In this document: positions 1 to 64,000 of the stretch, piece after piece
Numbering within the stretch: the first letter of the stretch is position 1
Layout: the number at the start of each line of letters is the position of its first letter
Source of the DNA: a virus
Lineage: Duplodnaviria > Caudoviricetes
Length of the DNA stretch: 64,000 bases
Direction: 5' to 3' (one strand)
Virus record (IMG/VR): IMGVR_UViG_3300025137_005045
Position numbers and translations under genes: made by a program
The notes under the pieces: generated by a model
What the model was told of the DNA's origin: nothing
What the model saw: the letters and a program-made list of their open reading frames with translations, nothing else
Database searches by the model: none

Positions 1-204
1 GAAGAAAAGATTTTCTGGAAGGTAGCAGACAAGTTTAAAGAGAACACAGAAAAAGCAGAATGGGTAGAACGTAATGGTGTTGAATTACAGTATGATCTAG
101 ATTACCATTTAGGTAGACATGGTTTCATATATGCTGATCTCAACGACGATCAATATACTGATTATGTATTAAACTTCTACGAACATGAAGAAGAATGGAA
201 ATAA
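1..204 (+). CDS. Partial (5'-truncated) hypothetical protein, probable paralog of the next ORF
   Basis: Frame 1 is open from base 1 to TAA at 202-204 (EEKIFWKVADKFKENTEKAEWVERN...FIYADLNDDQYTDYVLNF...). It abuts the GTG of the next gene. Not in the ORF track. Confidence 0.6.
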   Translation, partial: EEKIFWKVADKFKENTEKAEWVERNGVELQYDLDYHLGRHGFIYADLNDDQYTDYVLNFYEHEEEWK

Positions 205-498
205 GTGAAAGAAGTAATATTGTATGAATCCCAATTGGGAGATGTAGGTGATCCTGATGATTATGCTCGTGCTATGATTGCGGCATGGGAGGATAGCGAA
301 GCTGGGCGTTGGGCAAAAGATCATGTTAAAGTAAGAAAAATTTGGTATGCAAACAATGACGTTATAAATGATTGGGCACAACGTGATAAACAAACTCACA
401 TTGTTACATACACAGTTAAAATAATTGCAGAAATGAATGAAGAAGATTATACATATTATACATTGAAATGGAATAGTAAACTTGAAAATATTAATTAG
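205..498 (+). CDS. Hypothetical phage protein
   Basis: 97-aa ORF with GTG start, abutting the upstream stop and overlapping the next gene. Confidence 0.7.
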   Translation: MKEVILYESQLGDVGDPDDYARAMIAAWEDSEAGRWAKDHVKVRKIWYANNDVINDWAQRDKQTHIVTYTVKIIAEMNEEDYTYYTLKWNSKLENIN

Positions 499-1438
499 TG
501 GTGGATTAGGTTTTATAGGACACGAAATAGTACGTTGTCTTAAAGATCATGATGTTATGGTTATTGATTCAATGACTAATTATGATTTTATTCCTCTAGA
601 TCAAATGTTAAAGTTATTTCAAATGCGACAAAGTGATTTACGGAATCAAGTTCCAACCAGACGAATAGATATACGAGATCGTAATACTACTCAAAAGTGT
701 TTCGACGATTTTCAACCTGATGTAGTAATACATCTAGCATCATATCCAAGACAAAAAGTTGTACAACAAAATCCTAGCATAGCTTCGGAAGTTATGTCAA
801 CAGGATTAATAAACCTTTTAGAAGCAAGTAAAGGTAATGTTAGTAAATTTGTTTATATATCAAGTTCAATGGTTTATGGTGACTTTGATGATATGGTCAC
901 TGAAAAACACAAATGTAATCCACGCGGTCAATATGCTATTATGAAATACATGGGTGAGAAGTTAGTTGAAGACTATAAGAAACATTTTGATTATACTATC
1001 ATTCGTCCAAGTGCAGTATATGGTCCTAGAGATGTTGAGGATCGAGTATTAAGTAAATTTGTGCTTGGAGCATTACGTGGTCAATCACTACAGGTTAAAG
1101 GAGTTAACGAAATACTGGACTTTACCTATGTCACTGACACGGCACAGGGTATTGCACTAGCAAGTACTCAAGCCTGTAAGCATGATATATATAATATTAC
1201 CAAATGTGATAATAAGCCAGTGACCTTAGGAGAGGCGGCCAATCGTGTGATAGAAATAGTTGGGCAGGGAGATTGGTTAGAGTATTCAAAAGATCCAAAC
1301 TTTCCTAGTAGAGGTAGATTAGATATAACAAGAGCAATTAGAGACTTAGGATATAATCCAACAGTTGATTTTGATACAGGATGTAAACTTTATATTGACT
1401 GGATGCGTGACAAGTATGATACCATTTATAAATCTTAG
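482..1438 (+). CDS. NAD-dependent nucleotide-sugar epimerase/dehydratase (extended SDR)
   Basis: N-terminal GGLGFIG Rossmann motif, HLAS, ISSSMVYG, catalytic YxxxK (YAIMK), IIRPSAVYGP, DFTYVTD. Confidence 0.92.
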   Translation: MKILISGGLGFIGHEIVRCLKDHDVMVIDSMTNYDFIPLDQMLKLFQMRQSDLRNQVPTRRIDIRDRNTTQKCFDDFQPDVVIHLASYPRQKVVQQNPSIASEVMSTGLINLLEASKGNVSKFVYISSSMVYGDFDDMVTEKHKCNPRGQYAIMKYMGEKLVEDYKKHFDYTIIRPSAVYGPRDVEDRVLSKFVLGALRGQSLQVKGVNEILDFTYVTDTAQGIALASTQACKHDIYNITKCDNKPVTLGEAANRVIEIVGQGDWLEYSKDPNFPSRGRLDITRAIRDLGYNPTVDFDTGCKLYIDWMRDKYDTIYKS

Positions 1439-2513
1439 AAAACAATATCAAACTATACGTGAAGAAATTCTACACGTTACTGATCTGGTACTCAGTGGTG
1501 GCGTACTTATGAATGGTCCGTATACCGCAAGTTTTGAAGAACAATTGGGTAAACGCATAGGATTAGAACACGTAATTACAGTACATAGTGGCACACAGGC
1601 ATTAGAAATGATAGCTCAATATCATAAGTATCAAAATGAAACATTTAGTCCTGACACTGATCTAACTGTATTGGTTCCTGCGTTAACTTATCCAGCAACC
1701 ATTAATGCGTGGATGCGAGCAGGTTGGAATGTAATCATTGGCGATGTAGACAGACGAGGTAATTTAGATTTAAGAAATATTCCTGATAAACAAACTTTTG
1801 ATGCAATATGTACAGTTGGTTTGTATGGACATCCAGTTTGGGAACAGGTAAGCGGTAGTGATGGAGACTGGATACGTTTTAAAATTTTAGTCGAAGATGC
1901 CGCCCAACACTGGCTAGCAGAAGATCAAGTTGAACTACCGGTTATGAAAGCAATAAGTTTTGATCCAATGAAAAATTTAAACAACTATGGTAATGGTGGT
2001 GCTATTGCTACATTTGATTCTGAATCAGAAAACTGGTTTCGCAGTTATAGAGAAAATGGTAAACCAGACTGGTCAGTTGACGGAACCAATAGTAGAATGA
2101 GCGAAATTGATTGTGCTCAAATGATTGTTAAACTTAAACATCTAGATGATTGGCAAGAAAGACGTCAGGAAATAGCCAGACACTATCTAGAACGTTTTAG
2201 CCATTACGAAGAAATCAGATGTTTGATTGATGACAAAAGTGTACATCAACATGGTTTACAAAAATTTGTTATTGAAGTAGGTAACAGAAATCACATTGTT
2301 TCGGATCTACGAAATAGTGGTGTTGAATGTAAGATACACTATGAAAGACCGTTGCATGAAGAAGCATTATATAGCGAATGGCCGAATCCAGGACCATTAA
2401 GTATTGCTAGTATATTAAGCAGACGTGTAATAAGTTTACCGTTTTATCCTGAATTGACTGATAATGAAATTGAATATATTGCTGATCAAGTTGTTAATCA
2501 TGCAACGAAGTAA
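1416..2513 (+). CDS. DegT/DnrJ/EryC1/StrS family PLP-dependent sugar aminotransferase
   Basis: MIPFINL N-terminus (ATG at 1416; track start 1365 is probably too long), SGTQAL, EDAAQH, SFDPMKNL with PLP lysine, NSRMSEI, ISLPFYPEL. Confidence 0.92.
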   Translation: MIPFINLRKQYQTIREEILHVTDLVLSGGVLMNGPYTASFEEQLGKRIGLEHVITVHSGTQALEMIAQYHKYQNETFSPDTDLTVLVPALTYPATINAWMRAGWNVIIGDVDRRGNLDLRNIPDKQTFDAICTVGLYGHPVWEQVSGSDGDWIRFKILVEDAAQHWLAEDQVELPVMKAISFDPMKNLNNYGNGGAIATFDSESENWFRSYRENGKPDWSVDGTNSRMSEIDCAQMIVKLKHLDDWQERRQEIARHYLERFSHYEEIRCLIDDKSVHQHGLQKFVIEVGNRNHIVSDLRNSGVECKIHYERPLHEEALYSEWPNPGPLSIASILSRRVISLPFYPELTDNEIEYIADQVVNHATK

Positions 2514-3795
2514 AATATTCAGATAACCACTCCCAATCGTAACTAAGTTTTAACTTATCAAAGTCACCTTTGACTCGTTCATAATAGACAACAGCATCTT
2601 TGGCGCCTTGTTTTGACCATTCACCGTTTGTTCCGCTACCTTTGGTTTGCCACACTCTCAATCTATATTCTGTTTCGATATCAGCACGAGTTTGAAGATG
2701 ATTTTGAAGTTTTAATACTTCACGAAATGCTGAACGCCATGCCATGAATTTATCATCTGCATAGTTAGCAACACCACTTAGTATAGGAACAACTTCGTGA
2801 GCTTGATCAAGTGTAAAATCTAAACCTGGTCCAGTATTAGATAGTACTAATTTTTTATTGTATGCTATCATGGCCATGTGACCATACTCTAATCCGTTAA
2901 TAGGATTTTTTGCATGGAATATATAGTGTTTTGGCTGTTGCCAGTAGTCTGGTTGCCACCAAAAATCAAAATTTTCGTCTATTTTAAGCTTCGCAAACAC
3001 TGAAAAGAACCACGGGGTACTACTGACCTTAGCCGCGGCCTGATAAGCGTGTATACGACCTTGTACGCCGGTTATACGGTGTAAATTGTTGCTGTTTTTT
3101 GCTAATATTTGTGATAAATGTTCATAATTTTCGTCAGCGTTTACTTCTCCGTTATCAATAAACACCACATCTAGAGGCCGAGACGGATATGCAAAATAAT
3201 CCTGTAAATGATCATAATCATATATTTGAGTAGTAATTTGGCTTGTTGCTTGTCTGGGTATTAGACTAATTGATCGTGATTTATTGAGACTGACCACGCA
3301 AGGATCTTTCCATAATTGAGGATCATATTGTGTAACAGCTGGTGTGTCAGTGACCAAAGCATAAGGTGTTTCAATGGATGTTTTTATTGCTGATACTAGA
3401 TCATCACCGACATATTTAATATATTGAGGATGTAACCTTTTAACTCCGTTGAGTTGCCAATTAATGTCTTGGTATAGATCAATACGTTCTGGATTCTGTT
3501 GTTTAAAGTTGTCAGTGGGGACCAGAAATGTATCTCCAAGTTTTTGTTGTCCACTAGACCAACAGTGTATTTGATAACTTTCCCAAGGAGCAGGCTCCCA
3601 ATCAAAATCAAAATTAGTATAGTCACAACAGGTAGCAATTAACCAAAACTTTCTCGTTCTACTCTGATCTGCGGCTTTACGCATTGCATTAAGATGTGTG
3701 GTCCATCGTAAAACTTTAGCATGTGGATAACGCTCTGTTAAATACTGTAGGTTGGAACTATGTCCGCCCATGTCCATTATGAATATATCAAACAT
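2494..3795 (-). CDS. Glycosyltransferase-like (GT-A-like) protein with internally duplicated domain
   Basis: C-terminal half (LDVVFID...GVQGRIHAYQAAAKVS...AWRSAFRE) aligns by eye with 17434..18342. N-terminal half is a second degenerate copy. The GT function is inference. Confidence 0.55.
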   Translation of the reverse strand: MFDIFIMDMGGHSSNLQYLTERYPHAKVLRWTTHLNAMRKAADQSRTRKFWLIATCCDYTNFDFDWEPAPWESYQIHCWSSGQQKLGDTFLVPTDNFKQQNPERIDLYQDINWQLNGVKRLHPQYIKYVGDDLVSAIKTSIETPYALVTDTPAVTQYDPQLWKDPCVVSLNKSRSISLIPRQATSQITTQIYDYDHLQDYFAYPSRPLDVVFIDNGEVNADENYEHLSQILAKNSNNLHRITGVQGRIHAYQAAAKVSSTPWFFSVFAKLKIDENFDFWWQPDYWQQPKHYIFHAKNPINGLEYGHMAMIAYNKKLVLSNTGPGLDFTLDQAHEVVPILSGVANYADDKFMAWRSAFREVLKLQNHLQTRADIETEYRLRVWQTKGSGTNGEWSKQGAKDAVVYYERVKGDFDKLKLSYDWEWLSEYFTSLHD

Positions 3796-4957
3796 TAAAC
3801 TTTACTTAGAAAATAATAATAATTATAACTTAAAGAATAAGCAAAGTCAAGAGTACAGTGCACCATACGTACGACCGTGTGCATTAGATACATTTTTAAC
3901 CCAGCATCAGCTTGACTACCAGCGTGTTGCCTTTGATGATTGTGATTATAATACATGGTATCCAGTTAACATATATTTCTTTGACTTTGACTGTGACTAC
4001 TTTACTTACTTCGATGTCTTGACCCTAGACAAAATTCGTAACAAGAAACTTAGAGTATTGTTTATCTATAGTGAACCAGACGATCCTTTTGCCATTAACA
4101 AAAGACTGGATGAACTATGTAACCAACATAATATAGATAGACAATCAATATTCTTCATTAGTGGTAATACCGTTGCTAATTCCTTAGACGGAATGGCCTA
4201 TCTACAGTATCACGAATTTCAATTTGAAATACAGAATACTGCAATCCCTGAGCCAACTATATTTGATCGTAAGACTAAAAAATACACTTGTTTAAACCGT
4301 ATTCACAAACAGTATAGAAAAGAGTTTGTTTATAATTTATGGAAAGATGGATTAACAGAAGATGCTTACGTAAGTTATGGTAATGTTTTAAATAAAGATA
4401 CAAAGGATGATTTTGCCGTTATTAATGATAGTTTTAAACATCCTGGCAGTGGACAAAGTCAAAACATTGAGTATGTTACTTCAGAGTTTGAGAGTTTATT
4501 ACCTCTAAGTGCAGATAACCTTGACACAGATCAACACAATGATCATTCTATAAGTGTTGACTACTTATTTTCTAATAGTTATTGGAATATTGTTATGGAA
4601 ACATATCTGGATGCTACCAACGGTGTTTTCCTTACCGAAAAAACATTTAAACCTATAAAGTACGGACAACCTTTTATTATATTAGGAACACCTGGATCAT
4701 TAGAACTTCTCAAAGAACAAGGATATAAAACATATAGTCCCTGGATAGATGAAAGTTATGATCAAGAACAGGATGTACGATTTCGGTGGTATGCCATTAT
4801 GGAAATAGCAAGAAAAATTTCTAATATGTCATTGGAGGATTTGCACAAAGAACATATTGAAAAAACCTCAACAATATTATATAATCAGGCTTGGTTTACT
4901 AGAAATAAACAAGATCAATTAATTAAATGTCTTCAACGGTTAACTGCTCAACAGTAA
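3779..4957 (+). CDS. Hypothetical protein with LTEKTFKP motif, glycosyltransferase-like
   Basis: Long ORF; YWNIVMET...FLTEKTFKPIKYGQPF...IDESYD, paralogous to 10129..11202. The motif loosely recalls the GT10 ENS..Y.TEK signature. Start uncertain (3752 or 3779). Confidence 0.5.
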   Translation: MNISNIKLYLENNNNYNLKNKQSQEYSAPYVRPCALDTFLTQHQLDYQRVAFDDCDYNTWYPVNIYFFDFDCDYFTYFDVLTLDKIRNKKLRVLFIYSEPDDPFAINKRLDELCNQHNIDRQSIFFISGNTVANSLDGMAYLQYHEFQFEIQNTAIPEPTIFDRKTKKYTCLNRIHKQYRKEFVYNLWKDGLTEDAYVSYGNVLNKDTKDDFAVINDSFKHPGSGQSQNIEYVTSEFESLLPLSADNLDTDQHNDHSISVDYLFSNSYWNIVMETYLDATNGVFLTEKTFKPIKYGQPFIILGTPGSLELLKEQGYKTYSPWIDESYDQEQDVRFRWYAIMEIARKISNMSLEDLHKEHIEKTSTILYNQAWFTRNKQDQLIKCLQRLTAQQ

Positions 4958-5348
4958 TATTACACTTATTTAAAAAATCAACTCCTTCCGTACTACGATA
5001 TTCTTGGCTGTAGTAGACCTGCGTAATCCCACTTTGATAAATCATTTTAGCACAACTCAAACAAGGCGAGTGCGTTATGAATATTGCTGAACCATCTCCG
5101 CTTTCACTTGACTTAGCCAGTTTAGCAATTGCATTTGACTCTGCGTGCAGTACTTCTGGTCGACTTTTATTATTCTCATCTTCGCATACGTTATCCCATC
5201 CACTGGGCATACCATTATATCCAATTGAAATAATACGATCGTTCTTAACTATTAAAGCACCAACGTTCAATCTTTTAGCAGTTGAACACTTTGCATAGAC
5301 ATGTGCCGCCCGCATGTGTGCTTGTTTATGTTTGTCTTTTATATTCAT
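4923..5348 (-). CDS. cd: dCMP deaminase
   Basis: Zn-dependent deaminase motifs HAE and PCxxC (HAESNAI...SPCLSCAK), VGALIVK, IGYNG. Confidence 0.93.
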   Translation of the reverse strand: MNIKDKHKQAHMRAAHVYAKCSTAKRLNVGALIVKNDRIISIGYNGMPSGWDNVCEDENNKSRPEVLHAESNAIAKLAKSSESGDGSAIFITHSPCLSCAKMIYQSGITQVYYSQEYRSTEGVDFLNKCNITVEQLTVEDI

Positions 5349-6832
5349 GAACAGACCTTAACTCCGTACTTTTTTTCAAAACGATCAGCATCTGCACGAT
5401 CGTTTACCATAGGTTCACCTTTGATATTAAGGCTGGTATTTAGTAGCATTGGACAACCTGTAAGTACAAACCATTTTTCTAATAGTTGGCGTACTCCGCT
5501 TTTGCAGTCTGCTGGAACTGTTTGTACACGACTAGTTCCGTCCGTGTGTACAACTGCTGGATAAGCATCAGGATTATTTAATCTTGCTACTACTTGCATG
5601 TATGGACTTGTTGTAAATCCTTCCGGCATTGTAAAATAGTCATTGACATACTCTTCTAATATCACAGGAGCAAATGGTCTAAACTTTTGTCTACGTTTAA
5701 TTTCATTTACCAGATCTTTTATTTCTGGACCTCTTGGGTCTGCCAGTAAACTTCTATTACCTAATGCTCTAGGACCAAACTCAGCTCGTCCCGATGCTAC
5801 ACCTACAATTTTTTTAGTCAGTAGTTCGTCTAGTAAAGCATTTACAGGATAGTCGCCGGATATATCAGTTCCTAAGAATGGATGTTGCCAGTTAATTTTT
5901 TTACCGTATGTTAAAGCCGCGGCGCCTAAGCTCGAACCTGCGTCGCCAGGATTAGGCATAATCCAAGTGTTGTCAAAGTATGCACCTAGATGTTCGTTAG
6001 CCGAGCAGTTAAGAGCAACTCCTCCCATATAAACTAAATTTTTACTCCAGTTTAGTCTTGTGGCTTTATCCATTACACTGTGCAATAACACTTCCAACGT
6101 GTATTGTGCTGAAGCGGCAATATTAAATTCTGATAAATCTGTTGCCCAATCTAAACATCCTGCGTGTAAATTATTTCTAAATCGAATTTGTTCTCTGTCT
6201 GATACAAACTCATCAAATACATTATAATCTGGTACACCATATGCGGCCATACCCATTAAAATATATTCATCTTCATTGGGTTTTAATCCCACACGTTGTG
6301 TCATTGCAGAATAAAATAATCCCATTGAGTGAGGATACCCTTGTCTCCATAATTTTTTATATCGTGCATTACCTTTATGATCGTAATCAGCACCCCATAT
6401 AGTTATAGTATCAAACTCTCCAATGGAATCAATGACAACAACCGTTGCTCTATCGTAAGGACTAGTTTGGAATCCTGCGGCCGCATGTGACAAGTGATGT
6501 GGATATGATTTTGTTCGGTAACCTGTTCCTATTAATTTTTTAGCTTTCGGTGGTATTGCTTTGGATAGTACCTGTCTGGTAAACATTCGGTCCCAGTCAA
6601 GACCAGCACCTTGATACAGTTGTCTTAACTGTTTGAGTAGAGGTTTTTCATAGTAGGCTATATCAGAAATACAACCTATATTTGCATCTGCAAAAATTTC
6701 TTCATTGAGAATATGATCGTTTTTTTGTTTGCTATAACGTTCGCTGTGTCCAGCAAAAGTTATGTTACCATCAAGGTCGATGATTGTAATTGATGCGTCG
6801 TGAAATCCTTCAGATATTCCTAAGTAACTCAT
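5345..6832 (-). CDS. Carbamoyltransferase (NodU/CmcH/TobZ family)
   Basis: HDAS, HHLSHAA, GGVALN, EFGPRALGNRS, KRRQKFRPFAP, DGTSRVQTV, LLNTSLN. Confidence 0.93.
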   Translation of the reverse strand: MSYLGISEGFHDASITIIDLDGNITFAGHSERYSKQKNDHILNEEIFADANIGCISDIAYYEKPLLKQLRQLYQGAGLDWDRMFTRQVLSKAIPPKAKKLIGTGYRTKSYPHHLSHAAAGFQTSPYDRATVVVIDSIGEFDTITIWGADYDHKGNARYKKLWRQGYPHSMGLFYSAMTQRVGLKPNEDEYILMGMAAYGVPDYNVFDEFVSDREQIRFRNNLHAGCLDWATDLSEFNIAASAQYTLEVLLHSVMDKATRLNWSKNLVYMGGVALNCSANEHLGAYFDNTWIMPNPGDAGSSLGAAALTYGKKINWQHPFLGTDISGDYPVNALLDELLTKKIVGVASGRAEFGPRALGNRSLLADPRGPEIKDLVNEIKRRQKFRPFAPVILEEYVNDYFTMPEGFTTSPYMQVVARLNNPDAYPAVVHTDGTSRVQTVPADCKSGVRQLLEKWFVLTGCPMLLNTSLNIKGEPMVNDRADADRFEKKYGVKVCS

Positions 6833-6930
6833 TTATATATAAATGGATCTCGTTTTTTAAGCTCTTTCAGCTTTTTTCTATTTTCTATTCTTTTTACGAT
6901 ACGATCGTATATTTTTTTAAACCATGACAT
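6829..6930 (-). CDS. 33-aa basic micropeptide, copy 1 (MSWFKKIYDRIVKRIENRKKLKELKKRDPFIYK)
   Basis: Hand-translated. SD TAAGGTGA 8 nt upstream; stop overlaps the carbamoyltransferase ATG; paralog at 7642..7758. Below the ORF-track cutoff. Confidence 0.8.
   Translation of the reverse strand: MSWFKKIYDRIVKRIENRKKLKELKKRDPFIYK
6836..6881. repeat. 46-bp perfect direct repeat, copy 1
   Basis: TATATAAATGGATCTCGTTTTTTAAGCTCTTTCAGCTTTTTTCTAT, identical at 7664-7709. Confidence 0.95.
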
Positions 6931-6933
6931 ATT

Positions 6934-7641
6934 TTAATTCACCTTATGTTCATTGATAAATGTATAAATTGCTAGGCCACCATTTGAACTGTTAAACATC
7001 GATAAAAAGTTTACCAGATAATTGCCCCAACTTGGTTGGACAGATTGAAATTTTAAATCACTACACATGTTTAGCACTGTCTGTTTGGTAAAACTTAATT
7101 CAAAGGGATTATTTTCTTGATCTTCAAACAATGTAGAACTATTGTAATTAATTTTTTTAATATGCTTTAATATCTTGCCCATTGGATTATATACTGCAAT
7201 CAATAATGTACCGCCTGGCTTTATTAATGATTTTAATTTGTCCAAGGCTTCTTGATATTGTGGGATATGATGTAGCACTCCACAGCATATAACAACATCA
7301 TATTTTTTGCCTAGTTTAACTTTAAGAAAGTCTTCTTTAATCCATTTAATATTTTTTATATTATTTTCTTTAGACATTTTCCTTGCATAGTCTATACTAT
7401 TGCTAAAGTCAACTCCAGTAAATTTACTTTTTGGATATAAGTTAGCGAATGTATTTGATATTAATCCTGTACCGCACCCAATATCCAATACTTCTATGTT
7501 GTTTGTTACAACATTATTAATTTCCTTAAGGTATATATTAATGTCTACACCTTCCTGCTTATAGAATTCTAGGTCATCACTGTCATACCTGCCAGGAAAA
7601 TGCAGATCACTGTAGAAATTCTTTATTTTTTCTGTATCCAT
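6934..7641 (-). CDS. Class I SAM-dependent methyltransferase
   Basis: Motif I VLDIGCGTG, then VDFS, EDFL, YDVVICCGVLHH, LIKPGG. Confidence 0.9.
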   Translation of the reverse strand: MDTEKIKNFYSDLHFPGRYDSDDLEFYKQEGVDINIYLKEINNVVTNNIEVLDIGCGTGLISNTFANLYPKSKFTGVDFSNSIDYARKMSKENNIKNIKWIKEDFLKVKLGKKYDVVICCGVLHHIPQYQEALDKLKSLIKPGGTLLIAVYNPMGKILKHIKKINYNSSTLFEDQENNPFELSFTKQTVLNMCSDLKFQSVQPSWGNYLVNFLSMFNSSNGGLAIYTFINEHKVN

Positions 7642-7758
7642 TTAACTTTTTTTACTTCTTGGGTATATAAATGGATCTCGTTTTTTAAGCTCTTTCAGCT
7701 TTTTTCTATATCGTATTTCTAATTTAATACGATTATATATATTTTTAAACCAATTCAT
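7642..7758 (-). CDS. 38-aa basic micropeptide, copy 2 (MNWFKNIYNRIKLEIRYRKKLKELKKRDPFIYPRSKKS)
   Basis: Hand-translated. SD GGAG 8 nt upstream; stop abuts the methyltransferase ATG. Confidence 0.8.
   Translation of the reverse strand: MNWFKNIYNRIKLEIRYRKKLKELKKRDPFIYPRSKKS
7664..7709. repeat. 46-bp perfect direct repeat, copy 2
   Basis: Identical to 6836-6881. Confidence 0.95.
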
Positions 7759-8854
7759 TTTTATCACTCCAACAATAATTAAATGTGTTACTAACACCGT
7801 CTACTTCTATACTGTATATATCTAGGTGTGTTTCGAGTTGGCGCCAAATATCAAACATATCAACTGTACCAAAACTTCTTTTTAAATCAACTTTTCCTAT
7901 AGGTAAATGTCCAAGACTAAGTTTTGGATCTCGTGGATCCAAGCCGTGTTTAAGTAACCAATTTTCAAACTCCAATTGTTCTCTATTATGCCAAGGATAG
8001 TTATTAGATCTGGTAACATCGTTAGCCCACTCTACATCAAACTCACCTGAGTAATACTGTAAATGTGTAATTTCTTCACAGGTTGCTTCATCTAGGTCAG
8101 GTGCACCTTCATCACGGAAAACTTCCATTAATGTCTTACCTATTTGTGTCCAGTGCATATAAACATACCCAATCCGCCTATCATATCCGTTAGATATAAA
8201 TCCTTGTCTATGTTCCTCAGACAGATGGTATCTTTTACGCTTATCAAATGTAGTAATTTGACTTGGTCGTATCCACTCCGGTGCAACACGAGCCTTGCGT
8301 TGACTTAATATTAAACTTTCAAGTTCGTGACAACTATGATTTAACGATCCAATTGCCTGTTTAATAGAAGTGGGTGCTAATTGATGATACTGACTTGGTT
8401 TTTCTATAGTACCCTGTAAGCGTTCAAAATGATTATGTAATTTATTTAATATAGCATGCTTTGGCTGTAGCCCAATATACAGATGTCTGTTATTAATCTC
8501 TGATGATGTTACTGTTCCTTCTATCTGATAGGTGGCTGGAAATCTTACAGTGTTTGGATGAAACCATTCTTCTATTAAATAGTCAGTGAGACCTAATTTA
8601 GTAAAATCATATCTATTAATAATTTCTATATTTTTGTTTAATTCATCGCATAGATATTCTAGTGTTCTTGGACTGTTTGGAAAGCCTAAAAAACAAAACT
8701 CTTTCTGAAGTTTTAAATTATTAGATAATGTTTCTTTAAGTGCTATTATCCAATCTTTAGCCAACTGAGTATCATTGGGAACAATATAATAATCTAGTGT
8801 ATCCTCTTTATCCAATGGATTACGCAGTGTTACTTTAACTTCCAATTGACTCAT
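7745..8854 (-). CDS. Hypothetical protein, possibly metal-binding
   Basis: Long ORF in the coupled operon. Likely start ATG 8854 (MSQLEV; track gives 8881). His/Glu motifs LHNHFE, NHSCHELE, YMHW. Confidence 0.7.
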   Translation of the reverse strand: MSQLEVKVTLRNPLDKEDTLDYYIVPNDTQLAKDWIIALKETLSNNLKLQKEFCFLGFPNSPRTLEYLCDELNKNIEIINRYDFTKLGLTDYLIEEWFHPNTVRFPATYQIEGTVTSSEINNRHLYIGLQPKHAILNKLHNHFERLQGTIEKPSQYHQLAPTSIKQAIGSLNHSCHELESLILSQRKARVAPEWIRPSQITTFDKRKRYHLSEEHRQGFISNGYDRRIGYVYMHWTQIGKTLMEVFRDEGAPDLDEATCEEITHLQYYSGEFDVEWANDVTRSNNYPWHNREQLEFENWLLKHGLDPRDPKLSLGHLPIGKVDLKRSFGTVDMFDIWRQLETHLDIYSIEVDGVSNTFNYCWSDKNELV

Positions 8855-10142
8855 ACCAGTGTAATGCCTCCGGGCGTTCACTTAAAATGTCAGCAAGGGT
8901 GTATTTGTCCTTACGTATAAGTTCTAATTGTAACACACGACGCTTACCTTTTGCAAGACTTTCTTGGTAAGTATCTGGCCATTGTTCTTCAAAAGTTGGC
9001 CGTGTTTTAAGTTGCACCAATATGTCACGCATAGCACCGTTGCTAGTAACAATTAGTTCATCTAACCAAGGATGCAATATTGATTTTGGTAATGCTAGCG
9101 GACTAAAAATAATATCAGGAGTAAAACTAAAGATTACTTTGGCTAGTATGTCTACACCTTTTTCTTCTGCGAGCGTTTGGATGTTTTCGACTTCGAAGAG
9201 TCCTGGGAGCGTGAGCGTGAAGTCGATACGTAACTGGCGGCTATGTATTTTACTCTCAACTCCCTGATCGAAGTTTTCAAGCCACGAACCATACTTGAGA
9301 CCTGTCCTAATGTACTCTCCAATTTTTCCTGTTCCGTCAAGCGACGCACAGATTTGCCAGTCCCGTAACCTAGAAAGTATATCCCGATACAAATTAATAC
9401 CGCGATAATCACATCTGCTAAGATTTGTATTATATCTTGCGTAAACATTTTTACCGTCTCCTAATTCAACTATCCGTTTCATGTACTTCCAATGTTGCTC
9501 GTACATTAACGGTTCCCCTCCTACCCAATAAACCTCTTCTATGCGGTGGTCTTCCACCGCTTGGGCAAATTCCTGCTCTACTACAGAGTCCTGGAACTTC
9601 TCAATTTCTTTCTTAACATCGCGTTTCATCCAGTTGTTTTTAGGATTTGACCAGTTAATCATATTGTGCTTGCGTTGTTCTGTTTCCCATGCACTTGATA
9701 ACATATCGCCACATGTGCGGCATTTGAAGTTACATAAATTACTAAAACGATAATCCCAACTTACAGGTTCCATCGTTGTATGGCCTGTTTCGTCTGTTGT
9801 TTCCCATAACTTTGTATAGTATTTACTACTGAATAGTCTATCAAAATATGTACGGTAAACATCAGTATTCAACAGCTTATCGTTGCATACGGCACATTCC
9901 GCTAAGGTTTCTCCAGCCATCATGCGTTTACGAACTGATTTCATATGGTCACTGTTCCAGTGATCGTGCAATGTGATTGGCTGATATTCTCCCGTACCTT
10001 CTTTGGTATCTATATACTGTTCAAACGATTGTGCATCCTCACGACTAGCACAGCACATACGTCTTTCAGTCTGTGGCGATAGATAAGTATGTGTCCACGG
10101 AGCCATACACAATGTTTCTGGTTTGTTTTTAGGTTCTTTCAT
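8835..10142 (-). CDS. Radical SAM protein with N-terminal SPASM/twitch-like Cys domain
   Basis: CxxxCxxC (CNFKCRTC), GGEP, YNTN, ASLDG; N-terminal CMAPW..MCCAS..CAVC. Confidence 0.9.
   Translation of the reverse strand: MKEPKNKPETLCMAPWTHTYLSPQTERRMCCASREDAQSFEQYIDTKEGTGEYQPITLHDHWNSDHMKSVRKRMMAGETLAECAVCNDKLLNTDVYRTYFDRLFSSKYYTKLWETTDETGHTTMEPVSWDYRFSNLCNFKCRTCGDMLSSAWETEQRKHNMINWSNPKNNWMKRDVKKEIEKFQDSVVEQEFAQAVEDHRIEEVYWVGGEPLMYEQHWKYMKRIVELGDGKNVYARYNTNLSRCDYRGINLYRDILSRLRDWQICASLDGTGKIGEYIRTGLKYGSWLENFDQGVESKIHSRQLRIDFTLTLPGLFEVENIQTLAEEKGVDILAKVIFSFTPDIIFSPLALPKSILHPWLDELIVTSNGAMRDILVQLKTRPTFEEQWPDTYQESLAKGKRRVLQLELIRKDKYTLADILSERPEALHWYESIGS
9152..9448 (-). CDS. Candidate overprinted gene (+1 frame in radical SAM): N-terminal TM helix, coiled-coil-like middle, Ser/Lys/Arg-rich tail
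   Basis: SD AGGAG 9 nt before ATG; host gene uses rare codons (ACG, CTC, TCG, CGG, CGC) across the overlap. Confidence 0.55.
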   Translation of the reverse strand: MFTQDIIQILADVIIAVLICIGIYFLGYGTGKSVRRLTEQEKLESTLGQVSSMVRGLKTSIRELRVKYIAASYVSTSRSRSQDSSKSKTSKRSQKKKV

Positions 10143-11202
10143 ACCACTCTTTTATTTTCTTAAGCTGTAAAATATTATTTTTTACACAATTTTTATTAAA
10201 CTCACCACTAATAATCATCTCTAAATTATATTCTGCACTGTTGCGAGCTTGAGTAAAGTCATCAATATTTTTCAGTTCATCTAATAATTTAAATAAGTTT
10301 TCTAGTCTTGTAAAATCTTCTTGTATGCTGTCATACCCTAGATCAAAACCATAATCAAACTTCATTCCTAATTTTGTTAAAAATGATAATGTATTAGCTT
10401 GTCCTACAGGTAGAAATGGTTGTTTAGCTATTAAGGGTTTCCACGTTTTCTCTGTCAGATAAGGAGTAGTATATATACCTTTGTTGTTAAACTCTGTATT
10501 GTATATACTTTCATTTGTTAGATTAAATTCACAATTTAGATAGGCTGGGTTGCTCCAATGACCGTTGTTTATTGGCAAATTTATATCTTCGTCGAATGAA
10601 TCTATAGTGATTATTCCTATATTATTAAATGCTGGACTAGAAAGATATTTTTCGACTATGTCTGAAATATAATATCCCTCCTGTTTCCAATAATGTTGTT
10701 CCTCACTATCAGACCAAGCATGCCAACTTAATAAACTATCCGGATATTCGTTTATTAGGTATGCTGTGATAGCCGACTTATGAAATTCTTCTCTAAAAGA
10801 TAGAGAGCTGAATAGACGAGTCTTTGGGTGTTGTTTCTGACAATGTCCATACATCTCATTCATATGTTCGAGCTGATATCCATATGATATCCATTGAGCA
10901 TACGTTACATTTTCGGGCCATATGTTGCTTGGACTACCATCAGACAATAGTAAAAAATTTATGTCAGAATATTTCTTGAAGAATTCTAACAAGTCAAAAT
11001 AATTATAATACTCAGTGTGAAAACTAATGATTACATTTTTATAGTGTTGTGGAACTTTAACTGTTGTAATATTTTGAATATTAAGTAAAAAATAAACAGA
11101 GTCTAAATCAAGTTCAATTAACGGTTGATATAATGTATGTTTAATTATTTCTTTTGTTCCAATTATGTTTTGAGGAATGTAATCATCAATTTTCATACCC
11201 AA
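10129..11202 (-). CDS. Hypothetical protein with LTEKTWKP motif, glycosyltransferase-like
   Basis: FNLTNES...YLTEKTWKPLIAKQPF...DLGYD; paralog of 3779..4957. Confidence 0.5.
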   Translation of the reverse strand: MGMKIDDYIPQNIIGTKEIIKHTLYQPLIELDLDSVYFLLNIQNITTVKVPQHYKNVIISFHTEYYNYFDLLEFFKKYSDINFLLLSDGSPSNIWPENVTYAQWISYGYQLEHMNEMYGHCQKQHPKTRLFSSLSFREEFHKSAITAYLINEYPDSLLSWHAWSDSEEQHYWKQEGYYISDIVEKYLSSPAFNNIGIITIDSFDEDINLPINNGHWSNPAYLNCEFNLTNESIYNTEFNNKGIYTTPYLTEKTWKPLIAKQPFLPVGQANTLSFLTKLGMKFDYGFDLGYDSIQEDFTRLENLFKLLDELKNIDDFTQARNSAEYNLEMIISGEFNKNCVKNNILQLKKIKEWYERT

Positions 11203-12769
11203 TGGCCTCTGCTAGTTCAGGATGGTGGTCCCATAAGTTTTCTTTTCTAATGCCGTCTTTGTCTCTTACCTTTCTTAATAGTTCACTACCGTCTGAGCTT
11301 TTGCCTTGTTCCATAAAACTTATACAACTGTCAAACTGCTTTCTATGATAGCTATTAACGTCACTGTCATTGAGACGTTGCTCTGCTAAACGTTTAGCCT
11401 GAGTAGGCAGTGATCTAATACTAACAGCTTCTTCATCGTGTAACATATTCCAATACACATTATCAAATCCTTGTTTGTCAATCCAATGAGCTAGTCCTTC
11501 TAGATACATAACGTTAAACACGTTGATTGTAGAGCAAACCTGTAGAACTATGTTACCAAGTTCTTGTTTAAGCTCTCTAAACTTTCTTATATTATCATTA
11601 ACTTCTGACCATATAGCATTCTTACGCTGATATTCAAAACGTTCATCAACATCATCTATACTGAATGCTATTTCAACTAACTTAAAATGTTTCCATATAT
11701 GTTTAGCATCAGGAAAATTTGTTCCGTTAGTGTTGTAGTGTATTTCAACATTTCCAGCAACACCCAATTCAATTAGCTTCTCTAAGAAATCAAAATGCTC
11801 TCTTATTAAGAATGGCTCTCCACCTGTAAATTCTAAATATTTTATTTCGTTACTAAGTTCGTGAAGCCTGTCCCAAAAGTGAGATTGTTCTCGCGGCCAT
11901 CTTCCCAATTGAATAGTTTTATAAGCAAAACTATTTTTCTTATCTTGTTTAGGTAATTCTTCTGTTGCTATTTGACTAGATGAGTAACTGCCACATATCC
12001 GACATTTTAGATTACATATATTACCGACTTTTAGGTCAAACATCATCAATTCCTTGCGTTCTTCTGTCCAGGTTTGATTGGCAATACCTAGATGCTTTAA
12101 TCTGTCTAGGGTGTTTAATCTCTTGCTGATCCCGTCACTGTCTTCTACTCTCCAACATTTATCACAAGTATCAGGCTTTCCTCCAGCTAAAAAATCTTTT
12201 CTAAGTTGCTTCATTGAATGGGCATTTAGTACCTCATCTAATGTATTTTTCGTAACTGTTAGCTTGTTGCCTTTTTCATCTTTAATATGTTCTTCTGCTA
12301 AACAACACACAGCATGGGAACCGTTTGGTTGTATTTCTAATGCTACCCATGGCAAAATACAGAAACTATCGGTTGGTAAATTTAGACTTTCTATTCTAGA
12401 CTCTAAATCCGAATGGTTTATTGTTTGTGTTTCTTGTTGAATAATTTTATACTGATTGCCGTCAATTAATACAGAAGTAAAGGGTGTAGGATCATAACTT
12501 AACTCACGTGTTACTCTTTCTATTTCCTGAACAATATTTTTATCTTCAGTTACTACCATAACAAAAAAGTTTGATATATCTAAACTATTAATAATATTCT
12601 GTAAGTCATTTAGTACACTAATATCAGGCATTGATACAATAATACGCTCATTGTTCTCATATTTGTCTTTTTGTATAGCTTGTAACTGTTTAACTAGATC
12701 TTTAGAGCTGTCGATACTGTGTGCTGTGTACTGTAAAGATAAAACCTTAATTATTGATTCGTATTTCAT
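11186..12769 (-). CDS. Radical SAM protein with N-terminal extension and SPASM/twitch-like domain
   Basis: CNLKCRIC, FTGGEP, YNTN, FSID; FCILPW..VCCLA..CDKCW; about 140-aa extra N-terminus. Confidence 0.9.
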   Translation of the reverse strand: MKYESIIKVLSLQYTAHSIDSSKDLVKQLQAIQKDKYENNERIIVSMPDISVLNDLQNIINSLDISNFFVMVVTEDKNIVQEIERVTRELSYDPTPFTSVLIDGNQYKIIQQETQTINHSDLESRIESLNLPTDSFCILPWVALEIQPNGSHAVCCLAEEHIKDEKGNKLTVTKNTLDEVLNAHSMKQLRKDFLAGGKPDTCDKCWRVEDSDGISKRLNTLDRLKHLGIANQTWTEERKELMMFDLKVGNICNLKCRICGSYSSSQIATEELPKQDKKNSFAYKTIQLGRWPREQSHFWDRLHELSNEIKYLEFTGGEPFLIREHFDFLEKLIELGVAGNVEIHYNTNGTNFPDAKHIWKHFKLVEIAFSIDDVDERFEYQRKNAIWSEVNDNIRKFRELKQELGNIVLQVCSTINVFNVMYLEGLAHWIDKQGFDNVYWNMLHDEEAVSIRSLPTQAKRLAEQRLNDSDVNSYHRKQFDSCISFMEQGKSSDGSELLRKVRDKDGIRKENLWDHHPELAEAIGYEN

Positions 12770-14021
12770 TTAACTCCGGTATTGCTTCTGATATGTTTTC
12801 GTTTCTAATTTTATCTAACTCTTGCATACGTTCCCAAAACTTAGGAAGTTGATCTTGATTGTTGCCTTCTAAAAAGTTAAGTGCTGATTCAAATCCCACA
12901 GTTGCTCTATTCAATTTATCTAACGGACGTAACCATTCTAAGTGTTCTTCAAACTTAGCCTTAATTTTATCTTTATATTCTTGTGGTGCAATATCAATAC
13001 GCAACCATAATGGGTCTTGTAATACGTTAACGTTTAAGTCTTGAGGTTTAATGTATCCTTTGTTAACCCACTCACGATGGAAATCAGGTAAGTGCAACGC
13101 ATTTTGTATTGATAGTGTAGGACTAATATAGAAGTCAACATCAGGACATATTTCCATCATTAGACGTCTGTTTTCTTCTATCTCTGCCCACTTAGTACCT
13201 TTTCTAATATACTCAGCACGTGGACCCATTGCGTCAAGACTAGCACCCACTGCAACACTATCAAACTTCTTCCAATAGTCAAACACTAACCGGTCTTTAA
13301 GTTTTGTTTTAGAGAAGTTTGTGTTGTATACTAATCGTACATCAAAGCGATTACGCTTTTCTAGTTCTTCTAGGATAACATAATGCTCATCCATCATTAA
13401 AGGCTCACCGCCAGCGAAATATATTTGTTCTACGTAATCTAAATGTTCGTACAACTGTTCCATAATATCTGTTTCGTGTCGACCTGCCCAGAACAGAGCC
13501 TTGTTCTGTTTGTTATGGCCTTCACCGGTTAACACCTTTTGATCTTTATACCAACTTGAACTAAAGATATGTCCACATGAACGACATGATAAATTACATA
13601 AGTTACTAAAGCGTATGTCCCAATATGTCATTTCAAAAGGAGGATCTATGTCTGTGCCTTTTTTAATATTGTGTCCGTGATGTTTGTTAGCACTCTTGCG
13701 TCCTGAAAAGAAACCAGCATCCTCTTGTTCATAACATCTAGTACACGCTGAATTCTCACGTTCATTTAACATGTCTTCACGTAGTTGTTTCATCTTGGCG
13801 CCTGACCATATTTCTTTCATTGGTTGCTGTTGACAGTTACCAACTTTCTCAGGCATTTCAGCATGACAACAAGGATAAGCATCACCAGTTGGGTATGCGT
13901 GTAAATGTATCCAAGGATACATACAAAATGTTTTTGATTCTGTTAATAAAAACTTTTCACGATCGTTCAATTGATCTAGACTAATCTTTACTGGTTCACT
14001 TGAATTGTAATTATAAGCCAT
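12747..14021 (-). CDS. Radical SAM protein with N-terminal SPASM/twitch-like domain
   Basis: CNLSCRSC, FAGGEP, YNTN, ASLD; FCMYPW..PCCHA..CTRCY. Confidence 0.9.
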   Translation of the reverse strand: MAYNYNSSEPVKISLDQLNDREKFLLTESKTFCMYPWIHLHAYPTGDAYPCCHAEMPEKVGNCQQQPMKEIWSGAKMKQLREDMLNERENSACTRCYEQEDAGFFSGRKSANKHHGHNIKKGTDIDPPFEMTYWDIRFSNLCNLSCRSCGHIFSSSWYKDQKVLTGEGHNKQNKALFWAGRHETDIMEQLYEHLDYVEQIYFAGGEPLMMDEHYVILEELEKRNRFDVRLVYNTNFSKTKLKDRLVFDYWKKFDSVAVGASLDAMGPRAEYIRKGTKWAEIEENRRLMMEICPDVDFYISPTLSIQNALHLPDFHREWVNKGYIKPQDLNVNVLQDPLWLRIDIAPQEYKDKIKAKFEEHLEWLRPLDKLNRATVGFESALNFLEGNNQDQLPKFWERMQELDKIRNENISEAIPELNEIRINN

Positions 14022-15366
14022 TATACCAATCCTCTAATTCAGGAAACGTTTCAGTAAAGTTCTTTCCCCTACGTTCGTCATACTGTGTATAAAATTGTTT
14101 AAAGTCATTTAGTAGTTTAGGCATTTCAAATGATTCTGAATGCGGCCTTTCTACTATATTTAAGTAATCAACTAATCTTTCTATATGATTTATTTCAAAC
14201 TCGTGTAGTCTATCACCATAGTTTGCTTTAAATATGTTTAATCTATTTGCTTGTGCTTGTCTAAACTGCTTATCCAATACCAATGCTGATTGAAAGCTAG
14301 GAAAGCGTAGAATATTTAGTGTAAAATTAATTGCGTCTTTTCCGTATTCTTGTTTAAGATAGACTATCTGTTTCAACAAATAAGGTAGTCTAATCAAGCA
14401 CAGAGCGTTCACTGTACACATTACATGTAATCCACGTAGCTTTTTACTATCTAACAAATAACGAACGTTTGCAAGCCATTGACCGTAATCTAATCCATCA
14501 CGTATATACTCGGCATGATTATAAGTTGCTTCGTTTGATGTGTATATGTCTAGTTCAACATCCTGTGCGGCTTCCAACAATCTATCTATTTTCTTTTGAT
14601 CTAATGCTAGATTACTGTTAACAGCTATACGTGTTTTTGACTTTCCTCTATTAGTTTTAAACCAATCAAACAGTTGCCATGTATAACCTGACATCAAAGG
14701 CTCGCCACCTGTTATCCTTAATTCAGTTAAGGTCTTGTGAAGATCGGACTCCCACCACTTGAAGAATGCCTCAACATAAGGATTATCATCACGGATAGTA
14801 AAAAGCTGACTGCTATCGTGACTATGAGTAAAGTGATTGCGGCCGTCACTAACCAACTTGGTATAAGCACCATTTTGCTTAATGTCCCTAGCCCAACTAC
14901 TGCTAAAAGCGGGATTGCAATAAGTACAAGCCAACTGGCAAGTCCTATCAAAAGCAATTTCCAAAGTTCTAAGGTTAACATCTTGTGTCCAAGGCTTAGT
15001 GTGTGCTTCATTTAATTCCTCATCTGTGTATATTCTAGTTTTATCTACACGGTCTGATATTTTGTCAGTACCCATGTCCTCAATTTTCCAACAGTACTCA
15101 CAGCCTTTAGGTCTCTCACCTACCTGCATCTGTCTACGCTGTTCTTTCTTTTCAACAGTATTATGTAACGCACTTGGATTTGTTTTAATTAGTTCACGAT
15201 CAATCTGATGCGGTAAGGGATGATGACAACTGGTAGTTTGTCCGCTACCTAGCCATATGGTAGCATTATACCATTTAGCACCACAGAAGCTATCAGATTT
15301 AATGTCGATAACTCTACGTTTATATGTTAAGTCAGATTCATTAGGCTTTTTTGGCATGTTGTTCAC
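14011..15366 (-). CDS. Radical SAM protein with N-terminal SPASM/twitch-like domain
   Basis: CQLACTYC, ITGGEP, VNSN; FCGAKW..SCHHP..CEYCW. Confidence 0.9.
   Translation of the reverse strand: MNNMPKKPNESDLTYKRRVIDIKSDSFCGAKWYNATIWLGSGQTTSCHHPLPHQIDRELIKTNPSALHNTVEKKEQRRQMQVGERPKGCEYCWKIEDMGTDKISDRVDKTRIYTDEELNEAHTKPWTQDVNLRTLEIAFDRTCQLACTYCNPAFSSSWARDIKQNGAYTKLVSDGRNHFTHSHDSSQLFTIRDDNPYVEAFFKWWESDLHKTLTELRITGGEPLMSGYTWQLFDWFKTNRGKSKTRIAVNSNLALDQKKIDRLLEAAQDVELDIYTSNEATYNHAEYIRDGLDYGQWLANVRYLLDSKKLRGLHVMCTVNALCLIRLPYLLKQIVYLKQEYGKDAINFTLNILRFPSFQSALVLDKQFRQAQANRLNIFKANYGDRLHEFEINHIERLVDYLNIVERPHSESFEMPKLLNDFKQFYTQYDERRGKNFTETFPELEDWYNGL
14727..15011 (-). CDS. Candidate overprinted 94-aa multi-pass membrane protein (holin-like), +1 frame in radical SAM
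   Basis: SD GAGG 6 nt before ATG; about 60 nearly uninterrupted hydrophobic residues; only 8 of 94 host codons in the overlap end in A, far fewer than in the flanks. Confidence 0.6.
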   Translation of the reverse strand: MKHTLSLGHKMLTLELWKLLLIGLASWLVLIAIPLLAVVGLGTLSKMVLIPSWLVTAAITLLIVTIAVSFLLSVMIILMLRHSSSGGSPIFTRP

Positions 15367-16771
15367 ACTCCTTCCACCATGTTTCCATCTCAGGAAATAT
15401 CTTTAGAAAGTTTGTACCTCTTCTCTTATCATGTTCTGTAAAAAATTTATAAAAGTCTGCTTTCTGTTGGGCAAGGTATTTAGTGTCTAGTTTTTGACCG
15501 TTACGCATCCAAGCGATATCTCTATCAAGCCGTTGCATTTCATAATCTTTAAATCCTTTAAAACGTGTTTCTTCTGTTTCTCTCCACTTCAACATCCAAG
15601 CCCATAATAGTTCAAGTTGATCACAATAGCTTTCTGGAAGTATCTGCATGCTTTGCCATTCGGGTGTACGCAATAGAGGAGTATCAAACCATACACGTTG
15701 GTATGTATTTGAGTATACATGTCTAAGTCCGTTAATACCTGCTAGTATACTGCCAAATGATGTTACATTTAGATTATTCATTGTGATAATAAATGTTATG
15801 CTTGAACGTTCTGGTACTTCTGTCAAGAATTGATTAACACGTTCCCATAACAACTCAAAGTTCAATCCATCACGTATGTATTCTGCTTTATCTCCAAAAG
15901 CATCAACTGACACATACTGCATGAAATGTTCTACATTGTCATCTCGACATATCATCTTGACATAATCTAAATACTTGACCCATAGTTTTTCACTTACTGA
16001 AAAGTTTGATGTTGTTGATAGATGTAAGTCAGATTTAGGATTGGCTAACACATGATCAAATACCTTATACGTATTCTTATCCATCATTGGTTCGCCACCT
16101 GTCATACGGAAGTGTTTAAGCTCAGGATATAAGTCAGGCCACCATTCCCAAAATGCTTCTACATAAGGATTATGTTCTCTAAAAGGTATAGGCTTACGAC
16201 TGCCTTGAAAGTATTTAGGATCATTATGAGGAGTTGATGTAGGCCACGCACCATGTTTGTCAGTTTCTTTTTCCCAAGCAGTTGAATACTGTGGTGAACA
16301 ATAACTACAGCGTAGATTACAGTTATGATTAAAGTTTACTTCTACATAGCTAGGTATAACATCTTGGTCCCAAGGTGCATCTACTATTTCTTTAAAACTT
16401 TCAGCGGCCCATGGCTCGCCTGAACGATAATGCCTATCACTTAGCTGACCATTATCTTCTGCATTCCAACAGTATGAACACTCATCAGGACGCTTTCCCT
16501 CTAACATCTGCTTACGTGCTTGTTTCTTTTCAGCAGTGTTGTGTAACGCACCTGGATGAAATGTCAATGGCTTAACATCTATATCATGTAAGGGAGGATG
16601 ATAGCATGAGTTAGTTTTACCTGTTGTAAGGTGTAAGCTGACCTGTTTCCATTTAGCTAGGCACATGCTAGGACTTACTGAGTCTAGTTGAGCTTTGGCC
16701 AACTCTGCATCACTTAAGAACTTTGACTTAAAGTCTACTCCTGTTTCATCACCTTTGTTTTGTTTGTTCAT
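15341..16771 (-). CDS. Radical SAM protein with N-terminal SPASM/twitch-like domain
   Basis: CNLRCSYC, MTGGEP, TTSN, VSVD; MCLAKW..SCYHP..CSYCW. Confidence 0.9.
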   Translation of the reverse strand: MNKQNKGDETGVDFKSKFLSDAELAKAQLDSVSPSMCLAKWKQVSLHLTTGKTNSCYHPPLHDIDVKPLTFHPGALHNTAEKKQARKQMLEGKRPDECSYCWNAEDNGQLSDRHYRSGEPWAAESFKEIVDAPWDQDVIPSYVEVNFNHNCNLRCSYCSPQYSTAWEKETDKHGAWPTSTPHNDPKYFQGSRKPIPFREHNPYVEAFWEWWPDLYPELKHFRMTGGEPMMDKNTYKVFDHVLANPKSDLHLSTTSNFSVSEKLWVKYLDYVKMICRDDNVEHFMQYVSVDAFGDKAEYIRDGLNFELLWERVNQFLTEVPERSSITFIITMNNLNVTSFGSILAGINGLRHVYSNTYQRVWFDTPLLRTPEWQSMQILPESYCDQLELLWAWMLKWRETEETRFKGFKDYEMQRLDRDIAWMRNGQKLDTKYLAQQKADFYKFFTEHDKRRGTNFLKIFPEMETWWKECEQHAKKA

Positions 16772-17447
16772 TAATTATTTTTGCCCATTCTTTATTTGCT
16801 TCATTATTTGGATGAAGTCCATCTTCTCCATAAAGATTTTTTTCTCTCGCTAATTCAAATATACCATCTTTTCCTTCATTGAGAAAAATCCAGTTTTTAA
16901 AGTCTATTTTATCTACTAGGTTGTCAAGATCTAATCCTCTAACACTTGGTAGGGTAATACCATTTTCGATGTAAGACTCATTCCAATAATTCATAAAACT
17001 CATAAATCTATATTTTTGATTTCGTGCTTTTAAAAACTCTTGTAACTTTATCATATTAAGTAAACTATCAAAGACCATTCCTCTAAGATCGCTAAATGCT
17101 ATCTTAGGTTTAGCAATATCTATCATCGGACTATCAGGACTATCACCAACATTACAGTGGCCATATCTTATTCCTAAATTATTTTTACTCTTAAAATACC
17201 AAAAATCGTTCCATGTTGGTTCGTTAATTATTTCATCAATCCTGGTTAACCCACTCCACATTACTAACACCATATCATAATTATTATAGAGCAATTCGGT
17301 TATGGTTGCATCACATATCCATTTATTACCTGCACCATGCTGGGCTATATTTTTATTAGGAAAATTTACATAATCTGCCCAACTTGGGTCTTCACTTAGT
17401 GCAGTATAACTGCATCCATTTACTAGTAGTGACTTATTTGTAGACAT
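16749..17447 (-). CDS. SGNH/GDSL-like hydrolase or acyltransferase fold protein
   Basis: Block I NGCSYT, block II-like AQHGAGN, block V DGLHPN. Confidence 0.7.
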   Translation of the reverse strand: MSTNKSLLVNGCSYTALSEDPSWADYVNFPNKNIAQHGAGNKWICDATITELLYNNYDMVLVMWSGLTRIDEIINEPTWNDFWYFKSKNNLGIRYGHCNVGDSPDSPMIDIAKPKIAFSDLRGMVFDSLLNMIKLQEFLKARNQKYRFMSFMNYWNESYIENGITLPSVRGLDLDNLVDKIDFKNWIFLNEGKDGIFELAREKNLYGEDGLHPNNEANKEWAKIINEQTKQR

Positions 17448-18342
17448 CTATCTCTCTTACCATAGGTCCTTGATTACGCCAATTTGATCTATAGTGTCGT
17501 TTAAAAAATTTACTTTGCTCCGCATCCATCTCAACAATGTCTAGATCTAATCTGCCTAAGGCTTTGGCGTATTCGGTCAACAGTGGCTCCGGATTTTGAT
17601 CTTTAATTGTTTCCCACTTCTTTCCCAAGTTGTCAAACCATTGTACTTCTCTATAATTCCAATCGCTTAACATGGTCATGTGTGTTCCTAGTCTAGCACC
17701 TAACATTGCCCATTCTCCATTTTCAACATCTCTGCCTACATTATGCCATATAGCAAGATTATCTAAGTTACGACCATGTGCTTTTTGTTTAAAATCACTT
17801 GTGCTAGGCTTAGTGCCACGGTCTAAACACATCTTAACTCCTTCACGAAATCCTGCACGCCATGCTTGGAAAGGTGTTGCATTTGGATATGTAGTTGAAT
17901 AACAATCATTCATTGCCCAATACAAGGGATCAAAACAAAACTCCACAGCAGTATCATCTGCTCCGTCACTGTGTTCGTGTGTTTTCATATTGTATATGAA
18001 CTCTTTTGTCCAACAACTTAATCCACCGTTACCGTACATGAGTCCGTTAATATTATTACGAGCTCTCCAACGGAATACTGCCTTTTCATAATCTTCGTCT
18101 TTAAGATCTAAAGTTAAATCAAAGAAGTCTATATTAGGTAAGTTATCACCATCTATTAGAATGAAACGATCTGTACCGCTTACATCAGCCGCGGCTTTAT
18201 GTGCGGCATCACTACCTTCCACTCCATCTACACGTTTTGCCCACGGTACCATGTTTTTAATTTGCACCCAGAACTCTTCTTTTTTGGGCTCATCATAACT
18301 GAGGTAAACTACATCTAAATCTGCTATGTCGATCTTAGTCAT
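17434..18342 (-). CDS. Glycosyltransferase-like (GT-A-like) protein
   Basis: LDVVYLSY..., FILIDGDN (DxD), AWRAGFREGVKM; paralog of 2494..3795. Confidence 0.6.
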   Translation of the reverse strand: MTKIDIADLDVVYLSYDEPKKEEFWVQIKNMVPWAKRVDGVEGSDAAHKAAADVSGTDRFILIDGDNLPNIDFFDLTLDLKDEDYEKAVFRWRARNNINGLMYGNGGLSCWTKEFIYNMKTHEHSDGADDTAVEFCFDPLYWAMNDCYSTTYPNATPFQAWRAGFREGVKMCLDRGTKPSTSDFKQKAHGRNLDNLAIWHNVGRDVENGEWAMLGARLGTHMTMLSDWNYREVQWFDNLGKKWETIKDQNPEPLLTEYAKALGRLDLDIVEMDAEQSKFFKRHYRSNWRNQGPMVREIDVYK

Positions 18343-18661
18343 AATATTTTAACTTCCAATGTTGTCCCTTGCCAATAATAGTAATGTCATCTGACAGTGT
18401 TTCTGTACCTTCTGTACTGGGTACTAATTTACGGAATTGAGTTGTTCTATTTGGATTATATAGTTGTCCATCTTTAACAATAACATCCTGTCTAAATTGA
18501 GCGTAAACTTCTTGCTCTACTACTATATACTTATTCCCTGGGAGATCTTGGGTAGTATAGGTAATTATGGAGCCGTCCTCACGGTAATAAACACGATACT
18601 CACGATCTGTATTTGTTTGTACACCGTTGAACTTATCTTTAATTTTCCAAAAGTTGCTCAT
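18335..18661 (-). CDS. Hypothetical protein
   Basis: 108-aa ORF overlapping both neighbours in the operon. Confidence 0.7.
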   Translation of the reverse strand: MSNFWKIKDKFNGVQTNTDREYRVYYREDGSIITYTTQDLPGNKYIVVEQEVYAQFRQDVIVKDGQLYNPNRTTQFRKLVPSTEGTETLSDDITIIGKGQHWKLKYYD

Positions 18662-19427
18662 AATGTTCCTCTAATTTTTCTGCAAAACTTTTGATATAAT
18701 AGTGTGTAGGCATTTGTTGTTGTATGGTATTAATTCTTAATCCTCGATCACTAAGTTCCCATACCAGTTCTTTTGTCCAGTCTTCTCCATCACACCAATT
18801 AATTTTACCTTTCATGTGTACAAATTTAGGATATGATGACGGTATAAGAAAATTCTCTCGACCCAAAAGTGTTATAGCAATAGCGTACACAGTGTCAGTG
18901 TCAGGATCTGTTTGTGTCCATCCTTTTAATTTAACTTGATCCCAATTTTCAAATAGTTGTCTACATGTAGTAAAAAATCTGGCGGCCAATTGACTGCGTC
19001 TCCAGTAGGTTACTGCATTATATACATCAGGTAAGTTATTAGCATCAAGATGTTTTCGATAATCTCTTTGTGTTGCTCGATGACCATAAAAATTACGAGC
19101 TCCTTCAGCTACAAAAACATCTTTCTTTTCCATCATAGGCCACCAATGATCTATACTACCATTTAAGATCATATCAGCTTCTAGTTTAAGTGTTTGCCTA
19201 AAAGGACTTGCTTCTAGTATTTGCCAATCATTCTTTAATCCGCCTTGATCACCATGTGGTAATGCTATTTCATAATCAAATATTGCATCTCGACAGTCAC
19301 CCACCACTGCTATCTTAGCACTAGGCATAAAGTATTTGATTGACTTTGCTAATGCACGGGCACATTGGTGGTACTGCGTACCTTGTGCTAGTATTAAATA
19401 TCCTCGTTCTTGTTTAACTGATTGCAC
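18639..19427 (-). CDS. Glycosyltransferase-like protein (GT-A, GT8-like)
   Basis: GYLILA, SPFRQTLKLEADM (ExD variant), YNAVTYW, DTVYAIA, FVHMKG. Confidence 0.6.
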   Translation of the reverse strand: MQSVKQERGYLILAQGTQYHQCARALAKSIKYFMPSAKIAVVGDCRDAIFDYEIALPHGDQGGLKNDWQILEASPFRQTLKLEADMILNGSIDHWWPMMEKKDVFVAEGARNFYGHRATQRDYRKHLDANNLPDVYNAVTYWRRSQLAARFFTTCRQLFENWDQVKLKGWTQTDPDTDTVYAIAITLLGRENFLIPSSYPKFVHMKGKINWCDGEDWTKELVWELSDRGLRINTIQQQMPTHYYIKSFAEKLEEHYEQLLEN

Positions 19428-20166
19428 TAATTGCCTCCATTGATTTCTTGTGCATTACGTGTATGTCTAATCCTTTAATTTGACTTCTTACTGTCTTATT
19501 TCTTTTGTCGTAACTAAGATGTATAACATCATCTTCAACAGATACTTTAACATCAGTTGATGCAGTTGCTAAAGGCCAAGGTATTGTACGTGTAGTACTC
19601 AGTACATGTCCGCCCACTATACCTAGTGCTATTGAAAAAGCATAATCATTTCTAAAAGGTTTATGTGCAAATTTGTATGTTTCAGCAAAATGACTGTAGT
19701 TTTGCCTAATAGTTTTTACTACATCAAATATTACTTTATTCTGGCTTTCTCTGTTAAAATAAAAAACTGTAGCCCAGCTTTGTGGAAACTTTAATTGTCC
19801 GAAGTCTGTTTGTCCTCTAAAAGCATTTCTGCCAGTGACATCACTGACTATTTGATGTATAAGAAAACTTTGTGGCATGTCAAATAGTGTCAGCAGTATA
19901 TCTGAGTTTACTATATAATCAGCATCAATCACTATAGTTTCATCATATGGGCTGTCATTCCACGCATTTGCTCGACTAGCATTTAGCCATTGAGATCTAA
20001 CACCATCAAAGGTTCTGGTACCACCTGCTGATGCATGTTCTGACTTACTAATAATTGTGGTTTCTAACCCAAGGAATCGTTTGATACGTTTAGCATTCCA
20101 TCTGGCCATTGCCTCATAGTCTATCTCGCCATTATTAAAGGCATAGATCAATACTCCACGATTCAT
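19414..20166 (-). CDS. Glycosyltransferase-like protein (GT-A), paralog of the preceding gene
   Basis: GVLIYA, SPYDETIVIDADY (DxD), WATVFYF, RNDYAFSIA, IHVMHK. Confidence 0.6.
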   Translation of the reverse strand: MNRGVLIYAFNNGEIDYEAMARWNAKRIKRFLGLETTIISKSEHASAGGTRTFDGVRSQWLNASRANAWNDSPYDETIVIDADYIVNSDILLTLFDMPQSFLIHQIVSDVTGRNAFRGQTDFGQLKFPQSWATVFYFNRESQNKVIFDVVKTIRQNYSHFAETYKFAHKPFRNDYAFSIALGIVGGHVLSTTRTIPWPLATASTDVKVSVEDDVIHLSYDKRNKTVRSQIKGLDIHVMHKKSMEAISAIS

Positions 20167-20465
20167 CTTTGTTGACTTATTTCTGTTAATTCAACTAACC
20201 AAGCATTCATTTGTTCTTGCCAACGTTGTTTAGTTTCGTTTAATAGATCAACACGATTGACACTGGTAGGATTGCCGTATAGATCCAATATTACTGGATT
20301 GTCGATATCTTCAATGCTGGTAAGCAAGGTAATTAGTGTAGGGTCTGCACGCCACATACCTCCGCAAGAAGCAAATATCAATTTGGCTTCATACTTTTCT
20401 CGAAGAGTTTGTTTGGCCGCTTCGTGATCAAAGCGTTGTTTAATGTTATCTGATAGAATAGTCAT
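20163..20465 (-). CDS. Hypothetical protein, first gene of the modification operon
   Basis: 100-aa ORF; late-type motif 16 nt upstream. Confidence 0.7.
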   Translation of the reverse strand: MTILSDNIKQRFDHEAAKQTLREKYEAKLIFASCGGMWRADPTLITLLTSIEDIDNPVILDLYGNPTSVNRVDLLNETKQRWQEQMNAWLVELTEISQQR

Positions 20466-20480
20466 AATAGAAGTATAACA

Positions 20481-20488
20481 TACTTATA
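20481..20488 (-). promoter_or_regulatory. T4-like late promoter variant TATAAGTA
   Basis: In the short intergenic gap upstream of 20465; one mismatch from T4 TATAAATA; the same variant lies upstream of 55721. Confidence 0.55.
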
Positions 20489-20546
20489 GCCAAAATAAAA
20501 GAGCTTTGAAAAAAGCCCTTTTATCAATTCTATCAAACTATCTAGT

Positions 20547-21548
20547 TTATAGTGCTTCAGTTACTGACAGTGTTGGTGTACCCCATGATGCTGATGTTAA
20601 TTGTGTGTTACTTGGTGGTACTGCTGTTATTGTTACTGTTATTGTACCGTCAACTTGGTCTAATGCTTGTTGGTTACCCGTAGTTGGAAAAGCCGCATTA
20701 GCTGTATCAGCCGCATCATCTACCATTTCAGTTGTAATATCTAAATTTGCACCGTTTGCTAAAGCCGAAACTTTAATATAGTTAGCTGTATATGGAGATC
20801 CATCTGAATACTTTTTAATCAACTGTTGATTTGATGTAGTTAGTGCATGATAATCGAGCGTTCCTTTAGCTGATCCTGATCCACCTGACGCACCACCTGT
20901 TTGTGTAGTACCTGTATATGCAACTCCGTTAACTGTGTGTGAGTCACTACCACTTAATGTAACAGTACCCATATCACTAGTTAAATTTGCCCACTCTGTG
21001 TTTTTATCACTTGTTGTACCACCCGAACGGCTCATTGTAATAGTAATTAATCCACCTGCATTAAACCAATATCTTGCCGCCGCCGCCGAAGCAAAAGCTA
21101 CACGTTGTGTGGTTGCAATGGTTTGGGTACCAGTTTGTCCTGCCCAAGTCGCTGTTCTTGCACTTGCACCACCTGATGTAATTGGTGTTCCTGAAGCCGC
21201 CGCATTCAATCTGTTGGCGAAAATAGTGTTTATGTCTGTTTGAAAGTTTGCTAGTGCCGCAATTTCGTCTCCAGCATTAATTGTTGATACCGCTGTAACA
21301 GAAGAACCCTGATGTGCCGCTATTGTTTCCATCCTACCTACCAATGTTTCCCATTGTGTAGCTGAAATTGTACTCGCCGCCGCTACTGCTGAAATGGTAG
21401 ATGACTCTCCGTAACCGTAATCTCCAGTTCCAGTTCCCCAAAGTGTGTTTGTATTTGCAACTGAGTTGTCTCCTGTCCCAGCCGCATTACCAGTAGCAAA
21501 TATGTTGTATTCGTTATCTAGTATTACGTCGCCTGCTGAATATGCCAT
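20547..21548 (-). CDS. Virion structural protein (tail/baseplate-associated, Ala/Thr/Gly-rich)
   Basis: Composition typical of beta-rich virion proteins; lies in the tail gene block. Confidence 0.65.
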   Translation of the reverse strand: MAYSAGDVILDNEYNIFATGNAAGTGDNSVANTNTLWGTGTGDYGYGESSTISAVAAASTISATQWETLVGRMETIAAHQGSSVTAVSTINAGDEIAALANFQTDINTIFANRLNAAASGTPITSGGASARTATWAGQTGTQTIATTQRVAFASAAAARYWFNAGGLITITMSRSGGTTSDKNTEWANLTSDMGTVTLSGSDSHTVNGVAYTGTTQTGGASGGSGSAKGTLDYHALTTSNQQLIKKYSDGSPYTANYIKVSALANGANLDITTEMVDDAADTANAAFPTTGNQQALDQVDGTITVTITAVPPSNTQLTSASWGTPTLSVTEAL

Positions 21549-21570
21549 GTCTTATTCCTTTTATATGCTA

Positions 21571-22929
21571 TTAATTGGAGATGGTTACAATAGCTTCTAC
21601 TGTACCTTCTTCAACCGTGATTTTTGTTTCAAGTGCTCTACCAATAACATTAAAAGCATTGGCTTCTCCTACTGTGGCCGATCTAGCTAGACCATTACCT
21701 GCTGATACTAGTCGATCGCCTTTATTAACACTACCTATTACTCTAACAGGAACTCTTCCTGACATGGCAATTGGTGGGTGTGTTTCGTTTGATCCTGCAT
21801 TACCGTTCATTAAGAACGCCGCTGATGTTGATATAACACCAAATACAGCATCTGTTAAATCTGTTGACGCCCGTGTTACTTCTTTTTCACCGCCTAATTC
21901 TACAACTGTTCCTGCTGGATAAGTTGTATCTGTTTCAAATCGTTCCGCCAAATCCGCATATTGTGCTGAAGTTGCTTTGGCATGGATTGTATTAAATCCA
22001 ACCGTTGCACTACCAATATTACCAACACCATCTGCTTGTGCATTTATTAAATCTGATGATAGTTGTAATGTACCTGTTGCACCGTCAATGTTAGCAACAG
22101 TAGTTGTTACACCGCCATCATTGACTTTAAATGTAATATCGCCATTAGCAGTTTGATTCGCTACTGTAACATCTGTGCCAGTAACACTTACTCTAAAGTC
22201 ACTGTCTACACCAACTGAAAGACCAGTATCATTGGCTACACCTAATGTACCTGCAGTTGTGTCATTACCAATAGCACTTAAAAAGTCTGTTGAATCTAAA
22301 TTATCTAGTGTTTGAGCATTTGTTGCTGAACCTTTAAATACTGCATTTGAAACTGTTGAGCTTAACTGTATACCTGGCCCAATTGTTCCAAAACCTGTAA
22401 GTGCTGAACCTGGAGTAAAGGTTGCGTCTTTTGAAATGGTTCCAACGATGGTATCTTGAACAAATAGTTTAACAACAATATGATCAGCGGCTACATTATC
22501 TGTTACTGTGTCAACGATAGCACCTGTAGTTCCTGACCCTGCTGTAAACGAAGGGCCAACTAAAACAAATGCTGAGCCATCATATACTTTTAATTGAGAA
22601 TTTGTTGAATCAAACCATAAGTCACCAGATACCACTGAAGATGGTGCTGATCCAGAACTAGTAGCTGAACCTAAGTTTTTAAATACCGTTCCATTATATA
22701 CTTTAAGTACACCTGCTGATTTATCAAACCATAGTTGACCTGTTAAAGGTGCACTTGGTGATGATGTATTTGCATTGCTTTCTAATAGTTTCAGTACGTT
22801 CTCGTTTAAGAACTCACCGTAGCCTGCAAAGTTCTTACCGACTAAAGTCAGCGAACTAGTAGTGTTGATAGTACCATCTGCTACTGTAGCAAATATGGTT
22901 CCATCTGTTTGGTTAATTGTGTATGCCAT
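21571..22929 (-). CDS. Tail fiber-like protein with probable C-terminal intramolecular chaperone (peptidase G2-like) domain
   Basis: Repeated GQLWFD/GDLWFD..LKVY.G modules; C-terminal YADLAERF..GTVVELGG..GRVPVRVIG..KGDRLV. Confidence 0.65.
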   Translation of the reverse strand: MAYTINQTDGTIFATVADGTINTTSSLTLVGKNFAGYGEFLNENVLKLLESNANTSSPSAPLTGQLWFDKSAGVLKVYNGTVFKNLGSATSSGSAPSSVVSGDLWFDSTNSQLKVYDGSAFVLVGPSFTAGSGTTGAIVDTVTDNVAADHIVVKLFVQDTIVGTISKDATFTPGSALTGFGTIGPGIQLSSTVSNAVFKGSATNAQTLDNLDSTDFLSAIGNDTTAGTLGVANDTGLSVGVDSDFRVSVTGTDVTVANQTANGDITFKVNDGGVTTTVANIDGATGTLQLSSDLINAQADGVGNIGSATVGFNTIHAKATSAQYADLAERFETDTTYPAGTVVELGGEKEVTRASTDLTDAVFGVISTSAAFLMNGNAGSNETHPPIAMSGRVPVRVIGSVNKGDRLVSAGNGLARSATVGEANAFNVIGRALETKITVEEGTVEAIVTISN

Positions 22930-22958
22930 CGTTTATATACTCCGTATCCTTATTGTAT

Positions 22959-22966
22959 TATTTATC
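22959..22966 (-). promoter_or_regulatory. T4-like late promoter GATAAATA
   Basis: Intergenic, about 30 nt upstream of 22929. Confidence 0.6.
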
Positions 22967-22987
22967 TGATTCATTATGTAAGCACAT

Positions 22988-23641
22988 TTAAGTGGTGCTC
23001 AAATTGGTCAGAGTTTGTATTCTTACAGTATAATCTATCTGTATTTGCCTGTTTAGTGATTTTTGTACTGGGTGAAAAACAACATGTGTTATCAAATCTA
23101 GATCAGTTGTTGAACCTTGCCAGGATTTTAAACCCAACTCGTCAAACACAAAATTACCATCTAAGTTTGTTGAGTTGTCAAATGCTTGTTGTCCACTAGG
23201 CTCACCATAATCTAATAAGCAACTTACTAAAATATCTGTAAATACTTTTCCACTTGTGTGTAGTACCGTTAATTTATTTCTTGTTGTATCTGTATTAGCC
23301 GCAGATGTATCATCTACAATTTTCTGATATGTCTGATTATATAAATTAGCATTAACTCCAGAAACATTCGGTGGCAAATATGTGATAACACCGGTGGTGT
23401 CAACACTTGATCCACCGTTACCAAATGCCATTTGATGTATGTATCCTAAGTTTTTATTAGCCATGCTCTGTGCAAGGCTGTTTGAAAAGTTTTCATAATG
23501 AATAGCATTACGCTTATCCACAAAGACTTCTTCATTATTAGGATCAAATATTTTTAAGTGGCCTTGAATTAATATTCCACTATTTTCATTTGGTTGTTGT
23601 ATTTGTTCTTCCATATTTTCCTGCTCTGTTGTATGTTCCAT
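22988..23641 (-). CDS. Conserved-looking virion/baseplate-associated protein
   Basis: ORF between the giant protein and the fiber genes. The track start 23656 overlaps a GATAAATA motif (23646-23653), so ATG 23641 is more likely. Confidence 0.65.
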   Translation of the reverse strand: MEHTTEQENMEEQIQQPNENSGILIQGHLKIFDPNNEEVFVDKRNAIHYENFSNSLAQSMANKNLGYIHQMAFGNGGSSVDTTGVITYLPPNVSGVNANLYNQTYQKIVDDTSAANTDTTRNKLTVLHTSGKVFTDILVSCLLDYGEPSGQQAFDNSTNLDGNFVFDELGLKSWQGSTTDLDLITHVVFHPVQKSLNRQIQIDYTVRIQTLTNLSTT

Positions 23642-23662
23642 ACTATATTTATCCATCCTTAA

Positions 23663-26600
23663 TTACTGGCCCCTAAGAAACTTAGCTGGTACAGTATTTG
23701 TGTTCTGTAGAGCTTTACCGTTGGTTATTGTGCTACCATCATCTATTGTAGGTTGATTATACACTGTTTTAGCATAATCAAAATTTAAGTAAGTTGTTAC
23801 TGAATAATCGTACACTATTGCTCCTACATCATGGCTACTAGCCGCTGTTCCTGCTGTTCCTCTACGAAGTCCACTAACTTTATTATTTGTAACATCTAAT
23901 GTCCTGTATGTAATACGTTCGCCATCGATCATGATAATACCAAATATGTTGTTATTTAAATCTGGCTTACTTAATTTAGTTGCATCTAATACTGAAATTT
24001 CATCAGCGATTGCTGTTAATGCTGTTGTCACTGTTGTAACATGAGATTTATTAATATTGTAAATTGCATTCGCATCTCTCATGTCTTTAAATACTGCAAA
24101 ATCTAGTCTATCAGGAACTATGTTTTCACTTTGCATGCGTACCACTACCACATCTAAAGCACCAATTGCTGAACTTAAGAATTCAATTTTGGTATCACCA
24201 TTTTGATTTAATTGCCAGTCACGACCATAATACTTTCTTAATCCGTTTACTGTAACTTGTAGTCTGTCAGGACGGGTAATAACTCTATCTAAATCGAATA
24301 AACTTAGATCAACTGATGATGCGGTTGTTTCATCAAATGTAGTTTCATCATATCCATCACTGTCATATGACACAACAGCAGTAACCCCTGTTGATGTTGG
24401 TCCTTTAAATGCTCTATTAATTAAATCAAGTTCGCTGGTATTATTATCTGTTGTAATAACTATTCTACTTCCTGATGTAGGTGCTGTATTGAATACAATT
24501 TTATTGTCAGCACTGACAAGTTCACCGGTGTAATCTATTTTATATTCTGCTGATGTTTCAACAAATACTGTAACTTTGGCTCCTACCACTGGAGCTTCTG
24601 TCATTGCAATGAAACGCACTGAACTTGAATCTATTGGAGATATTGTAAAATCTTCATACAATTTAAGTTCAGTATCATTGACAAATACATGCACGTCGTT
24701 GTCTGCAATTAAACTTTGGAAGAGACTTTCTGATGTACTCCAATTAGTAAGATTTAAATGGTACGGACCTGCACTCGATCCGTCGCTGGTAAATTGCAAT
24801 GCTTCTGGCGGTGTTAATCTACGACCATCAACTTCGACTATTGCAGTATACGGATTAAATTTTTGGAAGTCTTGTGTTAAGCTATATTCAATTGCACCCG
24901 TGGCATTAATAATTTGTGAATTAGGATGACTTGATGTTTGCTCTAAACTTTCATCGTGTGTTATATATCCAGGTAATGTTGATGCATCACCTTCGTAACC
25001 TAAAATAGCAATATGTATGTAATCACCTGGAACTAATGGAGCAGTTCCAAAATATTTAACTGCACCAATACCACTTGTACCGAATGTAATTCTTGTTGTA
25101 TACTCATTAACTTCTGTAAATGTATAGTTAGTAATTCTGGAACCATTACACTTAATCATTGCTTCATAAATTTGCTCAAAGTTAACAGGAACATCAATAT
25201 GTACTAGTGTAGACGCATCTACATAATAATCAGTTACTGAATAGTTGTCGACCCACAGTTGATTTCCGCCACCAATACCATAACTTTCTACTCTTAAAAT
25301 ATCGCCTGAGCTAATATTAGTTCCAGTAAATGTTAGTGTTTTGTTTAGCCAATCAACATTGTAATCTACAGCATCTACCGCTGGTAATACATATTCAAAT
25401 CTTAAACTTAGTCCAGTTGTAACGTTTACTGCTCTGACAGCAAACGGATTAGTTGTTAACTTAGCAAAATTAATTGTTCTTTTTTCTGCTGTTCCATCAT
25501 ATACAAAATTTTCACTACCAAATGCACCTGAGTGTCCGTCAGCATCATAATCAAAGCCAGGTCGAGTAAACACTTTCATGTTTAATGTATCAAACACTGA
25601 ACCTGGAATTAGCTCTTGTGGTGAATGGCTTGAGTACGTATCAATAAATGCACCACCACTAACGTTAATATCACTTGCTAGTGTTCCAAGATATGTATCA
25701 GTAAAATCTCCTGGATCGTATTTGGTATCCAATATTGATTCTGAATAGCTAGGTTCTCCTTCTGGACCAAAGTCAAGGTTGTCAAACGGATTAACATCAA
25801 AGTTACCAATATCATATCCTGTATTTTGTGAATACAATGGTGCTGACATTTGAACTCCAGGATAATCAGTTCCTGATATCAATAGTCCTAAATCTAGTCC
25901 AGGCTCATTAACTGCTGGAACATATAATCCCATGGTTCTATTCACACCACTTAATGTGCCTGGGTCTACTACAACAAAATCATCTGGATCAAATGTTGCT
26001 CCCTGTACTGCTAATGATGAGTCTTCTTCATTTTTAACTTCGTATACTTTGTTATTGTTTCTTACAAGGTCGCCTGGTTGGAACACAGTATTTGCTGTCC
26101 AATCTACAATCTCTGTTTGATATTCATACCTGTCATACTTCATGGCAGTTTTGTATGATCTAACAGTTCCAGGACTAGTTACAGCTATTGCTGTTGCTCC
26201 TGTACCACTACCACTTATTGTTAATGTCGGAGTTGTTGTATAACCTACACCAGCAGTAACAACTTCAACACTGGTAACTGCACCTGCTGTGTTTACTATT
26301 GCTTTAAATGTGGCCGGAGTTGTAGCAGTACCAGTAACTGTAACGGCTGGTGCAGTTATATATCCACTACCACCATTAACTACTGTAACTGAATCTATAC
26401 TCAGTGAGTGATTAGCATTCCATTGACTATACAGTCCTGTTGACCATATCGGATCAGTACTAGGGAAACTTCCGCTTAATCCATCATCTGACAGTTTTGG
26501 ACTTACGAAACGTCTTAGCGTATTATCATAATAGCTTGGTAGATCAAAGTCTGTTGTATCTCCTTGGAATAATTCCTCACCTTGATATTTTAGATTAAAT

Positions 26601-29600
26601 TCTTTTACCTGAACATGATATGGTTTAACTTCATTTATATATTTTTCAACAAACTCTTGGTTGTCAGTTTGAAAAATGTCAAACTCTTGTAAATCTCTAA
26701 GTGTATGCTCAACATCAACCAATGATGTTTTAACTAACCAATTAACACTTTGTTGTTCACTCTTAATATATTCAAACATTAGAGTTATTAAATTTATTCT
26801 TTCTATTGCTAATTCATTAATTAATAATTCATCATTAATTGCTGTAATAATTTGTCTGGTTTCAATTACTGGTTCAGCATCAAAATACTGTGCATCAAAT
26901 ACTTCAACATCAAATCCGTTACGGCCAATGCTGTAATCATAAACTGATTTTGATATTGCAATGGTACCGTCCTCTAAACAAATACGATCCCATCCAGTTG
27001 CTGTCCTAGCATAATTCTCAAATTTACCGTTACTGTTAGCAGTTACTCGAACAACATCACCTATGGATGTTGTTGATTCAATTGTGCTTAGTCTAGAGTA
27101 TGTAGCAACTTCATTTATTGGTTTATTTAATTCTGAGTATCCTGTGGCATACCAGTCTATAAATGACCAATAATTACTTGTTTTAAAATTTTGAACTCTG
27201 GATAATAATAAACTATCGTCGGCTTGTACTTCATATATTGTCCATAAATTATTATTTTGGCTGTCACTAGCAACCAGATATTTGTAACCTGTAGGTACCA
27301 GTATAAGATTTTGATATGTTAGTTCGTCATATGTAAGTACACGTTTATCCCATGCTCCTGATCCTATAATAGGTTCACTTTCCTGACTATTTAATGCTGT
27401 AAAGGTACGCATTTCACTTAGTGGGTTTTTAGCAAATACACTATTAGCTCTGGTAATATAGTTTCTAAGTGCTGTGAATCTATCAGCAAACATTGATTGT
27501 CTAGGTCTATATTCTATACCATATGATTCTGCCAGACCTAATGCTGTATCTGGTACTTTAAGTCCGGTGCTGTCGGTACCTGCGAAACTATCAATTAGTT
27601 TTCTGTATAAACGTGTACTTAGGAATTCGTTAGGATCACCTGCTTTAATTAATTCATATTCGACATGAACATTGTTGTCTGTTGATATTTTATCAAATTC
27701 AACATGCAATATTCTATCGGTTCCTGAAAGAAATTCTTTAGCATTGTAAATTGCTACCGATCCAGATGCAATTGGTGCCATGTAAGCAATACCACTAGCC
27801 TTAGGATCTAGTATATATTCACTCATGGTTTTTACGCTGAGTGTTTTATTATATCCCTGTATCACTGATGGTATATCTTTAACCCAGAAGTAATAAACAA
27901 TTTCAATATTTCCGCTAGACGAAACACGAGTATTTGTGCTATAATTGGATGTGCTGAAAACTGTTCCAGGTCCGGTATATTCTTCTGGTAGCTGTGAGCT
28001 TTCTACCCATTGGTATATGTCAACAGATGAACCTACAAACAATTGGTTCCAAATTTTGGATCTATAGTCAGTATCACCTTGATAATGATTAATAAATCGA
28101 GCATTTGTTGTATTCCACCATACATAACCAATGTATTCCTCATTCCATGTCATGCCATTATTGTTTACTGTTCCGACATTATAACTTGCTGGATCTTCTG
28201 CTCCAATAATATCTAAGTTTTGTTTAACTGCACCAAGTATCTTACCTTGTATTGGATCAACAAAATCTAATTCTGTTTTAACTTTCTTATCGTTTTTATC
28301 ATAGATAAAAGCAGAATTTAGTAAAGCAATATCAACTACTTTTTCTTCTTCTCTAATTACTTTCCATGCAATCTGATTGAGAGGATTATTCCAAACTGAT
28401 AATCTACCTATCACTTGACTGCTAGCATTTTTATGTCCAGGACTAGTAATTAATAACTTTCCTGATTTGTAATCAACTGCTTGACCAAATTTTGTCAGTG
28501 CAGAAACATTTTTATCAACTACCTGTTGACCAAATACAAATTGTCCCGGAGTTGCTGTACTATCATTGGCTGAACTTAAATAATCAAATGTATATACTAC
28601 ACCACTTTGTGTTTGTATATCTCTAATTTCAGTATGGTCACTGTCTAATGTTGTTGTTCCAGCATCAAGAGTCACTTCCAGATTACTTGCACCATTTGGA
28701 GATCCAACTACCAGGGTTAGTGCATCACTTGATATTGCTATTGATTCACCAAAGTTTGTGTACTCTTTTGGATATGGATTTGTTATTGTTTGTGTTACAA
28801 CAAATATATCTAGTCCTAATGCAGTCAATGGAGCAAGACCATCTGCCGCTGGTGATATATTTAATTTATTTGCTACAGGACCAGCTTTAGCATTTACCAA
28901 TGCTATGTTAAGTTTGCTGTCTGATGTTGCACTAGCAATAACATTTGGAATATTTGCATTATTGATATCTATAACAACTTGTGCCAATGTTGTGCTTGTA
29001 AAGGTTACAAGATAGTTATTGATTCTTATTTTATGTCCGGATGTCACTGTTGGAGTTGCTACTGTTCCTGTAATTGTTCCGTAAAGTCTTGACTGATTAA
29101 CTGCTCTTGTTACTGAACCACCTTCAGGAATTTCCTGACTGCTTGCAGGTGCACTAGCATAGACCGAACAGTTAGTTGGACATATTTTAACTTTATTTCC
29201 AAATAGTGCACCTTGATTTTTGCTTGTCATTTCTATTGTGTCAATTAACTGTATGTTATTTGTTTCAATATCAATAAAGTCACCTAATGCAGGTGCTGTT
29301 GCTAGTGTGGCTGTTTTGGTAGCAAATGTATATGTTCCACCAATATATCTGGTACTATTTGTTTGATAAACACCATTGACATAAACTTCGGCTCTGCCTT
29401 GTGGTGTTTGGTCTGTAGTAAATGTTTTATTTGTTGCCACGGTCTGTTGGAAACGTTGTACATCTCTGTCGTAAACATATACCTTACCAACTTGGTCTAT
29501 TGCTCCTGAAGTTGCAAGAGGAGCACCAACAATAATTTGTCTACCGTCTGTAGTGGTTGCTACTGAATCACCAAATCTTTCGCCGGTAGTTCCTGCTATA

Positions 29601-32600
29601 GTTACTACATGTTCAAAGTAATCTGCTGATCTAATAGTTATACTAGCTGAGTCTGCTGGTGCTGTTGTAAAGGCAAATGTCAATGAGCTATCAGCTTCAT
29701 AACTATAGTCTAATTCAGGACGCTGTAATACACTATCAACAAATACTTGTATTGAATGTAGGCCGTCTATTGTAAATAATCCTGAGATATTAAATACTTT
29801 TGTTGAACCATCTCCTGTAAGTGTTTTTGTTTCATTTCTAGTAATTATTATTGATTTACCACTGGCAGGTGCTGTATCTAAAGTTACAATATTTCCAGCA
29901 AATGTATAAGCTGAATCTGCTAGTACCGCATTATCCACAACCACTGCTATGTTATCTTTAATGTTGCCTGATGATATAATATCTGTTGATATATTGTAGC
30001 CTCTGGTACTGCCGTCACCAATAAATCTTGCCTGTTGTATTTGTCTGTCGACTCTTTGATATCCGTAGACTGTATCCTTGCCTGGTGCACCAACATATAT
30101 CCATCTACCGTCTTGGCTAATAGTTACTGCATCACCAAAGCGACCAATTGCAGTTGGATTGCCATCTGGTGTTACTAGCAATTGATGTTCTATTAATAAG
30201 TTAGAATTAGGTTGTTTAATTACTGCTACATATCCTTGTCCACTATTTGATGTACTTGCTCCTGCTACTGCATATGATTCATCAGCAAATGCTATATCAT
30301 TTCCGTAACCAGTTACACCTGTAGTGCTAGCTAATGACAGTATTGAATTCTCAGCATATACATTGTCAGCTGTTTTAACAAACGAATAAACTGCTCCTCG
30401 ACCTGCTCCGTTGAGTGTGTCACCTACCAGAGCAGTTAAATTATTTTTGTTTTGTGCTACACTAGATCCAAAGTTTGTGTCAGTTACCACTGTATTTGTT
30501 ACCAATGAACTTTCTGATGTAAACGGACTTACTTTTTCTAACACTGTCCATTCATCTTGTCCATTATTATCTACCCAAACTCTATTTCCTGTGTTCAGTG
30601 AGTTAGCAAAAGGTAGTCCTAACACATCACTTGGTTGTGTGACTCTTACTGAATTTAATTTAAATAACAATCCATTGTTTGTTATTGTGTCAGTGTCTGT
30701 TGGTAGTGTTAGTTTTACTGTGATTTTATCTATAGCAGGAGTTGATATCACTCTATACGCAAAGTCTACAGCAACATCAAAATACTTAATTACAACTAAG
30801 TCATTTTTCAACAGTTGATGCGGAGCATTGAATGTAAGAGTTGATGTTCCATCTAGATTATCATTGGCTGTTGTTAATACTTGATTTAATGAACTAACTC
30901 TGTATATGTTCCAATTATGTGAATTATCTTTGGCTACCCAAATTGTGGTTCCTTCCTGTAGTTGATCTAGGTAAGGAGTTAACACACCAAGATCATCTAA
31001 ATCAAATGCTTGGAAGTTGATATCATCTATATTAACATAGCCAGCTGTTGGTAATCCTAAATCGTTAACCTGGCTAGAGTAGATAGTACTTAGAGGCCCT
31101 CCGTCTTCAAGAGTAACTTTATAACTTTGTCTATAAATGTTGTTTAATTCTACTGATTGGTCAGCTGTTGATGTTGCTCCGTTCTCAACTAAAGTAACTG
31201 TACTTGGATTTCCAGATAATTTATTTTCATTTAATTCTAATTCAATGTAGCTTCTATTCGCATTTCCGCCATATATACCTTGTTTAACTGCCCAATTTTC
31301 AAATATTGAATAGTTAGTTAATTCTTTTTCTAACTTGGCTGATTTAAATAAATCAACAGCTCGTTTGGTACCTTTATTACTGATATAGTTTTCGTAAACG
31401 TTAACTTGACTGATATCATCTAAGTTCATGTTTTCTAAGTAGCTACGTTTATTAAATCCAATTAGTCCAAAGCCTAATTGATCTGCATCGTTTTCTAAGT
31501 TAGCAACATTACTGTTATAGTAATCTTTAATTTGATCACTCTTAAGACTAAGGTTAGGTAACAGTCCTTTTTTAATTTCATCGTATTCTGTTTCTGACCA
31601 TGAACTGTAATTAAAAGTTGCACTCGGGTCAACATGCTCTAATGCGGAATAATGTTGATTTTTATAAAGAACAATATCACCTTTACTGTATGATCTTGTT
31701 CCTGTCCATTCGTCTATGTTATCTATGTTAAACACAAAGCCTTGAGCTTCAACCTGACCAGTCCAATCACCTGTATTAAATCCGTTAATTTTCAGTCTTT
31801 GTTGTCTTGACCCTGTTGAAGGATCGTAAATTAAGTCATTAAATATTGATACATTATCAAATACTAATACATGTTCGTAGCTTGTAAATTTAGCATTAAT
31901 GTACGATATAGAATTTTCATCTATTGTTTTAACTTCAAACACATTATCGATTCTGTTGAATACTAACCTATCATTGGTAATACCTTTAAGATTTTGATTT
32001 AGTATAAAGTCATCAGCACCCTGTCCCAATATCGGAGCAACCACTGCTTTTTCTTTTTCAATGTGTAATTTATCAGCATTTGGATTTAAATTAATAATAC
32101 TACCGTTACGCCATCCTTGCTGACTCCAATAAAGAGCTTCGCGTATCATTTGAGACCAATCTAATAGATAATCATTTTCTCTATTTTCAAATTGATAACC
32201 TTTTGATTCCAACCAACGACCGTAACTTATCAAAAAGTCACTTAAAGTGCTAGTGTTAGTAAACACATAACCATATGGTATTTTTACTTCAGTGTCGCTG
32301 AAGTCTGATGATATTCTTACCTCTGTGTTGCCAACTTTTATCTTTTTAAAATTACCATTTGGTATGCTAGTGAATATGGTAAAATACGGCTGTAATTTAC
32401 TGTTACCGTAAACTGCAAATCCATCTACTGTTTTTTGTATGATTACTGAACTGTATTCAACTTGATCAAATATTTCATTGTTGTATAGGAATACTTCATA
32501 GCTTTCGTCTGGTAATAGCAAACTTGTGTTATTTGAATTGGGAGATGTCTTTTCTGTAAAGATTTTTAAATAATCTTTATCGCTGAAGCCAGCTAGTCTA

Positions 32601-35600
32601 TATGTTAATTGTATTTCAATATTTGATAATAGATCTGCAATTTCTGTACTAGTTGAAATACCTTGCTTACGAGCAAAGTCAACTGACCAATTAATATATG
32701 AATGCTTAGAATTATTTTCACCGTATACACTGATGTCACTTGATTTAATTCTTGTTCTACCATTGTACAAGTGTTGTCCCAGATCAGTATCAAATTTGTA
32801 TAAGTCTCTATCTGCATTAAGAGCAAAAAACTCTGCTGGTTTAGTTAATGCTAGCAATCTCATTATAGCAAATGGATATGCACTAGATTTCCTCCAAGCT
32901 GATTCTACTGGACCTTGATCTCCCTGTACCCATGATTTTTCAAGACTTAGATTGTCATAATTTTTAACCATGGTATCAAATGGTGTTTTTAATGCACCTT
33001 CGTCGGTTACCGGAATAACTGTTGTTAAATTAGTTCTTATAAATTTAGTATCTACTGAGTATGTGCTTGTACCGTCCCAAATACGTCCAGCGGCTAAATC
33101 ATCCCATAAAACAGTGTTACCTGATGTATATGGTGCAGGACCATACTTGCTTACCCACCAAATTGGTTTCTCTGAAAAACCTATCATTTCCCACGGTGTT
33201 AAGTGTGGAAGGTCTGTATCATAATACTTGTTAAATGCTCCCCTCCAGTGTCCTGGTAGTAGCTCACCGTCTATGGTATCGTCTGCTTTTGAATAGTTCC
33301 ATGTACGTTTTTCATCAGCATCATAGTCTTGTACTTTGTAGTCTAGTCTGTTCCAGCTTACCCAAGTTAAGAAACTGGTTCCTAGTATTTCTGTAATTTC
33401 TTCTTCAGTATACTCAGTTGTTCTAAATTTGCCTGGCGATACATCTTCAACACATAAAGGAACGTCACCTGTCCATTTAATATTATTATAGATACGTTTT
33501 TCAAACTCTAAAAGTATACTGTCTCTATCATCATCAAATGCTAGTACCTTACTACCATCGTGACCTACTATTACATTTGTTGTGGTTATATAACTATCAT
33601 CTGAATATATTTCAGGTTTATATTTTTTATATAATCCTAGCTTGGTAGGAGTACTTGGTACATAGCTACCGTAGGTTGTTGTGTATTCTCTAATTTTAAC
33701 AACATCACCAGATACCAGTGTTGCTAGACCAGTTGCTACATCATGTATTGTTAATCGAGCACCATCTGTGGCCACTGTGTAATCAATATCTTTTATTAAT
33801 TGTACATCATTTTTATAAACCAATAATCCCTGATAGTTTGCTTTTGTAAAATCATACACTGTTGTTAAGTCAAAGAACTCATCGTCAATTGCTGTAATTG
33901 TATGTGTTGTTTCAGTAAACACATCACCACAAGGAATAGTGTCAGTCCAGTAAAATGGCTGAGTTAATTCTTTGCTAGCATTAACAAATTTTAATGCTTG
34001 ATCTAGTTTTTGTGCTGTTGTTCCAACAAAGTCATTTTTTGTAACGGCGTCAATTATTTTATTTTTATATTTCTCGTATTCTGTTCCTGCATATGCTAAT
34101 GCGTCAAAGAAGTTAATATTGCTATCTCTAACAAATGTAGTAGCTAGTTCTAATGGACTACCTTGTTGAACTATTTTATTACCGTAAGGTACAACATCGC
34201 CTAAATCTCTAATATTATTAATACCTAACACAGTACCTGACAAGGTTGGAATATTTTGAGCCAGATCAACATAATGATTTCTCACAGTACCTAACGTGAT
34301 TGTGGAGAATGTATTATTGGGTGAATTGTTAGCTAGATTATCTGGTATTTGATAAAATCCAGTTTTGCTAACGTTATCACTGATAATACGTACTTCAATA
34401 TTTGCACCAGTTGTTGGTACATGATCCGTTGCAAATGTTATTGTTGTTTGATCTGTTGTGGTTACGAAAGTATATTTGCTAGAATTATAAAATACATTAT
34501 CGACAAAAATAACAACTGCATTATCTGTTGCGGCTTTTGCTGGAATGTCACATACCAAAGGTACATCTGCATATGTAAATGCTATTACTTGTGATTGTAT
34601 TGATTTGTCCAGATGTTTTTTCCATCCTAGTTCTTTTGCAAATGTGGTCCTGGTTGAATAAGTGTGAGCAAATCCTATACTAATATTTGAAGTAGTACTG
34701 ACGCTGTCGGATGTGAAAATAAAAGTGTCACTTTCTAAATTGTTATCAAATACAATGTCTCCTACATTATTAATACTGAGATATTTTAATCTCTGATTTA
34801 ATACTGTGTCTAATGCACCTGATCCAGGAGCATATGAGAATAACTTACTACCTATAAAGTTTGTGCTTGGATAAGTTATCTGATCACTCAGGCTCTTTCC
34901 TGTCTTGTCAAATATGTCGAACAGTGGCGCCTGATTAACTTTTGTTTTCTGTTGTGTTTCCGTCCAGGTATTTCCTGTATATCTATAGCTTTTACCTTGC
35001 AGTGTTGATCCGCTTAAAAGATACACTGTATTTTCAGCGGCTACTGCTCCGTCTGTTGCTTGAGTTAGATTAATTATTTTATCAGTACTGGTTAACCCGT
35101 CTTCGTCTATTAGGGTAACTTCATAAATTTTATTTCTAACTTCAGGGTCTAAATCATTAGCAAATACAATTCTTGTGCCATTTACTAGGCTATAACCATC
35201 TAAGCTGTATCCTGTTTTTCCATTAACATTACTAAGGGCATCTGTTTGATTAAAGTCAATTATATTAATAGGTGCTTTACCTTCTGTTCCAAAATTAAAC
35301 AGTCTCAATCCTGCTTTAAATTCTAGGATAGGACGTTTAGCTCTCAGAGTTTGATCTAAGTTTGTAACAGTATTATTATATTCTGCTGTTTTATTAATAA
35401 CATCAATGTGTGTCCATCGATTTGTTCTGGTCCAGGGGTTAAGATCTAAACTAGCTTTGTTAATTGTAAAGTAATCTTGATCTTTTGGACTATTTAGACT
35501 TGAATCAAACGGCCCGCTATCAAAAGATGTAATATCAAACGGTAATGTTTCATCATCCAAAAATGGTTCAGGAGTTTGAAAATTTGTTTCAGGCAGTAAT

Positions 35601-37048
35601 TGTATTGCAGTACCCACGCCTTCAATATAATATATTTCATCTTGATAGCTAGTAGGTTCTGTTTTTCCTCGGAATTGTACTTTTAATCCGTTAGTAAATA
35701 CAACTCCATTGGGAGAAGTATAATTCACTTTACCTACAATATCTGTATCAACATCTAGTACAGTGCTATCTAGTTCGTCTACTACTTTGATTACACCAAA
35801 TTTAGTAGCATCATTCTGATCTTGATAATACAGTAGATCACGAGTCGCAGTCAACAAGGGTTGAGGTTCAAAGAATCCTTCAGCTGATTTATAGAAATAT
35901 CTAGAAGCATTTTTAGTTCCGTACTGTACTTCAAACTTACTAAGATTAGGTACATCTAGTATACTTGACAATACCATAAACGGTCTAGTAGGATCACTAG
36001 GGTCAGTTTGAAATTGTATTTTCCATACTCCATATCTTTCTGCTGTTGTAGTGATATCAACAGTTGAATCAAATACTTCGCTGTCATAACCAGAAGTAGT
36101 TGAATCAAATCTGTCTGTAAATCTCCATCCACTTAGTGAACCATCAGGATCTGTATTTTTGTTTAAGAATATAACTGTACGATTTTCTAAGTCACTTATT
36201 GAGTCTATTCCTTTATGTTCAGCTAAGAACACATCTACATAGACATTGTTAATTTGATCAAATCTTAAATCAGTGGTTAGATCAACTTCGCCCAAGTCAG
36301 TCATTGAATAGAATTCGTCTTGTGCAGTACTCAATGGAACATTAAATGTTACTGTACCGTTGTCTGTACCGTTGTTAGTTACTCCAAGCACATCTTGACT
36401 TGAAATATTTTCTTGACCAATTAGTGTTCCTGATGTTCCAGGATTTGCTTGTATCCAAAAAGGATTACCATTCTGCTCCACTGTGAATGTATAGTTTCCG
36501 CCTCTTATCAAAGTAATTGTTGGATTTGTTCCTGGAGATCCAGATAATGTATAACCGCTGGTTGTTCTATCAACAGTAAAGTCGTTAGTGAATCCTATTT
36601 CTGTAGCTTGTACATTAACCGAGTCTGGGCCACCTGATAGCCAATGGTATTGACTAAAGTTAATAAATTTATCATAATCAACAAAAGGGTCCCAAGAGTA
36701 AAATTCACTTGAAAATAGTCTATCATGCTTGTTTGTTTTTGCTCCGCGTATGTTAAGAGCGTCTATTAGTCCAGGGTATGTGGTTAGATCTTTTGTTGTT
36801 GCAGTATTTGGTACTTTATAAACCACTGATGGTTCAAGTTGGTAGTTTGCTCTTGTTGTATCTGGTTCAATAACATAGCTGTCAGTAGCACTTACTCCTG
36901 GTCCGTTCTTCTTACCTATAAATCCTTCAACACGCTGTAGCTTGCTTGGCTGGACCATTTGATCCAATGTTGCTGATAAGAATTTTTTGTTGGTATCTGT
37001 CCTAAATATTTCAGGTAATAGATCAACTGTTCTTGTTCTTGTTACCAT
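23663..37048 (-). CDS. Giant 4461-aa virion protein (gp7-position baseplate wedge / adhesin-like)
   Basis: 13.4-kb uninterrupted ORF directly after the gp6-like gene; seven FG-GAP-like repeats, GDGST repeats, CBM-like W..Y..GD.V modules. Confidence 0.8.
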   Translation of the reverse strand: MVTRTRTVDLLPEIFRTDTNKKFLSATLDQMVQPSKLQRVEGFIGKKNGPGVSATDSYVIEPDTTRANYQLEPSVVYKVPNTATTKDLTTYPGLIDALNIRGAKTNKHDRLFSSEFYSWDPFVDYDKFINFSQYHWLSGGPDSVNVQATEIGFTNDFTVDRTTSGYTLSGSPGTNPTITLIRGGNYTFTVEQNGNPFWIQANPGTSGTLIGQENISSQDVLGVTNNGTDNGTVTFNVPLSTAQDEFYSMTDLGEVDLTTDLRFDQINNVYVDVFLAEHKGIDSISDLENRTVIFLNKNTDPDGSLSGWRFTDRFDSTTSGYDSEVFDSTVDITTTAERYGVWKIQFQTDPSDPTRPFMVLSSILDVPNLSKFEVQYGTKNASRYFYKSAEGFFEPQPLLTATRDLLYYQDQNDATKFGVIKVVDELDSTVLDVDTDIVGKVNYTSPNGVVFTNGLKVQFRGKTEPTSYQDEIYYIEGVGTAIQLLPETNFQTPEPFLDDETLPFDITSFDSGPFDSSLNSPKDQDYFTINKASLDLNPWTRTNRWTHIDVINKTAEYNNTVTNLDQTLRAKRPILEFKAGLRLFNFGTEGKAPINIIDFNQTDALSNVNGKTGYSLDGYSLVNGTRIVFANDLDPEVRNKIYEVTLIDEDGLTSTDKIINLTQATDGAVAAENTVYLLSGSTLQGKSYRYTGNTWTETQQKTKVNQAPLFDIFDKTGKSLSDQITYPSTNFIGSKLFSYAPGSGALDTVLNQRLKYLSINNVGDIVFDNNLESDTFIFTSDSVSTTSNISIGFAHTYSTRTTFAKELGWKKHLDKSIQSQVIAFTYADVPLVCDIPAKAATDNAVVIFVDNVFYNSSKYTFVTTTDQTTITFATDHVPTTGANIEVRIISDNVSKTGFYQIPDNLANNSPNNTFSTITLGTVRNHYVDLAQNIPTLSGTVLGINNIRDLGDVVPYGNKIVQQGSPLELATTFVRDSNINFFDALAYAGTEYEKYKNKIIDAVTKNDFVGTTAQKLDQALKFVNASKELTQPFYWTDTIPCGDVFTETTHTITAIDDEFFDLTTVYDFTKANYQGLLVYKNDVQLIKDIDYTVATDGARLTIHDVATGLATLVSGDVVKIREYTTTYGSYVPSTPTKLGLYKKYKPEIYSDDSYITTTNVIVGHDGSKVLAFDDDRDSILLEFEKRIYNNIKWTGDVPLCVEDVSPGKFRTTEYTEEEITEILGTSFLTWVSWNRLDYKVQDYDADEKRTWNYSKADDTIDGELLPGHWRGAFNKYYDTDLPHLTPWEMIGFSEKPIWWVSKYGPAPYTSGNTVLWDDLAAGRIWDGTSTYSVDTKFIRTNLTTVIPVTDEGALKTPFDTMVKNYDNLSLEKSWVQGDQGPVESAWRKSSAYPFAIMRLLALTKPAEFFALNADRDLYKFDTDLGQHLYNGRTRIKSSDISVYGENNSKHSYINWSVDFARKQGISTSTEIADLLSNIEIQLTYRLAGFSDKDYLKIFTEKTSPNSNNTSLLLPDESYEVFLYNNEIFDQVEYSSVIIQKTVDGFAVYGNSKLQPYFTIFTSIPNGNFKKIKVGNTEVRISSDFSDTEVKIPYGYVFTNTSTLSDFLISYGRWLESKGYQFENRENDYLLDWSQMIREALYWSQQGWRNGSIINLNPNADKLHIEKEKAVVAPILGQGADDFILNQNLKGITNDRLVFNRIDNVFEVKTIDENSISYINAKFTSYEHVLVFDNVSIFNDLIYDPSTGSRQQRLKINGFNTGDWTGQVEAQGFVFNIDNIDEWTGTRSYSKGDIVLYKNQHYSALEHVDPSATFNYSSWSETEYDEIKKGLLPNLSLKSDQIKDYYNSNVANLENDADQLGFGLIGFNKRSYLENMNLDDISQVNVYENYISNKGTKRAVDLFKSAKLEKELTNYSIFENWAVKQGIYGGNANRSYIELELNENKLSGNPSTVTLVENGATSTADQSVELNNIYRQSYKVTLEDGGPLSTIYSSQVNDLGLPTAGYVNIDDINFQAFDLDDLGVLTPYLDQLQEGTTIWVAKDNSHNWNIYRVSSLNQVLTTANDNLDGTSTLTFNAPHQLLKNDLVVIKYFDVAVDFAYRVISTPAIDKITVKLTLPTDTDTITNNGLLFKLNSVRVTQPSDVLGLPFANSLNTGNRVWVDNNGQDEWTVLEKVSPFTSESSLVTNTVVTDTNFGSSVAQNKNNLTALVGDTLNGAGRGAVYSFVKTADNVYAENSILSLASTTGVTGYGNDIAFADESYAVAGASTSNSGQGYVAVIKQPNSNLLIEHQLLVTPDGNPTAIGRFGDAVTISQDGRWIYVGAPGKDTVYGYQRVDRQIQQARFIGDGSTRGYNISTDIISSGNIKDNIAVVVDNAVLADSAYTFAGNIVTLDTAPASGKSIIITRNETKTLTGDGSTKVFNISGLFTIDGLHSIQVFVDSVLQRPELDYSYEADSSLTFAFTTAPADSASITIRSADYFEHVVTIAGTTGERFGDSVATTTDGRQIIVGAPLATSGAIDQVGKVYVYDRDVQRFQQTVATNKTFTTDQTPQGRAEVYVNGVYQTNSTRYIGGTYTFATKTATLATAPALGDFIDIETNNIQLIDTIEMTSKNQGALFGNKVKICPTNCSVYASAPASSQEIPEGGSVTRAVNQSRLYGTITGTVATPTVTSGHKIRINNYLVTFTSTTLAQVVIDINNANIPNVIASATSDSKLNIALVNAKAGPVANKLNISPAADGLAPLTALGLDIFVVTQTITNPYPKEYTNFGESIAISSDALTLVVGSPNGASNLEVTLDAGTTTLDSDHTEIRDIQTQSGVVYTFDYLSSANDSTATPGQFVFGQQVVDKNVSALTKFGQAVDYKSGKLLITSPGHKNASSQVIGRLSVWNNPLNQIAWKVIREEEKVVDIALLNSAFIYDKNDKKVKTELDFVDPIQGKILGAVKQNLDIIGAEDPASYNVGTVNNNGMTWNEEYIGYVWWNTTNARFINHYQGDTDYRSKIWNQLFVGSSVDIYQWVESSQLPEEYTGPGTVFSTSNYSTNTRVSSSGNIEIVYYFWVKDIPSVIQGYNKTLSVKTMSEYILDPKASGIAYMAPIASGSVAIYNAKEFLSGTDRILHVEFDKISTDNNVHVEYELIKAGDPNEFLSTRLYRKLIDSFAGTDSTGLKVPDTALGLAESYGIEYRPRQSMFADRFTALRNYITRANSVFAKNPLSEMRTFTALNSQESEPIIGSGAWDKRVLTYDELTYQNLILVPTGYKYLVASDSQNNNLWTIYEVQADDSLLLSRVQNFKTSNYWSFIDWYATGYSELNKPINEVATYSRLSTIESTTSIGDVVRVTANSNGKFENYARTATGWDRICLEDGTIAISKSVYDYSIGRNGFDVEVFDAQYFDAEPVIETRQIITAINDELLINELAIERINLITLMFEYIKSEQQSVNWLVKTSLVDVEHTLRDLQEFDIFQTDNQEFVEKYINEVKPYHVQVKEFNLKYQGEELFQGDTTDFDLPSYYDNTLRRFVSPKLSDDGLSGSFPSTDPIWSTGLYSQWNANHSLSIDSVTVVNGGSGYITAPAVTVTGTATTPATFKAIVNTAGAVTSVEVVTAGVGYTTTPTLTISGSGTGATAIAVTSPGTVRSYKTAMKYDRYEYQTEIVDWTANTVFQPGDLVRNNNKVYEVKNEEDSSLAVQGATFDPDDFVVVDPGTLSGVNRTMGLYVPAVNEPGLDLGLLISGTDYPGVQMSAPLYSQNTGYDIGNFDVNPFDNLDFGPEGEPSYSESILDTKYDPGDFTDTYLGTLASDINVSGGAFIDTYSSHSPQELIPGSVFDTLNMKVFTRPGFDYDADGHSGAFGSENFVYDGTAEKRTINFAKLTTNPFAVRAVNVTTGLSLRFEYVLPAVDAVDYNVDWLNKTLTFTGTNISSGDILRVESYGIGGGNQLWVDNYSVTDYYVDASTLVHIDVPVNFEQIYEAMIKCNGSRITNYTFTEVNEYTTRITFGTSGIGAVKYFGTAPLVPGDYIHIAILGYEGDASTLPGYITHDESLEQTSSHPNSQIINATGAIEYSLTQDFQKFNPYTAIVEVDGRRLTPPEALQFTSDGSSAGPYHLNLTNWSTSESLFQSLIADNDVHVFVNDTELKLYEDFTISPIDSSSVRFIAMTEAPVVGAKVTVFVETSAEYKIDYTGELVSADNKIVFNTAPTSGSRIVITTDNNTSELDLINRAFKGPTSTGVTAVVSYDSDGYDETTFDETTASSVDLSLFDLDRVITRPDRLQVTVNGLRKYYGRDWQLNQNGDTKIEFLSSAIGALDVVVVRMQSENIVPDRLDFAVFKDMRDANAIYNINKSHVTTVTTALTAIADEISVLDATKLSKPDLNNNIFGIIMIDGERITYRTLDVTNNKVSGLRRGTAGTAASSHDVGAIVYDYSVTTYLNFDYAKTVYNQPTIDDGSTITNGKALQNTNTVPAKFLRGQ

Positions 37049-40000
37049 TAAATTATTCCACTATTAGAAGCTGTTCTTAAAGCACTAGAAGTTAGTGCAT
37101 CGATGACCACAATATTTTCTACTGAAGCCGCATTTACAAATATTTCATCTGGAGCTGATCGTATTTCATATAAGTCACCAAAGCTCTTTGTTGGGTCCTT
37201 AGGAACTAGCACAACTGAACTTACTATATCACCCAACTCTGAATGCAGGTATGCTGATAATTCAGAGAAGTAAAACGTATCTCCAAAGTCCCATTTATCA
37301 ATGGTAAAATATTCATTTAGTGCTTCAACCACACGTGATTTAATTTCGCTAGTTGAAACTACTGAATCCGTATACCTAATAACTTTAATATCACCTTGAA
37401 GTTCTGTTGCTGATTTGTTACCAAATAATGGTTTAAATTTTACAGAATTTAAAATTACATTGTCACTGACCATTTTAAAATCTTGTAGTGTAGCGTATGC
37501 AATTGAAAGTTCATCAATTGTTGGCTCAAGAGGTTTAGTAACTGTAGCTGTAGCATCTTTAAGATAATTTTGATACTGTGTATAGTATGAACTAGTTACC
37601 AGATACAAATCAATAATATTTGTTATTGCAGGATCAATTCTTTTACTGTTGCTTGAATTATGTTTGTATTGGAAATGTAAGTCTTGTCTTCCAGTATAGT
37701 ATTGATACTCTGTTGTTTCTGTAAGCGTGTATGTTGTTCCTACAACTGTTAGTTTGTAAAACTTTTTATCTGTAGATGCATAAAATATCTGACCATCTAT
37801 ATATTCTGTTTTAGCTAATTCTATTGCGTCCAATGTTGCGTATAAGATATCAACTGTTCCGCTTGCTATTGGAACAAATCTTTCTAGGTTGTCAAAGTCT
37901 GTGGTCCTTTGTAAAAATGCAACTTTTGTTGTTACATTTGTTTTTGGAGCAACTATGTCTTCAAATATATCTGGATTGTCAGCAATGTTATCACTGTCGC
38001 TATCTGCATAACTTACTAATACTTTAAAGTTATCAACAAAGCCATCTGTTTCTACTTCCTGTCCAATTATGTCTAATTTGATGTCGCTGGTCAAACTTGC
38101 ATTACTGTCGGGTTTGTTATTAATTTTAATTACATTAACAAAATCATTAACTGTTCTTCCTGTTTTAGGATCGTATATTGCATCGTTAGAATCAAATATA
38201 AATCTATTTTCAGTAACTGATGCAAAGTAATAGTTTAGTGTTCTATATTTGACTGTGTATATTGAACCGTCAGTGGTAAACTGTACTAACCATGATGCAT
38301 CTTGTTGTAATCTATCTGTGTTTTTAGCGAAGTCTGTACTAAATTCTGCGTCTTGATTCAAGTTGTCTGATGATATGATATACCATGTTGAGGTTGTGTT
38401 GTCATATCCTAAACCAAAGTTTCTATACAATTCAACTTGTGCAATCATTAATGTTTCAGTTGCCGCAGGTATGTCTGTTACGAATTTTGGAATTACTTCA
38501 GTTGGTATTGCACCAGTAGGTATAAAGTCATTTAATACCACAGGACCACTACCATCATCAAGATTGCCTACACCAAAGTTTGTACCGTCTAATGTTAAAC
38601 TCGATACTGTTACCCAAAGAACTAATTTTTCATTGGCACCTGTTGGAGTGCCTACTTTTAATCTATTATTTGCATCAAAGAAATAACCAGTTGGTGGTTC
38701 TATTTTAATCAATCCACCTTGTTCAATAAAACGTGTGTTACTAGTAGCAATTTCACCAACTGCTATAGGGTTACCGGCGGCATTTTTAAAATATCCTGAG
38801 CTTGAATTAGTTGATGCTGTGCTTTGTTGCCAAATAATGTCTGTTGATGCGTAGCTCGGTCTTACAAATTTATCATTATAAAAATGTACCATTGGTCTTG
38901 AAGCAATAGTTGATTCAAGTTGATTACTAATCACTGCCGCAACATCATTTGTGTCAACAAATGTAAATGTAAAATTAGGTGTGGTAAAGCTTCTATAGAA
39001 CATGCCATCACTGGCAAACGTATTTGTTGATGAATACTTACCTGTTGGATCTAATAGATCTAATTGTCTATTAATACCAATACTTGAACGTCCAAGTGCT
39101 TTAGATTTTAGTATTGAAGTAAACTGTGTGAAAGGGAAGTTGTTGTAGTCCTCACCGTTAACCATTCTATTTTGTGTATAAAATCTTGCTGGAGCACGAG
39201 TTTTAATATCATCAAGTGTGTCTCTTTGTTTAGCATTAGTTACTGGCTGTTGTAGTCCTAAAACAAAACTTACTGTTTCGTTACGACCGTTACGGCTAAT
39301 ATATGGTATTGAGATAGTAATGTTCTGTAATTCGTCTGGATTAATAATATAGTCTAATCCGTTTGATTGTCTGACAAATGTTCTAAAAGTTCCAACTGGT
39401 ACTTTAGAAAATACACCATCTCCAAATCTCAATTGAACCTGATCATTTGTTCCAGCAGTTACAGAATATACTGTACGCTGTTGGCCTTCAGTGGCTGGTG
39501 TGGCTCCTACTCCGTATATACTTTCTACTTTGTTCCATTCGGTTAATGTATTAGTATTAGTAACTTCATATAACCAAACATCACTTTGGTTAATGCCTTC
39601 AACATTGATGTCAACTGTTCTGTTAGATATTCTTTCAGCTACTGAAAAGTCTTGGCTAATTAGTCCGCCTTGTTTGAAGTAAAAGAAAAAGCCTGTATTT
39701 GCAGAACCAAATCCTAGTTTATCATTTCTATACAACACATTCATAGGAGCATTTGGCTGTGGTGAAGATTCATATATGTAAGTTTTATTTGCTGATGTTG
39801 CTGAAACTACTTCAAAAGACATTGTCGTACCATCTACCGTTCCGTCAAAAGGAACTACAGGTAAAAATCCATCTACAACATTTAATTCATATTCATCTGT
39901 GGTTACACCTAATATACTTTGTGTATTACCTGGTCTTCCGAATCTCTGGCTATCTGCTAGAGTTGCGTTTACTATAGATGTAAATTGTTCATACCAATCT

Positions 40001-40449
40001 TGATTTGTTGAATCATTCCAGTTAACTCTAATTCCTGACAGATTGAATCCATTAACGTCTGTTACAGATTCTGTCGTTGACACTCCTAATACTTTTAAGT
40101 AACCTTGTCCTGCTTCGTTTCTTTTTGGACTATACCCTACTAGATTTGCTAGTTTGACCACTGAGTCTCTTCGCTCTGCAGTGTCAATAAAGTTTTCACG
40201 AGCATTTAGATCATTTCTAAATGCAAGACCTTGACCCATAAAGGCCATTAAGTCTAATAGTGCAATAAATTCACTTGACTCTGTGTAGTCGTTAAATGTT
40301 TCTGGATAATATAGTCGAAGATAATCTACGAAACTTTTTCTTAGAGTTTCGAAATCATAACTTTGAAGGTCAGCTTCACGGAAAGTCTTATACAGTCTTT
40401 TCCAGTCTTCTGCTCCGAATATTGCTGTTTGTCTTGTAGTCTTAGCCAT
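37048..40449 (-). CDS. gp6: Baseplate wedge subunit, T4 gp6-like
   Basis: YDFETLRKSF..Y..E.FNDY.ESSEF..LLDLMA..., ENFIDTAERRDSV..LA...GY.P; QNRMVNGEDY; follows the gp25-like gene. Confidence 0.8.
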   Translation of the reverse strand: MAKTTRQTAIFGAEDWKRLYKTFREADLQSYDFETLRKSFVDYLRLYYPETFNDYTESSEFIALLDLMAFMGQGLAFRNDLNARENFIDTAERRDSVVKLANLVGYSPKRNEAGQGYLKVLGVSTTESVTDVNGFNLSGIRVNWNDSTNQDWYEQFTSIVNATLADSQRFGRPGNTQSILGVTTDEYELNVVDGFLPVVPFDGTVDGTTMSFEVVSATSANKTYIYESSPQPNAPMNVLYRNDKLGFGSANTGFFFYFKQGGLISQDFSVAERISNRTVDINVEGINQSDVWLYEVTNTNTLTEWNKVESIYGVGATPATEGQQRTVYSVTAGTNDQVQLRFGDGVFSKVPVGTFRTFVRQSNGLDYIINPDELQNITISIPYISRNGRNETVSFVLGLQQPVTNAKQRDTLDDIKTRAPARFYTQNRMVNGEDYNNFPFTQFTSILKSKALGRSSIGINRQLDLLDPTGKYSSTNTFASDGMFYRSFTTPNFTFTFVDTNDVAAVISNQLESTIASRPMVHFYNDKFVRPSYASTDIIWQQSTASTNSSSGYFKNAAGNPIAVGEIATSNTRFIEQGGLIKIEPPTGYFFDANNRLKVGTPTGANEKLVLWVTVSSLTLDGTNFGVGNLDDGSGPVVLNDFIPTGAIPTEVIPKFVTDIPAATETLMIAQVELYRNFGLGYDNTTSTWYIISSDNLNQDAEFSTDFAKNTDRLQQDASWLVQFTTDGSIYTVKYRTLNYYFASVTENRFIFDSNDAIYDPKTGRTVNDFVNVIKINNKPDSNASLTSDIKLDIIGQEVETDGFVDNFKVLVSYADSDSDNIADNPDIFEDIVAPKTNVTTKVAFLQRTTDFDNLERFVPIASGTVDILYATLDAIELAKTEYIDGQIFYASTDKKFYKLTVVGTTYTLTETTEYQYYTGRQDLHFQYKHNSSNSKRIDPAITNIIDLYLVTSSYYTQYQNYLKDATATVTKPLEPTIDELSIAYATLQDFKMVSDNVILNSVKFKPLFGNKSATELQGDIKVIRYTDSVVSTSEIKSRVVEALNEYFTIDKWDFGDTFYFSELSAYLHSELGDIVSSVVLVPKDPTKSFGDLYEIRSAPDEIFVNAASVENIVVIDALTSSALRTASNSGII

Positions 40450-40470
40450 AGTATTCTCGTTGTTATCAAG

Positions 40471-40478
40471 TATTTATC
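40471..40478 (-). promoter_or_regulatory. T4-like late promoter GATAAATA
   Basis: Intergenic, 22 nt upstream of the gp6-like start. Confidence 0.6.
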
Positions 40479-40501
40479 ACTTTAGATAACTACGTATATT
40501 A

Positions 40502-40876
40502 TTATACTATACTAGCTGTTTGAGTTTCTTGATTAAAGAAAAGGCTTAGTCTTTGCTTTTCTGTTGTGGATAGCACTGTAACAAAAAGTTCTACCAGTAC
40601 ACCATTTTGCTGTGGGTATACCTGTAGATCATCTACTTTAACTCTAGGGTCTTGCTCAACCGTTCTACGAATTTCATGTTCTAGGTCTTTCATTGTCGAA
40701 TCGGTCTGAGGTTCAAATATTAATCCCCATACATTAGTTCCATAACTAGGATTACCTAACTTTTCGCCTTGTTTGATCAAAAGGCTATTCAGCACATCAC
40801 GTTTAACTAGTTCATAATCAACCAGTGTAAACTTTTTGCTGTTATCAATTGTAGAAAATCCAAAGTATGTTGCCAT
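40502..40876 (-). CDS. gp25: Baseplate wedge subunit, gp25/GPW-like
   Basis: LVKRDVLN.L....GEK...P.YGT..W.LIFEP; DPRV; 124 aa, between the gp5-like and gp6-like genes. Confidence 0.85.
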   Translation of the reverse strand: MATYFGFSTIDNSKKFTLVDYELVKRDVLNSLLIKQGEKLGNPSYGTNVWGLIFEPQTDSTMKDLEHEIRRTVEQDPRVKVDDLQVYPQQNGVLVELFVTVLSTTEKQRLSLFFNQETQTASIV

Positions 40877-40881
40877 GCTAG

Positions 40882-40889
40882 TATTTATT
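40882..40889 (-). promoter_or_regulatory. T4-like late promoter AATAAATA
   Basis: In the 16-nt gap upstream of the gp25-like gene. Confidence 0.55.
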
Positions 40890-40892
40890 CAC

Positions 40893-43121
40893 TTAATATT
40901 TAGGTTTTGGGATTTTATCGTTATTAATTAACGCATTGCCTGCACTATCAATACCTGTTCTATCCGTTGTGCCAGAATATCCGCCGGGACTACCAAAGCC
41001 ACTTAGATCAGGAGTAATTTTTTCATCTACAAATTGAACAGCATATTGAGCATTTCTTGCTGTTTGTTTAATACCATTGGATATTGTAGTATTTAAATCT
41101 AGACCTTTGGCCCATCTTGTAGTATTATTGACACCGTGACTGATGGACGCATTTAACAATGCTCCTAGATCGTTGGGAGATTCAGTTCCCTTGATCACTC
41201 CGTTTGCTCTTAATTGACTTACGTTGGCCACAAACACATCTTGAACTGCATCTTCCTGTAATGTTGCATTATTAAGGAAGGATGTTAAGTTTGATACTCC
41301 ACCTTTGTTTGTCCACACTGTGGAACTAGATAATACTCTTTCAAGTTGCGTAGTAGTATTACCATAACTATCGGTGCTGGTGCTTGTTGGATCTGTTAAG
41401 AAACGATCTAGTGTACCTGGAGTTAGGTATCCTGCTGATTCTAATTGTTCAGCACTTAAACCAAATTGTCCTAGTCCTTTGTCGGTACTAAACTCATTGA
41501 ATCGTTGTGCAGTATCTTTGGACAGTTGACCCATGATACCAGTAACTTGATCACTGTTTAGTGTTTCAATGTCACCTGACGCTTTATTGATCGCAGTAAA
41601 GTCTTTTAGCTCAATGCCCTTAGGTGAAAATCCTGATACTTCTGTGATTGCCTTTTGTGTAGCTGTTGGTAAAGGTGTTTGTTTAGCACCACCAAAGTTA
41701 ACTGAGTTTGCTACACCTAAATTATGGAACGGCCACGGTTCGTGTGTAGGAACTCTGGTATTGATAGTTTCTAGTTTGCCTGTTTCACTTTGCCATCCTG
41801 TACTACTATTGAATGTGCTGTCGCTTACTTTATTTTTTGGAATTGCTGTAGCTGGTGATACTGGAATGCTACCGCCTGAATTTAATGCAACACATCCTGC
41901 TGTTAATGATAGATTATCTCCTCCATCAAAACTTCCAACCTTACCTGCATCCAATGCCAGTGTTTGGTCTGACCTTACACTTATTTTTAATTTACTATAT
42001 GCTTTTAGTTCACCTTCAGCCCTAAGATTAATAAATGATGATTCTAAATTTAACTTTTGTTTACCTAACATGTTGATGTTTTGTCCGGCATACATGTTAA
42101 TGTCTTTATCGGCATGTAAATTAATAGTGCCCTGTGTTCTTACATTAACAGAATTAGTTGAAAATACATCTACTGTACCTTGTGAACCAAACTCTAACCA
42201 CGACTGTCCATTGGCATGCGTGATATAAAAACAGTTGCCATCGTCACTCATCGTGATTTGATGACCTTTAGCAGTTCTGATTCTAATTAATTGATCGTTG
42301 CCTTCAAGATCACCGTCATCCATAACAAGAGTGTGTCCACCTCGACGACCAATGACTTTTATTTGATCTTGAGTGACTTCACCTTTTTCTAATTTACCTT
42401 TGATATCTGTTTCACTGAAACCACCTGCATAGATAGGTTTACCTGGAGTGCTTACTCCAAACACTGAGCTTGGACTTTCTCTTTGACTGCTTGATGATAT
42501 CGGACCTCTTATACTGTCGTCGATCAGTCCTTGTTGAAAAATTGAATATGCGTGTGTTGAATGGATAGGTTTAGCTCTATCCCAAAATCTACTGTCCTCA
42601 AATACTTCAGGATTCTCTCCATTGATTTCTGTAACAGGAACTGATCCTGTATTACTGTAGAAACTTCCTGCCGCGGCCCCTTCCTTGTCAAATTTCGGAG
42701 AGCCTGCAATACCAGGAATCATATGTCCTAGTCCTGGATCAGGAACACAACCTGTGTAGTATCCTTGATTTGGATCACCGTCTGCAAAGAAACAAAATAC
42801 CTTGGTTCCCACGTCCGGTGGAGTAAACCACATACCGTATGTGTGTCTATTTCCTACAAAATTACCTGTACCATCGTTACCGCCTGCATGTTCTGTTGCT
42901 CCGTAGAAATGAGGTAAGTAGTTAACCGTTCTCCAATTTGATTGATCCTCTGGATTTTGACCGCCAAATGATTCAATATAAACTCGTAGCCTACCAGCTC
43001 GTGTAGAGTCTACTGTGGATTTAACTAAGCCGATGAACGGTCCAAATTCTGCAGGGACTCCTCCCTTGTCAAACTTGTACGCTGTTCCTCGACCTCTATT
43101 TCTTTGTATGTTTTCTGCCAT
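40893..43121 (-). CDS. gp5: Baseplate central spike, gp5/VgrG-like (OB fold, beta-helix, extra C-terminal domain)
   Basis: GRLRVYI..W..V.Y..., YGMWFTPPDVGTKV.CFF.DGDPNQGYY.G; GHTLVMDD, GHQITMSD, SWLEF repeats. Confidence 0.75.
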   Translation of the reverse strand: MAENIQRNRGRGTAYKFDKGGVPAEFGPFIGLVKSTVDSTRAGRLRVYIESFGGQNPEDQSNWRTVNYLPHFYGATEHAGGNDGTGNFVGNRHTYGMWFTPPDVGTKVFCFFADGDPNQGYYTGCVPDPGLGHMIPGIAGSPKFDKEGAAAGSFYSNTGSVPVTEINGENPEVFEDSRFWDRAKPIHSTHAYSIFQQGLIDDSIRGPISSSSQRESPSSVFGVSTPGKPIYAGGFSETDIKGKLEKGEVTQDQIKVIGRRGGHTLVMDDGDLEGNDQLIRIRTAKGHQITMSDDGNCFYITHANGQSWLEFGSQGTVDVFSTNSVNVRTQGTINLHADKDINMYAGQNINMLGKQKLNLESSFINLRAEGELKAYSKLKISVRSDQTLALDAGKVGSFDGGDNLSLTAGCVALNSGGSIPVSPATAIPKNKVSDSTFNSSTGWQSETGKLETINTRVPTHEPWPFHNLGVANSVNFGGAKQTPLPTATQKAITEVSGFSPKGIELKDFTAINKASGDIETLNSDQVTGIMGQLSKDTAQRFNEFSTDKGLGQFGLSAEQLESAGYLTPGTLDRFLTDPTSTSTDSYGNTTTQLERVLSSSTVWTNKGGVSNLTSFLNNATLQEDAVQDVFVANVSQLRANGVIKGTESPNDLGALLNASISHGVNNTTRWAKGLDLNTTISNGIKQTARNAQYAVQFVDEKITPDLSGFGSPGGYSGTTDRTGIDSAGNALINNDKIPKPKY

Positions 43122-43126
43122 ATGTC

Positions 43127-43134
43127 TATTTAAT
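43127..43134 (-). promoter_or_regulatory. Late promoter variant ATTAAATA
   Basis: In the 15-nt gap upstream of the gp5-like gene; the same variant is at 59874-59881. Confidence 0.45.
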
Positions 43135-43136
43135 GC

Positions 43137-45728
43137 CTATGCGTCTGGAGCCGCAGATTTTAATAATGATGAACCAGTGCCCAATGGAAATGTTGTATCT
43201 TCAACTTTTGTTAGTTTTGCGTCTGGTATTTCTTCAACAATAGCTGTTCCTATTTCTACACTAGCTTTAAATTTAGGAGGAAATTCTACCATAAGACCTT
43301 CAAGCACTTGTGTAAACATTCCTTTACTAAATTTATTCTTAACAGCAATAATTTGGTATATTAATCCATCAGTCTTCGTTCTGAAACTTTGATCAGAACT
43401 TTTAAGTAGTATTTGCTTAGGCTTTGCTTCACCTGTAGTTTCATCATAGTCTTCAATGGTTTTATAGAAAACTTCGCAGAATACTTCTTGGCTGTCATAG
43501 TTTACTGATCCATCCTCTAAGTAAGGACCAAACTCTTTACCTGCTCGATAAAAAATATCACCTTGTTGAATGAAGTCAGGATCACCGTAGACTGTCATTT
43601 CCATTTTAGCAAAATCAACCGGTGAATATAATACACTGGCCGCTCTGGCCGCTTCTTCTGCTGATTTTCCAACACCGTTTTGAGTGTTTTGGTCAGGTGG
43701 TCCAACTGCACCTGGAGCTGGATTATCTGCCGCCTCTCGATCATCTTCCGCCTTTATCCTGGCTTCATTTGAAAAATTTGGACTCAATGATGTATAATAT
43801 AAGGCATTAAATTCTACTTCATAATCTATTACTTCTGTGTTTTCTCCAGTAAACCAATAGTTGAATTTTTTATGTACTCCTCTAAATCTGTCCTTAGGAA
43901 ATGCCGGACTTTTGGTATCAGTGACCTGTTGGGGAGTTATAATTACTTCAATGCTGTACGCATAATCTTTTCTAATTAGATCATACTCAAGAGGTGTCAC
44001 TTTTGTAGTAAGTTTATACCAGGCCAATACCTTATTGCCGGTTTTGTTTTGCCAGTTTCTGCTAACTACATCGTACTGAACCGTTTGCTGATTAGTAATA
44101 TACTGACTAGTTTTTAATATACCATCAATGCTTTGTTGTAGTTGCTGACCTGCTGTTACACTTACCGTAAATGTTTCTTTTTCAACTTGACCTTGAGAAT
44201 CAAGCAGATGGGTTGGCAAAGTTGGATCTACACTGGCTGTTCTTGGTTTAGCAATACCACCCGGTGGCATTACTTTTTGCTCTCCTATGTTGCTACCTTC
44301 AAAAGTAACTTTATATTCATCAGGAATACCTTGTGCTTTTTTGTCAACATATGCTTTCTGTTGTTTGTTTAAGGCATTAATCAATCCAGTACTAATTACT
44401 TGCTTACTTGAGGTATTTTCTCTAAGATCACTGGTACCATTAAACAGATCTTGTAATGTTTGTCCTCTTATTTCAACCTGAAACGGTATAGTTGCACGTT
44501 TTTGACTTAGTGCTTCAAAGTGATTAACAGGTAGTGCTTCACACACATATTCAACAGGACCTGTAGCGGCTCGTGTAGTAATATTAGCAAACTTAAAAGG
44601 AATAAATTTTTCATTGATACTGTTTCTGTCTGATCTATTGTTATCAAACCTATCTGAGTCTACTGTTGATTGAGAACTGATTTGATTTCCTTCTTGATCA
44701 TAACCGTGAAATCTAATTGTCATCAGATAGTGTTGTTTAACAAAGTCCAATGTGCCAAAGAACTTTTCAGTTGCATTTTTTAATCGTTGGATGAATGTGA
44801 ATCCATAAGGCTCAATGATCTTAAAATTTAATCTTGTTTGATTGGTCGCTCCTCTTACTGCTCTAGGCATTAGACTTTCCAATTCTAGATCTTCTATAAA
44901 GTAGTCTAGGTCAAAAAATTCATTTCTAATGGCTCCGTTTAGGTCAACTTCACCAACTGGACCTGCTCCACCACTTTGTATTAATAAACTTAATCCTGAT
45001 ACTGTTTTAATTTCCTGCTCGCTCATTACCTTAAACTGTTCTGGAGTCATTAGATATATGCTTATCTGATAAGTGTAAGATGCCATGCCAGCCAATGAAT
45101 TTGTTGTTGTTTTTATGTCTTGTTCAAATGCACTAGGATATTTAACATCACCTTGTCCTGTTAGTCCGTTACCTGTACCGCCTTTATCTTCCTCAAAGGT
45201 CCTCTTTGCTCTATCCTCACTTGCTGTTCCTGAAGGGCGTTGTGTTTCTGTCTGATTAGCATTTGTTCCTGGAGGCACAGCTTGTGAATTTAGTTCAGGA
45301 CCTGTTTCTGGATTTTGTGTTGCGGCAATACCTGCTCCGCCTGCCTTGTCATCTGTTGCAATTAAACCAATACTGTCAGTGTCAGTTTTTTCGCTAGGGC
45401 CTAATCGACCTTCACCTAGTGACGCTCTAATTGTGTCTAAGGCCGCTTGAGCCGTTGCTTTGGCTTCGCGTGCTTTTGCTACAGCATCAATCACCCGAGT
45501 ACCGTATACTAGATCAGATTGGCCATCTCTGACTTCCCCTCGATTTAAAAAACTTGTGACAGCATTTAGTGTGTCGATAGCCTCTGCTTCTAATGCTTTT
45601 CCTGCTGTTTCTGTTTGATCGACGGTACTAACATAGACATTGACCTGTTTAGATATTAAGCCAGCTCTATCACTAAGACTGGAAGATTGATTTTCGTACT
45701 GGGTAGCTTGAGCTGTTGTTACCGCCAT
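43137..45728 (-). CDS. Putative baseplate hub protein (gp27-like position)
   Basis: 863-aa ORF between the gp53-like and gp5-like genes; the call rests on synteny. Confidence 0.5.
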   Translation of the reverse strand: MAVTTAQATQYENQSSSLSDRAGLISKQVNVYVSTVDQTETAGKALEAEAIDTLNAVTSFLNRGEVRDGQSDLVYGTRVIDAVAKAREAKATAQAALDTIRASLGEGRLGPSEKTDTDSIGLIATDDKAGGAGIAATQNPETGPELNSQAVPPGTNANQTETQRPSGTASEDRAKRTFEEDKGGTGNGLTGQGDVKYPSAFEQDIKTTTNSLAGMASYTYQISIYLMTPEQFKVMSEQEIKTVSGLSLLIQSGGAGPVGEVDLNGAIRNEFFDLDYFIEDLELESLMPRAVRGATNQTRLNFKIIEPYGFTFIQRLKNATEKFFGTLDFVKQHYLMTIRFHGYDQEGNQISSQSTVDSDRFDNNRSDRNSINEKFIPFKFANITTRAATGPVEYVCEALPVNHFEALSQKRATIPFQVEIRGQTLQDLFNGTSDLRENTSSKQVISTGLINALNKQQKAYVDKKAQGIPDEYKVTFEGSNIGEQKVMPPGGIAKPRTASVDPTLPTHLLDSQGQVEKETFTVSVTAGQQLQQSIDGILKTSQYITNQQTVQYDVVSRNWQNKTGNKVLAWYKLTTKVTPLEYDLIRKDYAYSIEVIITPQQVTDTKSPAFPKDRFRGVHKKFNYWFTGENTEVIDYEVEFNALYYTSLSPNFSNEARIKAEDDREAADNPAPGAVGPPDQNTQNGVGKSAEEAARAASVLYSPVDFAKMEMTVYGDPDFIQQGDIFYRAGKEFGPYLEDGSVNYDSQEVFCEVFYKTIEDYDETTGEAKPKQILLKSSDQSFRTKTDGLIYQIIAVKNKFSKGMFTQVLEGLMVEFPPKFKASVEIGTAIVEEIPDAKLTKVEDTTFPLGTGSSLLKSAAPDA

Positions 45729-45729
45729 C

Positions 45730-46035
45730 TTAGAAGCCTAATGCTGTTTTAAGAGTCGAAATCTTTGGTAAGAATATTTTTGTTCCAACCTTAAAATCAT
45801 AAATTGGATCCACTATTGAGTTTGGATTACGCTGTGAAAATACCCACCATAGCCCTGGATCGTCATATAAATCTTGTGCCAGTAGGTCTGGTCGATGCTG
45901 ATATGTAATTGTTACTGTAAACATCTGATCATCTACCTGTTTAGGAATTGGTCTATTCTGCATCACTCCAAGATAATTATCCTGAACCTGTGATGTGAAA
46001 TAAGGCGATGTTGATGCGTATTTTACTTTAGCCAT
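45730..46035 (-). CDS. gp53: Baseplate wedge subunit, gp53/LysM-like
   Basis: HRPDLLAQDLYDDPGLWWVF..N....DPIYDF..G..I.LP. Confidence 0.75.
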   Translation of the reverse strand: MAKVKYASTSPYFTSQVQDNYLGVMQNRPIPKQVDDQMFTVTITYQHRPDLLAQDLYDDPGLWWVFSQRNPNSIVDPIYDFKVGTKIFLPKISTLKTALGF

Positions 46036-46943
46036 TACCAGAACCCTCTTCTAATACCTTGTCCTTGTGCATAGTCAGCAACGCTGAACTCTTGACTTGA
46101 ACGCTTACGACTAACAATTGGATGTAGTGTCATTGTTAATTCTATTTTAGTTGGAACATAGCTAGAATTTTGTTGATCAAGTCGACCTGTGTTTGATCCG
46201 TAATATCTATTCTCTGCACCCTTGCTAACACCTTGACTGAATAATTGTAATATTCTTGATAAAGGACTTTGATAACCATTATTCTGTACTCTCTTTTCAC
46301 CTAAATCAATTGTGGCATTTCCTATGCCACTGGTTCGTACATAATCAACATCCTGTGGTAGAATATAATTAAACTGCTGTATCACACAGGGATGGTCATT
46401 AAATTGATTTTCTCCAAATCCGTCTAAGAATACTAGCGGAGGAGGTGTTCCTTTGTCTTGATCCTGGCCATAACGCATTTTTGTAGCTGATTTGAAAAAA
46501 TGTATTGCGGCCAACAAATAGTCTGCTTCTTTGGTACTTTGTGCCGTAAATGTGCCTGTGATTTGTATGTCACTGATTTCACTGCTTTGATAAAAGTACT
46601 GAGCATAGTTTGAATGTGTTGGTGCTGTTTTATTATAGTTGGCTTGATAATTGATCATCACCTGCGGAGTATACGGAAATATAACACCGTCTGTGGATTT
46701 CAGTGGATCCAGTATGCCGGAGTCACCTGACTTGTATAATGCCTGACTGCCTGGAGCTAGGCGTACACGGAATCGCCAATCACTGGAATCGTTGTCCTCA
46801 GCTCTTATGTTAGCTTGATCCTGAGTATTATTTTCAAAACCATAATTAAAAGCATTCTCTGGTTTGTCAGTCAGTATAGGAGGTACCACCGGAGCTGGTT
46901 CTGTTGTACCAAACGGACTAGTTGCTATATTATCTTCTGCCAT
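46035..46943 (-). CDS. Putative baseplate tail-tube initiator/cap (gp48/gp54-like position)
   Basis: GVIFPYTPQV...Y..., IQITGTFTAQ, PPPLVFLDGFG; first gene of the baseplate block; the call is mostly syntenic. Confidence 0.5.
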   Translation of the reverse strand: MAEDNIATSPFGTTEPAPVVPPILTDKPENAFNYGFENNTQDQANIRAEDNDSSDWRFRVRLAPGSQALYKSGDSGILDPLKSTDGVIFPYTPQVMINYQANYNKTAPTHSNYAQYFYQSSEISDIQITGTFTAQSTKEADYLLAAIHFFKSATKMRYGQDQDKGTPPPLVFLDGFGENQFNDHPCVIQQFNYILPQDVDYVRTSGIGNATIDLGEKRVQNNGYQSPLSRILQLFSQGVSKGAENRYYGSNTGRLDQQNSSYVPTKIELTMTLHPIVSRKRSSQEFSVADYAQGQGIRRGFW

Positions 46944-46964
46944 GTCTTTTCCTTATTATAATAC

Positions 46965-46972
46965 TATTTATT
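46965..46972 (-). promoter_or_regulatory. T4-like late promoter AATAAATA
   Basis: 22 nt upstream of 46943 at the strand switch. Confidence 0.6.
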
Positions 46973-47013
46973 AGAATAATAATAACCCACTATAATAGCT
47001 AAACCAAAAAAGG

Positions 47014-47041
47014 TTGACAGGGGCCTTATAGACTGTATAAT
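47014..47041 (+). promoter_or_regulatory. sigma70-type early promoter TTGACA-N16-TATAAT
   Basis: Perfect -35 and -10 hexamers upstream of the gp55-like gene (SD TAAGGAG follows). Confidence 0.8.
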
Positions 47042-47070
47042 TAAGTGTATCAATAAGGAGAATCATAAAA

Positions 47071-48006
47071 GTGGCTGAAGAACCTAAAGTAGTAACAAGA
47101 ACTGGACGTAAGGTAAACTATCTAAACAATAGAGATATCCTTAAAGAAATTCATAAATCAAAAGCAACCTATTGTACATTCTTAGACAAGGACACACAGC
47201 ATCAACAGGATGCCATTGTCTACGATCTTGTTAAAATTAATAAGGCAAGAATTAAAGAAGCTAAAGCAGATAGAATCGATAGACATAAAAGAGCAAGTGG
47301 TGAAATACTAAAACCTAGCGAAATTGCTGATACCAGTTTGGTATTTCGATTAATGACCTGGGAACATGTTCCGTTGGTAGATAAAAAACCTACCAAAGCA
47401 CAATTAAAGAAACGTGCTAAAATTGAAGAAATGTTTGATGATATCGAAGAGGCACGGGATCAAGAAGATTACGGTATCACTGACCAAGTGCATACCAAAT
47501 GTAATTTTCCTCCTTTCCAACACTATATGATTACCGAAGATGGCACACCGTATCTGGTAGGTAAAAGTCACTGGAAGGGTGACTTAGAGACAGGTGAATT
47601 TTCAAAAGATCATGGTTCAATGACCCCAAAACTAGCACACATGTTTATTAAACTGTGTGAGCGTTATGCTACTCGATCAAACTGGCGTGGATACACATAT
47701 AATGAAGAAATGCGTGGACAAGCATTGTTGCAACTATCACAAATTGGATTACAGTTTGATGAAGCTAAGTCACAGAATCCATTTGCATATTACACAGCGG
47801 CAATTACTAACTCATTTACACGTATTCTCAATATTGAAAAGAAAAATCAATCAATACGTGACGATATCTTAGAAATGAACGGATTGAACCCAAGTTGGAC
47901 TAGACAAAACAGTGAAGTAGATGCTAAACTAGCAGAGAAGCACAACGCACAACAAAAAGCAGACACTGAAGCTAAAGAAAAAGTAAAAGAAACAGAAACA
48001 AAATAA
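47071..48006 (+). CDS. gp55: Late-transcription sigma factor, T4 gp55-like
   Basis: NYLNN..IL.EI, NWRGYTY.EEM, LQFDE.KS.NPFAY.T....NSF.RIL..EKK; precedes gp47/gp46 as in T4-type genomes. Confidence 0.75.
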   Translation: MAEEPKVVTRTGRKVNYLNNRDILKEIHKSKATYCTFLDKDTQHQQDAIVYDLVKINKARIKEAKADRIDRHKRASGEILKPSEIADTSLVFRLMTWEHVPLVDKKPTKAQLKKRAKIEEMFDDIEEARDQEDYGITDQVHTKCNFPPFQHYMITEDGTPYLVGKSHWKGDLETGEFSKDHGSMTPKLAHMFIKLCERYATRSNWRGYTYNEEMRGQALLQLSQIGLQFDEAKSQNPFAYYTAAITNSFTRILNIEKKNQSIRDDILEMNGLNPSWTRQNSEVDAKLAEKHNAQQKADTEAKEKVKETETK

Positions 48007-48029
48007 CTTATTAACTCCTAAGGAAGGTT

Positions 48030-49046
48030 ATGAGTAATCTATTTAAGAAAGCGGCTATCCTGACAGATATACATTTTGGTTTAAAGTCAAATAGTCAGCT
48101 ACACAACGAGGACTGTTTGAATTTTGTCAAATGGTTTGTCACTAAGGCCAAAGAAGAAGGTTGCGAAACCTGCATCATGATGGGCGACTGGCACAACAAT
48201 CGTTCCGCTCTCAACATTGTTACACTTAACTACAGTCTACAAGCAATTGAATTACTAGGAAAGTCTTTTGATAGGGTATTCTTTATTCCTGGTAATCACG
48301 ATCTATACTATAGGGACAAACGCGACACTTACAGTGCGGCATGGGCCAAACACGTTCCTAACATTGAAATAATCAACGACTTTTATAAAGAAGGAGATGT
48401 GCAGTTTGCTCCCTGGCTGGTAGGTGATGATCATAAGAAAGTTAAAAAACTTGAAGGCCGTTATCTTTTTGGTCATTTAGAACTACCCCACTTCTTTATG
48501 AATGCTATGGTGCAGATGCCAGACACTGGTGAAGTACAGGGAGAAGACTTTCAGGGATTGGAGTCTGTATACACTGGTCACTTTCATAAAAGACAACAAA
48601 AGAAAAATATTATCTATACTGGTAATTGCTTTCCCCACAACTATGCTGATGCAGGTGATGATGATCGAGGTATGATGGTGCTAACTTGGGGTGAGAAGCC
48701 TAAGTTTTATTCGTGGCCAGATCAACCTAGATACAGAGTTTACAAACTTAGCGAAGTACTTGCGGCTCCTGCAGATCTATTACATAAAGGTATGCACACC
48801 AGAGTAAACATTGACATTGATATCAGCTACGAGGAAGCCAGTTATATACGAGAAACATTTGTAGGTACATACGGTCTACGTGAACTTACCTTAATACCAA
48901 TTAAGAATGTAGACCTATCACAGGATGTTGAACCCGGACAGTTGAAGTTTGAATCGGTGGATACTATTGTTACCAATCAGTTAACTAATATCGAAAGCGA
49001 TCATTACGATCCTAAAATGTTATTAGAAATTTATAGAGATCTATGA
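48030..49046 (+). CDS. gp47: Recombination endonuclease subunit, gp47/Mre11/SbcD-like
   Basis: Metallophosphoesterase motifs DIHFG, GDWH, GNHD, GHL, GHFH. Confidence 0.9.
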   Translation: MSNLFKKAAILTDIHFGLKSNSQLHNEDCLNFVKWFVTKAKEEGCETCIMMGDWHNNRSALNIVTLNYSLQAIELLGKSFDRVFFIPGNHDLYYRDKRDTYSAAWAKHVPNIEIINDFYKEGDVQFAPWLVGDDHKKVKKLEGRYLFGHLELPHFFMNAMVQMPDTGEVQGEDFQGLESVYTGHFHKRQQKKNIIYTGNCFPHNYADAGDDDRGMMVLTWGEKPKFYSWPDQPRYRVYKLSEVLAAPADLLHKGMHTRVNIDIDISYEEASYIRETFVGTYGLRELTLIPIKNVDLSQDVEPGQLKFESVDTIVTNQLTNIESDHYDPKMLLEIYRDL

Positions 49047-49056
49047 TTACTAAAAT

Positions 49057-55789: not shown

Positions 55790-57772
55790 ATGGCATTAGA
55801 AGATGATTTAGATCCCAGGATATTGCGAGAGTTTATATCTCAAGTGCAAGATAGCGGAAAGATAACCGCTGAGCTTTCTGACGAGATAGCACAGTCTAGC
55901 AGTAGTTTTGCAAAATTTAGAAAAGCAGGACTGCAAAAGGCTGGTGACGGCCTTAAAGCTCTAGGTGGATCCAGTAAGGATTTGGCAACAGGACTCATTG
56001 AAGGTAAGCGTGGCTTTGATGCGTTAAATCCTGCAATCGACCTGGCCGCTAGTGCAATGAAGGGATTATTAGGCTTCATACCAGGAGTCAGTGCCGCTAC
56101 TGATCTAGTAGTTCAAGGTTCGAAATTAATGGTTGACCAGATACAAAAACAGGTCAACGGTTTTCAAGAGATCGGTGAAGTAGGTGCACTAGGAGCTAAA
56201 GGATTAGAAGGTCTTCAAGATCAATTTATAGCTTCAGGGCTTACCCTAGAAAGTTATACCAAGGCATTACGAAACTCATCAGTGGCACTGGCAAGATTCA
56301 GAGGACTCACAGGGGATGGTGCAGAAGACTTTAGCGATATTGTTGGAAAGTTAACTCAAGGCGGAGACCTCAGTCTAAGAAGATTAGGCCTTAGTGCTGA
56401 ACAACTAGGTGAAAGCACAGAAGCATTCTTATCACGACAAACTAGGTTAGGATTATCACAAAGATTAAGCAATCAAGTACTAGCACAGTCAACGACCACA
56501 TACATTAAAGAATTAGACATGTTGTCTAAAGTAACAGGAATGAATAGAAAGGATATTCAAAATCAACAAGATGCGGCCTTAAGTGAAACCAGATTCCGTG
56601 CAAGTATTGAAGGAATGAGAGGAACGGTTGAAGAAGGGGCAATCAATAGCATAATGAATTTTCAATCTACCATTAGCGGTGTAGATCAACAACTTGGTGC
56701 AGGTGTAAGAGATCTTGCAAGTGGATTTACAGCTACAGAAGCGGCAAGACGTGCTGAGTTTGTAACAGGTGGACAAGCTAGTAAAATTATGGATCGCTTG
56801 CGTAGAGGACAAATCAATGAATTACAAGCCAGAGAGCAGATGCAGACCGCTCTTAAAGAAAATAGAGAGCAAATAATATTTGCAGGTCGTGCGTTAGGAG
56901 ATACTAGTGGTATCATTGGAAATACCGCTGGACTATTTGATTTAATGAACCTCGAAATAGGTAAAAACGGTGAGTTAATAATAAAAGGTAGAAAAATACA
57001 ACAAGGACAGATGGACGGATCTAACGAATTAACTAATTCAGCAGTGGCCGCACAGCAATCAATTGAAAAAATGCAGATAGAAATGCAAAAGCTATTCTTT
57101 TTAGCAATGCCTAAAGCCGCAAAGACAGTTGAGTTTTTCTCAGGAAAATTAAAAGAAGGAATAGGAGCAATTTACAACAGACTTACTGGAACAGCAACTG
57201 ATCAGCAGAAAAAAAATATTGAAAATCTTATGCCAGGTGGCGGTAGTGGTGATATTTTCGGCTTTGACCCTGCACAATTTAAAGCATCTGCTACTACAAA
57301 ACAATCTACAACACAACCTATACAAACATTTGCTGAAGCACAAAAGAATTTATTAGACGCAAACGTAATTCCGCATGCAGACATAGCTAAAGTAGCACAG
57401 TATGAAGGCACAGGAACCGCTAGAAAAGTCGCAAATGCCAAAGATACTGATCTGGTATCTAGTATTTTAGGTGTCGACGCTACTTTGAAATATAATGCAA
57501 TAACAATTGGTGATCTTAAAGAAAAAATAGCCAACTTAGATGTCTCTGCCACATCAGGACCAAATCAAGCATATTCATCAATGACAGCAAGTTTAGACCC
57601 TAACTTATCACAACCAGAGACAGCAGATCCAGAATCTGTACAACAATCAAGATCAATGGACGAGCAAGTAGATTTATTAAAAGAAAATAATGGCAAATTA
57701 GATCAATTAATATCTCATGTAGCTACATCCAATAATATTAACAATAAAATATTGGGATCAAGTTATGCGTAA
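55790..57772 (+). CDS. Tail tape measure-like protein
   Basis: 660 aa, helical, Ala/Gly/Gln/Leu-rich with TMP-like N-terminus; next to the gp26-like chaperone. Confidence 0.65.
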   Translation: MALEDDLDPRILREFISQVQDSGKITAELSDEIAQSSSSFAKFRKAGLQKAGDGLKALGGSSKDLATGLIEGKRGFDALNPAIDLAASAMKGLLGFIPGVSAATDLVVQGSKLMVDQIQKQVNGFQEIGEVGALGAKGLEGLQDQFIASGLTLESYTKALRNSSVALARFRGLTGDGAEDFSDIVGKLTQGGDLSLRRLGLSAEQLGESTEAFLSRQTRLGLSQRLSNQVLAQSTTTYIKELDMLSKVTGMNRKDIQNQQDAALSETRFRASIEGMRGTVEEGAINSIMNFQSTISGVDQQLGAGVRDLASGFTATEAARRAEFVTGGQASKIMDRLRRGQINELQAREQMQTALKENREQIIFAGRALGDTSGIIGNTAGLFDLMNLEIGKNGELIIKGRKIQQGQMDGSNELTNSAVAAQQSIEKMQIEMQKLFFLAMPKAAKTVEFFSGKLKEGIGAIYNRLTGTATDQQKKNIENLMPGGGSGDIFGFDPAQFKASATTKQSTTQPIQTFAEAQKNLLDANVIPHADIAKVAQYEGTGTARKVANAKDTDLVSSILGVDATLKYNAITIGDLKEKIANLDVSATSGPNQAYSSMTASLDPNLSQPETADPESVQQSRSMDEQVDLLKENNGKLDQLISHVATSNNINNKILGSSYA

Positions 57773-57827
57773 TTGGTTAAATTATCATTGACTAGTTGAC
57801 TGGAATTTGCTAGTATGGTAGTATAAC

Positions 57828-57835
57828 GATAAATA
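57828..57835 (+). promoter_or_regulatory. Late promoter GATAAATA
   Basis: 26 nt upstream of the portal ATG. Confidence 0.6.
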
Positions 57836-57860
57836 TACGCTAAGACAAACGAGATTACTA

Positions 57861-59585
57861 ATGGCATCATACAAAAAACATTTTAGTTCAAGAACAGACG
57901 GCTCACTTAGCCCAATAAGTGGCATAAACACAGACGCATCCAGAGGCGGCACTTATAGTGGAGGTGATGACTTTGCATTTAGGAATTATCAATCCAGCTT
58001 ACCAGAAGTATATTCAGGACATCCAAACCGTGTTGAAAGATATAATCAGTACGAAGCAATGGATATGGATTCAGAGATCAATGCTTGCTTAGATATTATT
58101 TCAGAATTTTCAACACAGGCAAACGAGGAAAATAGCACAGCGTTTGATATTGAGTTTCATGACAATCCAACAGACAATGAAATTGCAATCATTAAAAAAC
58201 AATTACAGCAATGGACCAAACTAAACAAGTTTGATCAACGTGCATTTAAAATGTTTAGAAACACAATCAAATATGGTGATCAAGTATTCATACGTGATCC
58301 GGAGACATTTGAACTATATTGGGTTGATATGTCAAAAGTATCAAGAGTTATTGTTAATGAATCAGAAGGTAAAAAGCCCGAACAATACATAGTTAGAGAT
58401 GTTAATCCTAACTTTGAAAACTTAACAGTGGCCGCAAAAACAACACAGGATGTGGCGACAAATCCACCTAGTGCAGGAGCAGGATACTCAGCACCAAACA
58501 ATTATTCAGCACCTAATGCAACAGGCGGTGCAGGCGGAAGATTCCAAACAGCATTAAATGAATTATGTATTGACTCAGAACATGTCGTGCATTTGAGCCT
58601 TAGTGAAGGTTTAGACAGTGCATGGCCGTTTGGTACAAGTATACTAGAAAACGTATACAAGGTCTTTAAACAGAAGGAACTGTTGGAAGACGCACTACTG
58701 ATATATCGTGTACAACGTGCACCTGAACGTAGAGTATTTAAAATTGATGTAGGTAACATGCCTAGTCATATGGCAATGGCATTTGTGGAACGTATTAAAA
58801 ATGAAGTACATCAACGTCGTATACCAACAGCGGGTGGTGGTGCAGGTACCATGGATGCAACATACAATCCACTATCAATCAATGAAGATTACTTCTTCCC
58901 AACAACAGCAGATGGTCGAGGATCATCAGTTGAGGTATTACCAGGTGGACAAAACCTAGGTGAAATTGATGACTTAAAATACTTTAACAATAAACTATCA
59001 CGTGGACTACGAGTACCAAGTTCATACTTACCAAGTGGTCCAGAAGACTCAGCACAAGCAATGAATGACGGTAGAGTTGGTACAGCATTGATACAAGAAT
59101 ATAGATTTAATCAATATTGCATGCGTATGCAAAATCAAATTGGTCAGAAGTTAGATGATGAATTTAAAATGTTTATGCGTTGGAGAGGCTTTAATATTGA
59201 TTCAAGTCTATTCACTATTAAATTTAATCCACCACAAAACTTTGCATCATACAAACAAGCAGAGTTAGACGCACAACGAGTTAATGTGTTTGGACAAATG
59301 GAACAATTACCCTACATGAGTAAACGTTTTATGATGCAGAGATTCTTAGGTCTTAGTGAAGAAGAATTGTTACAAAACGAAAAACTATGGTCTGAAGAAC
59401 GTAATGAAAATGATAGCCAGTCAGTCAGCGGGTCAGACATGCGATCAGTAGGTATTAGCCCTGGTGGAATTGAAGGAGATCTTGATACAGGAGCGGAACT
59501 AGAAGCGGATCTTGATAATCCTGATATTACAGAACCAGATTTAGGAGGAGATGCACCAGATGCAGAAACTCCTCCAGGAACATAA
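57861..59585 (+). CDS. gp20: Portal vertex protein, T4 gp20-like
   Basis: YEAMDMDSEI, KQKELLEDALLIYRVQRAPERRVFKIDVGNMP, EDYFFP, GRGSSVEVLPGGQNLGEIDDLKYF. Confidence 0.95.
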   Translation: MASYKKHFSSRTDGSLSPISGINTDASRGGTYSGGDDFAFRNYQSSLPEVYSGHPNRVERYNQYEAMDMDSEINACLDIISEFSTQANEENSTAFDIEFHDNPTDNEIAIIKKQLQQWTKLNKFDQRAFKMFRNTIKYGDQVFIRDPETFELYWVDMSKVSRVIVNESEGKKPEQYIVRDVNPNFENLTVAAKTTQDVATNPPSAGAGYSAPNNYSAPNATGGAGGRFQTALNELCIDSEHVVHLSLSEGLDSAWPFGTSILENVYKVFKQKELLEDALLIYRVQRAPERRVFKIDVGNMPSHMAMAFVERIKNEVHQRRIPTAGGGAGTMDATYNPLSINEDYFFPTTADGRGSSVEVLPGGQNLGEIDDLKYFNNKLSRGLRVPSSYLPSGPEDSAQAMNDGRVGTALIQEYRFNQYCMRMQNQIGQKLDDEFKMFMRWRGFNIDSSLFTIKFNPPQNFASYKQAELDAQRVNVFGQMEQLPYMSKRFMMQRFLGLSEEELLQNEKLWSEERNENDSQSVSGSDMRSVGISPGGIEGDLDTGAELEADLDNPDITEPDLGGDAPDAETPPGT

Positions 59586-59588
59586 ATA
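59581..59588 (+). promoter_or_regulatory. Late promoter CATAAATA
   Basis: Overlaps the portal stop codon, 5 nt before 59594. Confidence 0.5.
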
Positions 59589-59593
59589 ATACT

Positions 59594-59815
59594 ATGACAC
59601 TAAACGAAATGTATGATAGAGCAGAACCAGGATACCAGAATGTTGAAAAAGACAATGGTAGGATTAAACTTGGTGATTTACGTAAAACTAAATTAACTCT
59701 AAAACAGTTAACCAAGCTAAGACAAATGAATGATATTCGTACATATGAACAAGAAGAAAAGCTAACTAAAGTAAGAAAACAGTACGCACCAGCACAAGAA
59801 GCACCAAGTTTCTAG
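59594..59815 (+). CDS. Small head-assembly region protein
   Basis: 73 aa between the portal and core genes; N-terminal LNE resembles gp21-type cleavage motifs. Confidence 0.7.
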   Translation: MTLNEMYDRAEPGYQNVEKDNGRIKLGDLRKTKLTLKQLTKLRQMNDIRTYEQEEKLTKVRKQYAPAQEAPSF

Positions 59816-59924
59816 AAAATACCCTAAAAATGGCCAGTTTTGGCCGAAAAACTCCACTATAATTCTCTTTACTATTAAATAGTATACTAGCCTTAGTAAT
59901 ACATATATATGGAGAAATTTTACA

Positions 59925-60848
59925 ATGGAAAATAAATTCGAACAACTTATTGAATTCATCATCAACGATGAAGAAGATAAAGCAAAAGAACTATTCCACG
60001 AAGTAGTAGTGGAAAAATCACGTGAGATCTACGAAAACTTAATGCAGGAAGACGAAACAGTTGAAGAAGCTGTTGAAGATATTGCTGAAGAAACAATAGA
60101 AGAAGCACCTGCTGATATGAAAGAAGGTAAGATGCCAAATAAAGAAGCAGTAATGAAAATGTGTAAAGAAGGCAAATCCAAAGCGGATATCTGCGAAATG
60201 CACAAAGATTGCGATCAAGGCAAATTAAAAGAAATGGTTGACGGTTGTATGAAAGAAATGAATGAAGCACCTGCTGATATGAAAGAAGACGCTGTCGACG
60301 AAATGTATCACGATAAAAAGAAACACATGGAAGATGAAGAATTAGGTGGCGATGCCGCTGACGACCTTATTGGCGAAATTGAAGCTGATGAAGAAGGTAT
60401 TGCTTTAGAAGATGAAGAAGCAGAAGAAGAATTAGAAGACCGTGTAGTTGATCTTGAAGACAAACTAGACGAGCTTATGGCAGAATTTGAAGGCTTAATG
60501 GCTGACGAAGAAGCACCAGAAGCTGAACCAGAAGGTGACATGGAAATGGAACCAGAAGCTGAAGAAGCTGAATCAGAAGAAGAAGCTGAAGAAGAAATGG
60601 AAATGCCAATGGAAACTACAGAAGAAGTTGCTGAAGAGCAAGTTGACGAAGCAGTTTCAATGAAAGCTGTTAAAGCTGATCATGCTGACCATACTGATAA
60701 CAAAATGTCTCCAACTCCAGCTAACGGTGGTGCTAAAGAAAAATTAGCAGATGCACATCCAGCTAAAGTTGAACAAGAAAAAGGTTCAGCAACACCTAAA
60801 GCACAAGACATGGGCGGAACTACAGCACCAGATCTTAAAAAAGTATAA
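59925..60848 (+). CDS. Acidic prohead core-like protein (gp67/gp68 position)
   Basis: Extremely Glu-rich 307 aa directly before the prohead protease; SD GGAG. Confidence 0.7.
   Translation: MENKFEQLIEFIINDEEDKAKELFHEVVVEKSREIYENLMQEDETVEEAVEDIAEETIEEAPADMKEGKMPNKEAVMKMCKEGKSKADICEMHKDCDQGKLKEMVDGCMKEMNEAPADMKEDAVDEMYHDKKKHMEDEELGGDAADDLIGEIEADEEGIALEDEEAEEELEDRVVDLEDKLDELMAEFEGLMADEEAPEAEPEGDMEMEPEAEEAESEEEAEEEMEMPMETTEEVAEEQVDEAVSMKAVKADHADHTDNKMSPTPANGGAKEKLADAHPAKVEQEKGSATPKAQDMGGTTAPDLKKV
60102..60288 (+). repeat. 25-bp direct repeat (60102-60126 and 60264-60288) flanking a 54-codon module
   Basis: GAAGCACCTGCTGATATGAAAGAAG twice, 162 nt apart (EAPADMKE). Confidence 0.9.
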
Positions 60849-60865
60849 TTGGGATTAACTAAAGA

Positions 60866-61492
60866 ATGACAACATACCTACAAGAACACCTGAACTTTAC
60901 AGCGGCTAATATAGTCACTGAAAGCTCAGAAGATGGCAAAGACCTTTTTATGAAAGGTATTTGTATCCAGGGTGGTGTCAAAAATGCTAATGAGCGTGTA
61001 TATCCAGTAACTGAAATTGAGAGTGCTGTTAAAAGTCTCAATGAACAAGTTAAAGGTGGATATTCAGTTCTTGGTGAAGTTGATCACCCAGAAGATTTAA
61101 AAATTAACCTAGATCGTGTAAGCCATATGATCACAGAAATGTGGATGGATGGTCCAAACGGTCATGGTAAATTAAAAATATTACCGACACCAATGGGTAA
61201 ACTAGTTGAAACTATGCTAGGTTCCGGTGTCAAATTAGGAGTTTCTAGTCGAGGGAGCGGTAACGTTTCTGAAGGCTCAGGACACGTCAGTGATTTTGAA
61301 ATTATCACTGTCGACATAGTATCTCAACCAAGTGCTCCAAACGCTTATCCAACAGCGATATACGAAGGACTTATGAACATGAAATATGGACATAAGGTGT
61401 TGGAAATGGCTAAAGAAGCTGGTGGAGATTCGAAACTACAGAGATATTTGAAAAGCGAAGTAACAAAGCTGATCAAAGATCTCAAGATTTAG
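60866..61492 (+). CDS. gp21: Prohead core protease, T4 gp21-like
   Basis: N.N.RVYP, GEVDHP (catalytic His), LGVSSRGSG (catalytic Ser), D.V..PSAP.A. Confidence 0.93.
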   Translation: MTTYLQEHLNFTAANIVTESSEDGKDLFMKGICIQGGVKNANERVYPVTEIESAVKSLNEQVKGGYSVLGEVDHPEDLKINLDRVSHMITEMWMDGPNGHGKLKILPTPMGKLVETMLGSGVKLGVSSRGSGNVSEGSGHVSDFEIITVDIVSQPSAPNAYPTAIYEGLMNMKYGHKVLEMAKEAGGDSKLQRYLKSEVTKLIKDLKI

Positions 61493-61501
61493 GAGAATCG
61501 C

Positions 61502-62593
61502 ATGCTAGACGTAATCAAACCATTGCTAGATAGCGATCTGATCAATGAAGAAACTAGGAAAGATATCCAAGAAGCTTGGGAATCAAAACTAGAAGAAACA
61601 AAAGATCAGGTTCGTGCAGAACTCCGTGAGGAATTTGCACAACGTTATGAACACGATAAAAGTAATATGGTTGAAGCGATCGATCGCATGGTAACAGAAG
61701 GTCTAACTACAGAGCTACAAGATGTGAAAACTGAAAAAGCTCAATTAGCAGAAGACCGTGTTAAGTTTAATGCATCAATGAAAGAAAACGCTAACAAATT
61801 TAATAACTTTATGGTTACTAAATTAGCGGAAGAAATCAAAGATCTTAGACAAGACAGAAAACAGCAAGATGCCACAGTTGGAAAACTAGAAGCATTTGTT
61901 GTTGAAGCATTAGCAAAAGAAATTAAAGAATTTGCACAAGACAAACAGGACGTTGTAGAGACTAAAGTTAAACTTGTTGCAGAAGCTCGTCAGAAACTGG
62001 AAGAACTTAAAACTAAGTTCGTAACAGAATCAAGCGAGAAGATGACTAATGCAGTTGCCAAGCACTTGAAAGCGGAACTCTCTCAGTTGCAGGAAGATAT
62101 CAAAGTTGCTCGTGAGAACAGCTTTGGACGTAAGATATTTGAATCATTTGCAAGCGAATTTGCTGGTACTCATTTAAATGAGAACGCAGAAATACGTAAG
62201 TTAATGGCACAAATGGAAGAAAAGAATCAGCAACTAGAAGAAGCAACCAATACACTCAACGAAACAAAACAGTTGGTTGAGAGTAAAGAACAAGATATTC
62301 GCATTATTAAAGATTCTAATGAGCGTACAGCAAAATTAGATGAGCTATTAAGTCCGTTAAACGACGAAAAAGCAGAAGTTATGCGTAATTTATTAGAAAG
62401 TGTGCAGACTAAGAAATTAGATGCCACTTTTAACAAGTATCTCCCAGCGGTGCTTAACGAGAATGTAGTGAAGTCTAAAAAAACGACACTTACAGAATCT
62501 GTTAAGGAAGTTACTGGGGATAAATCCAAGCCAGTTGAAGCAAAAGAAGAAAACCCACAAGTTATCGACTTACGCAAACTAGCTGGACTATAG
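61502..62593 (+). CDS. gp22: Prohead core scaffold, T4 gp22-like
   Basis: Coiled-coil Glu/Lys-rich 363 aa between the protease and the major capsid gene. Confidence 0.85.
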   Translation: MLDVIKPLLDSDLINEETRKDIQEAWESKLEETKDQVRAELREEFAQRYEHDKSNMVEAIDRMVTEGLTTELQDVKTEKAQLAEDRVKFNASMKENANKFNNFMVTKLAEEIKDLRQDRKQQDATVGKLEAFVVEALAKEIKEFAQDKQDVVETKVKLVAEARQKLEELKTKFVTESSEKMTNAVAKHLKAELSQLQEDIKVARENSFGRKIFESFASEFAGTHLNENAEIRKLMAQMEEKNQQLEEATNTLNETKQLVESKEQDIRIIKDSNERTAKLDELLSPLNDEKAEVMRNLLESVQTKKLDATFNKYLPAVLNENVVKSKKTTLTESVKEVTGDKSKPVEAKEENPQVIDLRKLAGL

Positions 62594-62614
62594 TATAGAC
62601 ATTAGGAGAAAATC

Positions 62615-63790
62615 ATGTCAAACGAACTACTTGAAAGCCGTTGGGGTGAGACCAAAGACGCATTATTAGAAGGTCTACAAGGCTCTAAACGCAACTCAAT
62701 GAGTGTTATCTTAGAAAACACTAAAAAGCACTTGGCTGAAGCATCAGTCGCAGGTACTACAACAGCTGGTAACGTAGCTACACTTAACCGTGTAATACTA
62801 CCTGTAATCAGACGTGTAATGCCAACAGTTATTGCTAACGAATTGGTTGGTGTACAACCAATGACTGGTCCAGTTGGACAAATTCACACATTACGTGTAC
62901 GTTACGCAGAAACAAACAATGCAACAGGTACAGCAAACGATGTAGTAGCTGGCGATGAAGCATTAAGCCCATTTAAAATTGCTACTGCTTATTCCGGTGA
63001 CGGAACTGCAGGATTAGCGGCTGGAACATCAAGTTTAGAAGGTGACGGTGGTCGTAAGATTTCTGTACAAATTCTCAAGCAAGCTGTTGAAGCAAAAACA
63101 CGTAAATTGCAAGCACGTTGGACGTTTGAAGCGGCTCAAGATGCTCAAGCAATGCACGGTATCGACGTTGAAGCTGAAATTATGGCGGCACTAGCACAAG
63201 AAATTACTGCTGAGATCGACCAAGAAGTTCTAGCTTCACTTAGAGCATTAGCGGCTACAGAAGAAGCATATAACCAAGCTACTGTATCTGGTACAGCTAC
63301 ATTCGTTGGTGACGAGCATGCGGCTCTAGCAGTTCTTATTAACAGAACAGCTAACAAAATCGCACAGCGTACAAGACGTGGTGCAGGTAACTGGGCTGTT
63401 GTTTCACCAGCCTCACTAACAGTATTACAATCTGCAACTACTTCAGCTTTTGCTCGTAGTACAGAAGGTACATTTGATGCTCCAACAAACACTAAATTCG
63501 TAGGTACTCTAAACGGTGCTATGAAAGTGTATGTTGATTCATATGCATCAGACACTACACCAGTACTAGTTGGTTACAAAGGTACAAGTGAATCAGACGC
63601 GGCGGCATTCTATTGCCCATACGTTCCACTAATGAGCTCAGGTGTTGTGTTAGATCCATCAACATTTGAACCAGTGGTGTCATTCTTAACAAGATACGGT
63701 TACATTGAATTATCAAATACAGCATCATCCTTTGGTAATGCAGGTGATTACCTTGGTGAGATTTCAATGGCTAACTTATCATTCCAGTAA
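62615..63790 (+). CDS. gp23: Major capsid protein, T4 gp23-like
   Basis: LAE/A maturation site, VQPMTGPVGQI, VEAKTRKLQARWTFEAAQDAQAMHG, FYCPYVPL, TRYG. Confidence 0.96.
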   Translation: MSNELLESRWGETKDALLEGLQGSKRNSMSVILENTKKHLAEASVAGTTTAGNVATLNRVILPVIRRVMPTVIANELVGVQPMTGPVGQIHTLRVRYAETNNATGTANDVVAGDEALSPFKIATAYSGDGTAGLAAGTSSLEGDGGRKISVQILKQAVEAKTRKLQARWTFEAAQDAQAMHGIDVEAEIMAALAQEITAEIDQEVLASLRALAATEEAYNQATVSGTATFVGDEHAALAVLINRTANKIAQRTRRGAGNWAVVSPASLTVLQSATTSAFARSTEGTFDAPTNTKFVGTLNGAMKVYVDSYASDTTPVLVGYKGTSESDAAAFYCPYVPLMSSGVVLDPSTFEPVVSFLTRYGYIELSNTASSFGNAGDYLGEISMANLSFQ

Positions 63791-63818
63791 GATATTATAT
63801 TACAGGAAAGTTAACATT

Positions 63819-63847
63819 AAAAAGCACTCTTCGGAGTGCTTTTTTTT
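63819..63847 (+). terminator. Rho-independent terminator
   Basis: AAAAAGCACTC-TTCG-GAGTGC followed by T8; UUCG loop. Confidence 0.92.
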
Positions 63848-63873
63848 GACTTAATAATTAATAAGTTAAAATA

Positions 63874-63960
63874 GATAAATAACAACATAAACGCAATTCG
63901 GCGTTTTATGCAGTTTTAACATTCTGCGTAGTAGGTAGAACCTACATTGGACTTCTATAA
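63874..63960 (+). promoter_or_regulatory. Late promoter GATAAATA and structured 5' leader
   Basis: Promoter at 63874-81; stems AAACGC/GCGTTT, TATGCAG/CTGCGTA and GTAGG/CCTAC before SD TAAGGAG. Confidence 0.55.
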
Positions 63961-63973
63961 GGAGAAATATAAA

Positions 63974-64000
63974 ATGGGTAGACCGATAAACAAGAGATTT
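63974..64000 (+). CDS. Start of the next late gene (MGRPINKRF..., 3'-truncated)
   Basis: ATG after SD TAAGGAG; runs off the window. Confidence 0.65.

Follow-up and report, generated by a model that had tools for sequence, protein, structure and literature searches.

A conserved operon behind the tail-fibre genes of a giant marine phage may build, edit and transfer an unusual sugar

Main finding

Eighteen minus-strand genes that lie directly behind the tail-fibre genes of a giant marine phage, together with four adjoining sugar genes (x1-x4), may encode a cytoplasmic pathway which builds an unusual sugar or short glycan, edits it chemically and transfers it to an acceptor, most likely a fibre protein of the virion; we give this reading a probability of about 0.5. 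That the genes specify a glycan pathway of some kind is probable, and, given such a pathway, there is an even chance that the acceptor belongs to the virion. The genes were analysed in a 64,000-nucleotide stretch of viral DNA (IMGVR_UViG_3300025137_005045), called the window below. The original prediction, made from the sequence of the window, had preferred a late pathway directed at virion proteins, the host surface or a small molecule, without choosing among the three, to classic early DNA hypermodification. A pathway that builds and decorates sugars is indeed supported over classic hydroxymethyl-pyrimidine DNA hypermodification, and the core genes co-occur in relatives, in fixed order beside the fibre genes.

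Organization of the operon and the adjoining genes

ORF calls in the window place the operon between 20465 and 4923, and the tight coupling that had been described for it, with gaps of at most 3 nt, was confirmed: every junction is an overlap of 4-26 nt, an abutment or a 3-nt gap when the two micro-ORFs (7642-7758 and 6829-6930) are counted. Both of these micropeptides had been predicted, and each abuts or overlaps the gene that follows it. The view that the operon is attached to the tail genes is not supported in that form, because a terminator-like hairpin with a T-run separates it from the last fibre gene, which ends at 20547, so that the operon appears to be its own transcription unit. The hairpin folds at -20.7 kcal/mol (z -3.5), none of 200 shuffled sequences folds equally well, and hairpins of differing sequence are found at the same boundary between fibre genes and operon in relatives.

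20489-20546, minus: intergenic hairpin with T-run, terminator-like
20481-20488, minus: TATAAGTA box, a possible promoter of the late type, 15 nt upstream of the g01 start codon
20163-20465, minus: g01, 100 aa, conserved first gene, present in 48 of 63 related loci
19414-20166, minus: g02, 250 aa, GT8/glycogenin-like GT-A candidate, IDADY motif, phrog_1903
18639-19427, minus: g03, 262 aa, paralog-type GT8-like GT-A candidate, LEAD motif, phrog_1903 (E 7e-10)
18335-18661, minus: g04, 108 aa, variable member, present in 24 of 63 related loci
17434-18342, minus: g05, 302 aa, predicted GT-A-fold glycosyltransferase with helical C-terminal domain (AF2 model, pLDDT 95)
16749-17447, minus: g06, 232 aa, SGNH-like candidate by motifs (acyl esterase or transferase)
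15341-16771, minus: g07, radical SAM 1, N-twitch family (NF033640, 319 bits)
14011-15366, minus: g08, radical SAM 2 (NF033640, 292 bits)
12747-14021, minus: g09, radical SAM 3 (NF033640, 391 bits)
11186-12769, minus: g10, radical SAM 4, extended at the N-terminus by an extra ~100 aa (NF033640, 337 bits)
10129-11202, minus: g11, 357 aa, TEK-motif family, possible glycosyltransferase, paralog of x1
8835-10142, minus: g12, radical SAM 5 (NF033640, 285 bits)
7745-8854, minus: g13, 369 aa, cyclophilin-like barrel with inserted helical bundle (AF2 model, pLDDT 86)
7642-7758, minus: first micropeptide copy, 38 aa, ending with its stop codon at 7642, next to the methyltransferase ATG at 7641
6934-7641, minus: g15, class I SAM methyltransferase, an insertion peculiar to the window phage (Pfam Methyltransf_31, E 1e-24)
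6829-6930, minus: second micropeptide copy, in the canonical 33-aa form, with a stop codon that overlaps the ATG of g17
5345-6832, minus: g17, NodU/CmcH-type carbamoyltransferase (Carbam_trans_N and Carbam_trans_C)
4923-5348, minus: g18, dCMP deaminase, ATGA-coupled (Pfam E 1e-22)

The adjoining sugar block (482-4957, mixed strands, in the order x4, x3, x2, x1) also follows the operon in the complete 357-kb genome of a relative, G001.

482-1438, plus: x4, SDR dehydratase/epimerase
1365-2513, plus: x3, DegT aminotransferase
2494-3795, minus: x2, two-domain protein with a g05-like glycosyltransferase domain
3752-4957, plus: x1, TEK-family protein, paralog of g11

An epimerase, an aminotransferase and two glycosyltransferase-like genes had been expected here; the assignments of x4, x3 and the g05-like domain of x2 stand, while x1 is placed by motif alone, as a TEK paralog. 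None of the 22 proteins of the locus has a membrane segment, as judged by the fact that no 19-residue hydrophobic stretch reaches 1.6, and the locus therefore appears to hold no flippase, polymerase or lipid-carrier transferase.

The radical SAM enzymes

All five of the proposed radical SAM enzymes belong to NCBIfam NF033640 (N_Twi_rSAM, N-terminal twitch), scoring 285-391 bits against a curated cut-off of 170 bits. The CxxxCxxC and GGEP motifs and four N-terminal cysteines are kept in every one of them, and across ten sequences conservation is complete for C142, C146, C149, C52, C93, C96 and GGEP and reaches 90% for C33. The domain that carries the auxiliary cluster precedes the radical SAM core (in g09, Pfam SPASM covers residues 33-97 and Radical_SAM residues 137-288). 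One-to-one orthologs in relatives are 40-85% identical (g07 60-85%, g08 59-80%, g09 45-84%, g10 40-76% and g12 64-81%), as against 20-31% between paralogs. The five diverged anciently, and each would perform a different radical step.

A characterised member of NF033640 was searched for and none was found; the family is a bioinformatic definition without a known reaction, of which the phage operon keeps five distinct orthogroups in fixed order. Bacterial members occur in mixed contexts, such as a cluster with an ACP, a ketosynthase and an acyl-ligase in Paenibacillus. In profile searches the best solved match to the core is the peptide-modifying RiPP cyclopropyl synthase TvgB (8VPO, E 4e-10); other near matches are viperin (2e-7), MoaA (2e-4), the twitch domain of BtrN (2e-3) and BlsE (0.02). 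Like the operon enzymes, these proteins combine a radical SAM core with an auxiliary cluster of the twitch type, but the domain order in the operon is reversed, the similarity is limited to the core, and the substrate cannot be transferred from one to the other. Several of these nearest solved cores (viperin, MoaA, BtrN and BlsE) act on nucleotides or sugars.

Glycosyltransferases and tailoring enzymes

Three GT-A-like proteins had been predicted, and the prediction is best borne out for g05, whose model identifies it as a GT-A-fold glycosyltransferase: Foldseek matches it to TarP, PBCV-1 A64R and SunS at E of about 1e-4, with probabilities of 0.98-1.0 for TarP, A64R and K4CP, and structural alignment (VIA) gives Z of 8-9.5 and rmsd of 3.1-3.9 over about 140 residues. 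Conservation of its DxD motif (D64 and D66, IDGDN) reaches 90% or more across 49 sequences. Of the operon genes outside the radical SAM group g05 is the most conserved; it has 1217 representatives at 50% identity, and its domain is found elsewhere fused to GT1-type domains (proteins of ~740 aa) or tandemly duplicated in many proteins. The other two, g02 and g03, look glycogenin/GT8-like at the level of a weak profile: all 19 PDB matches of their joint profile are glycogenins (E 0.03-0.5), neither has a Pfam match above threshold, and the Atlas features of g03 point to the PF03407 and PF01501 clusters.

The TEK-motif protein g11 shares with x1 the motif "ET...TEK..KP...PF..G", which is conserved in 25 homologs; searches with g11 and x1, as GT10-like fucosyltransferase candidates, returned no Pfam match and no PDB profile match. 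The SGNH fold proposed for g06 remains a candidate: blocks I, II and V (GxS, GxGN and DxxHP) are conserved in seven homologs, and Pfam GDSL falls below the cut-off (E 0.093), so the assignment is one of motifs only.

The methyltransferase, carbamoyltransferase and dCMP deaminase are present as predicted, with clear Pfam matches. For g17 the two domains that it shares with the O-carbamoyltransferases NodU, CmcH and TobZ score 129 and 169 bits (cut-offs 24 and 27; E 1e-49 and 3e-37), and its orthologs are 49-63% identical wherever the flank of a related locus reaches that far. Identification of g17 as a NodU ortholog was rejected; its score with the NF041651 equivalog model is 149 bits against a cut-off of 1000, which leaves it in the same superfamily, and it differs further in the conserved 33-aa micropeptide coupled in front of it. 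The model of g13 matches cyclophilins (VIA Z 7-8.8; Atlas rows Pro_isomerase and Cyclophil_like2), and g13, which has 2567 homologs, is without exception the gene after g12. No Pfam or PHROG match was obtained for g01, and no family match for g04.

The proposed pathway

In the pathway that we propose, x4, of the NDP-hexose dehydratase/epimerase type, and the aminotransferase x3 would produce an NDP-amino-deoxy-sugar, on which, or on the growing glycan, the five N-twitch enzymes would each carry out a radical step of its own, for example an oxidation, an epimerisation, a dehydration or a C-C rearrangement. A carbamoyl group would be supplied by g17 and, in the window phage, a methyl group by the methyltransferase and an acyl group by the SGNH-like protein. 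Attachment of the sugar would fall to the GT8-like g02 and g03, to g05, to x2 and perhaps to the TEK-family proteins. The analysis shows the families and folds of the gene products, the integrity of their catalytic motifs and the conservation of gene order; the sugar substrate of the radical SAM enzymes, the order of the steps and the acceptor we infer. A fibre protein of the virion is the likeliest acceptor, given that every protein looks soluble and that the operon is always found behind the tail-fibre genes.

Conservation across related loci

The original prediction named gene-neighbourhood analysis as a check and the lack of conserved co-occurrence in relatives as a refutation. Across 63 related loci the core was found in fixed order: fibre genes, g01-g03, g05, the five orthologous radical SAM genes, g13, the 33-aa micropeptide and then the carbamoyltransferase, with g02 and g03 each present in 61 loci. 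Not every operon gene belongs to this core: the methyltransferase and the dCMP deaminase have no homologue in the retrieved flanks of the 63 loci, g11 occurs in two of them and g06 in four.

The core is common to many uncultured relatives; the one carrier in culture that was found is RsoM2USA. It encodes a homolog of g02 and a radical SAM enzyme (RsoM2USA_349) to which g07 is 34% identical, and its g02-g03-g05-radical SAM module is located a short way downstream of ORF361, ORF359 and ORF356. The products of these three ORFs have been identified in virions by mass spectrometry (PMC8504454). The position beside fibre genes might have been inherited as synteny in a single phage clade and not reflect a functional link.

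Promoter type and action on the host surface

The TATAAGTA box that had been reported ahead of the operon is present, and the heptamer within it, ATAAGTA, is one base off the late heptamer of the phage itself, ATAAATA, which occurs in 10 copies against 31.5 expected and mostly just upstream of structural genes. The box is not commoner than chance (2 copies against 6.4 expected), and the late expression that it predicts is a weak prediction. At the same position the closest relatives have CATAAGTA, GATAAGTA, GGTAAATA or TATAAATA; of 38 distinct relatives, 19 have a sigma-70-type promoter there, with 10 or more of the 12 positions matched (a level reached by 3.6% of random 120-nt windows), and 15 a late-type heptamer, and none has both. 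In the window, x2 is preceded by a box that matches 11 of 12 sigma-70-type positions (3850-3822). The description of the operon as late-type is therefore not sustained in general, and in the relatives with sigma-70-type promoters early expression is suggested, which fits an action directed at the host at least as well as it fits virion decoration.

Such an action, in which the enzymes alter the nucleotide-sugar pool of the host or the sugars of its LPS or capsule during infection, is possible but on balance unlikely. The early-type promoters of the relatives and the box ahead of x2 speak for it, as does the occurrence of N-twitch radical SAM arrays in bacterial chromosomes. It is also how Zaragoza-Solas et al. 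(2020, PMC7029224) read the "host recognition cluster" of pelagimyophages and cyanomyophages, a tail-fibre region of marine T4-like phages with GT8 and radical SAM cassettes which they described at the level of annotation and interpreted as modifying the host O-chain. That cluster is a hypervariable mix, whereas the window phage is a jumbo phage of roughly 300 kb with a strictly ordered core, and a cassette of ~15 kb in strictly conserved order behind fibre genes is not what would be expected of auxiliary metabolic genes. The lack of membrane segments, which leaves the locus with no lipid-carrier transferase, flippase, polymerase or exporter, and the late type of the operon's own candidate promoter in the window also count against it.

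Other substrates

It is distinctly unlikely that the radical SAM enzymes modify peptides or proteins, with the micropeptide serving as a RiPP-like or glycopeptide precursor, or with virion proteins being cross-linked or epimerised while the transferases add sugars. In favour of such a role, TvgB is a RiPP enzyme and peptides are frequent substrates of SPASM/twitch enzymes. Conservation of the 33-aa peptide is extreme, too (a family of 895 clusters in which RKKLKELxKRDPFIY does not vary), and, since glycogenin-like enzymes glycosylate tyrosine, its ...FIYK end might be a target. Against it, Pfam and NCBIfam give no match to an RRE/PqqD-type peptide-recognition domain in the five enzymes. The peptide, moreover, is not tied to them: most of them are encoded towards the other end of the operon, and the peptide stands directly upstream of the carbamoyltransferase in three loci (L006, L007 and L134) and by position in six more, and elsewhere it precedes the methyltransferase (window), a 240-aa gene (L008) or a glycosyltransferase (L052); nor is it found in the 25-kb radical SAM regions of either RsoM2USA or Vibrio phage K566, both of which contain NF033640 enzymes.

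Production of a diffusible small molecule during infection, such as an aminoglycoside-like or nucleoside-like natural product, is less probable still. Aminoglycoside and nucleoside antibiotic clusters have an enzyme set similar to that of the operon with x1-x4 (aminotransferase, dehydratase, radical SAM enzymes, TobZ/NodU-kind carbamoyltransferase, methyltransferase and glycosyltransferases), and all proteins of the locus are predicted to be soluble, but the locus has no exporter, resistance gene or scaffold-forming gene (cyclitol synthase, NRPS or PKS), and it contains at least four transferase-like genes in a fixed position beside the fibre genes.

That the phage DNA is glycosylated and further decorated is very improbable: GT-A enzymes and carbamoyl groups do belong to known or predicted DNA modification systems and the dCMP deaminase is the last operon gene in the window, but the deaminase does not belong to the conserved gene set (63 loci; ~125 kb away in G001 and ~3 kb downstream in the relative G003), and the complete genome of G001 contains none of the known base-hypermodification genes, its single ThyA-family gene scoring as a genuine thymidylate synthase (NF002497, 348 bits; cut-off 327) and adjoining DHFR, with no paralogous dCMP/dUMP hydroxymethylase and no TGT/DpdA homolog in a search that matched the control genomes (a Tet/JBP search also found no match there, but its control matched nowhere, which makes it uninformative).

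Relation to known systems and implications

Among the systems closest to the virion-directed glycan pathway that we favour is viral glycosylation. Like the capsid glycan machinery of chlorovirus PBCV-1, the operon has virus-encoded soluble GT-A enzymes, and A64R of that virus matches g05 at the level of the fold (Foldseek E 2e-4; Z 8 over 144 residues). In mycobacteriophage virion glycosylation, too, the genes adjoin structural genes. We know of no radical SAM enzymes or carbamoyltransferase in the chlorovirus or mycobacteriophage systems; the operon has both, and its virion acceptor is a proposed one. If the pathway instead remodels the host surface, competing phages might be kept from superinfecting the cell, or progeny might adsorb differently to cell debris.

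Phage identity and operon structure

The window encodes a T4-type baseplate, a portal and fibre genes, its portal shares approximately 50% identity with those of jumbo myoviruses, among them PA5oct, Phosso and GAP32, and a protein identical to that of g13, the cyclophilin-like gene of the operon, is found on contigs of up to 293 kb; the window is therefore assigned to an uncultured jumbo phage of aquatic origin that belongs to the Rak2/PA5oct/RsoM2USA-related group. The fibre genes are preceded upstream by one ORF of 4461 aa (23663-37048, minus strand), whose counterparts in relatives have 4672 aa and weak FG-GAP matches, and RsoM2USA, a cultured Ralstonia phage, has a virion protein of more than 288 kDa at the matching position. 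The C-terminal part of the fibre protein y2 (21571-22929, minus strand) contains ...SAQYADLAERFE..., which marks a putative self-cleaving intramolecular chaperone domain of the kind known from the tail fibres and spikes of phages.

The tight 18-gene operon (g01-g18) of the original prediction is borne out: it runs on the minus strand from 20465 to 4923, and its genes overlap by 4-26 nt, abut, or leave a 3 nt gap. The accompanying statement that the operon is attached to the tail genes is not supported as worded, because a hairpin and T-run stand between the two and make the operon its own unit, not a continuation of the transcript of the fibre genes.

Features between the fibre genes and the operon
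20481-20488, minus strand: TATAAGTA box, 15 nt before the first ATG of the operon
Between the last fibre gene (stop 20547) and the TATAAGTA box: hairpin, then a T-run (-20.7 kcal/mol, z -3.5)

Relatives have hairpins of unrelated sequence at the same site.

Conservation and spread

The operon was compared across 58 IMG/VR loci, three ENA contigs, three phage contigs binned in bacterial MAGs, and RsoM2USA. The co-occurrence of the core genes in relatives proved to be conserved, with a fixed gene order beside the fibre genes: fibre genes y3, y2 and y1; g01, the glycogenin-like candidates g02 and g03, sometimes g04, and the GT-A gene g05; a variable slot; the radical SAM (rSAM) genes g07, g08, g09 and g10; a second variable slot; the fifth rSAM gene g12, and g13; the micropeptide; and the carbamoyltransferase. 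In relatives the variable slots are filled by extra rSAMs, TEK-family genes or SGNH genes; the window's own TEK-motif gene g11 and SGNH gene are rare, with counterparts in two and four loci respectively. The methyltransferase and the dCMP deaminase have no homologue in the compared loci, most of whose flanks end before that end of the operon, and neither is seen in the loci whose flank does reach the carbamoyltransferase. In G001, a complete relative of 357 kb, the operon recurs and is followed by the adjacent sugar genes x1, x2, x3 and x4. Full synteny with the phage operon is also seen in L006 and L007 (NZ_JBBAKG01, a "Haliscomenobacter" MAG, contigs of 183 and 148 kb) and in L008 (a "Legionellales" MAG), which almost certainly come from jumbo phages and were placed in bacterial bins; among these contigs, one MAG harbours two variants of the operon.

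A megablast search with the operon sequence gave no match among 50,697 phage records, and g05 occurs in a single cultured phage among those records, RsoM2USA, the only cultured phage found with the minimal module. In that phage the module (ORF348-353) comprises g02, g03, g05 (ORF350), one rSAM (ORF349) and a second g05-like gene, and it directly follows, on the downstream side, ORF361, ORF359 and ORF356, whose products mass spectrometry detected in virions (PMC8504454). The core genes are very highly abundant in aquatic metagenomes: g05 has at least 8000 significant homologs, including 1217 representatives at 50% identity, g13 has 2567 homologs and the micropeptide 895 clusters, and contigs that carry core genes reach 300-420 kb. 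Despite this abundance, no characterised member is known for any of these families, whether the rSAMs, g05, g13 or the micropeptide. A search for sequencing runs gave no RNA run and two DNA runs, in which only 0.20-0.26 of the words sampled were present.

The five radical SAM enzymes

All five predicted rSAMs are confirmed as members of NCBIfam NF033640 "N_Twi_rSAM", with scores of 285-391 bits against a cut-off of 170, and this membership explains the odd Pfam order in which SPASM precedes Radical_SAM. The CxxxCxxC motif, GGEP and four N-terminal cysteines are kept in the alignment with orthologs. The possibility that the N-terminal SPASM is the C-terminal domain of the preceding gene, joined by a frameshift, was rejected, since the domain order defines NF033640 and recurs in RsoM2USA. 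Only two places in RsoM2USA match the rSAMs, and its ORF349 aligns over 98% of g07. One-to-one orthologs are 45-85% identical, whereas paralogs are only 20-31% identical, so the five copies are old and individually maintained, as would be expected if each performed a different step.

Members of NF033640 in bacteria have mixed gene contexts. Pfam tallies of 80 and 112 of their neighbours show no consistent partner beyond further rSAMs and a few GT2 genes. On Bdellovibrionales chromosomes N-twitch rSAM genes stand in tandem arrays of as many as nine, and g05-like genes or carbamoyltransferases accompany some of these arrays. Arrays of five to nine paralogs were recorded at L053, L057-L059, L061 and L071 (Bdellovibrionales chromosomes and a Parcubacteria contig); a few such arrays stand beside g05-like transferases at L073 and L077 and beside carbamoyltransferases at L040, L046 and L050, and their neighbours mostly lack a Pfam family. 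The cultured jumbo Vibrio phage K566 (L001) has four N-twitch rSAM genes and no g05 at 161.5-168.3 kb, surrounded by unannotated genes with a PagP-like gene nearby.

Transferases and other enzymes

The expectation of GT-A-like proteins in the operon is strengthened for g05 and stands less firmly for g02 and g03, which are weak glycogenin profile matches. No family is matched by the sequence of g05; its predicted fold (49-sequence alignment, pLDDT 95) is an N-terminal GT-A domain followed by a helical C-terminal domain. Foldseek matches it to TarP, PBCV-1 A64R and SunS at E about 1e-4, the GT-A domain reaches Z 8-9.5 over about 140 residues, and the DxD residues D64 and D66 are conserved. Many proteins carry the g05-type domain as a tandem duplicate or as a fusion in which it follows a GT1-type GT-B domain, and this ties it to glycan assembly; fusions of about 740 aa to a GT1-family domain (GT-B, rhamnosyl/CalG-like) include P0169, P0180, P0186 and about 15 further representatives. 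Both g02 and g03 belong to phrog_1903; the joint profile of the two matches only glycogenins in the PDB, with weak E-values, and their language-model features fall in GT8 and nucleotide-diphospho-sugar transferase clusters.

The remaining assignments vary in firmness. The methyltransferase g15 (class I), the carbamoyltransferase g17 (NodU/CmcH-type) and the dCMP deaminase g18 are as first proposed, as are the epimerase, the aminotransferase and one of the two GT-like genes next to the operon, namely x4 (SDR dehydratase/epimerase), x3 (DegT/PseC-type) and x2 (with a g05-like domain). In g06, the SGNH-like candidate, blocks I, II and V are kept in seven homologs, and Pfam GDSL reaches only E 0.09. 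The motif "ET...TEK..KP..PF..G" of g11 and x1 is common to 25 homologs, a family with no match to Pfam or PDB profiles. The predicted fold of g13 (pLDDT 86) is a barrel that resembles cyclophilins at a middling Z and into which a helical bundle is inserted; Foldseek against the PDB returned nothing at E 0.001 or better, and a PDB profile search nothing useful.

The micropeptide

Two small ORFs of the window are copies of a 33-aa protein, MNWxKNLYNRIKLEIRYRKKLKELRKRDPFIYK, in which RKKLKELxKRDPFIY is invariant across 21 aligned members.

Micropeptide copies
Window, 6829-6930, minus strand
Window, 7642-7758, minus strand
L006, 14399-14500
L052, about 480-575
L134, about 7000-7115

In canonical copies the stop overlaps the start codon of the next gene, while the 38-aa copy of the window abuts the methyltransferase start rather than overlapping it. 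The next gene is the carbamoyltransferase in most loci, the inserted methyltransferase in the window, a 240-aa gene in L008 and a g05-like gene in L052; a copy also precedes a g05-like transferase on a "Gammaproteobacteria MED685" MAG contig. The micropeptide had no match in Pfam, including the DUF5989/SxtK-type small protein, a putative carbamoyltransferase partner. Its predicted complex with the carbamoyltransferase scored 0.22, the mark being 0.32, which speaks neither for nor against an interaction. The micropeptide may act as an accessory enzyme subunit, a coupled regulatory leader, or a substrate.

Promoters and timing

The heptamer ATAAATA is three-fold depleted in the window (10 observed where chance predicts 31.5), and eight or nine of the 10 copies closely precede structural genes on the coding strand, a distribution that marks it as a clean putative late-promoter signature of this phage. 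Example positions are 22959, 40471, 40882, 46965, 54119, 55733 and 57829. The sole perfect sigma-70 promoter of the window (47014-47041) heads a DNA-metabolism cluster, and x2 has an 11/12 sigma-70 box.

The box of the operon, ATAAGTA, is one base from the late motif, and its closest relatives have an identical or a perfect box. Among 38 distinct regions upstream of g01 orthologs in L085-L141, 15 have a late-type heptamer, 19 a sigma-70-type box (at least 10/12 positions, a threshold reached by only 3.6% of random windows), and none both; two of the 19 are perfect (TTGACA-17-TATAAT). The promoter class of the same operon switches between subclades. The late-type label thus may suit the window phage and fails as a general description: to judge from these boxes, late expression is plausible for the window phage and is not a property of the system.

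Substrate and acceptor

On its sequence, the operon is rated here as a probable phage island for glycan tailoring, built around a five-rSAM core that is strictly conserved. By sequence profile the nearest solved core is TvgB, a peptide cyclopropyl synthase (4e-10), followed by viperin, MoaA, BtrN (twitch domain) and BlsE, and rSAM sequence alone does not decide between a peptide and a nucleotide-sugar substrate. What decides for us in favour of the nucleotide-sugar side is the neighbourhood, which comprises three to five transferases, a sugar dehydratase, an aminotransferase and the carbamoyltransferase. As to the acceptor, no hydrophobic stretch typical of a membrane helix was found in the 22 proteins of the operon and adjacent block, so the locus lacks a lipid-carrier transferase, flippase and polymerase; this speaks for an acceptor in the cytoplasm rather than for an envelope-glycan pathway complete in itself.

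DNA hypermodification by the operon is unlikely, in agreement with the original prediction: the deaminase is not conserved and in G001 lies about 125 kb from the operon, the one ThyA-family gene of G001 stands beside DHFR and scores above the cut-off for the thymidylate synthase equivalog, and TGT/DpdA homologs are absent from G001. A Tet/JBP search found no match, but none was found in its controls either, so it carries no weight here.

If the substrate is a sugar or glycan, the five orthologous N-twitch rSAMs would make serial radical edits on it. That such edits, which have no described counterpart, yield a hyper-tailored carbamoylated sugar on the tail fibres of an abundant aquatic jumbo-phage clade is a long shot, to which we give a probability of roughly one in eight. 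In the boldest version of that reading, the invariant 33-aa ...RDPFIYK peptide would serve the glycogenin-like transferases as the tyrosine primer or carrier from which the glycan is begun.

Among published descriptions, the closest concerns the pelagimyophage "host recognition cluster", in which GT8 genes and radical SAM cassettes beside the tail fibres were interpreted as modifying the host O-chain (PMC7029224); the closest mechanistic analogue, at the level of fold, is virus-encoded protein glycosylation (PBCV-1 A64R). Since RsoM2USA, alone among the cultured phages found, has the minimal module, the function of the operon is directly testable. If the product decorates the tail fibres, phages would have a novel type of surface chemistry, relevant in the ocean to host recognition and to how phages evade being recognised by hosts or grazers. 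A first reaction would then also be assigned to a large catalogued rSAM family whose arrays, in Bdellovibrionales and other bacteria, reach nine genes.

Follow-up and report, generated by a model that had tools for sequence, protein, structure and literature searches.

The radical SAM gene 8835..10142 almost certainly contains a second, overprinted gene, whose 98-aa product carries a membrane helix followed by a leucine zipper. Both genes lie in the window, by which we mean the whole analysed stretch of 64,000 nucleotides, and their features are listed below.

8835..10142, minus strand: host gene, an N-terminal-twitch radical SAM protein of 435 aa in the ancestral frame (NF033640; Pfam Radical_SAM/SPASM)
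9152..9448, minus strand: nested (overprinted) gene, 98 aa, in the +1 frame of the host gene, host codons 232-330
9458..9464, minus strand: Shine-Dalgarno (SD) sequence TTAGGAG with a 9-nt spacer to the ATG, built from host Leu-Gly-Asp codons
9359..9424, minus strand: transmembrane helix, residues about 9-30, from hydropathy, charge depletion and the structure model (helix 3-31)
9356..9370, minus strand: G27xxxG31 motif closing the membrane helix, with selection on G27 and a host Trp codon dictating G31
9245..9322, minus strand: leucine-zipper heptads at residues 43, 47, 50, 54, 57, 61, 64 and 68, with E48/Q49
9155..9235, minus strand: C-terminal tail of variable sequence, rich in Ser, Lys and Arg in this copy, with Cys in most relatives, and missing from the 72-74 aa forms

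In the explanation that we favor, the gene arose de novo when a second reading frame (+1) of a twitch radical SAM gene was overprinted, in one clade of aquatic T4-like jumbo phages of 320-375 kb, and the internal SD, itself under selection, would drive its translation from the operon mRNA. The product would cross the inner membrane once, with a short acidic N-terminus on the outer side; its helix ends in GxxxG and is followed by a leucine zipper of four heptads. Both features are selected, and the predicted topology would place the zipper in the cytoplasm. It probably self-associates, and its job might be an accessory and dispensable one in lysis, where it would assist a holin encoded elsewhere, or set its timing, at the inner-membrane step. 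For this whole statement, including an accessory lysis role like that of Lcc6, LysF1b and Mu gp25 reached by convergence and not by descent, we estimate a probability of roughly 0.38.

The sequence-only reading had proposed a 98-aa ATG ORF in the +1 frame with a strong SD, and both were found on the minus strand at the positions given above. Its membrane segment, amphipathic middle and basic tail also match the earlier description in this copy. Besides, host codons regarded as rare do accumulate in the overlap (ACG 3, CTC 5, TCG 2, CGG 2, CGC 2 and AGG 2), and both CTC and AGG are used 0 times in the host gene outside it.

The 435-aa host protein is a member of NF033640 (N_Twi_rSAM) with 284.9 bits (cut-off 170). 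It is encoded in a run of overlapping radical SAM, methyltransferase and carbamoyltransferase genes behind the tail genes, which is a sugar-tailoring operon; its main genes are enzymes, with no membrane family match among those scanned. Here and in 14 of 38 relatives, the operon starts behind a terminator-like run with an ATAAGTA/ATAAATA word of late-like type, which makes late expression plausible. The window genes are those of a T4-like jumbo myophage, such as a gp55-type sigma factor, the portal and the major head genes, and the capsid is 64-68% identical to GAP32/CBB-type 350-kb phages. Complete relatives are 316-374 kb, and cultured phages have only 24%-identity homologues of the host gene. 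For NF033640, no nested gene is described in the literature searched, nor did we find there a description of this gene.

Host homologues were gathered from viral and metagenome contigs, and 60 of them with less than 90% nucleotide identity were compared with a null of synonymous resampling. It turned out that +1 stops over host codons 232-321 numbered 52 against 365 expected, and that the +1 frame was fully open in 42 of the 60 homologues (0.03 expected). The deficit is limited to the overlap, with no match outside the interval or in the other frames. The +2 frame showed no stop depletion in the 60 homologues and gave no third-frame gene, and no lipoprotein ORF lies nearby, which agrees with the earlier remark that the third frame holds no o-spanin. 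Codon choice follows the same pattern: NTA before a purine falls to 7% inside the overlap from 41% outside, and NTG before A to 5% from 25%, while NTG before other bases is unchanged (24% inside, 27% outside). The avoidance is specific to stop-forming contexts.

Divergence was measured over 47 disjoint pairs at four-fold Ala, Thr, Pro and Gly sites, which cannot create a +1 stop. It is 0.09 in the helix, 0.15 in the zipper and 0.19 in the tail, against 0.35 and 0.29 outside the overlap, and selection on the nested protein exceeds mere openness of the frame. The SD is retained along with the frame: AGGAG or AGGGG is present in 98 of 150 open, 14 of 24 short and only 1 of 35 closed homologues, and AGGAG occurs in 75 of 131 members (14.7 expected). 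The start ATG is present in 32 of the 35 closed copies and is weak evidence for a gene, because the host protein all but dictates it. In three marine metatranscriptomes from a single study, the overlap is covered by RNA contigs of relatives about 88% identical; these contigs are unstranded and carry no start information. Upstream of the nested gene, no internal late promoter or excess of sigma-70 sites was found. Taken together, the homologue tests back the earlier proposal that another membrane-protein gene, equipped with a ribosome-binding site of its own and encoding a coiled coil, is overprinted here.

The sequence-only reading had also noticed a G/C-ending bias upstream of the overlap, over an open antisense ORF (9425..9616), and took it as an anomaly that the nested gene does not fully explain. 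The bias is present in this copy (GC3s 23/52 against 67/244; p 0.02, the region having been chosen post hoc), but it is absent in 13 relatives of 84-92% identity, in which GC3 is 0.31-0.38 against 0.30-0.39 further upstream. Across the family, the overlap is not GC3-rich either (mean 0.38, with 0.43 and 0.34 in the flanks). The antisense ORF is not a conserved feature: it has a mean of 2.0 stops, is open in only 20 of 209 homologues and is closed in 9 of the 13 closest relatives. What is left of the anomaly calls for no third gene and no imported patch. Instead of a GC3 patch kept without the frame or SD, the homologues show the opposite, an open frame and SD without the patch. An open frame that results from codon bias, from RNA structure or from the import of a GC-rich patch is hard to credit. 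The start ATG, G31, G56 and Lys/Arg32 are indeed host-forced, and a helix-like segment appears in 42% of the simulated stop-free synonymous sequences, but the avoidance concerns stop contexts in one frame and one interval, and SD retention, the heptads and G27 all vanish in closed orthologues.

To describe what is selected in the nested protein, members were compared with simulations that keep the host protein and are synonymous and stop-free. The maximum 19-residue hydropathy of the helix is 2.39 (1.48 in the null), and charged or polar residues at positions 13-30 average 0.44 (2.1 in the null). G27 is present in 76% of members against 11% in the null. For example, host position 258 alternates between Arg (AGG) and Gly (GGG), both rare codons, and both encode nested G27. 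Apart from its hydrophobicity and G27, the helix sequence is variable. In the zipper, 6.7 of 8 heptad positions are hydrophobic against 3.7 of 8, non-heptad hydrophobics are depleted (4.2 against 7.0), and Q49 is kept in 89% against 36%, with E48 also kept. The heptad periodicity disappears in closed orthologues, as does the selection on G27. G31, Lys/Arg32 and G56 carry no information, because they are forced by the host frame. We also considered a likeness to TatA and PspB and rejected it; the Gly/Lys hinge that pointed to them is forced here by the host Trp262/Gln263 codons.

Positive charge is distributed unevenly around the helix. Lys/Arg averages 0.11 in residues 1-10 against 2.3 in residues 29-45; the first ten residues contain none in 90% of members, and 95% of 131 members have more Lys/Arg after the helix than before it. 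By the positive-inside rule, this distribution predicts an N-out/C-in topology, which we regard as likely; Lys/Arg32, a part of the signal, is one of the host-forced residues. AlphaFold gave helix 3-31 and a long second helix with pLDDT 62 (73 for the core), and the homodimer prediction for residues 1-70 scored 0.02. Residues 32-70 average 5.0 Lys/Arg against 4.2 Asp/Glu, and this copy has 18 against 5 over residues 32-98.

The tail differs from the rest of the protein. This copy and its relatives of 84-92% identity have 7-9 Lys/Arg after residue 72, and the four-fold sites of the tail are somewhat constrained, which would suit the earlier suggestion of a membrane-tethered protein that binds nucleic acid through a Ser/Arg/Lys tail. 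Among full-length members, however, the median tail Lys/Arg is 5, with 8 or more in only 20%; the mean is 4.0 against 3.6 in the null, and 62% have a Cys-containing tail, in which two of the three Cys are no commoner than in the null. Tailless forms of 72-74 aa arose at several places on the tree, and comparison of the homologues shows the tail past residue 72 to be evidently dispensable. The nucleic-acid-binding reading fails, because the basic tail is sub-clade-specific and was removed in several independent lineages, and we consider it highly improbable.

For the 209 host homologues, 150 have at least 68 open codons in the nested frame, 24 have 50-65 and 35 are closed, including all 10 orthologues with less than 65% host identity. 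A quick, weakly supported tree, built from the non-overlapping part of the host protein, has closed copies on its deepest branches and all three states on its middle branches, while a 53-row clade that includes this phage is wholly open (SH-aLRT 83). No +1 stop depletion was found in the paralogous radical SAM genes 11186..12769, 12747..14021 and 15341..16771. Judged by this distribution, the host frame is older and more widespread than the nested one, and the simplest reading is one de novo birth in one clade followed by several losses; the weak support of the tree leaves the order of closed, short and long states unfixed. The forms of 50-65 aa keep the SD (in the 14 of 24 noted above) and the helix (hydropathy 2.43) without the zipper and G27, so that the helix is the minimal selected unit, and they may be either precursors or remnants. 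The gene is non-essential, since the 35 closed orthologues lack it and 24 have a helix-only form.

We also searched for copies outside the overlap. A word-based search with the single protein had no match, while a full-library search returned 7 proteins and a profile search 9. All seven readable matches are nested copies in which the host gene is broken by a short contig, an N-gap or long-read frameshifts, and so none of them proves a free-standing copy; database entries for the nested gene stem mostly from assembly gaps that disrupt the host gene. In one 849-base contig (L161), the host remnant has three stops and the nested frame is open, openness by chance being plausible at this length. 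No second copy exists in five complete genomes. A fold search in BFVD had no match, an Atlas shape search gave generic long helices, a PDB sequence search gave only spurious ubiquitin matches, and the ESM Atlas contained nothing above 0.78 for the window's own protein. By these searches, the nested protein family appears to have no detectable relatives outside this overlap.

The operon hides further membrane genes, as the earlier reading had suggested for this window, and relatives hold two more. The one present here is the following.

14727..15011, minus strand: sibling overprinted gene within the radical SAM gene 14011..15366 (+1 frame); its product has 94 aa, is hydrophobic and contains about two membrane helices

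Its host gene shows +1 stop depletion at host codons about 120-210 (100 homologues), and the carbamoyltransferase gene shows it at host codons about 285-365 and 374-440. The hidden ORFs of the latter are hydrophobic, are present in about half of the relatives and are closed in this window. Presence counts associate the nested gene with other hidden ORFs (98 of 117 against 9 of 34), and among independent pairs, which are too few, no co-loss with 14727..15011 or the carbamoyltransferase ORFs was found; the four hidden membrane ORFs do not appear to be obligate partners. That the operon is double-coded, with up to four de novo membrane genes forming a module of their own, either for a lysis control distinct from the canonical cassette or as the missing membrane arm of the glycan pathway, is an idea we hold as rather doubtful.

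The lysis cassette was examined in the complete relatives only. A lipobox scan of one of them (G001) revealed an 88-aa o-spanin overlapping a 159-aa i-spanin, between the endolysin and a holin-like gene, and this cassette is 76 kb from the radical SAM gene. The same cassette is present in four more complete genomes (G001-G005 in total), with the nested frame long or short, and i-spanin homologues occur in 3 of 5 genomes in which the nested frame is closed. The holin phrog_3427 belongs to this cassette. By inspection, the cassette endolysins have no N-terminal SAR segment, and PF00959 is absent from the five genomes. As to single-helix holin-like proteins of the BhlA/BlyA type, PHROG holins were matched by only 2 of 50 and 2 of 131 members of the nested family, with E 0.01-0.05, and the nested gene is flanked by radical SAM and sugar-tailoring genes in place of an endolysin.

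The sequence-only reading had proposed an i-spanin-like protein as one option, and a second inner-membrane spanin subunit with its o-spanin encoded elsewhere is improbable in our view. The single N-terminal membrane helix followed by a coiled coil does fit an i-spanin, the tails of many relatives contain Cys, and Rz-like PHROG families were matched by up to 11 of 131 members (best E 0.0009). These matches are weak and generic, because phrog_739 matches all 14 of 14 control genomes. In contrast to the N-in/C-out arrangement and periplasmic coiled coil of i-spanins, positive charge follows the helix here, giving the reverse predicted topology (with Lys/Arg32 host-forced), and the soluble part can be as short as about 40 residues. 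No o-spanin lipoprotein gene is embedded, overlapping or adjacent: neither the window's operon nor the gene strand of the related loci scanned has a lipobox ORF, and a canonical overlapping pair already adjoins the endolysin in G001-G005. The opposite predicted topology, the separate spanin cassette and the missing o-spanin nearby thus make this role unlikely. An anchor or scaffold, in which the zipper binds a radical SAM enzyme or a glycosyltransferase and holds the sugar-tailoring pathway at the membrane, is unlikely too, though less far-fetched. The operon enzymes scanned lack a membrane family match, up to four hidden membrane ORFs share the operon while the tail-side genes tested showed no such depletion, and the conserved polar E48/Q49 could serve as a binding patch. 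Against this, the operon enzymes predate the hidden gene and stay intact in lineages without it, and the hidden genes are gained and lost independently; the absence of depletion in the tail-side genes is weak evidence with so few homologues.

A host-membrane target unrelated to lysis timing, such as superinfection exclusion, a block of a membrane-bound defence effector or diversion of the lipid carrier, is a possibility that we rate as fairly unlikely. One parallel is the E protein of phiX174, which is overprinted in a +1 frame, spans the membrane with one helix and its N-terminus out, inhibits MraY and can do without its basic tail. Genes for exclusion tend to be early, but this operon follows the tail genes and often has the late-like promoter word, and the helix, variable save for hydrophobicity and G27, is unlike that of a specific inhibitor. 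In favor of such a target, the short forms preserve the SD and the helix, the smallest unit under selection, repeated loss fits a host-dependent benefit, and the Sgls offer precedents (PMC7693330). The accessory lysis role remains our best guess, because tested phage proteins of the same size and topology act in lysis: Mu gp25, Lcc6 and LysF1b are all such proteins (PMC9239132; 10.1101/2024.01.23.576932; PMC13056207), and where phage membrane genes that originated in the +1 frame of older genes have been tested, lysis is their usual function (PMC7693330). The late-like word at the operon start points the same way. As a lead only, the nearest named ESM Atlas clusters for one member are DUF2730 (0.83-0.85), but this score is below 0.9, with 154 shared features against 170 typical of true members; PF10805 matched in 0 of 5 complete relatives at E<=1 and is not one of the 25 Pfam families listed for 50 members, none of which matched more than 3 of the 50. 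The role is also weakened by the complete set of endolysin, i-spanin, o-spanin and holin in relatives with the nested frame open or not, by the dispensability of the gene, by its location in a sugar-tailoring operon far from the G001 lysis cassette, by only partial support for late expression, and by the host-forced Lys/Arg32 in the topology signal.

Textbooks describe overprinting for tiny phage genomes and for Rz/Rz1. Overprinted membrane genes are already known from the leviviral Sgls (PMC7693330) and embedded spanins (PMC6139136). New are the protein family, its site inside a metabolic enzyme of jumbo phages that also have a full lysis cassette, and the clustering of several such genes in a single operon. 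The nested gene was born within the catalytic barrel of a metabolic enzyme in a phage of 320-375 kb, and is kept under protein-level selection in more than 100 marine and freshwater lineages, where gene callers miss it. The alignment contains copies that are closed, that have the helix only, that have helix and zipper, or that are full-length, so that the stages of de novo birth can be measured directly. Three more hidden membrane ORFs in the operon suggest that annotations of jumbo phages miss a layer of small membrane proteins. If the module exists, it would have been assembled wholly by overprinting in a genome without a size limit; if the lysis role holds, it would extend the single-helix N-out/C-in lysis helpers (releasin, Lcc6, LysF1b) and indicate that this class can arise from scratch.

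Among known systems, the Mu gp25 releasin is a 99-aa N-out/C-in protein with a single N-terminal helix and a cytoplasmic domain of about 70 residues, and DUF2730 genes are free-standing, are at most five genes away from the endolysin, occur in Mu-like transposable phages and encode an anionic cytoplasmic domain; a releasin sets a SAR endolysin free (PMC9239132). The nested protein shares the size of about 99 aa, the N-terminal helix and the predicted N-out/C-in topology. It differs in that it has no PF10805/HMM match, is overprinted, is neutral to basic and is far from the lysis cassette, in phages that are not Mu-like and have a holin (in G001, 76 kb from the endolysin).

By their descriptions, Lcc6 and LysF1b are also similar: they are small, have one helix and a C-terminal part in the cytoplasm, and take effect at the step of the holin. 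Lcc6 of the Shewanella phage LambdaSo has 65 aa and is encoded away from the lysis cassette (10.1101/2024.01.23.576932), and LysF1b of a mycobacteriophage has 124 aa, N-out/C-in topology and a long cytoplasmic helix, and works with a two-helix partner (PMC13056207). For its part, this operon hides the two-helix gene 14727..15011, without co-loss. Unlike the nested gene, which is lost in many lineages and has no homology found to either, both are free-standing genes required for efficient lysis (10.1101/2024.01.23.576932; PMC13056207).

In lambda Rz/Rz1, Rz is N-in/C-out and its gene is host to an embedded lipoprotein gene (PMC6139136). The out-of-frame embedded gene in a tailed dsDNA phage and the helix with coiled coil of Rz are in common with our case, while the predicted topology is opposite, a lipoprotein partner is missing and the host gene is an unrelated enzyme. 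The leviviral Sgls, which lie in the +1 frame of rep (PMC7693330), and phiX174 E resemble the nested gene in that each is a de novo membrane protein overprinted (+1) on an essential gene of greater age; they have an SD of their own, and they too are gained and lost between relatives. They differ in being the sole lysis gene of tiny genomes, whereas here the phage has a full multi-gene cassette and the overprinted host gene encodes a metabolic enzyme.

Depletion of +1 stop codons was searched for in other genes of the operon, and it turned out that two host genes carry such regions:
14727..15011 (-): sibling nested gene, within the radical SAM gene 14011..15366
5512..5977 (-): two hydrophobic +1 ORFs within the carbamoyltransferase gene 5345..6832
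For the sibling gene, +1 stops are strongly depleted over host codons about 120-210 (100 homologues), which independently confirms it as a nested gene; no co-loss with the nested gene 9152..9448 was found. In the carbamoyltransferase gene, one ORF spans host codons about 285-365 and the other about 374-440; this second ORF begins with MKSN and contains about two membrane segments. Stops are depleted in both (79 homologues). They are open in about half of the relatives (for example, L012, L014, L095 and L305), and the pair mostly shares the same state (both open in 63 of 153 and both closed in 52 of 153). Both are closed in the window's own copy.

The nested gene 9152..9448 itself exists in variant forms. 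A helix-only form of 50-65 aa, found in the related loci L059, L061, L064, L073, L143 and others, retains the SD and the membrane helix, and lacks the zipper and G27. Besides, one nested frame lies within a damaged remnant of the radical SAM host gene:
L161:242-544: nested frame (P0006) on an ENA contig of 849 bases
Three stops, a frameshift and the loss of 12 bases interrupt the host reading frame there, and the nested frame stays open on this 849-base contig. It is possibly a freed copy, or else a decaying fragment. L432, a 4-kb contig filed in a Lishizhenia MAG, carries a host gene that is 69% identical and has an open nested frame; the contig probably comes from a phage and was binned together with the bacterium.

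Two near-identical basic peptides were also located in the operon:
6829..6930 (-): 33-aa peptide with C-terminal KKRDPFIYK, preceding the carbamoyltransferase gene
about 7642..7760 (-): near copy, preceding the methyltransferase gene 6934..7641 and abutting its stop
This looks like a short duplication on both sides of an inserted gene.

In the relatives, a lysis cassette of the phage group and two lipoprotein candidates were found:
L178:9383-12179, equal to 189.4-192.2 kb of the complete genome G001; also L193-L196: lysis cassette
G001 45813..45977 (+): 54-aa Cys-rich lipoprotein candidate with a good SD
G001 106181..106996 (+): 271-aa lipoprotein candidate, CsgG-like by eye
The cassette contains a chitinase-type endolysin, an i-spanin with two hydrophobic segments at the N-terminus and an overlapping o-spanin gene, and a holin-like gene whose product ends in a long tail of low complexity. 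Additional genes in it encode either a membrane protein of 180 aa or two proteins, one lipoprotein-like (133 aa) and one helical (80 aa).

YATAAATA is strongly under-represented across the whole window (3 found vs 16 expected), and ATAAATA stands immediately upstream of several structural genes. Such scarcity and placement are what a late promoter would be expected to show.

Follow-up and report, generated by a model that had tools for sequence, protein, structure and literature searches.

The window, by which we mean the whole stretch of 64,000 nucleotides analysed here (IMG/VR record IMGVR_UViG_3300025137_005045), belongs to a T4-related jumbo phage with a genome of more than 300 kb, and its DNA is present in the marine metagenomes of several studies. 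It carries five tandem paralogs of N-terminal-twitch (N-twitch) radical SAM genes, at positions 8835, 11186, 12747, 14011 and 15341. The fourth of them, paralog D, is the host gene of this report. Its protein of 451 residues scored 292 bits against NF033640, for which the curated cut-off is 170, and the only named relative of the gene is that of Ralstonia phage RsoM2USA (52% identity). Within the host gene lies a second reading frame, ORF-D, which starts 355 nt into the gene and hence runs in its +1 frame (Table 1). It overlaps host codons 119-214 and so runs across all three cysteines of the CxxxCxxC motif (Cys143, Cys147 and Cys150). Both the frame of 94 amino acids and the GAGG sequence 6 nt before its ATG were found as the first-pass annotation of this DNA had claimed. 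The neighbours of ORF-D are sugar-modification enzymes, the genes encoding a nucleotide-sugar epimerase, an aminotransferase, a dCMP-deaminase-like protein, a carbamoyltransferase, a methyltransferase and the radical SAM paralogs, and tail and baseplate genes come next on the same strand. The same annotation had assigned ORF-D to a late operon, an assignment that we do not retain: its sole basis is the orientation shared with the tail genes, and no canonical TATAAATA was found between positions 4,900 and 23,000. Four RNA-library runs contained the window's DNA at only about 5-6% of the sampled words; in X17, one of the two runs examined, contigs with 90-96% likeness included positions 14915..15067, a match that is blind to reading frame and may reflect DNA carry-over.

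Table 1. Positions in the window of the genes, signals and predicted protein segments discussed in the text.
Feature	Position	Strand	Basis or remark
Host gene, N-terminal-twitch radical SAM enzyme (paralog D)	14011..15366	-	NCBIfam NF033640, Pfam Radical_SAM
ORF-D, overprinted, 94 codons plus stop	14727..15011	-	+1 frame of the host gene
Shine-Dalgarno GAGG	15018..15021	-	6-nt spacer AATTAA, then ATG
In-frame TAA followed by ATG	15009..15014	-	TAA (15012..15014) abuts ATG (15009..15011)
Predicted TM helix 1, residues about 17-40	14892..14963	-	Hydropathy; AlphaFold2 helix 3-47
Predicted TM helix 2, residues about 53-80	14772..14855	-	AlphaFold2 helix 52-85
Polar basic C-terminal tail, residues 81-94	14730..14771	-	Net charge; depletion of T at host codon position 3
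Host CxxxCxxC motif, codons 143-150	14917..14940	-	Under ORF-D helix 1
Antisense ORF, 92 codons	14737..15015	+	By-product, rejected as a gene
ORF-A, second overprinted gene, 98 aa	9152..9448	-	+1 frame of paralog A (8835..10142)

Of the 96 host codons in the overlap, only 9 have A as their last base, against 34.9 expected from the amino acids and the codon usage of the window (z = -6.8), and this is the lowest count among the 16,228 segments of 96 codons in the window's 44 genes. The scarcity of such codons reported at first (8 of 94) is therefore real, but the proportion given for the flanks, nearly half, was slightly high, the value outside the overlap in the same gene being 38%. When the host codons were shuffled synonymously, 5.6 stops were expected in the +1 frame and a single one, the terminal stop, was seen (P = 0.002), and the Kyte-Doolittle hydropathy of the +1 product was 1.34 where 0.03 was expected (z = +5.1). 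It had been cautioned that the +1 frames of AT-rich genes are hydrophobic anyway, but this does not explain ORF-D, whose hydropathy stands out against just such synonymous shuffles. Across the window's genes, stop-free +1 stretches have a mean length of 11.7 codons and a 99th percentile of 57, and the two longest are ORF-D (94 codons) and one in paralog A (102 codons).

Other sources of the A depletion were considered as well. As RNA, the overlap stretch folds no better than shuffled sequence (z = +1.0) and it matched no family in an Rfam search, and an explanation by RNA structure was ruled out on these grounds. No repeat partner was found for it either, which rules out an origin of the repeat or diversity-generating retroelement (DGR) type. 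The antisense ORF of the same region has 1-5 stops in its frame in most homologs. That frame is partly depleted of stops because these are host TTA, CTA and TCA codons, which the loss of A-ending codons removes, its codon position 1 being the complement of host position 3.

We then compared the locus across relatives of the host gene. IMG/VR holds some 580 of them, and the best 80 (63-80% protein identity) were analysed together with the RsoM2USA gene, in a set of 82 sequences drawn from uncultured aquatic jumbo phages. All 82 have an intact host gene in which none of the three cysteines varies. Over host codons 129-208, 48 stops were observed in the +1 frame while 327 were expected, and the ratio per bin of 16 codons was 0.04-0.20 in this stretch and about 0.5-1.6 elsewhere in the gene. 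Altogether 59 of the 82 homologs have no internal +1 stop, each having been expected to have 3-7, and the other 23 are closed; every open homolog is improbable on its own (P <= 0.01-0.03). Outside the overlap, the fraction of identical amino acids encoded by the same codon is 0.44 where chance would give 0.39, so that synonymous sites are nearly saturated and the lineages come close to being independent trials. Inside the overlap the same fraction is 0.50 (0.41 expected), and it is similar in the closed lineages. The selection signal is thus one of codon class rather than of codon identity, and classical synonymous-site conservation is weak. Sequencing reads disclosed three DNA variants inside ORF-D, a tiny sample in which all fell on host third positions and none created a stop.

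The start signals are also kept. Among the 48 open lineages, an ATG at host codon 119/120 is present in 40 (26.4 expected), an ATG together with a core Shine-Dalgarno sequence (AGGA, GGAG or GAGG) in 35, where synonymous shuffling predicts 8.6, and a stop no more than two codons ahead of the ATG at host codon 119/120 in 34 (16.6 expected). In these lineages the Shine-Dalgarno sequence is formed by a G-ending host codon 116 (GAG in 23 and AAG in 12 of the 48), the preceding stop by host codon 118 being TTA or CTA, and the ATG by host codon 119 being GAT or AAT. A dual start had been proposed from the MKH...HKM arrangement at the N-terminus; this did not hold up, the second ATG, at host codon 129, being found in just 20 of the 48 open lineages. 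The host codon behind this second ATG is free of codon bias: its third base is T in 56% of cases (63% expected).

The third base of a host codon is the second base of the nested codon. A T there encodes Leu, Ile, Val, Phe or Met, and an A encodes a polar or charged residue. The host third position was therefore read as a record of hydrophobicity in the nested frame, using 48 distinct open sequences. Under predicted helix 1 (host codons 134-159), T-ending codons (T3) reach 1.28 of expectation (z = +9.5) and A-ending codons (A3) fall to 0.38 (z = -14.8); under predicted helix 2 (host codons 172-198) the corresponding values are 1.31 (z = +11.1) and 0.46 (z = -12.5). Over the tail (host codons 199-212) the sign reverses for T3, which drops to 0.37 (z = -13.3) with A3 at 1.00, and both are about 1 in the flanks. 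Single positions illustrate the pattern: host Thr142 ends in T in 96% of the open sequences (33% expected) and host Asn195 in 98% (61% expected), while in the tail region host Phe is written TTC and not TTT, which places Ser in the +1 frame. The rise of T3 over the helices and its fall over the tail therefore argue for selection that keeps two segments hydrophobic and the tail behind them polar.

Several controls accompany these figures. Eleven lineages with at least two stops are near-normal in codon use over the same stretch (ratios 0.71-1.24), although closed lineages retain some T enrichment at host codons 142 and 146. In the distant RsoM2USA clade (69 sequences, 44-53% identity) there are 182 stops against 238 expected and A3 is normal. 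Paralog E, which has the same Cys motif, gave ratios mostly of 0.8-0.9 in the homologous region (63 sequences), and neither the +2 frame nor two antisense frames are depleted of stops. Persistence of the +1 frame, the Shine-Dalgarno sequence and the synonymous-site bias in homologs, which the first-pass annotation had proposed to look at, is clearly positive.

The ORF-D products of the homologs range from 93 to 130 aa, the tail being extended to about 130 residues in some lineages, and in five sequences a TAA-ATG junction at host codon 160 divides the frame into two half-ORFs. Alignment of 37 distinct products gave 94 columns with a mean column identity of 43%. AlphaFold2, run on these 37 homologs, returned the two helices listed in Table 1 with moderate confidence (pLDDT 67). 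Their mean net charge is +2.3 at the N-terminus, -0.3 in the loop and +3.0 in the tail and, by the positive-inside rule, the basic N-terminus and tail predict that both ends are cytoplasmic. Some conserved residues, among them G40 and the GG of the tail, are forced by host Trp codons and are uninformative about selection on ORF-D. We found no family match, and no holin family, for the product and its 37 homologs in Pfam, PHROGs and NCBIfam. The best hit by ESM Atlas features (0.86) was below the lead threshold, and Foldseek against BFVD gave nothing significant (best E = 0.86). A profile search of 1.8 billion representative proteins yielded 33 matches for ORF-D, from which 17 sequences and 2 loci were inspected. 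These proved to be gene calls of the ORF-D frame on fragmentary contigs, chimeras that switch frame, or the paralog-E frame described below, and no stand-alone relative was among them.

We believe that ORF-D is, very probably, a real overprinted gene for a two-pass membrane protein. The comparison among relatives establishes selection for the open frame, for its start signals, and for two predicted hydrophobic segments and a polar tail. Judging from sequence, this selection acts mainly on hydrophobicity class and charge and not on specific residues, and the product represents a new family of predicted two-pass membrane proteins. The hidden gene that had been suspected on top of the radical SAM gene is thus borne out by the stop depletion, start signals and codon bias of the homologs, and its description as a small multi-TM membrane protein agrees with the two helices predicted by hydropathy and AlphaFold2 and with the hydrophobicity selected in homologs. 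We infer that ORF-D is translated and that its product is inserted into the membrane, with the topology and function considered in what follows.

With regard to its history, a tree of the host protein shows the open state spread through the clade and a closed outgroup, and with its strongly supported branches the tree requires ORF-D to have changed state at least six times. The simplest reading would be a single origin after the split from the RsoM2USA-like clade, that is, a de novo birth inside one clade of aquatic jumbo phages, and then repeated loss. ORF-D appears to have disappeared at least six times from host genes that themselves remained intact and, since it was lost repeatedly and its frame is closed in 23 of the 82 homologs, it would be accessory or dispensable. 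As to how it might work, ribosomes would start internally on the operon mRNA at ORF-D's own Shine-Dalgarno sequence and ATG, right after the in-frame stop. The product of about 94 residues would then insert into the host inner membrane as a helical hairpin, with the basic N-terminus and the basic tail toward the cytoplasm and a short loop, neutral to acidic, toward the periplasm. Because selection seems to bear on hydrophobicity class and charge, we think that the product works through this membrane hairpin. As a late accessory factor, the hairpin could associate with itself or make contact with a membrane protein of the host.

The leading single guess at a function, a tentative one made by analogy, is a lysis-timing protein with the topology of a class II holin or antiholin. 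More specifically, ORF-D could be a holin or antiholin whose hairpin accumulates late in the inner membrane and times lysis through the holes that it forms or blocks, which we consider possible though not probable. Its length, the two predicted TM helices, the predicted N-in/C-in orientation and the basic cytoplasmic tail are class II-like, and it is co-oriented with the tail genes. The label rests on size, topology and basic tail, however, against the lack of any family match in Pfam, PHROGs and NCBIfam noted above, and the dual start that was part of the original proposal is not kept. Neither an endolysin nor a spanin nor another lysis gene was found near ORF-D, where the sugar-modification enzymes adjoin it. 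In T4-like phages the lysis genes are scattered, so that a lysis cassette is a weak criterion there. Searches of five relatives that are 91-100% complete found neither PF00959 (T4-type lysozyme) nor PF01510 (Amidase_2), and did not find PF11031 (T4 holin) either, in a search whose own control was also silent. The missing PF11031 would suit a holin of another kind, but these misses leave the relatives' lysis genes unplaced and therefore do not settle the question of lysis context. The losses of ORF-D, at least six, imply that it is not the only holin. Finally, nested genes in the +1 frame typically serve in phage lysis (PMC6139136, PMC8227390), small phage lysis genes being often placed in this way, as is lambda Rz1 in Rz (PMC6139136).

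A second overprinted gene in the array, ORF-A, bears on the next reading. It opens with an ATG at codon 232 of paralog A, with AGGAG 9 nt upstream, and over codons 241-320 of that gene 46 stops were observed in the +1 frame of 68 unique homologs, where 396 were expected. Its product, which matched nothing in the ESM Atlas or PHROGs, occurs in short, medium and long forms and is predicted to consist of an N-terminal TM helix, a helical middle and a basic Ser/Lys tail. We also observed, in one sub-clade of paralog E, a hydrophobic +1 frame of 107-112 codons at the site homologous to that of ORF-D; ORF-D is closed or split in 4 of the 8 members of this sub-clade that were examined.

In conjunction with ORF-A, the ORF-D hairpin might tether or organise the radical SAM and sugar-modifying enzymes, which are cytosolic, at the inner membrane, or its tail might be a radical SAM substrate, a proposal that we regard as tentative and would not expect to prevail. 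It is consistent with the location of the window's two longest +1 frames, both of which are in N-twitch paralogs, genes that make up about 11% of the coding sequence of the 44 genes, with the third such frame that one sub-clade has in paralog E, at the homologous site, and with the fact that nested pairs such as Rz/Rz1 encode interacting proteins (PMC6139136). On the other hand, each cytoplasmic part of ORF-D has just about 15 residues, in which polarity and charge, and not a motif, are under selection; the host enzyme stays intact where ORF-D is lost; and ORF-A is kept on a contig on which ORF-D is closed (L050 and L098, same contig). Complex prediction of ORF-D with ORF-A (alignments A1 and A2) scored 0.00, which has no weight either way. 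The wider idea that the N-twitch array is a hotspot of repeated membrane-gene overprinting, with products that perhaps partner the carrier enzymes and, for instance, link a cytosolic sugar-modifying pathway to the membrane, seems rather unlikely to us. The candidates for such a hotspot are ORF-D, its look-alike in one sub-clade of paralog E, and ORF-A, which occupies another site in paralog A. If the partnership were true, an enzyme and its membrane partner would be encoded by the same DNA.

It is quite unlikely, by analogy with known factors, that ORF-D serves in superinfection exclusion or host takeover, with a membrane protein of the host or the DNA of an incoming phage as its target. T4 Imm, a small two-pass protein, provides the analogy, and ORF-D is likewise small, with two predicted passes, dispensable and repeatedly lost. 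Exclusion genes are usually expressed early, whereas ORF-D lies in an operon co-oriented with tail genes, and the searches of the ESM Atlas and BFVD gave no sequence or fold similarity to such proteins, although small overlapping exclusion genes occur in other phages, as in Pseudomonas phage Fc02 (PMC9936078).

The remaining explanations do without a separate membrane protein. ORF-D might be untranslated, its open frame and codon bias being a by-product of mutational bias or of selection on the host mRNA, for instance on translation speed at the iron-sulfur motif. The overlap is indeed the most conserved part of the host enzyme, and the T enrichment that closed lineages retain at host codons 142 and 146 would fit as well. 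We nevertheless hold this to be very unlikely: the bias has opposite signs over the helices and over the tail, goes together with enrichment of an ATG, Shine-Dalgarno sequence and upstream stop, and is absent in paralog E, in the distant clade and in lineages with stops, and the stretch has no excess of RNA structure. A programmed frameshift that fuses the N-terminal twitch domain to a membrane anchor is hardly credible, for although the database proteins P0017 and P0025 pass from the enzyme frame into the +1 frame, they do so at different places, come from metagenome assemblies and are more probably errors of assembly, a conserved slippery site was not seen, and in most open lineages the stop directly before the ATG closes the +1 frame upstream.

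Returning to ORF-D as an overprinted gene for a two-pass membrane protein, its interest lies first in its setting. To our knowledge, genes nested completely and out of frame in another gene are familiar from very small phages, and those known from large double-stranded DNA phages are almost all embedded spanins. ORF-D would be a clear case of a nested gene recognised from comparative data alone, in a phage of more than 300 kb with little pressure on space. Its origin can be dated because it is absent from the sister clade, the lineages that lost it are natural knock-outs in which the codon bias of the host is relaxed, and the signature of selection can be read residue by residue. These features would make it a good model of how an enzyme's most conserved part can come to encode a membrane protein as well. 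ORF-D further exemplifies the membrane proteins that gene callers miss in giant phages, whose holins and exclusion factors are, as far as we know, mostly unidentified. Should lysis timing or partnership with the radical SAM enzyme prove true, a new protein family would be at work in hundreds of marine and freshwater phage genomes.

Among known systems, lambda Rz1 in Rz (PMC6139136) is similar: it too is a small +1-frame gene of a double-stranded DNA phage that is contained entirely in a larger gene, has a start of its own and escapes gene callers. Unlike ORF-D, Rz1 is an outer-membrane lipoprotein rich in proline, and the gene that contains it, part of a lysis cassette, encodes its functional partner (PMC6139136). 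ORF-D, for its part, is predicted to be an integral membrane protein with two helices, and is nested in an enzyme gene of a sugar-modification operon.

The overprinted lysis genes of small phages, PhiX174 E (in D) and MS2 L (reviewed in PMC8227390), offer another comparison. Like ORF-D they are hydrophobic, occupy the +1 frame of an essential gene (their products have about 75-91 residues), arose de novo and owe their hydrophobicity to T at the third position of host codons. They belong, however, to tiny genomes under size pressure, have one TM helix and act by inhibition of cell-wall synthesis or by other single-gene lysis, whereas ORF-D is carried by a genome of more than 300 kb and has two predicted helices. 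Class II holins such as S21 of phage 21 have two TM helices, an N-in/C-in orientation and a basic C-terminal tail. ORF-D resembles S21 in size, in its two helices, in the predicted N-in/C-in orientation and in the basic C-terminal tail, but differs from it in having no family match and no adjoining endolysin, in a dual start that is not conserved and in its repeated loss. As regards the way in which such a protein can arise, Vakirlis et al. (2020, Nat Commun) are said to have described de novo membrane proteins that emerge from thymine-rich sequence. ORF-D would be alike in that it is a new protein whose first selectable property was probably a TM helix read from T-rich codons, with the difference that its T-rich positions seem to have been made by selection on the synonymous sites of an enzyme and not to have come from non-coding DNA.

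The window holds a second conserved +1-frame gene nested within a radical SAM gene. This gene, ORF-A, lies in paralog A, one of five tandem N-twitch radical SAM genes, and joins ORF-D, the nested gene of paralog D predicted to encode a two-helix membrane protein. Over host codons 241-320, the ORF-A frame of 68 distinct relatives contained 46 stops, versus 396 expected. The start is an ATG at host codon 232, with AGGAG 9 nt upstream, and the product presents a transmembrane helix at the N-terminus, a helical middle and then a basic Ser/Lys tail. Its lengths fell into three classes (56-60, 72-76 and 96-108 aa).

At the position that corresponds to ORF-D, one sub-clade also has a hydrophobic +1 frame of 87-112 codons in paralog E, the upstream gene orthologous to window 15341-16771. 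Its carriers were the related phage loci L030, L045, L047, L048, L057, L062, L073 and L079, and in eight sequences it displayed 10 stops versus about 30 expected. Since ORF-D was closed or split in four of the eight sequences having this frame, redundancy or a parallel origin could be involved. In the window's own paralog E, the corresponding frame is closed by 6 stops.

ORF-D itself varies among the related loci. In L013, L018, L019 and L057 it consists of two half-ORFs with a TAA-ATG junction at host codon 160, between both helices, and L049 has the same junction plus another stop; the split form may encode two separate peptides, or the gene may be starting to decay there. Extended versions of about 128-134 codons were observed in L007, L010, L014, L016, L027, L043, L047, L061 and L063, and the extension, which contains Ser/Gly/Cys, can be aligned across lineages. 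Two predicted database proteins, P0017 and P0025, begin as radical SAM sequence and then pass into the reading frame of ORF-D. Because they change frame at different points, these chimeras are probably assembly errors, a frameshift product being the less likely alternative.

Other open frames are included in the table, among them the longest antisense ORF of the window.

Nested and other open frames in the window and in a related locus
Feature	Position	Strand	Remarks
ORF-A	9152-9448	-	98 aa; inside 8835-10142 (-)
Paralog-E +1 frame	L082:1733-2059	+	
Antisense ORF	41569-42228	+	219 codons, ATG start; inside baseplate hub/lysozyme-like gene 40893-43121 (-)
Stop-free +1 stretch	gene 50786-51676, codon 208	+	85 codons; ranks next after the two radical SAM stretches
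Stop-free +1 stretch	gene 2494-3795, codon 52	-	80 codons; ranks after the 85-codon stretch

DNA nearly identical to window 14011-15366 (30-100% of sampled 31-letter words present in the run) turned up in metagenome runs of marine and seawater samples; these belong to at least nine studies with dates between 2014 and 2024, so the lineage of this phage has a wide marine distribution. Only one copy of the T4 late-promoter word, TATAAATA, is present in the 64 kb (54119-54126, minus strand), versus a mean of 9.1 in shuffles of the window, 100/100 of which contained at least one, and it may be avoided outside real promoters.
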